A model generated the notes under the pieces. It ran no database searches. It saw only the letters and a program-made list of their open reading frames with translations, and was not told the origin of the DNA. Below, piece after piece: positions 1-42,721 of a stretch of 42,721 nucleotides of DNA. The translations under genes were made by a program, and so were the position numbers. This stretch comes from Ruminiclostridium sp. (lineage in GTDB: Bacteria > Bacillota > Clostridia > Oscillospirales > Oscillospiraceae): contig JAFZEB010000121.1 in the NCBI GenBank assembly GCA_017560855.1, positions 1 through 42,721 of the forward strand, in the 5' to 3' direction. Numbering within the stretch: the stretch's first letter is position 1; each line of letters begins with the position of its first letter.

Positions 1-1376
1 CGCAGCTCAGCACGGAAGTCGGGGTGAGCAACAGCGATCAGGTTCTCAACGCGCTGCTTAACAGTGCGCTGACGGATCTTAGCAACACCGTACTCGGTGA
101 TGATCATGTCGGTGATGTTTCTGGAAACGGACACGATGGAGCCGGGATCCAGGATGGGAGCGATACGGGAAACGGTGCCCTTCTTAGCAGTGGAGATCTG
201 GCACAGCATGGCTCGGCCGCCCTTGGAGTGGAATGCACCGTATGCGTAGTCGGTAGCACCACCGGTACCGGAGAACTGCAGGTGAGCAACAGCCTCAGCT
301 GCAACCTGACCGGTCAGGTCGATCTGCAGAGCAGCGTTGATGGAAACCATGTTGTCCTGACGTGCGATGTTCTCGGGGTCGTTGGTGTAACGGCCGCGGC
401 GCATCATGACACGGGGATGGTTGTTCAGGTAGTTGTAGGTGAAGTTGTCAGCGATGATGAAAGCACCGACGGACCAGCCCTTATCCAGGTTCTTGTAACG
501 GTTGGTGACAACGCCCTTCTGGATCATACGAGCCATGGAAGCACCGATCTGCTCGGTGTGGATGCCCAGGTCGTGACGGTCCATCAGCTCGAAGCCGATT
601 GCGTTGGGGATGCCGCCGAAGCCCAGCTGGATGCAGTCGCCGTCGTGAACCATCTCAGCAGCGTAGCCAGCGATGGTCTTCTCAGCTTCGCCGATGGGGG
701 GATCCTGCAGCTCGTACAGGGACAGGTCGGACTCGTAGATCACGTCAGCCATGGAGACGGGCAGTGCGCAGTCGCCGGGCAGGTGAGGAATTGCGGGGTT
801 GACCTCGAAGATGATCTTGTCTGCGGAGTAGAAGGACTCCATCTGCCACTGCAGGTCGCAGGAGCAGCAGCAGTAGCCGTGCTCGTCCATGGAGGAAACG
901 CCGACAACGACAACGTTGGGGCGCTTGCAGCGGTGCAGCTCCTGGCCATAGTTGTGCAGGTGGATGGGGAAGTAAGAGACCATGCCGGAGGGATGAGCCT
1001 TACGGAAGTTGCCATCATAGAAGAAGGTGTTGTGATGGAACTTGTCCTTGTACTCAGCATCGTAGATCTTGTACTCGGGGCCCCAGCGATGCACGCAGGT
1101 CCACAGCTCGACGGGGTTGTTAGCGTCGATGCGATCAGCGATGGTGTGCAGGTTGCGCAGCCACATACGGGGCTCGCAAGCGTGGATGGAGTTGACGATG
1201 CAGTCACCGGACTCGATGATAGCCAGAGCGTCTTCCACGGTACCCAGCTTGGACTTGTAGATCTCTTCGTGGGTCATGCCAGCGTAGGCATTGGACAGAT
1301 ACTCTTCATGCTTCTTGTGCTTCTTCAGCATGATGTCGGGGATATAACGAGAATAATTTTCGTAATGTTCGAACAT
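1..1376 (-). CDS. Acetyl-CoA hydrolase/transferase family protein (4-hydroxybutyrate CoA-transferase-like), 3' end runs off the window
   Basis: Not in the ORF track because no stop lies in the window. Manual translation from ATG at 1376 (RBS AGGAGG upstream) gives MFEHYENYSRY...IQLGFGGIPNAIG...LGIHTEQ...SINAALQIDLTGQV...SGTGGATDY...IITEYGVA...IAVAHPDFRAEL, the typical family motifs. Confidence 0.9.
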   Translation of the reverse strand, partial: MFEHYENYSRYIPDIMLKKHKKHEEYLSNAYAGMTHEEIYKSKLGTVEDALAIIESGDCIVNSIHACEPRMWLRNLHTIADRIDANNPVELWTCVHRWGPEYKIYDAEYKDKFHHNTFFYDGNFRKAHPSGMVSYFPIHLHNYGQELHRCKRPNVVVVGVSSMDEHGYCCCSCDLQWQMESFYSADKIIFEVNPAIPHLPGDCALPVSMADVIYESDLSLYELQDPPIGEAEKTIAGYAAEMVHDGDCIQLGFGGIPNAIGFELMDRHDLGIHTEQIGASMARMIQKGVVTNRYKNLDKGWSVGAFIIADNFTYNYLNNHPRVMMRRGRYTNDPENIARQDNMVSINAALQIDLTGQVAAEAVAHLQFSGTGGATDYAYGAFHSKGGRAMLCQISTAKKGTVSRIAPILDPGSIVSVSRNITDMIITEYGVAKIRQRTVKQRVENLIAVAHPDFRAEL

Positions 1377-1664
1377 TTTGGTGTATCCTCCTGTCTTTGA
1401 TTGTACTCCAGTGTGTATGTACACAACTTTACTCACATATTCTACCCCACCTTATAAAAAACGTCAATACAGTCATAGTCCGATAGGTTGCCCAAATTTA
1501 CCTTCTGCTATTTGGGCACTTTGCCAATACCTCTTCAGATAGCCCACAATTTCCATTCTTTTGTCGGATTTTACCTTTGCCTTTGGTCAAAAATCTGCTA
1601 CAATGGGCCAAATCAAGTGGGGGCGATCCCCCTTACCCACAACATCTGTACAGGAGGTTTTTCC

Positions 1665-2057
1665 ATGTTAGCACCCGGACTTTCTCACGAGATCACCTTT
1701 TCCGTCACCCATGACCTGACCGCCAAGACGGTGGGCAGCGGCACCCTGGACGTGCTGGCCACCCCGGTCATGATCGCCAAAATGGAGGAGGCCGCCTGGA
1801 AGGCCGTGGCCGACCACCTGGAGGAGGGCAGCGGCTCCGTGGGCATCCTCATGAACGCCCAGCACCTGAGCGCCACCCCCGTGGGCCTGGAGGTGACCTG
1901 CAAGGCAGAGCTCACCGCCGTGGAAGGCCGGAAGCTGGTCTACAAGGTCACCGCCTGGGACGCCAAAGGCCCCATCGGTGAGGGTGTCCATGAACGCGCC
2001 ATCATCCAGAACGAGCGTTTCGTGGCCAAGGCTTACAGCAAGCTGGAGCAGGTGTAA
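1665..2057 (+). CDS. Hotdog-fold thioesterase, fluoroacetyl-CoA thioesterase (FlK)-like
   Basis: GSGTLDVLATPVMIAKMEEAA and HLSATPVG motifs; ATG 1665 follows RBS AGGAGG. Confidence 0.85.
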   Translation: MLAPGLSHEITFSVTHDLTAKTVGSGTLDVLATPVMIAKMEEAAWKAVADHLEEGSGSVGILMNAQHLSATPVGLEVTCKAELTAVEGRKLVYKVTAWDAKGPIGEGVHERAIIQNERFVAKAYSKLEQV

Positions 2058-2292
2058 GCCCTGTAGTTTTTTCAAAAATTGTATCTTTATGCAGGATATC
2101 AGGCACCCACAACATGACTACATGTTGTGGGTGCCTTCGTCATTATCCCACTCTTTGTTGTTATTGCGACTCTATTTTGTCATTTTTTGTTGTTAATTCC
2201 GCATTATTTTACATTTTTCTTGATTTTTTCTTACATTTATGTTACAATGCGGTTACAATCGTAAATAATCAGAAACAGGAGTCGATTGAATC

Positions 2293-3240
2293 ATGAAGAA
2301 ACACCTGCCCAGTGCGGCTGTATTGACCGCACTTCTGCTGGTGCTTTGCCTGCAAGCATTCGCCGCAGAACGTTCCTCCTTCGATTCCGGTCTGAGTACG
2401 TCGGCTTCCTCCGGCGGCGGGTATATCTTTACCCAGAGCCAGGAACCCACTTACACCGATTACACGGATGTGATCCCCGTTCTCACCGCCGCACCCACCA
2501 ACGGGAACCTTCGTACCGCACCGGACATCACCGTCAACGGCAAATCCATCGGCCACCTGGCCGAACGAGCCATGGTGAACAGCACACCCTATGCCGAAGC
2601 CGGTCCCATTCTGGAGGCCCTGTATCCCGACATCTCCCTGGCCACCCAAGACGGCCACCTGACCGCCACCTCCTCGGAGCTGTCCTTCCACGCTATCGCA
2701 GAGGACTGCTATGTGCTGGTCAACGACCGATACCTCTATGTCCCAGACGGTGTCCTGCTCCAGAACGGAGAGATCCTTCTGCCCGTAAGCGTCCTGGCCG
2801 AAGCCCTGGGCTGCACCATCCAGGGACTGGGGGCGGAAGAAGATATCGTCCTGAAACAGGTTGCCCCTGCGGTCACAGCCCGTACTTACAACGAAGAGGA
2901 CCTCTACTGGCTCTCCCACGCCATCTTTGCCGAGTCCGGCAACCAGCCCATGAAGGGCCGGATCGCCGTGGGCACCGTCATTCTGAACCGAGTGGCCGAT
3001 CCCACTTTCCCCAACACGGTAGAGGAGGTCATCTTCCAGCCCAACCAGTTCTCCCCCGTGGCCAACGGCACCATCTACCGGGATCCCGACAAGGACAGCA
3101 TCGTGGCTGCCAAGCTCTGCCTGGACGGCGTGAAGGAGGCCGACGACTGCCTCTACTTCAACGTGACCACCATGTATTCCTGGGCAGATCGGGCCCGCAC
3201 CTATTTCTGCACCATCGGCGGACACAATTTCTATTTGTGA
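2293..3240 (+). CDS. Secreted cell wall hydrolase (SleB/Hydrolase_2 C-terminal domain)
   Basis: N-terminal signal peptide; C-terminal LSHAIFAESG...VGTVILNRV...FPNTVEEVIFQPNQFSPV...IGGHNFY. Confidence 0.85.
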   Translation: MKKHLPSAAVLTALLLVLCLQAFAAERSSFDSGLSTSASSGGGYIFTQSQEPTYTDYTDVIPVLTAAPTNGNLRTAPDITVNGKSIGHLAERAMVNSTPYAEAGPILEALYPDISLATQDGHLTATSSELSFHAIAEDCYVLVNDRYLYVPDGVLLQNGEILLPVSVLAEALGCTIQGLGAEEDIVLKQVAPAVTARTYNEEDLYWLSHAIFAESGNQPMKGRIAVGTVILNRVADPTFPNTVEEVIFQPNQFSPVANGTIYRDPDKDSIVAAKLCLDGVKEADDCLYFNVTTMYSWADRARTYFCTIGGHNFYL

Positions 3241-3280
3241 CACCTTTCGATACTCCATACTCTTCTTTCTCTGCAGTGAT

Positions 3281-3313
3281 GCAAAAGGCGGCCCTACTGG
3301 GGCCGCTTTTTGC
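3281..3313 (+). terminator. Rho-independent terminator after the cell wall hydrolase gene
   Basis: GCAAAAGGCGGCCC-TACT-GGGGCCGCTTTTTGC stem-loop with T tract. Confidence 0.7.
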
Positions 3314-3320
3314 GTTCAGC

Positions 3321-3491
3321 ACAAGAAAAAGACCAGGTTTCACCGAACTTTCCTTGTGAGTGGGCTTGCAGCCTGACTGCGCGCGCCCTACGGGCACACC
3401 AGCAGGCTGATAAGTATGTTTTCCGATGCACATGTCATCAGAAAACATGATCAGATCCTATTTGCTGCCTGCGGGCAGCAAACTCTGCGAG
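3321..3491 (-). repeat. Four-hairpin intergenic repeat, copy A
   Basis: Its reverse complement aligns with 10116-10297 and 30467-30638 (CTCGYAGAGTTT-stem-CGCA-stem-AAAT...GTTTTC-stem-RAAAAC...CRGCCTGC...CAGGCYGC). Confidence 0.75.
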
Positions 3492-3577
3492 ACTATGAGA
3501 CCAGATCCCCAGGTGGATCCGGCAAAAAACAGCGGTATTTTCCTTCCTAAAAATTTTTGATTTTTTGAAATTTCCTC

Positions 3578-3605
3578 TTGACTTTTTCCGCACACCTGCT
3601 ATAAT
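3578..3605 (+). promoter_or_regulatory. Sigma-A promoter of tRNA-Ser copy 1
   Basis: TTGACT-16 nt-TATAAT with a TG extension. Confidence 0.7.
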
Positions 3606-3646
3606 AGCATTGTTGTCTGCAAGGCAACAAAATAGAATATCTACTT

Positions 3647-3739
3647 GGAGAAGTCGCGTAGTCCGGCCGAGCGCGCACGATTGGAAATCGTGTAGGCCCC
3701 AAAAGGGTCTCGAGGGTTCAAATCCCTCCTTCTCCGCCA
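3647..3739 (+). tRNA. tRNA-Ser(GGA), copy 1
   Basis: GGAGAAG/CTTCTCC acceptor stem, anticodon arm CACGA-TTGGAAA-TCGTG, long variable arm, GGTTCAAATCC T-arm, encoded CCA. Confidence 0.97.
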
Positions 3740-3836
3740 AAAAAGTCCTGAAGATTTTTCTTCGGGACTTTTCTTTATTCCCTTCAAACCTGGAAACACA
3801 CTTGTAAATTTATCCCCGGATGCCATCAATTTACCC

Positions 3837-3864
3837 TTGACATTTTCCAAAGTTCTGCTATAAT
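3837..3864 (+). promoter_or_regulatory. Sigma-A promoter of tRNA-Ser copy 2
   Basis: TTGACA-16 nt-TATAAT with a TG extension. Confidence 0.7.
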
Positions 3865-3906
3865 AATCAACGTTGTCTGCAAGGCAACAAAACAGAATAT
3901 CTACTT

Positions 3907-3999
3907 GGAGAAGTCGCGTAGTCCGGCCGAGCGCGCACGATTGGAAATCGTGTAGGCCCCAAAAGGGTCTCGAGGGTTCAAATCCCTCCTTCTCCGCCA
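3907..3999 (+). tRNA. tRNA-Ser(GGA), copy 2 (identical to copy 1)
   Basis: Same sequence as 3647-3739; followed by terminator AAAAGAGCAAGTCG-TAT-CGACTTGCTCTTTT. Confidence 0.97.
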
Positions 4000-4139
4000 A
4001 AAAGAGCAAGTCGTATCGACTTGCTCTTTTCTTTTTCCCCGCCTGCAATTCACCATTCCCTTTCCCCAACATTTCTTGTAAAATGCATGTAACCAAACTG
4101 TTCCATTTCCCGTCTGTATGAGGGAAAGGAGGGATCCCC

Positions 4140-4700
4140 ATGAACGACACCCGCATCATAGATCTCTACTGGGCCCGCTCGGAAGAGGCCATCCGCGAAA
4201 CTGACCTGAAATATGGCCCCTACTGCCGCACCATCGCCTGGAACATCCTCCAGGACCGGGAGGACAGCGAGGAGTGCGTCAACGACACCTGGCTCCAGGC
4301 CTGGAACGCCATGCCCCCTAAGAAACCCAGTCTGCTGAAAGCCTTCCTGGGGAAGATCACCAGGAACCTGGCTCTGGATAAGTACCGGTTCTATCACACC
4401 CAGAAACGGGGTGGCCGAGAGACCGACCTGGCCCTGGAGGAGCTGAGGGGCTGCATCCCCCACCCATCCACCACAGAGCAGGCCGTGGACGACCTGGCTC
4501 TGACCCAGGCCCTGGACCGGTTTCTGGCAGGGCTGAAACCCGAAACCCGGAAGCTCTTCCTCCGGCGGTACTGGTACGCCAGCCCCATCCGGGACATCGC
4601 CCGGGACTATGGGATGTCAGAAAGCAAGGTGAAGACCACCCTCTTCCGAACCCGGGAGAAGCTGAGAGTTTTTCTGGAACAGGAGGGGATCACACTATGA
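4140..4700 (+). CDS. ECF-type RNA polymerase sigma factor
   Basis: Region 2 (DSEECVNDTWLQAW...FLGKITRNLALD) and region 4 HTH (IRDIARDYGMSESKVKTTLFRTR). Confidence 0.9.
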   Translation: MNDTRIIDLYWARSEEAIRETDLKYGPYCRTIAWNILQDREDSEECVNDTWLQAWNAMPPKKPSLLKAFLGKITRNLALDKYRFYHTQKRGGRETDLALEELRGCIPHPSTTEQAVDDLALTQALDRFLAGLKPETRKLFLRRYWYASPIRDIARDYGMSESKVKTTLFRTREKLRVFLEQEGITL

Positions 4701-5854
4701 AACATTTCCGCATTTTCCACGCCCTCACCAATGTGAAGGAGGAATATATCCAGGAGGCGGCACCGCCTGGCAAGCCCAAACGGCAGTGGTGGAAGGCCGG
4801 GGCTGGTCTGGCGGCCTGTCTGTGTCTGGCGGCCGTCCTGGTCACCGTCCCCTTCGGGGGGCGAGGGGGCTGTGTCGAAAACGCCCCGCCCGACTGGGAC
4901 TACAACCTGACCGCCAGCCCCGACGGAGAGTATGTCTATTTCTGCTATGAGGATGCCGTCTACCGCCACACCCCAGGAGACAAGCACCCCACCAAGCTGA
5001 CCGAGTACATCGGGGTCGATGTGCCGGCCGAGTTTAATGGTACCTTCCGCCAGACTGAAACCGGCTTCTACTGCATCGACCAGGACACCGGAACTGTATA
5101 CCGGGCGGAGGGCACCCAACTCTTCCATCTGGGGACCATCCCGGTGAACGAAACTGTGATTCGTCAGTTCCAGTTCATCAACTATCAGGACGACACCATC
5201 TACTGGTCCTGCCGGGAGCATTACGACGACCCGGAATATGTAGTCTACGCCACCAGCTGCACCGGCAGTCAGACCCTGCGGCTCTTTAGCACACCAGCCT
5301 TTGGCCACAGCGAGGTCTCCTACCGGGAGCACATGGCAGGAGACAGCATTTACTTCATGGCCAAGGGGGGCATTCTGCAGCGGTACGACCTGGAGACCCA
5401 GGAGGTCGTGGTGGTCTACAACCACTTCTGGTCCATGAAGGCAGAACCCGTGGAGTGGTACTTCTTTGAAGATTTCCTTCTGTGCCGGTGCATCCAGTAC
5501 GAACCCAATGGGGACGGGACCCACCACCAGACGGGACACCCCTTCTACACCCTGCCCTACGACGGCAGGGATGCCTATCCTCTCACCGATGCCACCAACT
5601 TTGGGGCAGCCCCCGTCTATGCCGACGGCTCTCTCTGGTACGCCACCCTCCTCTATCCTGACGGAGAAAAGACCCTGCCCTTTGTGTCCTGTGATCCGGT
5701 CAGCGGAACCATCACCCCCATCCATGAGATCGAGGACAGCCCGGAGTACCTGGCCGTGTGCGGCAATGGCCTGTATTATGTGGACGACTACGCACTCCGC
5801 TGTCTGGACCTGAACACCGGCAAAGATACCTGTATCCTCAAATGGGACCGATAA
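4697..5854 (+). CDS. Putative membrane-anchored anti-sigma factor with extracellular beta-propeller-like domain
   Basis: ATGA overlap with the sigma gene; N-terminal ALTNVKEEYIQEA followed by a TM segment (AACLCLAAVLV); YY/YF-rich beta repeats. Confidence 0.65.
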   Translation: MKHFRIFHALTNVKEEYIQEAAPPGKPKRQWWKAGAGLAACLCLAAVLVTVPFGGRGGCVENAPPDWDYNLTASPDGEYVYFCYEDAVYRHTPGDKHPTKLTEYIGVDVPAEFNGTFRQTETGFYCIDQDTGTVYRAEGTQLFHLGTIPVNETVIRQFQFINYQDDTIYWSCREHYDDPEYVVYATSCTGSQTLRLFSTPAFGHSEVSYREHMAGDSIYFMAKGGILQRYDLETQEVVVVYNHFWSMKAEPVEWYFFEDFLLCRCIQYEPNGDGTHHQTGHPFYTLPYDGRDAYPLTDATNFGAAPVYADGSLWYATLLYPDGEKTLPFVSCDPVSGTITPIHEIEDSPEYLAVCGNGLYYVDDYALRCLDLNTGKDTCILKWDR

Positions 5855-6067
5855 CCACCTCAAATAGGGCTGTCATGTTCTCTTATACCCCACAATCTTT
5901 ATCCTTTTATAAGGAATTTTTCCTTCAAAAACCCGCTCTTTTCCGACCAAAAATACAGTCTCAGCGATTGACAATATCTGCCGGGAGGCGTACAATACTA
6001 TTGTATGTATATACGTAACCGCGAAGGTATCATTGAAAATAACGATTCAATCGGAGGTAAGGACATC

Positions 6068-7258
6068 ATGAAATTTTCCAGCAAGATTGAAAAGTGCGGT
6101 CTGTCCCCCATGCGTAAGTTCCACCCCTTTGCAGTGGCAGCTAAGGCTAAGGGCCGTAACATCTATCACCTGAACATCGGCCAGCCCGATGTTGAGACCC
6201 CCAAGGCATTCTTCGATGCAGTCAAGGCTTTCGAGCAGCCCGTTCTGGAGTACGCAGCATCCCCCGGTCTGCCCGAGCTGATCGATGCAATCCAGGCTTA
6301 CTATGACAACCTGAACATGCACTTCGAGAAGGACGAGATCCAGATCACCGTCGGCGGTTCCGAGGCTCTGCAGATCGTTCTGTCCACCATCCTGGACGAG
6401 GGCGACGAGATCCTGATCCCCGAACCCTACTACCCCAACTACAACACCATGGTCGCTCTGACCGGCGGCGTCATCAAGCCCATCACCACCACCCCCGAGG
6501 AAGGCTATCACTATGCTGACCGCGCTAAGGTCGAGGCCTGCATCACCGAGAAGACCCGCGCTATCATGATCACCAACCCCGGTAACCCCACCGGCGTGGT
6601 CCTGACCCCCGAAGAGCAGCGCCTGATGGTCGACATCGCCAAGGAGCACAACCTGTTCATCATCGGCGACGAGGCTTACCGTGAGTTCGTCTACGGCGGC
6701 GAGCCCCTGCAGTCCCTGGGCGAGTACACCGACGCTGCTGAGAACGTCATCGTTCTGGACACCGTCTCCAAGCGCTTCTCCGCTTGCGGCGCTCGTGTCG
6801 GCTGCATCCTGTCCCGCAACAAGGAACTGATGAGCCACTGCATGAAGATGTGCCAGGCACGTCTGTGCGTTGCTACCCTGGACCAGGTGGGTTCCACCGC
6901 TCTGTACTCCGTCGGCCCCGAGTACTTCGCTGCTGTCCGTGACGAGTACAAGCTGCGCCGCGACACCTGCGTTGCTAAGCTGGAAAAGATGCCCGGCGTC
7001 ATCTTCTCCTGCCCCAAGGGCGCATTCTACATCATGGCTGCTCTGCCCGTTGACGATGCAGACAAGTTCCAGCAGTGGCTGCTGGAGGAGTTCGAAGACA
7101 ACGGCGACACCGTCATGTTCTCCCCCGCAGAGTCCATGTACGCAACTCCCGGCAAGGGCAAGAACGAGATCCGTATGGCTTACGTTCTGGAAGCTGATAA
7201 GCTGGCCCGCGCTATGGACCTGCTGGCTCTGGGCCTGGAGAAGTACAACAGCAAGTAA
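6068..7258 (+). CDS. PLP-dependent aminotransferase class I/II (aspartate aminotransferase-like)
   Basis: HLNIGQPD, TNPGNPTG, DEAY, SKRFSACGARVG motifs; RBS GGAGG before ATG 6068. Confidence 0.92.
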   Translation: MKFSSKIEKCGLSPMRKFHPFAVAAKAKGRNIYHLNIGQPDVETPKAFFDAVKAFEQPVLEYAASPGLPELIDAIQAYYDNLNMHFEKDEIQITVGGSEALQIVLSTILDEGDEILIPEPYYPNYNTMVALTGGVIKPITTTPEEGYHYADRAKVEACITEKTRAIMITNPGNPTGVVLTPEEQRLMVDIAKEHNLFIIGDEAYREFVYGGEPLQSLGEYTDAAENVIVLDTVSKRFSACGARVGCILSRNKELMSHCMKMCQARLCVATLDQVGSTALYSVGPEYFAAVRDEYKLRRDTCVAKLEKMPGVIFSCPKGAFYIMAALPVDDADKFQQWLLEEFEDNGDTVMFSPAESMYATPGKGKNEIRMAYVLEADKLARAMDLLALGLEKYNSK

Positions 7259-7278
7259 TTCTCTTTCCAAGCAATATG

Positions 7279-7311
7279 AAACCCGGCGTGACCGAAGTCA
7301 CGCCGGGTTTT
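7279..7311 (+). terminator. Rho-independent terminator
   Basis: AAACCCGGCGTGAC-CGAA-GTCACGCCGGGTTTT. Confidence 0.8.
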
Positions 7312-7343
7312 TATGCTTTTAAACGCATTGTCGGTATGAGTAC

Positions 7344-7574
7344 GTAGGGGCGGATAGCATCCGCCCGAATTACGTTCCGGGTCATCGCCACGTTGGCGGG
7401 CGGCTGATAGCCGCCCCTACATAATATGTCGGCAGGTTTGACCATGTAGGGGCGAACTGCGTTCGCCTGCGGGACGATGCGGGCACCTTCCCCCCAGGGG
7501 GAAGGCTTCTCTTCCAGGCAACGGCAAGGCTTCTCCCCGGGGAGAAGCTGTCACCGCAGGTGACTGATGAGGGG
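7344..7574. repeat. Cluster of REP-like palindromes (GTAGGGGCG class and CTTCYCCC..GGGRGAAG class)
   Basis: GTAGGGGCGGATAGCATCCGCCCG (7344), inverted CGGGCGGCTGATAGCCGCCCCTAC (7397-7420), GTAGGGGCGAACTGCGTTCGCC (7446), CCTTCCCCCAGGGGGAAGG, CTTCTCCCCGGGGAGAAG...TGATGAGGGG. Confidence 0.8.
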
Positions 7575-7587
7575 GGCAGTACCGCAC

Positions 7588-8148
7588 TCACCCCACGCCC
7601 ACCAACCCCAGCAGCAGACTGATGGCTCCGCAGAGGGCCATCACCAGAATGGGGCTCCACTTAAACTTTCGCAGCAGGAAAAAGCCCAGACAGAACAGCA
7701 GAGCGCCGATCCAGTTTACGGTCTCCAGGGTCATGCCATCGGCAAAAAGGACCTGGCCCAGAATGGACAGGCCCGCCCCGGCAATCAGGGCCACCACCGC
7801 CGGGCGCAGGCTGGAGAGAATGCTCTGCAGCAGGGTCAGCCCCTTATAGCGGTAGTAGACGAATCCCATCAGGGACACGATGACCAGGGCAGGGGTCACA
7901 AAGCCCAGGGTCCCCACCAATCCCCCCAATACGCCGCCCACACGGATCCCCGCAAAGGTGGCGGCATTGATGGCCAGGGGCCCGGGGGTCATCTCCGCAA
8001 TGGCGATGAGATCGGTGAACTCTGCCAGAGAGAGCCAGGAGTGCAGCTCCACCACCTGGTTCTGAATCAGGGGCAAGGCTGCGTAGCCGCCGCCAATGGC
8101 AAACAGACCAACCTGGACAAAGGACAGGTACAGCTGCAGATAGATCAC
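7588..8148 (-). CDS. Chromate transporter family, short-chain subunit 2
   Basis: GLFAIGGGYAA and AEMTPGPLAINAATFAG motifs; GTG start overlaps the upstream stop (GTGA). Confidence 0.88.
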   Translation of the reverse strand: MIYLQLYLSFVQVGLFAIGGGYAALPLIQNQVVELHSWLSLAEFTDLIAIAEMTPGPLAINAATFAGIRVGGVLGGLVGTLGFVTPALVIVSLMGFVYYRYKGLTLLQSILSSLRPAVVALIAGAGLSILGQVLFADGMTLETVNWIGALLFCLGFFLLRKFKWSPILVMALCGAISLLLGLVGVG

Positions 8149-8741
8149 GCCGCCGCCCCCTTTCTCTTCCCCCACAGGGTCCGAAGGATGCCCAGAAGGG
8201 CCGCCCCCAGGATGATGAAGACCACGTTCAGATCAAAGACAAAGGTGGCCACGAAGGCCGCCGCCAGGATGACATAGTTCAGGGCAGACTTCCCCTTGAC
8301 AAGGCTCGCCCCCATGGAGCAGACCACATCCAGAAAGACCGCCGCCACGCCGGCCTGCATCCCCTTCAGGGCCAGAGCCACCCAGGGATTGGAAGCAAAG
8401 GCATCGTAAAAGAAGGAGATCACGGTGATGATGGTCACAGGAGGGATGACAGTGCCCAGAACGGACACCAGCATCCCGGGAAGTCCCGCCTTCCGCCAGC
8501 CCACCAGGATGGAGGTGTTGATGGCCATGGCACCCGGGCAGGACTGGGCCAGGGCGATGAGGTCCAGCATCTCCTCCTCCTCGATCCAGTGGAGCTGGTC
8601 CACGAATTTTTTCCGCATGAAGGTGACAATGACAAAGCCCCCGCCGAAGGTGAAGGCACTGATATAAAGCATGCTGAGGAAGAGCTTCCCCAACGGGACC
8701 CCCTTGGCTGCAGAATCCTCCACAGACACCCTCCTTTCCAA
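8145..8741 (-). CDS. Chromate transporter family, short-chain subunit 1
   Basis: AFTFGGGFVI and ALAQSCPGAMAIN motifs; exact start uncertain. Confidence 0.88.
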   Translation of the reverse strand: MERRVSVEDSAAKGVPLGKLFLSMLYISAFTFGGGFVIVTFMRKKFVDQLHWIEEEEMLDLIALAQSCPGAMAINTSILVGWRKAGLPGMLVSVLGTVIPPVTIITVISFFYDAFASNPWVALALKGMQAGVAAVFLDVVCSMGASLVKGKSALNYVILAAAFVATFVFDLNVVFIILGAALLGILRTLWGKRKGAAA

Positions 8742-8780
8742 GACACAAGGGCCGCCGCCATCGGCAGCAGCCCCAATCGT

Positions 8781-9152
8781 TTATTCCTGATACTGGTCGA
8801 TGAGGTTCTTCAGCTGGTCAGCCTCCTGGGCAGTGAGCTTCTTCCCGCCCATAAAGGCCGTCAGAAACCCAGGCAGGGACCCGCCGAAGGTACGGCCCAC
8901 AAAGTCCTCGGCAGCGTAGTTGTCCACCTTTTCCCGGGGGACCGCCACGGTGACCATGGCCTTCTCGTTGTTCAAAAGCCCCTTGTCGCACATCTTCTTC
9001 AGCACGGTGTAGGTGGTGGACTTTTTCCATCCCAGCTTCTCTCCGCACAGACGCACGATCTCGCCGGAGCCCACAGGGGCATGCTCCCACACGATCTGCA
9101 TAAAGCGGTACTCACTGGCCGCAATATGATACTCCATACTCTTTTCCTCCAT
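8781..9152 (-). CDS. BlaI/MecI/CopY family transcriptional regulator
   Basis: SEYRFMQIVW...WKKSTTYTVLKKMCDKG...FGGSLPGFLTAF; upstream promoter TTGACA-17-TAAACT (9203-9175). Confidence 0.88.
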   Translation of the reverse strand: MEEKSMEYHIAASEYRFMQIVWEHAPVGSGEIVRLCGEKLGWKKSTTYTVLKKMCDKGLLNNEKAMVTVAVPREKVDNYAAEDFVGRTFGGSLPGFLTAFMGGKKLTAQEADQLKNLIDQYQE

Positions 9153-9215
9153 TGACAGGATATTCTTCCTCTATAGTTTATACCCCTAGACCCACTCTGT
9201 CAAGGGGGGAGTTCA

Positions 9216-9252
9216 AAAAGGTCCGCCGTTCCCGGAGAACGGCGGACCTTTT
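9216..9252 (-). terminator. Terminator after uppP
   Basis: AAAAGGTCCGCCGTTC-CCGGA-GAACGGCGGACCTTTT. Confidence 0.75.
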
Positions 9253-10085
9253 CATCCAACCAACGCAAAATACACCAGGACCACAATGCCCAGCGCGATA
9301 CGGTACCAGCCAAAGACCTTGAAGTCATTCTTTTTGATGTAGCCCATGAGGAACTTGATAACCAGGACGGACACCAGGAAGGCCACCAGGGAACCGATCA
9401 CCAGAGTCATAAGCTCCGGCCCGGTGAACACAAAGCCGAACTTCAAAAGCTTCAGCAGGCTCAGGCCGAACATGACCGGCACCGCCAGGAAGAAGGTGAA
9501 CTCAGCCGCCGCCACCCGGGAGACCCCGATGAGCAGAGCGCCCACGATGGTAGCGCCGGAACGGGAGGTGCCGGGAATGATGGACAGGACCTGGAAGAGG
9601 CCGATGAGGAAGGCTGTCCGGTAGGTGATGTCCTCCAGAGTGGCCACTTTGGGGACGCGTCCCTTGTTCCAGTTTTCAATGAAGATAAAGGCGATGCCCA
9701 CCAGGATGAGCATGGCCGCAATGACCACCGGGGTGTGGAGGTGGGCTTCGATCCAGTCGTCAAAGAGGATGGTCACCACCGCACCGGGGATACAGGCCAC
9801 CACCACCTTCAGCCACAGGTCGATGGTGTCCATCCTTACCAGGGGTTTGGTTTTGTCCTTCCACTGGAAGGGCCACATCTTCCCCCAGAAGAGCAGGACC
9901 ACCGCCAGGATGGCCCCCAGCTGGATGACCACAAAGAACATATCCTTAAAGTCCTGGCTGACGTTCATGCGGATGAACTCATCCACCAGGATCATGTGTC
10001 CCGTGCTGCTGATGGGCAGCCACTCGGTGATGCCCTCCACAATGCCCAGGAATATCACTTTCAGAATTTCCGCAAAATCAAGCAC
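9252..10085 (-). CDS. uppP: Undecaprenyl-diphosphate phosphatase (BacA)
   Basis: [17 protein letters not shown] and [10 protein letters not shown] signature motifs; multiple TM segments. Confidence 0.95.
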
Positions 10086-10104
10086 GGCTTATCTCCTTTC
10101 AGCG

Positions 10105-10297
10105 TGTCAAAAAATCTCGCAGAGTTTCGCCGTCGCAACGGCGAAATCCAACCAAGTACGTTTTCTGGCGCGACCTGTGCGTGCCAGAAAACACTTCTCA
10201 GCCTGCAAACGTGGAAATTGCGTGCCACAGGCGCACAATTTATGCGATGCAGCAGGCTGCGATCCCCTATGTCGGAAAAGGCTTACCTTTTTCGACA
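10105..10297 (+). repeat. Four-hairpin intergenic repeat, copy B, with imperfect terminal inverted repeats
   Basis: Aligns with copies A and C; ends TGTCAAAAAA (10105) and TTTTTCGACA (10297) are 9/10 complementary. Confidence 0.75.
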
Positions 10298-10337
10298 GTC
10301 TAAAAGAGGATGCGACCCACAGGTCACATCCTCTTCT

Positions 10338-10874
10338 TCACTTGCTTTCAAACGCCCTGCCCTGGATCAGACCCAGCAGCTGACCGGCCAGCCGCTTGGT
10401 ATCACAGTCGGGCTTGCCGCACTGCTCCATCAGGACCCCGGCAATACCGTGGGCATAAAACTGGATGGCCACCACGGTGTCATCGTAGTTAAAGGTCATC
10501 CCCGGCGCATTCTTGGCAACCAGCTCCAGGACATAGTCTCGAAGGGTATTGGCAAAGATCCGCTCGATGTACTCCCGCTTCTGGGACTTCATCAGGCTAT
10601 CCATGATCTCCCAATTATCCCGGGCGGCTTCCACCACCTTTTCCATCACCAGCTCAGGGGTGCGGATCTCCAGGGTCATCTCCACCGCCCGCTGGATGCC
10701 GCGCCGGGCGGACCACTCCACCACATCCAGAATATCCTGGAAATGATAGTAGAAGGTCTGCCGGGAAATGTGGCAGTTCTCCACCAGATCCTTGACGGTG
10801 ATTTTATCCACGCCCTTCTCCTTCACCATGGCAAAAAAGGTTTCGGCAATGACGTTTTTCATATTGGTCGACAT
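10338..10874 (-). CDS. TetR/AcrR family transcriptional regulator
   Basis: KITVKDLVENCHISRQTFYYHFQDI HTH. Confidence 0.9.
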   Translation of the reverse strand: MSTNMKNVIAETFFAMVKEKGVDKITVKDLVENCHISRQTFYYHFQDILDVVEWSARRGIQRAVEMTLEIRTPELVMEKVVEAARDNWEIMDSLMKSQKREYIERIFANTLRDYVLELVAKNAPGMTFNYDDTVVAIQFYAHGIAGVLMEQCGKPDCDTKRLAGQLLGLIQGRAFESK

Positions 10875-11003
10875 ACTATATCCCTTCCAATGTACAAAAT
10901 CGTAGTCTTTTTATTTTAGCACAGAAATGTCAAAAAAGGATGAAATTTCTGCAAACATATTCCGGCAAAAACAAAAGCCCCAAGCCAAGAGACTCAGAGC
11001 TTT

Positions 11004-11026
11004 TGGTGCGGATAACGGGACTTGAA
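11004..11026 (-). repeat. att core, tRNA-distal copy (duplicated tRNA-Leu 3' end)
   Basis: Identical to 30255-30277; on the minus strand it is followed by a hairpin/T tract (10973-11003), the likely original tRNA terminator. Confidence 0.92.
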
Positions 11027-11123
11027 TGGGTTGGATTGCTTTTCACATCCTCTCATAAACTCCAAAAAAGCTTGATATTATTGACTTTTTTAGTGTTACC
11101 CTTTTGCAACCTTTCACAACTTG

Positions 11124-11164
11124 TAGCGGACAAAAACGCAAATAGCGGACAAATAGCGGACAAA
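11124..11164 (+). repeat. Integrase arm-type site candidates (TAGCGGACAAA x3)
   Basis: Copies at 11124, 11143 and 11154; the same motif occurs twice at 30165-30186 near the other att. Confidence 0.75.
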
Positions 11165-11277
11165 TTTTGAGCCTTTTCGAGCGGGAATCGTTTTGCTGCG
11201 CTACAAAATTTATATCGCCGAAGCTGCCGGTAACGACCACACAGATCTTTATTCCTTCGCTCACTTTTTTGTTCACT

Positions 11278-12129
11278 CTAGTACATGGCTTCAACAGGCG
11301 CATACTTTGTATCATTGACTGACTCGTACCCAATGTCCTCATCCTGAATGAGCCAGTATCCTAACACCGCCGGAGTCGTCATGTAGTATATCGTTGGATT
11401 GCAATTCTCGTAGTTCCGAATAGCTCGGTCCACGGCCCTTATCACATACTGATCGCCGACCATCGTTTCATCTGAACACTCCAAAAGTTTCTGCGCAAAC
11501 ACCATCCGCTTGGCCTTATTCTCCTCGGGGTGATCTACACCCACAAAAAAAGGATAGGCTTGATCGATATACCAGTCCACGACAGAAAGCATTTCTGATG
11601 CTCGGTCATGGCCATATTCCCGAGTCACCTCTTGGAAAATGCTCTCTCGAGCTTCCCTTTTGCATCTTTCCTCAGTGTGCAGCTCAGCTAGCTGAGCCTT
11701 TGTTACTTTCTCTTCGTTAGTCTTTGAGTTAGTCTCTGGTATAGCTCGGGTCACATTGACCTCTTCCATCGGGTCAAATTGACCTGATGGCGCATATGTT
11801 CCAAGCTTCTCATAATCGATACGATACCACTTTGTCCGGTCCATCTTGGCCTTGTTGTAATTCCCGCTCACCAACAAACCGGACTTTTCCAAGCCAGTAA
11901 AGATGCGCTTTACGGTACTTTCGGACCACCAGGGAAACTGCTCGGTCCATCCAGAGTAGGAGTTATAAACCCAGACGTAACCATCTCTGATGTTCCGCCG
12001 GTCTTTCCTGTTCTTCTCCAGCCAGTAATGTACTTGCTGCAGCACTATGGCCTCATTCAACCCAACCGCTTCTGCAAGTGTCGGCAGTACAAGTATTGGA
12101 GGCTCATCGAAAAGAAGCCTGCTATACAC
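11278..12129 (-). CDS. Phage-type replication initiator / replisome organiser (winged-helix N-terminus)
   Basis: LLFDEPPILVLPTLAEAVGLNEAIVLQQVHYWL...WVYNSY..W..QFPWWSESTVKR...DRTKWYRIDY; internal palindromes GGTCA(C/A)ATTGACC at 11749 and 11772. Confidence 0.75.
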   Translation of the reverse strand: MYSRLLFDEPPILVLPTLAEAVGLNEAIVLQQVHYWLEKNRKDRRNIRDGYVWVYNSYSGWTEQFPWWSESTVKRIFTGLEKSGLLVSGNYNKAKMDRTKWYRIDYEKLGTYAPSGQFDPMEEVNVTRAIPETNSKTNEEKVTKAQLAELHTEERCKREARESIFQEVTREYGHDRASEMLSVVDWYIDQAYPFFVGVDHPEENKAKRMVFAQKLLECSDETMVGDQYVIRAVDRAIRNYENCNPTIYYMTTPAVLGYWLIQDEDIGYESVNDTKYAPVEAMY

Positions 12130-12156
12130 CTTTGCACCTCCTGTTCGGCAACTCCC

Positions 12157-12408
12157 TTACTCATCAACAGCCTCAACCCGCCCTGTTCCGCGTATCTCGT
12201 TGCCGTAGTCGCAATGTGGACAATTTTTCCGATACGTCAGCAACCCGTCAGGGCCACTGATCATACGAACCAAGCGCTTTGGATCTGGCATCTTCTCCAC
12301 CTGATAAAACGGACTACTCATATGACTTCTTGCGGGTTCAAAATACTCCCACTCAAATAACTTTCCACATCTTTTACACCGGTGAGTTCCTGCATCAACT
12401 ACGGGCAT
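12157..12408 (-). CDS. Small zinc-ribbon protein (CxxC...CxxC)
   Basis: CKRC and CPHC motifs; ATG overlaps the upstream stop (TGATG). Confidence 0.6.
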   Translation of the reverse strand: MPVVDAGTHRCKRCGKLFEWEYFEPARSHMSSPFYQVEKMPDPKRLVRMISGPDGLLTYRKNCPHCDYGNEIRGTGRVEAVDE

Positions 12409-12596
12409 CAAATCTCCTCCTTATCCCGCTCGATCTGGTTGTTGATCGCCCGGTTGATGAATGCGTTCACGGATTCGCCACGGCTGGAGGCGTGGGCCTG
12501 TACGTTTTCCTTTTCTCCTTTGGGGACTCTAATCTTTATCTCATCATAAGTCTTTGCGTTCCATTTATCTTTGACTGCGCTCGAAGTTCTTCCCAT
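12408..12596 (-). CDS. Ribbon-helix-helix (Arc-like) DNA-binding protein
   Basis: YDEIKIRVPKGEKENVQAHASSRGESVNAFINRAI; RBS GAGGTG. Confidence 0.8.
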   Translation of the reverse strand: MGRTSSAVKDKWNAKTYDEIKIRVPKGEKENVQAHASSRGESVNAFINRAINNQIERDKEEI

Positions 12597-12645
12597 AGTG
12601 TTCACCTCACCCATAATGTTTTGCCCATAGTATACCACATTCTAT

Positions 12646-12735
12646 ATACTGGGTACAGTATGCAAGTTCCACAAAACATACTGGGTACATTTATCCATTA
12701 CGCCGATTTACATACTGGGTACAGTATGCTATGAT
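12646..12735. promoter_or_regulatory. Divergent promoter region with three palindromic operators ATACTG-GGTA-CAGTAT
   Basis: Copies at 12646-12661, 12678-12689 (partial) and 12712-12727; the last sits in the spacer of TTTACA(12707)-17-TATGAT(12730). Confidence 0.7.
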
Positions 12736-12856
12736 AACACCATAGAGAGGGACGGCAACTCGCAGACAAAACCCGGCAACCCGTGACACCGATATGTGCA
12801 GGAGATAAAGGCACGAACAACGGGCACTCCACCAACAAACTACAGGAGGTACAGCA

Positions 12857-13057
12857 ATGAATAGCAACATAATCCCCATCCAGGCAAACCGTCGCCACGA
12901 CGACCAGGACGTTTTCCTCAGGGCTTGCAACAGCCCCGCACAACAGGCCAGACGGGAACGACGCCGCAAGGCCCAGCAGAGAAAGACTCAGCTGACCACC
13001 GCGGCCCTGCACACCGCATTGATCGTCCTGGGCATGATCCTGGGCGCACTGATCTGA
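12857..13057 (+). CDS. Small hypothetical protein, basic with a C-terminal TM helix
   Basis: RBS AGGAGG; ends in hydrophobic LHTALIVLGMILGALI. Confidence 0.65.
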   Translation: MNSNIIPIQANRRHDDQDVFLRACNSPAQQARRERRRKAQQRKTQLTTAALHTALIVLGMILGALI

Positions 13058-13071
13058 AGGAGGTACACACC

Positions 13072-13341
13072 ATGAGCAACACTGAACTGACCGCCATGAT
13101 CCGAGAGCTGAGAGAATTGGAAGCTCTAATCGCAGAGGCCCAGGCAGAAGCGGAATCCATCAAGGATAGCCTGAAGGCCCACATGGGTGACCAGGAAGAA
13201 CTGAGAGCAGGAGAGTACAAGGTTACCTGGAAGCCTGTCACCTCTTCCCGTCTGGATGGCAAGGCTCTCAGAGCCACCTTCCCAGAGGTCGCCGCTATGT
13301 TCACCAAGCAGACCACCACCCGCCGCTTTGTGGTGGCATGA
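13072..13341 (+). CDS. Small coiled-coil protein resembling the C-terminal region of YqaJ-like phage exonucleases
   Basis: RBS AAGGAGG; coiled coil, then YKVTWKPVTSSRLDGKALRATFPEV...TRRFVV. Confidence 0.6.
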   Translation: MSNTELTAMIRELRELEALIAEAQAEAESIKDSLKAHMGDQEELRAGEYKVTWKPVTSSRLDGKALRATFPEVAAMFTKQTTTRRFVVA

Positions 13342-13459
13342 AAAAGGCCCCATATCCAACACGCCGACCAAAGCCTTTGGATATGAAGCCCGAACCACCC
13401 CGAGGGGGTCAAGGTCATTGTACCACGGCCCCCTCCAAGAAATCAAGGAGGAAATCCCA

Positions 13460-13636
13460 ATGACCGACAAACCCAACATCCAGAGAATCACCGAGCGGAT
13501 CAACCGCTGCGAAAATCCCAGGCGCACTCTTGCCGCTCTCTGCGCCATCCTGGCCATCACCCAAAACCGCAATGAACTCACCCCGAATGCTATACGCGAC
13601 ATTCTTGAAAGCCAGCACACGAACGAGACAGCATGA
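13460..13636 (+). CDS. Small hypothetical protein (58 aa)
   Basis: RBS AAGGAGG; followed by a hairpin GAGGCTC..GAGCCTC and T tract. Confidence 0.55.
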   Translation: MTDKPNIQRITERINRCENPRRTLAALCAILAITQNRNELTPNAIRDILESQHTNETA

Positions 13637-14202
13637 AACAAAACATAGAAGAGGCTCTAGGATAACCCCGGAGCCTCTTTTCTCGCACATTCGTTCTAAT
13701 ACACCCTCTCCGAGCCTCCTGGTGACCCTCTGAGGTCGTTTCGGTGACAGAGCAGTATCCGATGTAGGGCAAAGCTAAAGCGACCCCAGAAGCGAACAGG
13801 CGTTCTATTGTTACCAAGCAGAAAAAGGCCGAAGGACCCGCTCTCTTCCAGAAACCAGGCGGCTGGTACTGACTTCACGGATGAGAGGGGTCCTTCTTGT
13901 GGCACTAACTGATGCACTCCTATCATATCACAGCTTGCAGCGGAATACGCCCCCCACGCAAAAAAAGAATCCCGATCCGGGTCCATCGTTCCCACGCGCG
14001 CGCGAAAGGGGCTGGCAAGTCCGAGTGCTGTCCTCTCTTTGTTCCATATTCTCCCATAACACACAAAACATCACTCAGCCCAGTCTCTCAGTGTCCTTTT
14101 TGTTTTTATCTTGCTCAACAATGCAGAAATAGTCTTGCAATGGTTACCGCAATGTACTAAAATAATTTTATACCTTACAGCGAATATCCGCAATTTTCGC
14201 CA

Positions 14203-14231
14203 TTGCTAATATCATCTTTGTGTAATATAAT
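14203..14231 (+). promoter_or_regulatory. Promoter of the toxin-antitoxin-like operon
   Basis: TTGCTA-17-TATAAT, 17 nt upstream of ATG 14249. Confidence 0.6.
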
Positions 14232-14248
14232 AATTTCTGGAGAATACT

Positions 14249-14662
14249 ATGAATCGAGACGATATCCTAGCTTTCTTATCCGCTCTGTTCGGAAACTTTT
14301 TAGTTCACGAAAGTCTCGCACAAGAAATCACAGCAATCATCGAGAGATCCGGCTTTGAAAAAAAGTTCTTCAATCTCCTGCTGGTTCGTCTTAGGTTTCT
14401 TGGTGAGCACGGCGTGAACGCCATCCGTCATCAAGAATTTGAATCGCTTGCCCATACCGCCGAAGGGTTATACAGTATGCATTTAAGCGGCAAAGGCTTT
14501 AACGTTCGAATTCTGTATGCCTTCCTGCCAGCCGGATCCCCTGTGCTTCTACTGGCTTTTCATGAGCGGTCAGGAAAAAAAGTCTCCGAATACCAAACTC
14601 ACATCCCCATTGCAACACAACGTCTTAACACTATTTTGGAGGCGCACGATCATGGAGAATAA
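14249..14662 (+). CDS. RelE/HigB (Gp49-like) type II toxin
   Basis: GLYSMHL..NVRILYAF...VLLLAFHER.......IPIATQR pattern; lies upstream of and overlaps an XRE antitoxin (HigBA order). Confidence 0.72.
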   Translation: MNRDDILAFLSALFGNFLVHESLAQEITAIIERSGFEKKFFNLLLVRLRFLGEHGVNAIRHQEFESLAHTAEGLYSMHLSGKGFNVRILYAFLPAGSPVLLLAFHERSGKKVSEYQTHIPIATQRLNTILEAHDHGE

Positions 14663-15047
14663 CATTTTGGAACTGCTCTCCACTTTGTCTGACGGCTTTT
14701 CCGCAGAGGATCTCCGCTTTGCCGACATTGCGTCTGATTTGGCTTCCCAGATCACTACCCGTCGAATTGAACTCGGACTTACCCAAACTGCCCTTGCCGA
14801 GAAACTCGGACGATCCCAGGCAACTATTTCAAAGTGGGAAAATGCAGACTGTAATTTCCAAATCAAAACTCTGATTGAGATCTCCCAGCAGTTGGAATTA
14901 CCTTTGACGATCTCTTTCAAAAACCCCCAGCCAAAAACAGAGGCCTATTATATTTCGCCGACTCCTGCCGCCGATGCCGCCAGGATTTGCAAATATATCA
15001 GTGCCTCTTCCCCCGGTTCCAGTTGGTTCGCCAGTAGCAAAGCATGA
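14652..15047 (+). CDS. HigA-like XRE HTH antitoxin with C-terminal extension
   Basis: RRIELGLTQTALAEKLGRSQATISKWENADCNFQIKTLIEI, then a ~40 aa low-complexity tail; ATG 14652 follows GGAGG. Confidence 0.8.
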   Translation: MENNILELLSTLSDGFSAEDLRFADIASDLASQITTRRIELGLTQTALAEKLGRSQATISKWENADCNFQIKTLIEISQQLELPLTISFKNPQPKTEAYYISPTPAADAARICKYISASSPGSSWFASSKA

Positions 15048-15074
15048 CTGACCGGTATTCTAGGAGGTAACTAA

Positions 15075-15314
15075 ATGCAAGCTTATACCAATCGTTTTAA
15101 CGTCGCCATGAACTTTGATGGCTCTGAAGTTATGATCAACTTTTTCCAAAGTGTCCCTCAGGTTCCCGAAGATGCCGCAAATGCCGTTGTTGCTGAAATG
15201 CCCACCGAAAATATCCCTGTGGCCAATTTAGTGATGACTGGCCAGAGCGCCCACAATCTTCTCGCCGCACTCCAGGGAATCCTGAACGCCCCCCACGAAA
15301 ACATCGAAGAATAA
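15075..15314 (+). CDS. Small DUF3467-like protein, third gene of the TA operon
   Basis: RBS AGGAGG; YTNRFNV...EVMINFFQ..P...VANLVMT...AHNLLAAL matches the DUF3467 pattern by eye. Confidence 0.6.
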   Translation: MQAYTNRFNVAMNFDGSEVMINFFQSVPQVPEDAANAVVAEMPTENIPVANLVMTGQSAHNLLAALQGILNAPHENIEE

Positions 15315-15355
15315 TAAACTCCCCGTTTACTGTGCCCATCCATCAGAAACGGTGT

Positions 15356-15387
15356 AGAGGCAGAGGAATAACCCCTCTGCCTCTTTA
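15356..15387 (+). terminator. Terminator after the three-gene TA operon
   Basis: AGAGGCAGAGG-AATAACC-CCTCTGCCTCTTT. Confidence 0.7.
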
Positions 15388-15573
15388 TCTATTGGAACAC
15401 TCCCTCCTACCTTCCTCATGCACACAAAAGCATCCCAAAATGCTATATTCTCACCTGATTTGCGAATCGACCTCTCAATTTATGTTACTTTTTGAGAAAT
15501 CGTTCACTGATTTGCATGAAGATAACTCAAATTTTCACTCATTTGCAAATTCATTTCACTTACACGAGCATAA

Positions 15574-15602
15574 AAAAGAGGACCGGGAAACCGGTCCTCT
15601 TT
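15574..15602 (-). terminator. Terminator immediately after the giant gene
   Basis: AAAAGAGGACCGG-GAAA-CCGGTCCTCTTT, with A/T tracts on both sides. Confidence 0.75.
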
Positions 15603-15605
15603 GCT

Positions 15606-18600
15606 TTACCCGTTCTTGGCGTAAGCCCAGGGGTTGTTCTTGTCGCTGGTGTAGAAGCGATGGAACAGCAGGTAGCACTGATGGGCGGTGTACTCGCCAC
15701 TGTTGTAGTGGGTGTAGATTTCCGCTTTGATTTTGTCCTGCTTACCCTTGCCGCTGATCTGCTTGCCTTTGGAGTCGTACTCCGTAGTGAAGGAACCGAG
15801 GGTCTCCAGGATGCCTTCTACTTCCTCCCGCTTCTCTTCAGGGAAGTCGGCATAGAAGCTGGGGGCATTCTTCTCGGCTTCAATCTTAGCGGCAATATCA
15901 GTCAGGGCATCCTCGCTCATGCTGCGGAGTTTTCCACTGATCTCCAAAGCACCATACACAGCGGTCTGCTGTTCGTCGGTGTAGCTGTCCAAGAGGCCGG
16001 ACTCCCTTACAGTCAGCAGCTTCTTGTAGGCGGCAGAGTCAGAGATCTCCTCGCCGTCCACGTTCTTGTCGCTCTTGATGACACTGGTCATGCCGTAGAG
16101 GGTGAAGAACGTGCCAGGATCGACCTGGTGGTTCTCCTCCAGGCTCTTGGCCTTGACCATAGCAGATTCATCCATCACGAACTTGCCACCGGAGACATCC
16201 TCCAGTGCCGTCTGGGCGGCATACTTCCACAGCTGGCTGATGACCTTGTCCTTCGCCTTGTCGTCCATCTCGCCCCAGACAGGGCTGTTGGTGACAGCAT
16301 CCTCGTACCGGCGGTAGGACTCTGCTCTCTGCTGCATGAAACGATTGTACTCCTCGGCATTCAGGTTCTTTGCGCTGAACTCCTCTTCCTTTTCTTCCTC
16401 TTCGGCGTACTCAGGCAGGATACCGATGAGATCCTCCAGGGTCTGGGTGGGCTGATACTCAGGATCCTCCTCCATCTGCTTCTCGGTGTGGGACTTCATG
16501 GCGGACTCGATGGTCTGTCCATTGACATCATCAGGGAATGCATCCATCAGGTCCTGGCTGATCTGAACAAAGGTCTCCTTGTCGCCGTCACGCCACGCCA
16601 GATAGGCAATGTCCAAGAACATGCCCTTGTTGCCGGAGTAGTTCACATCGTACAGGACCTTCGCCACGGCGTACTGACCCTTGTAGTTATCGGTAAGGTT
16701 CAGCCAGGTGTTGATGCCAGCCATCACATCTCGCTTGATGTTGGAGACAGGGGTGCCCAGGAAGCGGGACAATTCGGCGGCCAGGTTGAGCAATGCGTTA
16801 GCCGGAGTCATCTTCCCCTCGCCGTTGAGGGACTTGATGCAGTTACCCACAGCCAGGACGACATTGGAGATGGACTCCATATCCATTCGGCTGACATCGT
16901 AGCCTTCGACCAGGGAAACGACATCCTTCACGAAGGGTAGGTAACCGAAGGGGTTCAGAGCCTTGCCCATGTTGCCAGAGGCAATGGACTTGACCTTGTC
17001 CATCTTGGTCTCCTCATCACCCTCCAGGCCGACAAACGCCTGGAAGAATTTCTCCCAGTATTCCTCGTCCTTGTCGTCGTCACGGAATGCGTCCACCAGA
17101 GACTGGGCGGCAGCATTGGCAACGAAGGAGATGAACAGGGCCACAGAGGTCCGAGCCATCGTCTTTCTCGCCTTCTTGCGGAAAGCATTGTCCTGGCTCT
17201 TTCTCATGTCGTAGGCAGCCGTAGTGAACATGTTGAAGATCTTGGTAGGCTCGGCCATAAAGCTGGTGGCCATCTTAGTCACGCCATCAGGGGAGCGCAT
17301 GACCTGGGATCTCTGGAGGATACCGTCCACCACCTGAGTATGGTCCACAACTTCGTTGAACCGCTCGGCAACCTTCTTGTAGAATGCATCGCTGCCCTTC
17401 TGGAGGTCCTTGTGCTTCCGAGCGGTCTCCACCTCCAGAGCATTCCAGATGTGGCTCCAGGCCAGGGAGTCCATCGCACCAGCCGGTGCCATCAGGGCGT
17501 TGTTGACCTTTGCAATTCCGGAGTCATCACCGAAGAGGATGGACTTCATCTGTCTGCCGGTGTCAGCATCAAAGTAGCCCCAATCCTTCCACACAGCGAT
17601 GGGCGCGTACTCTTTTACCTTCTTCCATGTGTTGGGGTTTGCTTTGGTAATGCCAGCCATGAAGTCGGCCATGCTGATGCTGTCCAGCGCGCGAAGGATG
17701 GAGGTGGGCTGCTGCACGAACACGCGGAGGTTTGCGCCGATAGCAGATGCTTTATAGTTACCGATCAGAGCCTGGAAGGGGTTGTCGTTGACACCCTTCA
17801 TGCCGTTGTTCAGGTCCTCGGTCAGCTTCTTCCAGTATGCCTCGCCATTCTGGCCGTAGATGCGGTGGATCAGGCCCTTCACGGTCCCGGTAAGGTTGCC
17901 CTCATCATCCCGGAACTTGAAGTTGAAGATGCGCTGGAGGTTCTCCATCGGAGCCAGCCAGGAGCTATAGGTGGCCATGTCCGTCACATGGTCGGCGTAC
18001 ACATCGAAGATATTGCGAACCATCAGTGCGTTGTTGGCATGAGGCTTTGTACCCTTTGTGAAGCCGCGCCCTGCAATGGTGGCAGACACAGCATCCTTCG
18101 CCTGGTCAGAGATCGTCTGGTTGGAGTCTACCTTGATGGGGAAGTAGTTCTTCTCCTCGAACTTCTCGTAGCCGTAGACCTCCATGCTGGCCTCGTTGCC
18201 CAGCTGAGACAGTCGGTCACCCATGAACTTCTGGAGACCATCAGCAATCTCAATCTGCTTGGGGGTCAGGACTTCCAGGATCTCTCCCACCTTTTCAGGG
18301 GAGACACGGACGGCCTCGGACATACCCTTCTTCTTCAGGCCCTTGCTGACAGCCTCCACACGGATGCCGCCTTCCACAACGTGGTCAACAGCCTGCTGTC
18401 TCTTCATCAGCTCATACAAGGACATGATCTGAGCGGTAGTCATGGTGACCTGCTGACCTTCCACATCGAAAGTATGGGGCTCCTTCTCCAGCTTGCGGAC
18501 ATCCACATCCTTGACCACCATTTCGGTGTACTTCTGAGCCTCCTGCATGAGGCCGATGTGCTTGTCCTGGGCATTGCGGAGCATTCGGAAGATGCTCTCG

Positions 18601-21600
18601 CCAGTCTTGCCCAAGCGGTGGAAATAGCTTTCCGGGGTGAGCATGCCAGCATTGATCAGCTTGTCCATTGCGCCGATGGGGCCACGGTAATCACCACGGT
18701 CGCGCTTGCCTGCGTTGTCAGCCTTCAGACCTTCGGCCACCTCACGGATGGTCTCGAACTTCTGCTGTCCGAACAACTTGTTGTAGGAGGTGATGCTTGC
18801 CTCCACAGCACGAATGGTGTTCCACATGGTAGTCAGCTGAGAGACAGTCAGATCGCCGATGGGAGTGTCCTTCAGAGCCTCCATCTCCTGGATGTTGGTC
18901 ATCAGGTCGGGGTCGATGACCATCTGCTGGTCAGCTTCAGAGAGAATCTTCTCGTAAGCAAGGCGCAGTTCCTGGAACGCTTTGGTTCTAGCGGTAGGAG
19001 TACCCTGGCCCTTCGGCACATGCTTGCCTACCATGCCGCCGGACTTGCCGTCCTTGCGGATTACCTGGCGCATGGTGGCAGGATCGTAGGCGTAGCCGCT
19101 CTCCATGTTGATGCAGGCCAGGAGGTTTGCCACGGCAGGCTCCAGCTTCTTGGGGATGTGCTGGTTGTCGGAGGGAGTTATCAGCTTCTTGCGAAGGTCA
19201 TTGACATGGCGGACGATCTTGTTCCGCAGTTCTCTCGCCTGACGGGACTCTCTCGCCTTTGCCTCCTTGCCCTTGTAGTGTTCCTTGACCTTGCTGACAG
19301 CGGCATCCCGCTCGGCTCTGCCTTCCGCTTTGACGAGCTTGATTCTCTCGCGGTGCTTTGCCTTGATGTCGGCGATTTGGGTGTTCTTTCGCTCTCTCAG
19401 ATTTCGGATGCGTTCTTCATCCCTAGCCTTCTGGTCGAACTTGGCCTTCTGAACAGCAATCCGCTTGGTTTCCCGGTCCTCCGCGCGGACAGCCTTGACC
19501 GCCTCTCTGCCTTCGGCACGAGCCTCTCGGACAGCCTCTCTACCTTCAGCGCGAGCTGCTCTGACCGCATCACGGCCTTCCTGCTTCGCTTCGGCTACAG
19601 CCTCCTTCGACTTGACCCTCCGTTCTTCAGCCTTTCGACCATAGTACATATCATCCACCAGAGCTTGCTCCTCCACGGTCTTGGGTCGACTCGCTTTGGT
19701 TCGCTTGGGGATGTCGTCAAATTTCTCCACCAGGTTCTCGTAGCCGCTGATGCCCTTGAGAGAGTAGCGGATGTCGCCGGATCCAGCTGGGTTGGTGTTG
19801 CCAACCTCTTTGAGCTGTTCGGGGCTGAACACGGCCCAGGTCTCTACCCCGGCCTCGGTAGCCATGAAGCCGTCAAATCCCTTCTGTCGGGCAAGCTTCA
19901 CAAAGTATCGGCCCTTTGTCAGCTCGTAGGCAAACTGCCCGGACAGGCGGGAAACATCCTTACGGAGCGCAGAGTAGCTGACACCGATAGCCTCAGCCAG
20001 TCTGCGGCCAACCTTTTCATCCAGAGGAACATTCAGTTCTCCCAGATCGGCAGGCTTGGTGATGTTGGCGTACAGCTCATAGGGCTGACTGCCCTCTGCG
20101 GCATATGCCTCTGCGTACTCTCGGTTTGGGCTGACCCATGCACCTTCCCAGGTATCGAACTGGGTGAAGCCGGGGTTCTTGGTGCCGTGGTAGACAATCT
20201 GGAGGAAACCGAGGTTATCCCGAACCTGGGACTCGGAGAAGAATTCCACCTGGCGGTCAGACAGAGGCCGCCCTTCGCTGTCGATCTTCAGGGAGTATTT
20301 CTTCCCGCTGTTGGCCCACTCGGTATCACGGGCAGACAGCTCCTTTTCGACATCATCCAGAATAGGCTTCACACCCTTGTCCAGCTTGGCCTGTGCCAGT
20401 GCATCCTCTTCCAGGCCCTGCTTGATCAGGTCGTTCAGAGAGCCGAATGCATCGCCCTCCTGGGGATACTGGATGCGGACATCGCCCTGGGGAGTTGCCT
20501 TTCCATCACTGTTGTAGGCAGAGAAGTCGATGAGCAGCTTGTAGTAGTTGGGGTGCTGAGAGGGGAAGAACTTTCTGCTGGGGATATCGAACTTGGGAAG
20601 ATACCCATTCTCTTCGCACCATGCCAGGTACGCATCAGCAGCAGCCTTTGCATCCCCAAGCTTCTGAAGTTCCGTGTTGAAGTCGAAGTGAGCATCGACC
20701 TTCTTCCCGGTTTTCTTGCTCCGGGTGTTCTGGTAGTTGGTGTAGTTCTCGAACTTATCGATCTTGTTCATCGCCGCCACAATAGGATTCAGGCCGCTCT
20801 TGTGGTAGGGGATGATCATCCGGATGTCAGGGTCATCCAACATTTTCTCGATGTGTTTATCGCTGACACCTACGGCGATGGTGCCGCAGTTGTCTCCGTA
20901 CCCTTCTGCGTTCTGGATCTGAACAGCCAGGTCAAAGCCAGCCTTGCCGTTGTCCTTGTCAGAGACAGCAGAGCCAAAGGACTGACCTTCCTGCCACACA
21001 TAGTTCCCGTTGGCATCCAGACCGGGTGCTACACCGCCTTCGACCACCTTCGGGACCAGAGACAGATTGATCTTCACGCCAGTCTGTCCGAACTGCTGGG
21101 CAAAGAGAGCTTCTTTGGTGTATCCGTGGGCAGGCAGTTTCTTAGCGGCCAGGTCGGCGATCATCTGTGCATAGTCAAAGAAGAGTCGGGGCATATAGTC
21201 GGAGAAGGACTGGATGCGGACACCACCAACGGCATAAGCGGCATCCCGCTTGAAGAACTTCTGCTCCAAAATCTCAGACAGATACTGAACATCGGAGAAG
21301 GATGCCTTCGGACCTGCACTTCCCTTCTTGGAGTTGTAGAGACTCAGCAGGGCAGGGTTGTCTTTCTTCACCCGGTCAAAACCAGCGGTGGAAATAAAGT
21401 CGCCACGGCGGACCAGCTTGCGGTCAGCGGGATTGTCCCGGAGGTGAACAGCGATCTTGTGTGCCACAGACTTTTCGCCGGTGGTACGGATGGTCTTCTC
21501 GATCTCCTTGAAGTTCAGGTCGCCGTCCTTCATGGTGTCGATGCCGCCAGAGACTTTCTTGACGGTTTTGTCGCCACCAAAGTTGAAGGATGCCACCGGA

Positions 21601-24600
21601 TAGGACTTTCCTTTCGGCACCATACTGCGAACCAACCTGTTGTACATGGAAGCGAACTGGTCTGCCACCTCGGTGACACGGAATCTCTTGGCATCCACGA
21701 AGCACAGGGAGCAGGCCGTCTCAAAGCCGTGGCGGCGGATGATGTCGTTCAGCACCACGATGGACTCCTTGTCCAGGGCGAACTTCTCGGCAAGACCCTG
21801 TTCAACCAGAGAATTGAGGACGGCATCCAGAGGTCTGCGCTTCTTGCACACCAGGGAGAAGTCCATGTTCATGGGGTAATCGCCATTGGCTTTGACCACA
21901 GAGAATACGGGGTCACCATTGTCGTCCCGGACGACCTCCGCCTCGGACCACTTGCCAAAAGGAGCATAGACATCGGTATACTTGTTGCAGATGTCGTAGA
22001 TCCGGTCCATCTCCTTGATCATGTCTTTCGCATCCCTGCCATCCAGGTCGCCAGCCTTCACTCGGTCGGCCAGCCATCGGCCAAGAGTGTCTCTGCCGCC
22101 CTCTCGGTAGGTCTTGAGGGAGTATCTGGAGTGGCCGTTGCCGTCATCATAGACCATACCAGTCTGAGATGCATTGCCGCCCTTCTCCAGCTTCTTCACC
22201 TGCTTGCTTGCTTCGCTCACAGCCTTTTCCAGCAAGGTCACAGCATCGTTGACCTGTGCCTTACGTCTGCCGGTCAGCTTGGCTGCCAGGTCCTTCAGGG
22301 CAGTCAGGAAGCGACTCAGCATGGACTGGTTCTTCTGGTTCTGGTCGATGAATCGCTTCATTAGGTCCTTGCTCTCGATAAGCTGACCTGCATAGTCGGC
22401 AACGATCTCATCGATTGCGCCCTCGGAATCAATGTCGACACCACGGCTTCTATATACTGCCAACTTACTCTGGACCTCATCCTGGGCTTTCTGGGAAGAC
22501 ATGACATAATCCCGGAACTTCCGGTAGCTCTCAGGATCCAGTTCCTGGACACGGTGGGTCATCTCATGACCGAAAAGGAACCGAACAGGGTGAGGATTGC
22601 CCTTCTCTATGCTTACCACACTGCCCTGAATGTCTGCGTTGGCTTCGCCGCCCTTAACGGAATCCACCATCTGGACGCGGAGGCCCAGCTGCTTGGCCAC
22701 AGTGTTGATCTCGGATGCCACGGCGGTGTCCATCTCGGCCTTCACATAGTCGTCATAGACCAGGCCGGAGTCCTTGCCAGCCACAGGTGCGAACTGAGCG
22801 GCAGTCTTTGCTTCTTCCAGGGATGCCTGTCGGTCATTCACGCCTGCGTTGTAGGCCGCTGCCACCTGGGCATCAGACAGGGATGCCGGAGCCTGAATCT
22901 TGCTGTCAGTGGTGTCGGCCAGGCCGGTCAGTGCCTGGTTGTACACACGGATGAAGTCAGAAGCATACTGGGCCTGATTACCCTGGCCACTCCAGGCAGT
23001 AGTCATGGCCTTTGCTCCACTCTCACCCAGAGTCGCGGACATATCAACGATGTAGGTGGGGCTGACCACAGCCTGAGTATGCTTCTTGGTCTGGATGGTC
23101 TCAACCTCGACAGGGATGGACTCGATGCGGCGAAGCTTGACCTGCTTGCTCTGTCTACCCTCTCTACGGGCCTGGCCAAGAACGGCTACTTGGCGTTTGC
23201 TTCCTACTTGCTTGCCACTTGCTTCTAACTTGCTTGCAACTTGCTGGTAACTTGCACCGGAGTTACCCTCGGCCCGCCCCTGATTGCCGCGAGTAGACAC
23301 ATACTCCTCACCAGTCTGCATAGCCGTAGCCGCGTCACGGACCTGTTGCTCCTCGGAGGACCGTTCCGTCTGACGTTTCAGAATCTCCTGGATCGTCCGT
23401 CCTTCAGTGCCAGGTACAGAAGAAGCAGAGGCTCCCCTACTTCCGATGACAGAGCCACCAGTTGCCATTGCACCGCCGGAGATTGCGCCGATAGCAACAT
23501 TCTTGAAGAGATCTTCCGTCGACCATACCGCTTCAGGGTCCTGGGCGATCTTATCCAGCGCATAGTTCGCCGCATAAGCGACACCTTCCTCGGTGCCCTC
23601 AATACCCATTTGGGCCAGGATGCTCTTGATCACATTCTGACCGCCTTCACCCTTGAGGATCTTCGCCAGTTTGCTCAACGGCAGTGCTTCCGTGGCCATT
23701 TCAACACCGCCAGAGAGTAGGCCACGAGTGAATGCTTCCTCCGTGTCGAAACCCCGCTCGGTCAGTTCACCAGCCCTTGCACCAGCAGCCTGTGCACCCA
23801 TCAGGCCAGCACCCAAAGCAGGGCCAACACCGGGGATCAGAGACAGACCGATACCAGGCAGGTTCTGACCCATCGAAAGGGCAGTCTCCATAAGAAGTCT
23901 GTCTACTCCCTCCAGGCCGTCCAGGGCTTCTTCCTGATACTCCCAGCTCTTCCGGAGCATCTGCTCACCCTTTGTCCCGGCATCCATCAATGCCTTGCTA
24001 GTACCATCGGTCCGAGCGGGACCAGGATCACGAGTCCCCCACCGCTCCTGGGCCTGTTCACGAACGAAGTCGCCACCCAACTCAGAGAAGCGCAGAAGGG
24101 CAGCCGGTACGCCGTACCCCACTGCCTTCGCGGCGGCAATAGCTCTGGCCTCGTCTTCTTCCCTCTGCTGACCGGAGAGAAGAGGGCGGCCATGTGCATC
24201 CATTGTTTCCATGTCAGCTCCGGGGTCGTTCTGGTAGCTGGATCCATTTTTGATATCAAGGATCCTCTGGGATGCCTTCATCTGAGCCTGGATATCCCCG
24301 GCCTCAATAGCCCTCTGTCGGTCCAGCCTCGCCTTCTTCAGCTTGTTCTGGCCGGTCTGGTTTAGAGTGCGCTTCTCGTCCCGGGTCAGGTCAGCGGTGA
24401 TGTACTCACTGCCGTCCCAACCGCCAGAGTAACCGGCCCAGCCACGGACATTCTCCGCCTTCTCATGAGCACGGCGCATCCCCTCGGTGTCACCGGCATC
24501 CTTTGCCTTCTGCCACGCATCCTTTGCCTCCTGAACCATCTGTCGGCGGGAGGAGGGCAGCTTTTTATCGGCAGCAGAAAGGACATAAGAGTCCAGTTTC

Positions 24601-25034
24601 TGTTGTCTGACCACACGTTCCTCGGCGGCCCTGCGCAGATTCTCCAGCGCGTCATCGTTATCGTAAGTTCTGGACCTGTTCGCCAGGACTCCAGCAGAAT
24701 CTCCGATGGAATATCTGGCCCGGATGACATCCAGGGGGCTGTAGAGCCGACCGGAATCATCGGTCATCCGACGATATGTACTGCCCGTGCCACCCATGTC
24801 ATCCAGCAAAGAGGATGTCTTCTTGGTCACCGTCTTGGTGAGAGTGGGCTTCCCGCTTTTTACCGGGGTCTGTACTTCGTTCCTGACCACTTTGGTGGGT
24901 GTCACCCCGGGGAAGGTCTGATGGTTCTTGGCAGCGTTGGCCAGCTGTGCGGCCGCCAGCTTACGGACCGCCTCCTCTTCCTTTTTCTTTTTGTTGGCAG
25001 CGATAATCTTCGCCTGGGCATCCGTCAATGCCAT
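15606..25034 (-). CDS. Giant (3142 aa) phage-type polyvalent / internal-virion-like protein with HEXXH peptidase, radical-SAM-like and ADP-ribosyltransferase-like modules
   Basis: Uninterrupted 9.4 kb ORF with RBS GGAGG and a terminator; Gly/Ala-rich hydrophobic N-terminal region; GHEMTH; C..CSLCFV..RIQSFSD..YTK..NLSL; VYHGT..GFDGF..AVFSPEQLK; three YSLK linkers; long helical C-terminal half. The CDS is certain; domain names are by-eye assignments. Confidence 0.8.
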   Translation of the reverse strand: MALTDAQAKIIAANKKKKEEEAVRKLAAAQLANAAKNHQTFPGVTPTKVVRNEVQTPVKSGKPTLTKTVTKKTSSLLDDMGGTGSTYRRMTDDSGRLYSPLDVIRARYSIGDSAGVLANRSRTYDNDDALENLRRAAEERVVRQQKLDSYVLSAADKKLPSSRRQMVQEAKDAWQKAKDAGDTEGMRRAHEKAENVRGWAGYSGGWDGSEYITADLTRDEKRTLNQTGQNKLKKARLDRQRAIEAGDIQAQMKASQRILDIKNGSSYQNDPGADMETMDAHGRPLLSGQQREEDEARAIAAAKAVGYGVPAALLRFSELGGDFVREQAQERWGTRDPGPARTDGTSKALMDAGTKGEQMLRKSWEYQEEALDGLEGVDRLLMETALSMGQNLPGIGLSLIPGVGPALGAGLMGAQAAGARAGELTERGFDTEEAFTRGLLSGGVEMATEALPLSKLAKILKGEGGQNVIKSILAQMGIEGTEEGVAYAANYALDKIAQDPEAVWSTEDLFKNVAIGAISGGAMATGGSVIGSRGASASSVPGTEGRTIQEILKRQTERSSEEQQVRDAATAMQTGEEYVSTRGNQGRAEGNSGASYQQVASKLEASGKQVGSKRQVAVLGQARREGRQSKQVKLRRIESIPVEVETIQTKKHTQAVVSPTYIVDMSATLGESGAKAMTTAWSGQGNQAQYASDFIRVYNQALTGLADTTDSKIQAPASLSDAQVAAAYNAGVNDRQASLEEAKTAAQFAPVAGKDSGLVYDDYVKAEMDTAVASEINTVAKQLGLRVQMVDSVKGGEANADIQGSVVSIEKGNPHPVRFLFGHEMTHRVQELDPESYRKFRDYVMSSQKAQDEVQSKLAVYRSRGVDIDSEGAIDEIVADYAGQLIESKDLMKRFIDQNQKNQSMLSRFLTALKDLAAKLTGRRKAQVNDAVTLLEKAVSEASKQVKKLEKGGNASQTGMVYDDGNGHSRYSLKTYREGGRDTLGRWLADRVKAGDLDGRDAKDMIKEMDRIYDICNKYTDVYAPFGKWSEAEVVRDDNGDPVFSVVKANGDYPMNMDFSLVCKKRRPLDAVLNSLVEQGLAEKFALDKESIVVLNDIIRRHGFETACSLCFVDAKRFRVTEVADQFASMYNRLVRSMVPKGKSYPVASFNFGGDKTVKKVSGGIDTMKDGDLNFKEIEKTIRTTGEKSVAHKIAVHLRDNPADRKLVRRGDFISTAGFDRVKKDNPALLSLYNSKKGSAGPKASFSDVQYLSEILEQKFFKRDAAYAVGGVRIQSFSDYMPRLFFDYAQMIADLAAKKLPAHGYTKEALFAQQFGQTGVKINLSLVPKVVEGGVAPGLDANGNYVWQEGQSFGSAVSDKDNGKAGFDLAVQIQNAEGYGDNCGTIAVGVSDKHIEKMLDDPDIRMIIPYHKSGLNPIVAAMNKIDKFENYTNYQNTRSKKTGKKVDAHFDFNTELQKLGDAKAAADAYLAWCEENGYLPKFDIPSRKFFPSQHPNYYKLLIDFSAYNSDGKATPQGDVRIQYPQEGDAFGSLNDLIKQGLEEDALAQAKLDKGVKPILDDVEKELSARDTEWANSGKKYSLKIDSEGRPLSDRQVEFFSESQVRDNLGFLQIVYHGTKNPGFTQFDTWEGAWVSPNREYAEAYAAEGSQPYELYANITKPADLGELNVPLDEKVGRRLAEAIGVSYSALRKDVSRLSGQFAYELTKGRYFVKLARQKGFDGFMATEAGVETWAVFSPEQLKEVGNTNPAGSGDIRYSLKGISGYENLVEKFDDIPKRTKASRPKTVEEQALVDDMYYGRKAEERRVKSKEAVAEAKQEGRDAVRAARAEGREAVREARAEGREAVKAVRAEDRETKRIAVQKAKFDQKARDEERIRNLRERKNTQIADIKAKHRERIKLVKAEGRAERDAAVSKVKEHYKGKEAKARESRQARELRNKIVRHVNDLRKKLITPSDNQHIPKKLEPAVANLLACINMESGYAYDPATMRQVIRKDGKSGGMVGKHVPKGQGTPTARTKAFQELRLAYEKILSEADQQMVIDPDLMTNIQEMEALKDTPIGDLTVSQLTTMWNTIRAVEASITSYNKLFGQQKFETIREVAEGLKADNAGKRDRGDYRGPIGAMDKLINAGMLTPESYFHRLGKTGESIFRMLRNAQDKHIGLMQEAQKYTEMVVKDVDVRKLEKEPHTFDVEGQQVTMTTAQIMSLYELMKRQQAVDHVVEGGIRVEAVSKGLKKKGMSEAVRVSPEKVGEILEVLTPKQIEIADGLQKFMGDRLSQLGNEASMEVYGYEKFEEKNYFPIKVDSNQTISDQAKDAVSATIAGRGFTKGTKPHANNALMVRNIFDVYADHVTDMATYSSWLAPMENLQRIFNFKFRDDEGNLTGTVKGLIHRIYGQNGEAYWKKLTEDLNNGMKGVNDNPFQALIGNYKASAIGANLRVFVQQPTSILRALDSISMADFMAGITKANPNTWKKVKEYAPIAVWKDWGYFDADTGRQMKSILFGDDSGIAKVNNALMAPAGAMDSLAWSHIWNALEVETARKHKDLQKGSDAFYKKVAERFNEVVDHTQVVDGILQRSQVMRSPDGVTKMATSFMAEPTKIFNMFTTAAYDMRKSQDNAFRKKARKTMARTSVALFISFVANAAAQSLVDAFRDDDKDEEYWEKFFQAFVGLEGDEETKMDKVKSIASGNMGKALNPFGYLPFVKDVVSLVEGYDVSRMDMESISNVVLAVGNCIKSLNGEGKMTPANALLNLAAELSRFLGTPVSNIKRDVMAGINTWLNLTDNYKGQYAVAKVLYDVNYSGNKGMFLDIAYLAWRDGDKETFVQISQDLMDAFPDDVNGQTIESAMKSHTEKQMEEDPEYQPTQTLEDLIGILPEYAEEEEKEEEFSAKNLNAEEYNRFMQQRAESYRRYEDAVTNSPVWGEMDDKAKDKVISQLWKYAAQTALEDVSGGKFVMDESAMVKAKSLEENHQVDPGTFFTLYGMTSVIKSDKNVDGEEISDSAAYKKLLTVRESGLLDSYTDEQQTAVYGALEISGKLRSMSEDALTDIAAKIEAEKNAPSFYADFPEEKREEVEGILETLGSFTTEYDSKGKQISGKGKQDKIKAEIYTHYNSGEYTAHQCYLLFHRFYTSDKNNPWAYAKNG
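19470..19590 (-). repeat. 33-bp / 11-aa tandem coding repeat in the giant protein
   Basis: QEGRDAVRAAR-AEGREAVREAR-AEGREAVKAVR-AEDRE. Confidence 0.7.
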
Positions 25035-25048
25035 TCAATCGCCTCCCT

Positions 25049-25558
25049 TCATAAGCCGAGTTCCTTCTTCCGCTGTTCTAATTCAGCTTCGTTGGCCCTC
25101 TCGTAGTAGTCGGACATGATTGCGGCCAATGTGCACCGCTTCCACTCGTTGTTCTCACCTGCGCAAAAACGGTGCGTATGTTCCCGCTCGGCCTGCCGGT
25201 CAGGGAATGTGATCCGGCCTGCCTCGCATTTGACAACTCGTTTCGCATCATAGGAAAAATAGGGACAAGCCCAACCGAGATGTGAATAACCCAATGGTCT
25301 ACCTCTCTTTCCGCCCTGCTTGTCGTCGCAGAGCTGTCCATGTCTTTGTCTCGTCCCAGCCGCCTTCTTCTGCCACTCCTTTTGGAGTTTGGCAACATAC
25401 GGGGCAGAGCTGGCAGATTCGCGCTCCATGCCAATCTTACGCCCCATCGCCGCCAGCCATCGTGCCAGCTCCAGGTCTTCCCTGATTACTTCGATGGCCA
25501 GCTTATAAATCCCCCGCTTCACACGTTCTTCTGCGTGAGACAGGTTTTCGTGTGCCAT
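25049..25558 (-). CDS. Hypothetical phage-type protein with a C-terminal four-cysteine motif
   Basis: ATG 25558 after GGAGGTGG; CPYF..KCE...FC...WKRC. Confidence 0.65.
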   Translation of the reverse strand: MAHENLSHAEERVKRGIYKLAIEVIREDLELARWLAAMGRKIGMERESASSAPYVAKLQKEWQKKAAGTRQRHGQLCDDKQGGKRGRPLGYSHLGWACPYFSYDAKRVVKCEAGRITFPDRQAEREHTHRFCAGENNEWKRCTLAAIMSDYYERANEAELEQRKKELGL

Positions 25559-25697
25559 GTTTTCCACCTCCGGCCTTGAAATTGACACCCTCGTCCGTTC
25601 CAAAGCCCGAAGCCTAAATCTATACCCCCTACCGTAATTGCGCCAGACGGACCCCAGAAAGGTCTCTTCTCCTCGGCATCCACCTTCCCTCGTTACA

Positions 25698-27002
25698 TCA
25701 ACCCCTGCCATACGAAGCTTTGACATACCGCCCGCTCTGAGGATACCAGCCGTAGCACAAATCCCCAGTGCCGGCGTGACGGTTCTTTGCCACCAGGAGA
25801 TCTACCATGCGCGGATCCCACGGTTTTTGGTCGGGGTTAGGCTGCTGATAGTAATCCTCACGGTGGAGGAACATGACAGCATCAGCGTCCTGTTCGATTG
25901 CCCCCGTGTCCCGAAGGTCAGATAGCTGGGGCCGTTTCTCCTTGCGATCCATATTCGCCCGGTTAAGCTGGGCAAGACACAGAACGGGCACTCCACGGCG
26001 ACGGGCAAGAGCCTTGAGCGAACCGGATACGGCCGTCATATTCTCGTAGCGGCTGCTCCCCTTCTCGTCCGGACGAATCAATCCCAGGTAGTCAACCACG
26101 ATGCACCGCAAATCGGGCACCCGCCTAGCAAGAGTGTCGATGTCGGCAACACGGACAGACTCGGCTTTATTTACATACAAAGGCCGTCGGCTGGTCTCCA
26201 GCAGCGCATCGGTGACCTCGTCATACTCCTTTTCATTCAGTTCACCCATCAGCAGTCGGCTGGCCGAGACACCCGTAACACGCGCCAGCCTTTTTGCTGT
26301 AAGCTGGTCTGCGTCCATCTCTAGGCTCACGAAAAGAACCGCGCCGACCTTCTCCGCGATTTGGTCCGCCACGGACAGGGCAAAGGTGGTCTTGCCTACC
26401 GCCGGACGAGCGGCTAGGATGTATAACCCACCGCAGAGCATCCCACCACCCAGCAACTTGTCCAGGTCGGAGTAGCCCGTGGGGACAAAGTTCCTGGCCC
26501 CGGCATCGATCCGAGAGCGAAGATCAAAGAAGCTGGAAACCTGATCTGCGGGAGCTAGGATTTCCCGCCGTGTGTCGCAAGAGTCAATCTCAGCCAAAGC
26601 GGCCTGCACAGCGGACATCATCGCTTGCGGATCGCCGTGGGAAGCCGCATCCTCGCGGAGTCTCTCGGCCACCTCGAACAATCTCCGGCGCAAAGAGGAG
26701 TTCCTGATCTCATCGGCCAGCCCTCGAAAATTCGTGGTTGTGACGGTGGCCTCCATGAGGCTGGCAAGGTAGGCCGTATCCACAATCCCGTTTGCCCCAC
26801 GATGAATCTGCACCGGGTCGATCGGCCGCCCTAGCTGATGGAGAGTCAGCGCAGACTGGAAAGCCGCCCGATTCCGCTCGTCTTGAAAGTCATCCGGCGA
26901 GAGACTGTCCGCCAGGTCCGCGATGATGGACGAATCGAAGAGGAGGCATCCGATAAGCGCCGACTCAGCCTCGAAGGCAAGAGAAAAGATTGAACCGCTC
27001 AT
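25698..27002 (-). CDS. dnaB: Replicative DnaB-like helicase (element-encoded)
   Basis: ILAARPAVGKTTFA (Walker A), VSLEM, VVDYLGLI, LAQLNR, LSDLRDTGAIEQDAD, KNRH. Confidence 0.95.
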   Translation of the reverse strand: MSGSIFSLAFEAESALIGCLLFDSSIIADLADSLSPDDFQDERNRAAFQSALTLHQLGRPIDPVQIHRGANGIVDTAYLASLMEATVTTTNFRGLADEIRNSSLRRRLFEVAERLREDAASHGDPQAMMSAVQAALAEIDSCDTRREILAPADQVSSFFDLRSRIDAGARNFVPTGYSDLDKLLGGGMLCGGLYILAARPAVGKTTFALSVADQIAEKVGAVLFVSLEMDADQLTAKRLARVTGVSASRLLMGELNEKEYDEVTDALLETSRRPLYVNKAESVRVADIDTLARRVPDLRCIVVDYLGLIRPDEKGSSRYENMTAVSGSLKALARRRGVPVLCLAQLNRANMDRKEKRPQLSDLRDTGAIEQDADAVMFLHREDYYQQPNPDQKPWDPRMVDLLVAKNRHAGTGDLCYGWYPQSGRYVKASYGRG

Positions 27003-27670
27003 GTGAAGACCACCTCCCCGTTCTCATCGACAAAATGCCCCGTCACCCGGCGAGGTTCTTCCGTCTGAGTCCCAGCACCATTTAGGAGAACATCGTTCCG
27101 TTCCCAGGTCCTGACAGCGGCGCGCCAGTCGGAAATCTTGGTCTTCCCCCTCATCCAGCCAGAGGCCTCGTAATGAGCCAGGAACCGTTGCGGGTCCACA
27201 CTGTTGCCCCGTTCTCGGCAGTATGCCCGAACCTCGTCCAAAGAAGGAGGAACGAAACGGTTTTTCTTGGGCGACTCATTCGCCCCCAAGAATTCCTTCT
27301 CCGTCTCCTTCTCCGTCTCCTTCTCTTGGTTTTTGCCGGGTTTCCTTTCGGTTTCTCTTGGGTTTTCGTTGGGTTCCTCCTGGGTTTGGCTTGGGTTTTT
27401 ATTGGGTTTCTGTTTGGTCGGCCTACCGCCTCTTTTTCCATTCTCCACATTTACCTGATACCGCTTCACTGATGCATCAACATTCGGGCGCAGCAAAGAA
27501 AAGCAACAATTCAACAGTGGAGGTAGGTCTGGCTCCTTCCCCTGGAAGACATAGTCAAGGATGGCGTCGAATAAAGCGAGCCGTTCCTCGTCAGGTAATG
27601 GGCGCAACGCGTCATAGTAGGATGGCAAGAACGTAAATCCGCATCTGTCAGTACCCACACTGCTCACCAC
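26999..27670 (-). CDS. Phage replication initiator (DUF6291-like N-terminus, conserved phage C-terminal domain)
   Basis: FTFLPSYYDAL...ILDY...NGKRGGRP, a low-complexity linker, then FVPPSLDEVRAYC...F..HYEASGW...DWRAAVRTWERN; translationally coupled to dnaB. Confidence 0.8.
   Translation of the reverse strand: MVSSVGTDRCGFTFLPSYYDALRPLPDEERLALFDAILDYVFQGKEPDLPPLLNCCFSLLRPNVDASVKRYQVNVENGKRGGRPTKQKPNKNPSQTQEEPNENPRETERKPGKNQEKETEKETEKEFLGANESPKKNRFVPPSLDEVRAYCRERGNSVDPQRFLAHYEASGWMRGKTKISDWRAAVRTWERNDVLLNGAGTQTEEPRRVTGHFVDENGEVVFT
27325..27420. repeat. Iteron array with exact 11-bp period inside the initiator gene (candidate origin)
   Basis: GG of a (T/G/C)GGT(TT) motif ends at 27329, 27340, 27351, 27362, 27373, 27384, 27395, 27406 and 27417. 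Confidence 0.7.
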
Positions 27671-27963
27671 CCATCGATTCGTTCTTGTCCCAGAGCCTCC
27701 AGCAGGGTCCGCTCCATAGCATTGGCAGCAGCCACAGTCTCCATCGCTCGATGGCGCATGGATCGGATAAAGCGAACCAGCTCTTCCGAAGACTCCGGCA
27801 GGTAGAATCCACCACGGTCCGTGTTCGTCACGATCGGCAGACCGCGCTTGCGTTCACGAGCAACCAGTCGGCGCACCTCACGGTCCGTCAGGCCGGTGAT
27901 AGCCGCCAAGTCCCGCCGGGACAGGGCATTCTCTGCGCCCCAATCAAGCAATTCGTAGATCAT
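27664..27963 (-). CDS. HTH-containing phage protein
   Basis: GAENALSRRDLAAITGLTDREVRRLVARERKRGLPI...GGFYLP. Confidence 0.75.
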   Translation of the reverse strand: MIYELLDWGAENALSRRDLAAITGLTDREVRRLVARERKRGLPIVTNTDRGGFYLPESSEELVRFIRSMRHRAMETVAAANAMERTLLEALGQERIDGW

Positions 27964-28199
27964 GCTCTCACCTCCAGTCTCCGAATTTCACCCATCACCG
28001 AGGTAGAGCCGACAACATCGCCAGCCTCCAGGTAGCTCTCCAGATCTTCGATAGCCACCAGGCGTTTGGTACCCACGGCAGTAAATGGCAGCTTGCCTTC
28101 CAGTACCAGTCTCCGGATGGCGGTCTTGGTCAAAGCAGTGCCAGGGTCAATCTCCTGCATGTAGGCCGCTGCCTGGGGAATGGTCCTCATGCGCTTCAC
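27960..28199 (-). CDS. Excisionase-like (Xis/AlpA-type HTH) protein
   Basis: MRTIPQAAAY...TAIRRLVLEGKLPF..VGTKRLV...LESYL. Confidence 0.75.
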   Translation of the reverse strand: MKRMRTIPQAAAYMQEIDPGTALTKTAIRRLVLEGKLPFTAVGTKRLVAIEDLESYLEAGDVVGSTSVMGEIRRLEVRA

Positions 28200-28387
28200 T
28201 GAAGCTCCCTCCTTTCGTCCACGATAGCCCGGATGGCTCCCAGGGCCTTCTCAGTGTCTTCGGCCGACAGTTCCCGCCGAAGACGGCGATGCCAGGTGGA
28301 TTCGGACATCCCCAGCTTCTCTGCGATGGCCCACAGCGGAACTCCTAAACGACAAGCTTCGGAACGGACCTCGATATTGCACCTCAT
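28196..28387 (-). CDS. Cro-like HTH regulator
   Basis: GVPLWAIAEKLGMSESTWHRRLRRELS; RBS AAGGAGG; first gene of the operon divergent from the integrase. Confidence 0.75.
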   Translation of the reverse strand: MRCNIEVRSEACRLGVPLWAIAEKLGMSESTWHRRLRRELSAEDTEKALGAIRAIVDERRELQ

Positions 28388-28405
28388 GAAAACAACCTCC
28401 TTTGC

Positions 28406-28439
28406 GGCCCTTGACAAACGGGCCATGTGATGTTAGGCT
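28406..28439 (+). promoter_or_regulatory. Candidate integrase promoter with an inverted repeat around the -35 box
   Basis: GGCCC-TTGACA-AAC-GGGCC; TTGACA(28411)-17-TAGGCT with a TG extension. Confidence 0.5.
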
Positions 28440-28726
28440 GACGGCGAAAGCATGTAATCTTCGTCGTCGCAACCATGATAACCAATCGTCGGACATATCT
28501 CGCCCCCGCTTTTTTGAGATTTTTCTTGCAAAAACGTGTTCAATTGCCCTTATTTCATCCCGATTTCCACCGATTCAAATAAGTTTCCTTAGCGGCAATC
28601 CACCACACAAAACTTTGTTCATCTCACGCAATATGGAGATTGAATTTTATAAAAAATGACGAATGCACATAACTTCGAATTGCAAGCTATCGAAGGATAT
28701 CCACCATAGACGAGGAGGACACATCT

Positions 28727-30118
28727 ATGGCTACAATCAAGAAGAGAGAGGGTAAAAATGGAGTGAGCTACCTCATCCGCTCCTCCTGCGGCTATGACCT
28801 CTCTGGCCGCCATATAGAAAAGAGCATGACATGGAAGCCCTCCCCCGGCATGACTCCTCGACAGATTGAAAAGGAGCTGAACCGACAGGCCGTCCTCTTC
28901 GATGAGCATTGCGCAGCCCAGGGTGTCCAAAACGGGAACATCAAGTTCGAGGCTCTTGCCAAGCAGTGGCTGGAGGAATACGCAGAGCCGAATCTCCGGC
29001 CTCGCACTGTAGCCCGACTCCATCAGCTGGAGGATCGGACTTACCAGGCCATCGGCCACATCCGTGTGGACAAACTCACCGCCCGTCATATCCAGAAATT
29101 CATCCACAATCTGGGGGAAGAAGGGATCTCCTCGGTAAAGGACAAGGCCAAAGCAAAGCCTGGTCTCACCTCTCTTCTGGCAGAGATGAACCTCACGCAG
29201 AAAGCACTCTCCGAACAGATCGGTGTGTCCCGCTCGGTCCTATCTGCCATTTGCAGAGGAGAAAGCACCACCTTCGCATCGGCAGAGAAGGTGGCCAAAG
29301 GACTGGGAAAGCCCGTGTCCGACCTCTTTGTGGTCACCAAAGCAAAGACCACCCTGTCTCCCAAGACCATCAAGCACTACCTTTCCTTCATCTCCGATGT
29401 CATGCAGTATGCCGTGCGCTTTGATATGATCCCCTCCAACCCCTGCAATCGGGTCACCGTCCCCAGCGGGACACAAGCCGAGCGGGAGGTCTACTCCCTG
29501 GAGGAGGCACAAAGCTTCTTGGATAGCCTGGAGAAAGCCCCCACAAAATACCGGGCATTCTTTGTCCTGGCCATCTACGGCGGTCTGCGCCGGGGAGAGA
29601 TCCTGGGCCTGGAGTGGAAGGACTTGGACTTCGAGAACCATGTCATCAAGGTCCAGAGAACCAGTCTGTACTCCAAAGACCTGGGGACCTTCACTGATAC
29701 CACGAAGAATAAGACCAGCATCCGCAGTCTCAAGCTGCCGGCTGCCGTGTTCGCCATCCTCCGGCAGCACAGAGCCGAACAGGCAGAGGATCGCCTAAGA
29801 CAGGGTGACCACTGGCAGGACCATGACCGGCTCTTCACCAACCTCAACGGTGAGCCGATGCACCCCAATACCCCATACCACTGGCTGAAGAGATTCTGTG
29901 AGGAGACCAACCAGCGATTCCTGGGTGTCCATGCCTTCCGTCATCTGAACGCCTCCCTGCTGATCAATGCCGGAGCCGATGTCACTCTGGTGTCCAAGAG
30001 CCTGGGTCACAGCCAGGTATCCACCACACTGAACATCTACTCCCACACATTTGAGGAGGCACAGGCCAGAGCCAGCGAGGCCATCGCGGATATCCTAACC
30101 TTCCAGAAAAAAGCATAA
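28727..30118 (+). CDS. int: Tyrosine recombinase/integrase with an inserted XRE-type HTH domain
   Basis: GLRRGEILGL, HAFRH, LGHS and LNIYSH catalytic motifs; N-terminal arm-binding region; HTH LTQKALSEQIGVSRSVLSAICRG at ~29162-29329. Confidence 0.95.
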   Translation: MATIKKREGKNGVSYLIRSSCGYDLSGRHIEKSMTWKPSPGMTPRQIEKELNRQAVLFDEHCAAQGVQNGNIKFEALAKQWLEEYAEPNLRPRTVARLHQLEDRTYQAIGHIRVDKLTARHIQKFIHNLGEEGISSVKDKAKAKPGLTSLLAEMNLTQKALSEQIGVSRSVLSAICRGESTTFASAEKVAKGLGKPVSDLFVVTKAKTTLSPKTIKHYLSFISDVMQYAVRFDMIPSNPCNRVTVPSGTQAEREVYSLEEAQSFLDSLEKAPTKYRAFFVLAIYGGLRRGEILGLEWKDLDFENHVIKVQRTSLYSKDLGTFTDTTKNKTSIRSLKLPAAVFAILRQHRAEQAEDRLRQGDHWQDHDRLFTNLNGEPMHPNTPYHWLKRFCEETNQRFLGVHAFRHLNASLLINAGADVTLVSKSLGHSQVSTTLNIYSHTFEEAQARASEAIADILTFQKKA

Positions 30119-30120
30119 GA

Positions 30121-30159
30121 AAAGGGCTGTACCCAAAGCGGATACAGCCCTGTTTTTTT
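30121..30159 (+). terminator. Terminator after the integrase gene
   Basis: AGGGCTGTA-CCCAAAGCGGA-TACAGCCCT followed by a T tract. Confidence 0.75.
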
Positions 30160-30164
30160 GCCCG

Positions 30165-30186
30165 TAGCGGACAAATAGCGGACAAT
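30165..30186 (+). repeat. Integrase arm-type site candidates (TAGCGGACAAW x2)
   Basis: Same motif as 11124-11164. Confidence 0.75.
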
Positions 30187-30254
30187 TCATGTTTTGCAAG
30201 GAAAAAGAAAAACCGAAAACCCTTGATACTCAAAGGTTTTCGGCTCTTTGTAGC

Positions 30255-30338
30255 TGGTGCGGATAACGGGACTTGAACCCGTACGTCATGGACACACGCC
30301 CCTCAAACGTGCCTGTCTACCAGTTCCAGCATATCCGC
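30255..30338 (-). tRNA. tRNA-Leu(GAG), integration target
   Basis: Reverse complement GCGGATATGCTGGAACTGGTAGACAGG-CACGT-TTGAGGG-GCGTG-...GGTTCAAGTCCCGTTATCCGCACCA. Confidence 0.97.
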
Positions 30339-30466
30339 AGATTTCAGTTACTTGAACATTATACTCACACAGGGAGGGTTTGTCAATCCTTTTTTTCGTT
30401 CCATGCCACGAAAGCCCGGGCGGCGGTCAGCCGCCCAGGCCTCGCGAATAAGCTGAACAACAAATC

Positions 30467-30638
30467 CTCGTAGAGTTTCGCCGCCGCAGCGGCGAAATCA
30501 CGTTCAATCTGTTTTCCGGCGCGACATGTGCGTGCCGAAAAACTCTACTCGGCCTGCAAACGTGCGGGTCTTCAGCCCGTGCGCTGCAGCAGGCCGCAAA
30601 TTCCACTTGAGAGAGCCCAGCGAAGCGGGTCTCTCAAG
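30467..30638 (+). repeat. Four-hairpin intergenic repeat, copy C
   Basis: Aligns with copies A and B; its last hairpin overlaps the stop codon of the gene at 30634. Confidence 0.75.
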
Positions 30639-31560
30639 TCTTCAGAGATGCGGGGTAGATACCTGCGTCGTGGAGCTTCTTCAGCTCTGCCTCCACGATG
30701 GGGCGGTCCTCCTTGTAGGTGACGCCGAACCAGACGGCGTCGGTGTCCAGGACGGACACATCCAACTTGCCCTCGGTGATGAGCTTGTCCACCAGAACGG
30801 GCAGCAGGCACTCGGCCTTCAGCTCGTCGGGGGCCAGGCCCTTCAGGAAGGCGGTGAAGTAGGCCTCCATCTCCTCAAAGATCCAGGGGGTGAAGCCCCA
30901 GAAGTTCATGGACACGGGGCTTTCGGGGGCCAGGGGGACCTCGTTTTCGGGGTCTGCGATATCGGCGATGGAGTCATCGGGATACTTCTTGATCTTCAGG
31001 GTCTCCTTGACCTTCTTCAGGCTGCCGTTCTCGGTCTGGCAGACGCCGCGGGAGACGGTGCCGTGGTCGCTGACGGTATTCATCAGACGGTAGCCCACCA
31101 TGGTGCCCTTGCCGGTCTTCTCCAGGCGCATCAGTTCCTCATAGATGGTAGTGAAGGCGGAGCGGCCATAGTAGTCGTCGGCATTGATGACGGCAAAGGG
31201 CTCCTGGACGGCATCCTTGGCGCACAGAACGGCGTGGACGGTGCCGAAGGGCTTCTTGCGGTCAGCGGGGATCTGGTAGAAGGAAGGGACGCTGGAAAAG
31301 TCCTGGAAGACGTACTTCACTTCCACAGGCTCCCCCTGCTTGGTCTTCATGGTCTGGATGCGGTCGCCGCAGAGGTTCCGCAGGGTCTGCTCCATCTCAG
31401 GCTTGATGATGAAGACCACCTTGCTGAATCCGGCCTGGATAGCGTCATAAACGGAATACTCCATGATGGCCTCGCCGTTGGGGCCGATGCCGTCGGTCTG
31501 CTTTTCGCCGCCGTAGCGGGAACCCATACCGGCTGCCATAATCACCAGTGCTGCTTTCAT
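30634..31560 (-). CDS. Sugar-phosphate nucleotidyltransferase family protein
   Basis: LVIMAAGMGSRYGG.KQ, KPFGTVHAV, VINADDYYG motifs. Confidence 0.88.
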   Translation of the reverse strand: MKAALVIMAAGMGSRYGGEKQTDGIGPNGEAIMEYSVYDAIQAGFSKVVFIIKPEMEQTLRNLCGDRIQTMKTKQGEPVEVKYVFQDFSSVPSFYQIPADRKKPFGTVHAVLCAKDAVQEPFAVINADDYYGRSAFTTIYEELMRLEKTGKGTMVGYRLMNTVSDHGTVSRGVCQTENGSLKKVKETLKIKKYPDDSIADIADPENEVPLAPESPVSMNFWGFTPWIFEEMEAYFTAFLKGLAPDELKAECLLPVLVDKLITEGKLDVSVLDTDAVWFGVTYKEDRPIVEAELKKLHDAGIYPASLKT

Positions 31561-31746
31561 AATGATACCTCTCTATCGTGGCCGCCGGAGCGGCTGTATT
31601 CTTTCATATAGGGGTATTATACTATGAACGGACAGGTTTTTCCACGGTTCTGTGAATTTTTTCTGTCAACCTGCAAAAAACTGTCGTTTTTTCTCCCCAA
31701 GTATGGTTTAATAGAAGTATGAAACCAACACGAAGGAGGTCTTCCT

Positions 31747-32373
31747 ATGAGTAAACTGGAACTGCGCTGGCTGGGTCACGCCTGCTTTGCACTGAAATAC
31801 AAGGACTTCACCGTGGTCTTCGACCCCTTTGAGGACAACTACGTCCGGGGCTTCGGCGCTCTGGACGTGGCGGCTGACCTGGTCCTCTGCTCCCACTTCC
31901 ACAATGACCACGGCGCCGCCTATGTGGTCCAGCCCCTGGAGGGCCACGAGAACCCCTTCCAGGTCACCGGCATCCAGACCTTCCACGACCCTGAGGGCGG
32001 CAAGCTCCGGGGTGAGAACGTGATCCATGTCCTGGAGGCCGACGGCTTCAAGGTGGCCCACCTGGGGGACCTGGGCTGTGAGCTGACCCCTGACCAGCTG
32101 GACCAGCTCATGGACCTGGACGTGCTCATGATCCCCGTGGGCGGCTTCTACACCATCGGCCCCGATGAGGCCTGGGATCTGATCGAAGCCATCCAGCCCC
32201 GGGTGATCATCCCCATGCACTATAAGCTGGGTGACATCGGCCTGGAAAAGGTGGCCGAGCTGAGCGATTTCCTGGTGCAGATCGAAGAATACAACGAGTA
32301 TCCCGGCAACACCATCACCGTGGACAAGAAAACCGAAGCCCAGGTGGCTGTGCTGAAATTCATCCCCAATTAA
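31747..32373 (+). CDS. MBL-fold metallo-hydrolase
   Basis: WLGHACF, SHFHNDH, HLGDLG, IPMHY motifs; followed by a terminator at ~32387-32413. Confidence 0.9.
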   Translation: MSKLELRWLGHACFALKYKDFTVVFDPFEDNYVRGFGALDVAADLVLCSHFHNDHGAAYVVQPLEGHENPFQVTGIQTFHDPEGGKLRGENVIHVLEADGFKVAHLGDLGCELTPDQLDQLMDLDVLMIPVGGFYTIGPDEAWDLIEAIQPRVIIPMHYKLGDIGLEKVAELSDFLVQIEEYNEYPGNTITVDKKTEAQVAVLKFIPN

Positions 32374-32502
32374 ACTCTTCTCTCCCACGACGCCCCGAAA
32401 GGGGCGTTGTTTTTCTTTCCCAAGTATTCTCTCCCCGCCATAGGAGAGTTTAGTTTGTTTTTATTAGTTGGTTGTATTAGTTAGATAGGCGCTCGTTTTT
32501 TC

Positions 32503-32946
32503 TCACACCGCCGGAAAAAATGAGAGGGAGTCTGCCATTTTTTCCAGACTCTCGTTTTCGGCGGGGTAATCCAAAATTTTTTCGGACTCCACGGACAATC
32601 CCGGAACACGCAGAAAGATCCAGCTTGCCTCATTCCCAATGGGCTGGGTGCGGAAGATCAGTTCCTGATCTTCCAGAATCTTCAGATTCTTTCGTATGGT
32701 GGACTCCCCCTTCTTCAAATCCATGGCCAGGTGCGGAATGCTGTAGCACACATAGACCCAGCCATCTGCCGTGTAGTAGCGGTTCTTCTGGGAGAGTGTC
32801 CCACGGTCCAGAAGCATTGTGTAGAGCAGAACCGCTGTGGACGGAAGGCCCTTCTCCAGAATGGCCTTGGGCAGGGGTGCAAAGCCCCGGAGCTTGTCCT
32901 CCTTGGTAAAGGGCACCAAGTCATGGTGCACAATGGGATACATCAT
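32503..32946 (-). CDS. Orphan RepA_N-like (replication initiator A N-terminal) winged-helix protein, possibly a truncated remnant
   Basis: LPK...AVLLYTMLLDRGTLSQKN....DGWVYVCYSI..LA..L...ESTIRKNLKILED..LI.R. Confidence 0.6.
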   Translation of the reverse strand: MMYPIVHHDLVPFTKEDKLRGFAPLPKAILEKGLPSTAVLLYTMLLDRGTLSQKNRYYTADGWVYVCYSIPHLAMDLKKGESTIRKNLKILEDQELIFRTQPIGNEASWIFLRVPGLSVESEKILDYPAENESLEKMADSLSFFPAV

Positions 32947-33093
32947 AAAATCCCTCCTTTCACTTATAGGCGAAAAAAGAGGGTTTCGTGTACGCAAATG
33001 TACACGTTTCAAAAAATAATTTGGCAACAGAGATCCCCTCACCCGTTTTTGTGGACAGGCGAGGGGATCTTCACTTACAAATATTATATTGTG

Positions 33094-33609
33094 TCAAAGA
33101 ATGGCCGCCAGGGCGTCCTCATAGGCCCCCTTGGTCTTGGGGTCAAAGCAGACCATGGTGACGATCTCCGGGGTGTCGGTTTTTCCCAGTTCTTCAGCAA
33201 TGGTGCGGATGGCGATCTCCGCCGCCTGGGCCAGGGGGAAGTGGTAGACCCCCGTGCTGATGGAGGGGAAGCACACCGTCTTGCAGCCATGCTCCCAGGC
33301 CAGGGCCAGGCAGGACCGATAGCAGGAGGCCAGCAGAGCAGGCTCGTTCCGCTCGCCCCCACGCCAGATGGGACCAGGGGTGTGGATAACGTATTTCGCA
33401 GGGAGTCGGTAGCCCTTGGTGATCTTGGCCTGGCCGGTGGCACAGCCGTTGAGGGGGATACACTCGGCCAGCAGGTCGGGACCGGCCGCCCGGTGGATGG
33501 CACCGTCCACCCCGCCGCCCCCCAGCAGACTGGTGTTGGCGGCGTTCACGATGGCATCGCAGGTCTGCCTGGTGATGTCGCCCTGGATGATGAAGATACG
33601 GTTTTTCAT
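33094..33609 (-). CDS. Macro domain protein (O-acetyl-ADP-ribose deacetylase, YmdB-like)
   Basis: [38 protein letters not shown]. Confidence 0.93.
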
Positions 33610-33647
33610 AGGTGGGCTCCTTTCATCGGAAGGAATCGTTACATCGG

Positions 33648-33719
33648 CGGGCGGCTGATAGCCGCCCCTACATGGTCTCATGCGAAAATGCGAACGTAGG
33701 GGCGGATAGTATCCGCCCG
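33648..33719. repeat. Pair of GTAG-type REP-like palindromes
   Basis: 33648-33671 is identical to 7397-7420; 33696-33719 differs by one base from 7344-7367. Confidence 0.8.
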
Positions 33720-33747
33720 ACCCACGTCGGTCCACGGTTCACGTCGG

Positions 33748-34626
33748 TTACAGCGCTCTCCAGCTCTCGTGGCGGATGCCACGCTTACCGCCCAGGGCGG
33801 CGTCCAGCTGGCGCAGGAAGTCCTCCCGGTCGTCCGGCAGGGTGCCCTTCAGGGGCACGTAGTTGGAGGCGTGGTTGCTGGTGAAATGGAAGGGGCCGTA
33901 GTTGAGACCGGCCACCAGGGCACGGGTCTCCTCCAGGTACTCCCGGGCGGTGATCATCTGGAACTTGCCGCTGACCACATCCTGGTACATGGGGGAGCTG
34001 GGCTCAGGCATGTAGGACAGGCAGGAGACGTGGTGGGCCTGCATCCGGTTCAGGACCCGGATGGTCTCCTCCACGTGCTTCTTGGAGGCCTCACCGGGAC
34101 CGGCCAGACCCAGGATGACCATGAGCCACAGGTCCATGCCGGCCTCCTTGATCATGTCGGTGGCCTCAATCATCTCAGCAGAGGTGACACCCTTGTTGAC
34201 CTTCTTCAGAAGCTCATCCCAGCCGGTCTCCACGCCCAGGTAGGCACGGGTCAGACCAGCCTGACGAAGCTCCTTCAGCTGTTCCAGGGACTTGGTCTTG
34301 GTGGAGCGGGTGCCTGCGTAGGTGGTCACCTGGCGCAGGTTGGGGAAGGCGGCGTAGAGGGCCTCCAGGATCTGCAATAACTGCTCCTGGCGCATAACGA
34401 TGGCGTCGCCGTCGCAGAGGAAGACCTTATCCACCGTGGCGGGGTCGTAGTAGACCCGGGCCATGGCGATGTCTTCCATGATCTCCTTCATGGGGCGGAC
34501 GTGGAACTTCTTTTCCTTATACATGCCGCAGAAGGTGCACTTGTTGTGGGTGCAGCCCACGGTGCACTGGAGCAGATAGCTTCGCCACTCTCCCGGGGGA
34601 CGATAAATCTTACCTTCATAACGCAT
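33748..34626 (-). CDS. Radical SAM protein
   Basis: CTHNKCTFC (CxxxCxxC), VFLCDGD, YLGVETG. Confidence 0.9.
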   Translation of the reverse strand: MRYEGKIYRPPGEWRSYLLQCTVGCTHNKCTFCGMYKEKKFHVRPMKEIMEDIAMARVYYDPATVDKVFLCDGDAIVMRQEQLLQILEALYAAFPNLRQVTTYAGTRSTKTKSLEQLKELRQAGLTRAYLGVETGWDELLKKVNKGVTSAEMIEATDMIKEAGMDLWLMVILGLAGPGEASKKHVEETIRVLNRMQAHHVSCLSYMPEPSSPMYQDVVSGKFQMITAREYLEETRALVAGLNYGPFHFTSNHASNYVPLKGTLPDDREDFLRQLDAALGGKRGIRHESWRAL

Positions 34627-34644
34627 AGGTCATTCCTCCTTATG

Positions 34645-34845
34645 TTAAGTCTGGGCAGAGGTTTGTTCTGCCCGTATAATTTTCTTCAATGCCTTTTCGG
34701 CCTTTTTCCGGGGGATCATCATTTCCCGGCCGCAGCCTTCACAGCGCAGGCGGAAATCCATCCCCACCCGGAGCACCTCCCACCGGCGGCTGCCGCAGGG
34801 GTGTTCCTTTTTCATTTCTAAAACATCACCGAGTTCGATGTCCAT
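34645..34845 (-). CDS. DUF951 family protein
   Basis: GDVLEMKKEHPCGS..W...RVGMDFRLRCEGCG. Confidence 0.85.
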   Translation of the reverse strand: MDIELGDVLEMKKEHPCGSRRWEVLRVGMDFRLRCEGCGREMMIPRKKAEKALKKIIRAEQTSAQT

Positions 34846-34908
34846 TGTCATGCCTCCAAACAGGTCCTCATAGACTTTGGGAAACCCCCAAAGAAAGGAA
34901 GACGCAAG

Positions 34909-35787
34909 ATGTTGAACCAATATTTACCGGAAGGCCGTTTGCTCCATACTCCGGAAAACCGGCGGTACACCGCCGAAGCCCTCCAACAGGCCATGGACGA
35001 GAACACCGTTTTGGAAGGGCGAGCCGTCCTGTGCACCACAGACCACGACCTCATGGTATCTTACGGCCCTTATCTGGGCCGCATTCCCCGGGAGGAAGCC
35101 GCTCTGGGCATCCGGGAGGGAACTGCCCGGGAGATCACAATTCTATCCAGAGTAGGAAAGCCCGTGGCCTTCACGGTGTCAGAACTGGGGGACACCCCCA
35201 TCTTCTCCCGCCGAAGGGCCCAGGAGCTGGCATTGGACCGGTTGATGGAGACCCCCGTTGGAACGGTTCTCCCTGCCACGGTCACCCATCTGGCCGGGTT
35301 TGGGGCCTTTGTGGATGTGGGCTGCGGGGTGGTTTCCATGGTGGGCATCGAGAACCTGTCGGTCTCACGGATCCCACATCCCGCCGCACGGCTTCGGGTG
35401 GGCCAGGAGATCTTAGTCCTCCTCACCGGTCATGACCGGGAGGCGGGACGGATCACCCTCTCCCACAAGGAGCTGTTGGGGACCTGGGAGGAAAATGTCA
35501 GGCAGTTTGCCCCGGGGATGACCGTCACGGGCATGGTCCGAACCAAAATGCCCTACGGCTCCTTCATCGAGCTGACCCCCAATCTCACCGGCCTTGCCGA
35601 CCGAACCCAGGGTCTGCAGGAAGGCGACCATGTGGCGGTGTATATCAAGTCCATCCAGCCAAAGAAGCGGAAGGTGAAGCTTCAGGTCACCGAGGTACTG
35701 CCCCCGGCAAACGGCCCCCGCCCCTTCTCCTATTTTATCACAGAGGGTCAAGTGAGGGACTGGGTCTATTTCACTCCTGTCCCTTGA
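34909..35787 (+). CDS. S1 RNA-binding domain protein
   Basis: Three S1-like repeats (FGAFVDVGCG, ITLSHKELLG, YGSFIELTPNLTGL). Confidence 0.85.
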   Translation: MLNQYLPEGRLLHTPENRRYTAEALQQAMDENTVLEGRAVLCTTDHDLMVSYGPYLGRIPREEAALGIREGTAREITILSRVGKPVAFTVSELGDTPIFSRRRAQELALDRLMETPVGTVLPATVTHLAGFGAFVDVGCGVVSMVGIENLSVSRIPHPAARLRVGQEILVLLTGHDREAGRITLSHKELLGTWEENVRQFAPGMTVTGMVRTKMPYGSFIELTPNLTGLADRTQGLQEGDHVAVYIKSIQPKKRKVKLQVTEVLPPANGPRPFSYFITEGQVRDWVYFTPVP

Positions 35788-37045
35788 CGGTATCCCAGTA
35801 CCGCTTGGCGGCCTGCTCGGTCTTGTTCTCTCCGTATTGGTAATAGACCCGGTCCTTGAGAACCTCGGGAAGATACTGCTGCCTTACATAGTGGTTGGGA
35901 TAACTGTGGGCGTACTTGTAGTCCAGGCCGTGGCCCAGCTTGGCAGCACCCCCGTAGTGGGCATCCCGCAGGTTTGCCGGGATATCTCCGGTCTTCCCCG
36001 CCCGCAGGTCGGCCATAGCCTCGTCGATGGCGCAGATGGCGCTGTTGGACTTGGGCAGGGTGGCCAGATAGAGGACTGCCTGAGCCAAGGGAATCCGGGC
36101 TTCCGGCAGGCCCAGCATGTTGGCGCTGTCCACACAGCCCTTCACCACGGAAACCGCCTGAGGATGGGCCAGGCCGATATCCTCACTGGCAATGACCATG
36201 AGCCGGCGGCAGGGAGAAATCAGGTCCCCCGCCTCCAACAGACGGGCCAGGTAGTGGATGGCGGCATCCGGGTCAGAGCCACGGATGGATTTTTGAAAGG
36301 CCGAGAGAATGTCATAGTGGCTGTCCCCGTCCCGGTCGTACCGCATGGCCGACCGCTGGGCCACCATTTTGGCCTCTTCCAGGGTCAGGTGGACGGTCTC
36401 CAGGTCCAGGGCGTGGGCGGCAAAGAGGGCCTCCACGGCGTTGAGGGATTTTCGCACATCACCGCCGCAGGCACGGGCCACCTGTTCGGGAACTCCATCC
36501 TCCCAGGTCACTTCTACTCCCTGCCGCTCCCCCATCCGGCGAATGCCCCGCAGGACCATGGGCAGGACCTCCTCCGGAGACACGGGCTTGAACTCAAAGA
36601 CCGTGGACCGGCTGAGGACGGCGTTGAACACGTAGAAGTAGGGATTTTCCGTGGTGGAGGCAATGAGGGTCAGCTTGCCGTTCTCCATGAATTCCAGGAG
36701 GGATTGCTGCTGCTTCTTGTTGAAATACTGGATCTCATCCAGGTAGAGGACCACGCCCTCCGGGGCCAGCAGAGTACCCACATCGGCCATGACCGCCTTG
36801 ATGTCCGCCAGGGAGGCGGTGGTGGCGTTGAGCCGGTAGAAGGGTCGGCCGATCCGGGCGGCAGCGATCTCCGCCACGGTGGTCTTGCCCGTGCCGGACG
36901 GGCCGTAGAAGATCATATTGGGGATGGTCCCGCCCTGGATGACCCGGCGAAGGACACCGTTCTCTCCCAGGATATGCCGCTGACCCACCACCTCGTCCAG
37001 GGACTTGGGGCGGATCTCATCTGCCAAAGGACGGTACATAGCCAT
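35771..37045 (-). CDS. rarA: Replication-associated recombination protein A (MgsA/RarA)
   Basis: PLADEIRP, GPSGTGKTT, LDEIQYFNKKQQ, STTENPYF, SAFQKSIRGSDPDAA. Confidence 0.95.
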   Translation of the reverse strand: MAMYRPLADEIRPKSLDEVVGQRHILGENGVLRRVIQGGTIPNMIFYGPSGTGKTTVAEIAAARIGRPFYRLNATTASLADIKAVMADVGTLLAPEGVVLYLDEIQYFNKKQQQSLLEFMENGKLTLIASTTENPYFYVFNAVLSRSTVFEFKPVSPEEVLPMVLRGIRRMGERQGVEVTWEDGVPEQVARACGGDVRKSLNAVEALFAAHALDLETVHLTLEEAKMVAQRSAMRYDRDGDSHYDILSAFQKSIRGSDPDAAIHYLARLLEAGDLISPCRRLMVIASEDIGLAHPQAVSVVKGCVDSANMLGLPEARIPLAQAVLYLATLPKSNSAICAIDEAMADLRAGKTGDIPANLRDAHYGGAAKLGHGLDYKYAHSYPNHYVRQQYLPEVLKDRVYYQYGENKTEQAAKRYWDTVKGQE

Positions 37046-37142
37046 CCCCCTTTCTCAGTCAGTTTCGATATCCCTATTTTAACAGTTGTCATCCTTCCCG
37101 TAAAGATGGTATACTGGTTTTTAATAAAAAGGAGGGCTGACT

Positions 37143-37337
37143 ATGGCAAAGATCGACATCGGCATCTGCGTGTATGACATCTCCGGGGAGCAGGACGGAA
37201 AGGCCAAAGACGCTCTGGAAAAGGGAGTTCAGGTCCTGGACCGGTCCCACCTGGGCTGTGAGAGCTACTACATGGAGCTGGCCGAACTGAGAGACAACAT
37301 CGAAAAAGAGTTTGATGTAAAAATCAAGAACGCATAA
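37143..37337 (+). CDS. Small hypothetical protein (64 aa)
   Basis: RBS AAGGAGG; host-like codon usage; followed by a bidirectional terminator at 37338-37371. Confidence 0.65.
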   Translation: MAKIDIGICVYDISGEQDGKAKDALEKGVQVLDRSHLGCESYYMELAELRDNIEKEFDVKIKNA

Positions 37338-37403
37338 AAAATCCCGCAGTCCAAATGGACTGCGGGATTTCGTTGTTTTAAGCTATGCCGTAAGGCGGGC
37401 AGC

Positions 37404-38645
37404 TTACTCGTACATGGGGTACTTGTCGGTGATGGACTTGACGCCAGCGATGACTTCTTCCTGAGAGTTCTCGAAGTCGGTAGCGACCTTCCACATCAGC
37501 TTGCCCAGCAGCTTGAAGTCTTCCTCGACCAGGCCGCGGCTGGTAGCAGCGGGAACGCCGACACGGATGCCGGAGGTGACGAAGGGAGACTGGGGATCGT
37601 CGGGGATGGTGTTCTTGTTGACGGTGATGTTGCAAGCGTCCAGACGCTTCTCCATCTCCTTGCCGGTGATGCCTGCCTTGCGCAGGTCAACCAGCATCAG
37701 GTGGTTGTCGGTGCCGCCGGAGACCAGGTCGAAGCCAGCCTCCATCAGGGACTCTGCCAGAGCCTTAGCGTTCTTCAGGACCTGCTCCTGGTAGGTCTTG
37801 AACTCGGGCTTCTGAGCCTCACCGAAAGCAACAGCCTTAGCGGTGATGATGTGCATCAGGGGGCCGCCCTGAGCGCCGGGGAAGATAGCCTTGTCGATGG
37901 TCTTTGCCAGGGCTTCCTTGCACAGGATGACGCCGCCGCGGGGACCACGCAGGGTCTTGTGGGTGGTGGTGGTGACAACGTCAGCATAGGGCACGGGAGA
38001 GGGATGCAGGCCAACTGCAACCAGACCAGCGATGTGAGCCATGTCGACGAACAGGTATGCGCCAACCTCGTCAGCGATCTCGCGGAACTTTGCGAAGTCG
38101 ATGACACGGGGGTATGCGGAAGCGCCGGCGATGATCATCTTGGGCTTGTGCTCCAGAGCCAGAGCGCGAACCTGGTCGTAGTCGATGAAGCCGTTGGCGT
38201 CAACACCGTAGGAGACCATCTTGTAGTTCAGGCCGGAGAAGTTAACGGGGGAACCGTGGGTCAGGTGACCGCCGTTGTCCAGGTTCATGCCCATGACGGT
38301 GTCGCCGATGTTGCACAGTGCCTGGTAAACAGCGAAGTTAGCGGAAGCGCCGGAGTGGGGCTGCACGTTTGCGTGGTCAGCACCAAACAGAGCCTTGATA
38401 CGGTCGCGTGCGATGTCTTCGACCACGTCGACGCACTCACAGCCGCCGTAGTAACGCTTGCCGGGGTAACCCTCAGCGTACTTGTTGGTCAGAACGGTGG
38501 AAGCTGCTGCCATAACTGCCTCGCTGACGAAGTTCTCGGAAGCGATCAGCTCGATGTTTCTGCGCTGACGATCATACTCAGCACGGACTGCATTGCCGAC
38601 CTCAGCGTCATGCTGAGTCAGGAAATCGATAGTTTCTTTAACCAT
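37404..38645 (-). CDS. glyA: Serine hydroxymethyltransferase
   Basis: [37 protein letters not shown]. Confidence 0.98.
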
Positions 38646-38845
38646 GATATTGCTCCTCCAATTATGTATGGTTTCAATAAAATCCTGGTGATAACAAGGA
38701 TAACCATAGTTGTTCTACTATTATACAACAATCCTCGAAAAATTCCAATGACTATTTTTCTTCTTTATGTTATAATTTTAGCATCTGAATCCCATCATTT
38801 ATGGGAAAAGGGTATAAAACTATCTTATGACAGGAGGCAGACGCC

Positions 38846-39496
38846 ATGAAACCCCAGGAGGACATCCTCGCCATCATCCAGGAGCTGAAAACCCTGTACC
38901 CCCAGGAGGACCTCTGCTCCCTGCCCTATGACAAAGATTACGAGCTTCTCTTCGCCGTCCGTCTGGCCGCCCAGTGCACCGACGAGCGGGTGAATCAGGT
39001 GACCCCCGCCCTTTACGCCGCCTACCCCACCCTGGAGGATCTGGCCAAGGCCGAGCCCCAGGACATTGAGCCCTACATCCACTCCTGCGGCTTTTTCCGG
39101 GCCAAGGCAAAAGACATCGTCCTGGCCTCCCGTATGCTGGTGGAGCAGCACGGCGGCGTAGTCCCCGGCACCATGGAGGAGCTGTTAAAACTCCCCGGCG
39201 TAGGCCGGAAGACGGCCAACCTCATTCTGGGCGACGTGTACGACACCCCCGGCGTGGTGGTGGCCGACACCCACTGCATCCGCATCACGGGCCTTCTGGG
39301 CCTCACCGACGGCACCAAGGACCCGGGCAAGGTGGAAAGCCAGCTGCGGGAAATTCTGCCCCCGGAGGAGTCCAACGACTTCTGTCACCGGATGGTCCTC
39401 CACGGCCGGGCGGTCTGCCGGGCCAGAAAGCCCGACTGCGGGAATTGCACCATTCGGCAGTGGTGTGATCACTTTATCAACGGGCAGGAAGCGTAA
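38846..39496 (+). CDS. nth: Endonuclease III
   Basis: LAAQCTDERVN, HhH LPGVGRKTAN, DTH, C-x6-C-x2-C-x5-C Fe-S motif. Confidence 0.95.
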   Translation: MKPQEDILAIIQELKTLYPQEDLCSLPYDKDYELLFAVRLAAQCTDERVNQVTPALYAAYPTLEDLAKAEPQDIEPYIHSCGFFRAKAKDIVLASRMLVEQHGGVVPGTMEELLKLPGVGRKTANLILGDVYDTPGVVVADTHCIRITGLLGLTDGTKDPGKVESQLREILPPEESNDFCHRMVLHGRAVCRARKPDCGNCTIRQWCDHFINGQEA

Positions 39497-39549
39497 GACA
39501 ACAATAGGCCCCCGACCGAAACGGCCGGGGGCCTTTCTATACGAAATTA

Positions 39550-39663
39550 CCCCTCATCAGTCAGCTTTGCTGACAGCTTCTCCCCAGGGAGAAGCCTTGT
39601 CTTCGGACAAAAGAAGCCTTCTCCCCCGGGAGAAGGTGCCCTCGAAGAGGGCGGATGAGGGGA
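39550..39663. repeat. REP-like palindrome pair (CCCTCATCAG / CTTCTCCC..GGGAGAAG class)
   Basis: Related to 7486-7574; lies between the convergent nth and coaX genes. Confidence 0.75.
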
Positions 39664-39669
39664 ACTGAC

Positions 39670-40449
39670 TCAACGATTCCTGTCCTTCTGATCCCTCTCA
39701 TAGATCAGCCGCAGGCCGTCCACGATGAGGTCGTCGTCCACGATGTCGATACAGTCCGTGTGGGCCGCCACCAGATGGGCCAGACCGCCGGTGGCCACCA
39801 CCTTCACGTCCATGCCGTATCCCATCTCCTCCTTGGTCTTGCGGACCAGGTACTCGGTGGAACCCACAGCTCCAGCCACAGACCCCGCCTGGATCTGGGT
39901 CACCGCATCCCGGCCCAGCATGGTGGGGGGATACTGCAGGTCGATCTGAGGAAGCTGAGCAGTGCCGGTAAAAAGGGCGTTGGTGGAGGTGCGGATGCCC
40001 GCCAGGATACAGCCCCCCAGGTAGGAACCATCCTCCGCCAGGGCGTCCACCGTGGTAGCGGTACCATAGTCTAGAACCACCAGGGGCTTGCCGTACTTTT
40101 CCATAGCGGCGATACAGCAGACGGCACGATCGGCACCCAGCCGCTCTTCCGCCTCATAGGGCAGGCCGGGGTCCACGTTCTCATCCACCACTAGGGCGGT
40201 CTGACCAAAGGTCTCCCGAGCCAGTTCCTTCAGGGCAGGGATCACCTGGGGGACCACCGAGGCGATGATGACGCCGGTGACCCGTTCCGGTATCAGGCCC
40301 GCCTGGGCCATCTGGGGCAGCAGGTCCACCGCCATGGCCTGGGCGGTGGCTGTATAGTCCGTCACCTGACGAAAGCTCCCCAGGACGGTCTCCCCTTCCA
40401 GAAATCCAAACACGATATTGGTGTTGCCCATGTCGATGGCCAGTAACAT
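39670..40449 (-). CDS. coaX: Type III pantothenate kinase
   Basis: MLLAIDMGNTN, LGADR, VLDYGTATT, VATGGLA. Confidence 0.93.
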   Translation of the reverse strand: MLLAIDMGNTNIVFGFLEGETVLGSFRQVTDYTATAQAMAVDLLPQMAQAGLIPERVTGVIIASVVPQVIPALKELARETFGQTALVVDENVDPGLPYEAEERLGADRAVCCIAAMEKYGKPLVVLDYGTATTVDALAEDGSYLGGCILAGIRTSTNALFTGTAQLPQIDLQYPPTMLGRDAVTQIQAGSVAGAVGSTEYLVRKTKEEMGYGMDVKVVATGGLAHLVAAHTDCIDIVDDDLIVDGLRLIYERDQKDRNR

Positions 40450-40606
40450 ACGCCATTCCTCCCTCCCCCTGCCCGGCAGGGGTTTCTTTTTCCAAAATTT
40501 TAACACAGTCAAGGGAATTTGACCAGAGTTTTTCCCCATTCCGGCACAGACGCCGCCTCCCCCACATATACTGTGGTACTACCACCCAGGAAGGAAGGAT
40601 ATCACC

Positions 40607-40858
40607 ATGCCCCAACTTGATCCCAGACAGGTCCAGGACCTGCTGAACAACCAGTCCCTGCGCCAGACCCTCAGCTCCCCGGAGACCCAAAAGATCCTGG
40701 GCCAGCTCAGGCAGAAAAACTCTGCCCATCTCCAGGCCGCCGCCCAGGCCGCCATGCAGGGGGATGCCTCCGGGCTGTCCCATCTCCTGCAGGAACTCTC
40801 CCGGAACCCGGACACCGCCCGGGCCATGGAGGAGCTGAACCGAAAACTCCCCAAGTGA
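40607..40858 (+). CDS. Small helical hypothetical protein
   Basis: RBS GGAAGGAAGG; first of three closely spaced genes. Confidence 0.6.
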   Translation: MPQLDPRQVQDLLNNQSLRQTLSSPETQKILGQLRQKNSAHLQAAAQAAMQGDASGLSHLLQELSRNPDTARAMEELNRKLPK

Positions 40859-40885
40859 TCCGCATATGAAAGGAGGTCCTGCCCC

Positions 40886-41233
40886 ATGGCAGAGTTTGAG
40901 GACACCCTGAACGCCATCCTCTCTGACCCGGACACCATGGGGCAGATCATGGCCCTGGCCGGGAAGCTGGGCGGGGAACCGCCCCCGCCCCAGGAAGCCC
41001 CCCCTGCCCCGGAGTTCCCTCTGCCCGACCTGGGCCAGATGGGAAAGTTGCTGGAGATCTTTCAGGCCTGTCAGGGACCCAAGGACCAGACCATGGCCCT
41101 GCTCACTGCCCTGCGCCCTTTTCTGAGTCCGGACCGACAGGAGAAACTGGACCGGGCCATACGAATGGCCGGTCTCTCCCAGGCCGCCCGACAGGCCTAT
41201 CAGCTGTGGAAGGAGGGGGAACTGCATGTATAA
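40886..41233 (+). CDS. Hypothetical protein (LL.ALRPFL..RQEKLDRAI motif)
   Basis: RBS AAGGAGG; the motif resembles small clostridial proteins often linked to sporulation (inference). Confidence 0.65.
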   Translation: MAEFEDTLNAILSDPDTMGQIMALAGKLGGEPPPPQEAPPAPEFPLPDLGQMGKLLEIFQACQGPKDQTMALLTALRPFLSPDRQEKLDRAIRMAGLSQAARQAYQLWKEGELHV

Positions 41234-41480
41234 CGCCTACATACCACAGCCCGCACCCCATAAGAAAATCCCGGAGGACTCTCCTCCGGGATTTGGATCA
41301 TCTTGTTCTTCGCCAACCGGTTCCGGCCTGAAAGGCCTTCTGGACCGGCTGGGGCTGGGTAAGCTGGACACAGGGGATCTCCTGCTCCTTCTTCTCCTCT
41401 TCCTTCTGCTGAAGGAAGAGGGCCAGGGGGATGCGATCCTCCTGCTGGCTCTGGCCTCTGTCTTTTTACTGGACAGCTGA
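41226..41480 (+). CDS. Small hypothetical protein with Leu-rich hydrophobic C-terminus
   Basis: Overlaps the previous stop; LDTGDLLLLLLLFLLL motif. Confidence 0.6.
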   Translation: MYNAYIPQPAPHKKIPEDSPPGFGSSCSSPTGSGLKGLLDRLGLGKLDTGDLLLLLLLFLLLKEEGQGDAILLLALASVFLLDS

Positions 41481-42206
41481 ACACTCATGAATCACCGTGC
41501 CATCGGGCAACTCAAAGGTCACACCATCCTCCAGGGGGGTCTGCAGGCTCTCCTCAGCCATGGAGTAGACCGTCACCCCGTCTGCCAGGGTCTCAGCCGC
41601 ACAGAGAAGACCAGTGGCGGTCTCCACCCAGTAGCGGTCCAGGTAGTCCAGGTCGGTATCCCGGACCTCCACAAAGACGCAGTCCCTGCCGTTCTTCACC
41701 TGGTAACCCGCATCGGTGATGAGGTTCCGGTCCAAAGCCAGCACATCCTCATAGGTGGGGATCCGCTGAGCCAGATCGAAGCTGTCCTGGTCTGCGGCAG
41801 TTTCTTTCCAGGTGCTGTCTCCGCCATACCACAGGTAGAGCTTGCCATCCCCCACCAGACGGTGCTGGGTGATGCCGCCCACCCCTGCCACGGTTTTTAC
41901 ATAGTCTCCGTCGGCCCAGATCTGGATCTTGGAGGAAGAGCTGCCTCCCGCCCAGTAGAGGGTGACGGTGAGCTCCCGATAGCAGTTCTCCGGCCGGGAC
42001 AAGGTGGCAATGACGCTCTGCACCGTGTCGGGGGTCACTTCCACCGGGAGGATATCCCCGCCCCCTTCAGCCTCCTGGCTGATGTCAGGCAGGGAGACCT
42101 CCGGGACCTGACCGGTGAGGGCAGGCAGGCCAAAGCTCACAAGGACCGCCAAAACCACCGTGATGGCAATGGCGATGACCAGAATGGTTTGGTTTTTCTG
42201 CTCCAA
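41466..42206 (-). CDS. Membrane-anchored hypothetical protein (possible LolA-like fold)
   Basis: TTG start after AAGGAGG; N-terminal TM helix; beta-rich body with YWVETATGLL. Confidence 0.6.
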   Translation of the reverse strand: MEQKNQTILVIAIAITVVLAVLVSFGLPALTGQVPEVSLPDISQEAEGGGDILPVEVTPDTVQSVIATLSRPENCYRELTVTLYWAGGSSSSKIQIWADGDYVKTVAGVGGITQHRLVGDGKLYLWYGGDSTWKETAADQDSFDLAQRIPTYEDVLALDRNLITDAGYQVKNGRDCVFVEVRDTDLDYLDRYWVETATGLLCAAETLADGVTVYSMAEESLQTPLEDGVTFELPDGTVIHECSAVQ

Positions 42207-42264
42207 AGGACTCCCTCCTTTCACGGATGGGTTGGGGTTCAGACTCAGTTCTTGTCTACAGTTC

Positions 42265-42340
42265 GTAGGGGCGCATCACGATGCGCCCGCTACGTGGTTC
42301 GAAGTCGCTGCGTAGCGGGCGATTCGTGAATCGCCCCTAC
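42265..42340. repeat. Inverted pair of GTAG-type REP-like palindromes
   Basis: GTAGGGGCGCATCACGATGCGCCCG and CGGGCGATTCGTGAATCGCCCCTAC. Confidence 0.75.
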
Positions 42341-42363
42341 AACAACCCCCGCAGGGGCAAATC

Positions 42364-42721
42364 TTAAACAGAAAATTCCTCAGGCGGCTCTTTCCGCAGG
42401 CCCTTCTTCCACAGGATGGCATCCACGATGCGGCGGCAGGCTTCGCCGTCGCCATAGGGATTCACTGCATGGGCCATCTGGTCGTAGGCAGCCTGATCGG
42501 TCAGAAGCCGTGCGCCCTGGGCGTAGACCTCTTCCTCCTCGGTGCCGGCCAGCAGGACGGTGCCTGCCTCCACAGCCTCAGGGCGCTCGGTCTCCCGGCG
42601 CAGGACCAGGACGGGACGGCCCAGTGCAGGAGCCTCCTCCTGAAGGCCGCCGGAGTCGGTCATCACAAAGGTGGCTCTCGCCATGAGGTTGTGCATCTCA
42701 TCAGGGGTCAGAGGATCGATC
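42364..42721 (-). CDS. wecB: UDP-N-acetylglucosamine 2-epimerase (non-hydrolysing), 3' part
   Basis: TDSGGLQEEAPALG.PVLVLR.ETERPEAV...NPYGDG; 5' part lies outside the window. Confidence 0.93.
   Translation of the reverse strand, partial: IDPLTPDEMHNLMARATFVMTDSGGLQEEAPALGRPVLVLRRETERPEAVEAGTVLLAGTEEEEVYAQGARLLTDQAAYDQMAHAVNPYGDGEACRRIVDAILWKKGLRKEPPEEFSV

What the first reader, a model, noticed from the sequence alone, without database searches (positions are those of the whole stretch)
11004..30277. Phage-satellite-like element whose main cargo is a giant virion-type polyvalent protein
Seen: intact att duplication in tRNA-Leu, integrase, and a tightly packed divergent operon (cro-xis-HTH-initiator-dnaB-Cys4 protein-3142 aa gene) ending in a terminator. 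About 49% of the element is one gene. I recognise no capsid, portal, terminase, tail, holin or relaxase. Established: PICIs share the int/regulators/xis/replication layout and place helper-interference or packaging genes after the replication module, and giant polyvalent proteins (e.g. P1 DarB-type) are packaged and injected with phage DNA. Inference: this satellite encodes its own ejected/internal virion protein in the slot where PICIs carry packaging genes. It may be loaded into, or replace the equivalent protein of, helper virions, to control DNA entry or deliver anti-defence enzymes on arrival. I know of no described satellite class with this strategy.
Basis: partly seen in the sequence, partly recalled or inferred. 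Interest (0 to 1): 0.92.

Follow-up and report, generated by a model that had tools for sequence, protein, structure and literature searches.

The report
Satellite carrying giant phage injection protein
This 19-kb island in a gut bacterium sits in a tRNA gene, forms excised circles in close relatives and has no genes for a virus shell or tail, yet half of it encodes a giant protein of the kind short-tailed phages likely inject with their DNA, so it is likely a phage hitch-hiker that swaps in its own injection protein.

Summary
Observation confirmed. The element is 19,251 bp, with a 23-bp att repeat in tRNA-Leu, an int-cro-xis-HTH-initiator-DnaB-Cys4 operon, and a 3,142-aa gene 14 bp after Cys4. 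No virion or lysis genes were found.

It is not a misassembly or a one-off. Contigs from two other studies bridge the Cys4-giant junction at 94-95% identity, two runs hold the attP joint and two the empty site.

The backbone is a PICI-like satellite family. The nearest integrase (81%) is on a 9.6-kb circle with the same att. Sister elements carry TerS or a tape-measure gene in the giant's slot.

The giant is a polyvalent ejection-type protein. Its homologs normally end podophage virion operons; 0 of 67 loci have Cys4 or DnaB beside it.

Virion loading is inferred, not shown. A mobilised, deleted phage-satellite hybrid remains possible, and such remnants exist (L105, L097).

The strategy has precedents: PLE tape-measure swapping and EcCIMP1. 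This scan noted four similar islands on other DNA. Verdict: a new variant, the short-tailed, Gram-positive version.

The parts
11004..11026 (.). att core, distal copy (23 bp)
   Evidence: exact repeat of 30255-30277; attP joint 30254->11004 with 23 shared bases in runs X4, X9; empty-site joint in X8, X13
11124..11164 (.). three 11-bp repeats, likely integrase arm sites
   Evidence: same motif twice at 30165-30185
11278..12129 (-). second replication initiator-like gene (accessory)
   Evidence: phrog_6493 E 2e-46; skipped by a joint in X8, little or no cover in X4, X5, X8, X9
12157..12411 (-). small Zn-ribbon-like ORF (accessory)
   Evidence: skipped in X8
12408..12638 (-). ribbon-helix-helix regulator shared with sister elements
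   Evidence: phrog_13890; 72% in L162, 53% in L220
12857..13636 (+). three small genes (66, 89, 58 aa), conserved right-end module
   Evidence: the 89-aa gene is 85% identical in L220 and L025 and 80% in L024
14249..15314 (+). RelE/Gp49-like gene, XRE-HTH gene and 79-aa ORF: likely toxin-antitoxin cargo (accessory)
   Evidence: PF05973 E 1e-4, HTH_3 E 8e-11; replaced by 320 other bases in X5
15575..15602 (-). intrinsic terminator-like hairpin after the giant gene
15606..25034 (-). giant polyvalent ejection-type protein, 3,142 aa
   Evidence: phrog_22978 E 2e-248; homologs end podophage virion operons; GGGAGG ribosome site in the 14-bp gap
16485..19436 (-). conserved C-terminal module of the giant (res 1867-2850), weak likeness to podophage core/ejection proteins
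   Evidence: model pLDDT 71.7; VIA Z 7.4 over 213 residues to T7 core chain 9jyy_I and Z 6.7 over 218 to PhiM1 ejectosome 8vb2_A; Foldseek E 0.052, not significant
19788..20219 (-). ART-PolyVal ADP-ribosyltransferase domain (res 1606-1749), swappable cassette
   Evidence: PF18760 E 2e-15; skipped between two YSLK linkers in X5 and X9
20301..22109 (-). GP88-like cassette with a radical-SAM-like fold (res 976-1578)
   Evidence: model pLDDT 91; top 16 VIA rows are radical-SAM enzymes, best Z 7.3 QueE; Atlas lead GP88 0.86; 1,894 representatives
22110..23057 (-). zincin-like region (res about 660-975) with HEMTH at 823
   Evidence: motif in sequence; HExxH in the consensus of A3; no Pfam hit
25049..25558 (-). 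Cys4 protein, likely late-gene regulator
   Evidence: homologs lie upstream of the terminase operon in 10 of 14 genomes; also in a 6.5-kb element without virion genes, L158
25698..27002 (-). DnaB-like helicase
   Evidence: PF03796 E 4e-70
26999..27670 (-). DUF6291 replication initiator with 11-bp iteron-like repeats at 27321-27419
27664..27963 (-). HTH gene typical of the small-element family
   Evidence: phrog_2113; best homologs in 7-14-kb elements
27960..28199 (-). excisionase
   Evidence: TIGR01764 above cut-off
28196..28426 (-). cro-like HTH
28727..30118 (+). tyrosine integrase with HTH insertion
   Evidence: 81% to L162, support 100/99
30255..30338 (-). tRNA-Leu(GAG); its 3' 23 bp are the proximal att core

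Best explanation
This att-bounded 19.3-kb element excises in close relatives and is likely a helper-dependent, PICI-like phage satellite whose giant protein would be packed into the heads of a short-tailed helper phage in place of the helper's own DNA-injection protein. Steps: (1) Site-specific integration at tRNA-Leu and excision to a circle are shown in relatives by contig joints. (2) Replication from iterons by the initiator and DnaB is inferred from gene content. (3) Co-transcription of Cys4 and the giant with the replication operon is inferred from the 14-bp gap. (4) Assembly of the giant into helper procapsids through its conserved N- and C-terminal modules is inferred from where its homologs sit and from a weak fold match to T7 and PhiM1 core proteins. 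(5) Packaging by the helper terminase, perhaps as a 38.5-kb dimer in a head built for a genome of about 35-44 kb, is inferred; no pac site was found. (6) On infection the protein would help carry the DNA in and deliver swappable enzyme cassettes (zincin, radical-SAM-like, ADP-ribosyltransferase); this is inferred and the targets are unknown.
For: Excision and precise ends: attP joints in X4 and X9 (one study), empty site in X8 and X13 (two studies). Junction: bridged at 94% in X5 and 95% in X8, two studies other than the probable source. P0003 (Cys4 relative) and P0005 (giant, 85% N-terminal identity) both list an 11,840-bp contig, too short for a virion operon if it is the same contig. Selection: 36 of 45 listed giant substitutions and 10 of 13 in dnaB are synonymous. 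Accessory genes come and go while the giant stays. Backbone: the integrase is sister to a 9,595-bp circle with the same att, xis, initiator and right-end genes but TerS and a portal-like gene in the late slot (L162). A 14.2-kb att-bounded element in the same genus has the same gene order with a tape-measure gene in the giant's place (L220). Tape-measure genes also occur in L175, L195, L225 and L229. Giant homologs: 28 of 37 scanned loci have head, tail or internal-virion genes just upstream. Precedent: PLEs load their own tape-measure protein (bioRxiv 10.1101/2025.01.29.635557, passages read).
Against: No packaging, expression or virion data. No terS or pac site was found, and there is no CI repressor. 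None of 67 giant loci in IMG/VR and GTDB repeats the Cys4-giant adjacency, and no second complete element was retrieved. Independent deletion remnants exist: L105 has an early gene fused to an ejection gene and a giant split in two frames; L097 has a 5'-truncated giant among host genes; L150 lacks terminase and portal. Weaker HTH and initiator homologs occur in giant-carrying phage loci L040, L042, L045, L053 and L121. L024 has a MALTD-type giant next to the same right-end module (81-85% DNA identity) but preceded by another ejection-like gene, so the right arm may have come as a block from a phage. The substitutions counted are a small listed subset of about 2,300 rows, and some may come from helper-phage alleles; X5 shows much more depth on the giant's C-terminal half than on dnaB. 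The fold match to core proteins is middling. No helper prophage was found in the own 74%-complete genome.
Confidence: 0.55

Rival explanations
1. Deleted prophage or phage-satellite hybrid. One deletion from the end of Cys4 to the giant's ribosome site removed the virion and lysis genes. The element still excises and may be mobilised, but the giant is a passenger.
For: In complete prophages the order is Cys4-terS-terL-portal-capsid-tail-ejection-giant, and in some the lysis genes lie before the giant, so one deletion could suffice. Similar remnants arise independently (L105, L097, L150). 0 of 67 giant loci repeat the layout. The repressor is missing.
Against: The 9.4-kb ORF is intact with a ribosome site; listed changes are mostly synonymous; the indels at the X5 junction contig net to six bases. 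The left arm matches small elements, not phages. Cys4 also occurs in a small element without virion genes.
Confidence: 0.25
2. Interference decoy. The giant is made during helper infection to poison helper virions (a dominant-negative core protein), or its ADP-ribosyltransferase stops the infection, protecting the host; the satellite need not use it for its own entry.
For: Iyer et al. 2017 propose that polyvalent proteins left in host genomes may be used defensively (PMC5512222, section 6 read). PLE11 Rta blocks helper tail assembly (passages read). The giant is mosaic with alleles that may be from phages: 86-93% identity in the C-terminal module of P0005, P0009 and P0014.
Against: A decoy would not need full-length payload cassettes that are swapped at linkers as in phage copies. 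The ART domain is absent from variants in X5 and X9.
Confidence: 0.15
3. Assembly chimera of a host island and a phage contig.
For: The genome is a 74%-complete metagenome bin.
Against: A single 10,458-bp contig spans giant to att with 0 differences, and diverged contigs from two other studies bridge the same junction.
Confidence: 0.02

Closest known systems
PLE satellites of Vibrio cholerae (PLE11 chimeric tails; bioRxiv 10.1101/2025.01.29.635557, passages read)
   Same: A satellite without its own capsid encodes a virion protein related to the helper's and, shown by proteomics there, puts it into its particles.
   Different: PLE swaps tape measure, chaperone and baseplate hub of a long-tailed lytic phage in a Gram-negative host. 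Here it is one 3,142-aa internal-core-type protein with enzyme cassettes, a presumed temperate podophage helper and a gut clostridial host; no other PLE feature was looked for.
EcCIMP1, E. coli PICI mobilised by Kapi1 (PMC11773190, passages read)
   Same: Functional PICI with genes downstream of its primase that resemble DNA transfer proteins of its helper.
   Different: Their role was not established there. It has an AlpA/primase backbone; here an initiator-DnaB backbone and a single giant polyvalent protein.
PICIs (SaPI-type layout; definition recalled, packaging points from PMC6893505, passages read)
   Same: att integration, xis, replication module, a late slot after it, accessory cargo at the far end, no capsid or lysis genes.
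   Different: No Stl/CI repressor, no terS, 19 kb, and the late slot holds an ejection-type protein.
Phage-type polyvalent proteins (Iyer et al. 2017, PMC5512222, section 6 and passages read)
   Same: HExxH zincin-like region plus ART-PolyVal; homologs carry PBECR, LPD3 and MuF-C cassettes and sit in portal-terminase operons.
   Different: The paper names plasmid/ICE, phage and context-free settings; the word satellite does not occur in its main text. The 600-aa radical-SAM-like cassette has no Pfam family.
EPIPs of Mycolicibacterium (bioRxiv 10.64898/2025.12.02.691453, passages read)
   Same: Small satellites that encode a tape-measure protein; the analogue of the sister elements found here (L220, L225, L229, L175, L195).
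   Different: EPIPs encode terS, adaptors and a serine integrase; this element has none of these.

Membership tests
PICI | Tyrosine integrase and direct-repeat att at a fixed chromosomal site | tested here: met
   same site used by L162, L017, L018
PICI | Excises and circularises | tested here: met
   attP joints in relatives X4, X9; empty site in X8, X13; not seen in the source runs
PICI | Excisionase and own replication module with origin | tested here: met
   TIGR01764; DUF6291 initiator, DnaB; 11-bp repeats
PICI | No capsid, tail or lysis genes | tested here: met
   the giant itself is a predicted virion protein
PICI (Gram-positive type) | Stl-like master repressor divergent from cro/xis | tested here: not met
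   no repressor ORF in 28427-28726; sister elements have one
PICI | Own terS or other packaging-redirection gene | tested here: not met
   no terminase hit; L162 and L229 have terS
PICI | Induced and packaged by a helper phage | not testable with these tools
   needs induction and virion data
Capsid-forming PICI | Own capsid, portal and terminase genes | tested here: not met
Integrative mobilisable element | Relaxase or rolling-circle initiator | tested here: not met
   none among the element ORFs; the 6-kb relatives L017 and L018 carry a rolling-circle-type initiator
Polyvalent proteins (phage type) | Several unrelated enzyme domains in one chain, zincin plus ART | tested here: met
   ART-PolyVal, HExxH, radical-SAM-like fold; the zincin is called by motif only
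Polyvalent proteins (phage type) | Encoded in a portal-terminase virion operon | tested here: not met
   met for homologs, not for this copy
T7 gp16-like ejection proteins | Shared fold with podophage core proteins | tested here: inconclusive
   Z 7.4 and 6.7 over about 215 residues, tied with unrelated helical proteins; no sequence hit in PDB
Radical SAM enzymes | Partial barrel with a three-cysteine Fe-S site | tested here: inconclusive
   fold Z 7.3 or lower; conserved C88, C133, C136 rather than CxxxCxxC; cluster binding untested
Cryptic prophage | Loss of excision and decayed genes | tested here: not met
   intact ORFs, attP joints and synonymous bias

The most novel reading that the evidence does not exclude
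Gut clostridia host a satellite family that parasitises the DNA-entry step. One backbone carries whichever DNA-delivery protein fits its helper: a tape measure for long-tailed helpers, a giant polyvalent core protein for short-tailed ones. The giant version trades enzyme cassettes with helper phages at fixed linkers, so the satellite controls what is injected with its DNA.
Probability: 0.45. Interest if true: 0.85.

Novelty: new variant of a known kind. Interest (0 to 1): 0.68.

Why it matters
Satellites are known to hijack capsid size and DNA packaging, and only recently tail assembly. A satellite that spends half its genome on an internal injection protein would extend piracy to DNA entry and to the enzymes delivered on arrival. 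The sister elements with tape-measure genes in the same slot make the idea testable across one family. The giant also carries a common, unnamed radical-SAM-like cassette (1,894 protein clusters) whose presence in predicted virion proteins is unexplained.

Tried and rejected
Searches that found nothing useful:
- IMG/VR scans with the Cys4 protein, DnaB, the radical-SAM-like cassette and a degenerate pattern for the giant's N-terminus found no relative.
- The metagenome scan with the Cys4 alignment gave 2 weak loci with no other element gene.
- The INPHARED phage search gave 2 short unannotated records.
- PDB sequence searches gave no real hit. Foldseek gave none at E<=0.001 for either model.
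- A search for short Cys4 forms, meant to match contig lengths with close giants, gave 2 proteins on short contigs. The contexts of P0005-P0015 therefore stay unknown; related giants P0075 and P0015 list 43.6- and 42.9-kb contigs that could be complete helpers.
- Portal and phrog_511 searches in 4-5 genus genomes with giants were negative, but the genomes are 69-97% complete and the contigs end early, so this is no evidence.
- Rfam found only the two tRNA-Ser genes. No consensus promoter lies between int and cro.

Signals I did not count:
- Joints 11026->30291 in X1, X3, X4 and X13 have short sides and 14 other letters; these are probably other organisms' tRNAs.
- Low cover on the host flank in X4 and X9, with the attP contig as deep as the element body, is only a weak hint of free or packaged DNA.

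Ideas rejected:
- DarB-type protein: no methylase or helicase domain.
- No complex prediction was run, as no helper partner is known.

Literature: no paper on a Gram-positive satellite with a giant ejection protein appeared or 116 (open-access library only). No supplements were read. The PLE preprint's extended data on tape-measure genes in other satellites may cover the sister elements.


Full report
Observation. The element runs from a 23-bp core at 11004-11026 to its copy at 30255-30277, the 3' end of tRNA-Leu; the unit is 19,251 bp and the giant gene is 49% of it. Arm-like repeats flank both ends and the initiator gene holds 11-bp repeats. The left arm is int, then cro-like, xis, HTH, initiator, DnaB, Cys4 and the giant on the other strand. 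The giant starts 14 bp after the Cys4 stop, behind a GGGAGG site. No virion, terminase, lysis or relaxase gene was found, and there is no repressor between int and cro.

Real and mobile. Twenty runs were listed and 8 laid. A 10,458-bp contig of the probable source run spans giant to att without differences. Contigs from two other studies bridge the Cys4-giant junction: X5 with 122 differences in 2,044 bases, X8 with 49 in 1,040. X4 and X9 (one study) join 30254 to 11004 with 23 shared bases, which is attP. X8 and X13 join 11003 to 30255, the empty site. Variants lack the second initiator (X8), the RelE-like module (X5) or the ART cassette (X5, X9). Of the substitutions the tool listed in these genes, 36 of 45 in the giant and 10 of 13 in dnaB are synonymous. 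These are 80 listed rows of about 2,300, and alleles from related phages may be mixed in.

The giant. It has a HExxH region, a 600-aa cassette, ART-PolyVal and a conserved C-terminal module, separated by YSLK linkers at 970, 1579 and 1756. Eleven close clusters, most starting MALTD, are mosaics at these linkers and have two alternative C-termini. The 600-aa cassette models well (pLDDT 91) and its top 16 structural matches are radical-SAM enzymes, best Z 7.3; it has 1,894 representatives, and nearly all of the best 150 are giant proteins. The C-terminal model gives its longest alignments to a T7 core chain and the PhiM1 ejectosome, at middling Z. I retrieved 67 homolog loci, 27 from IMG/VR and 40 from GTDB, some near-duplicates. 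None had a Cys4 or DnaB hit. Of 42 with upstream sequence, 41 had an ORF of 280 aa or more; I dropped 4 near-duplicates and scanned 37, of which 28 had head, tail or internal-virion genes just upstream. A complete prophage in the same genus reads Cys4-terS-terL-portal-capsid-tail fibre-internal virion-423 aa-giant-holin-amidase. So the giant is normally the last virion gene of temperate podophages.

The backbone. The integrase is sister (100/99) to that of L162, a 9,595-bp circle with the same att core but one base, xis 54%, initiator 53% and the same right-end genes; its late slot holds terS and a portal-like gene (25 of 26 rows entered the tree). The starred clade of seven also holds two 6-kb att-bounded elements, one of about 21 kb, a 10-kb contig and one 73-kb viral contig. 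The HTH gene was found in 1 of 39 genus genomes and 9 of 300 family genomes. The seven loci with enough context are compact elements: four are bounded by direct repeats at 7-14 kb, and no capsid or portal hit appeared among the ORFs I chose to scan; four other loci end too early. L220, in the same genus, has the window's gene order with a 965-aa tape-measure gene where the giant lies. L225, L229, L175 and L195 also carry tape-measure genes. Cys4 homologs were found in 14 of 400 genomes; 10 lie upstream of a terminase operon and one is in a 6.5-kb element without virion genes.

Against. No second complete giant-bearing element was retrieved; the only more distant hint is the shared 11,840-bp contig length of P0003 and P0005. 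Deletion remnants that keep a giant exist (L105, L097). Weaker HTH and initiator homologs occur in phage loci. L024 links a MALTD-type giant and an upstream ejection-like gene to the same right-end module, so the right arm may be a phage block. No terS, pac site, repressor or resident helper was found.

Mechanism. Excision is shown in relatives. Replication, expression, assembly into helper heads, packaging and delivery are inferred. I put 0.55 on the satellite using its own giant in hijacked virions, 0.25 on a mobilised deletion derivative with a passenger gene and 0.15 on a decoy that harms the helper.

Known systems. It works like a PICI but fails two features (repressor, packaging gene), so I do not file it as one. 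PLEs substitute their own tape-measure protein (bioRxiv 10.1101/2025.01.29.635557, passages). EcCIMP1 has DNA-transfer-like genes after its primase (PMC11773190, passages). EPIPs carry a tape-measure gene (passages). Iyer et al. describe polyvalent proteins in phages, conjugative elements and context-free remnants (PMC5512222, section 6 and passages). SaPIs can be packaged as concatemers in large heads (PMC6893505, passages). PMC12084326 and bioRxiv 10.64898/2026.07.08.737213 were read as passages and added nothing specific. Four earlier notes of this scan report similar islands on other DNA; they are unchecked apart from the EcCIMP1 lead. The labels gp16, Stl and late-gene regulator are recalled, not from a call. 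The host is a gut clostridium; most titled relatives are Oscillospiraceae or Clostridia.

Verdict. A real, mobile, satellite-type element with an unusual late gene: a new variant of a known kind, interest 0.68.

Noticed in passing
window 20301-22109 (giant res 976-1578): An unnamed 600-aa cassette with a radical-SAM-like fold and conserved C88, C133, C136 is very common in giant phage proteins: 1,894 representatives, 713 at E<=1e-30, mostly 50-60% identical among the best 150.
   Followed up: partly
L220 951-15158 (G004:C74); L225 1654-11603; L229; L175; L195: Small elements of gut clostridia that carry a tape-measure gene but no capsid gene seen, often with a sigma-factor-like gene; a probable satellite family in its own right.
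   Followed up: partly
L162 (IMG/VR circle, 9,595 bp): PICI-like circle at the same tRNA-Leu site with terS, a HExxH protein and a portal-like gene but no capsid hit.
   Followed up: partly
L105 1806-9427: Prophage remnant in which an early gene appears fused to the end of an ejection gene and the giant is split into two frames.
   Followed up: partly
L097 4742-13937: 5'-truncated giant with two ART-PolyVal stretches and PBECR5, plus an SSB gene, among host genes.
   Followed up: partly
window 28427-28726: No repressor gene and no consensus promoter between int and cro; how the element stays quiet is unexplained.
   Followed up: no
window 12643-12729: Three 21-bp repeats and overlapping inverted repeats upstream of the RHH gene, a likely operator.
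   Followed up: no
window 3612-4003: Two tRNA-Ser(GGA) genes in a 99%-identical 132-bp duplication, 260 bp apart.
   Followed up: no
window 7336-7477, 33635-33727, 42265-42340; 10111-10213 and 30462-30564: Dispersed REP-like palindromic repeats; one family has copies on both sides of the element, outside att.
   Followed up: no
L036 1649-2920: Reverse transcriptase gene within the virion operon of a giant-carrying phage, possibly a diversity-generating retroelement.
   Followed up: no
L109 1994-3232: A RelE-like gene (28% to the window's) and an HTH-like gene also follow a giant gene in another locus.
   Followed up: no
L016 352-8604: Giant homolog with MuF-C and a C-terminal M23 peptidase; L047, L049 and L120 have a cell-wall peptidase on the upstream ejection-sized protein.
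   Followed up: no
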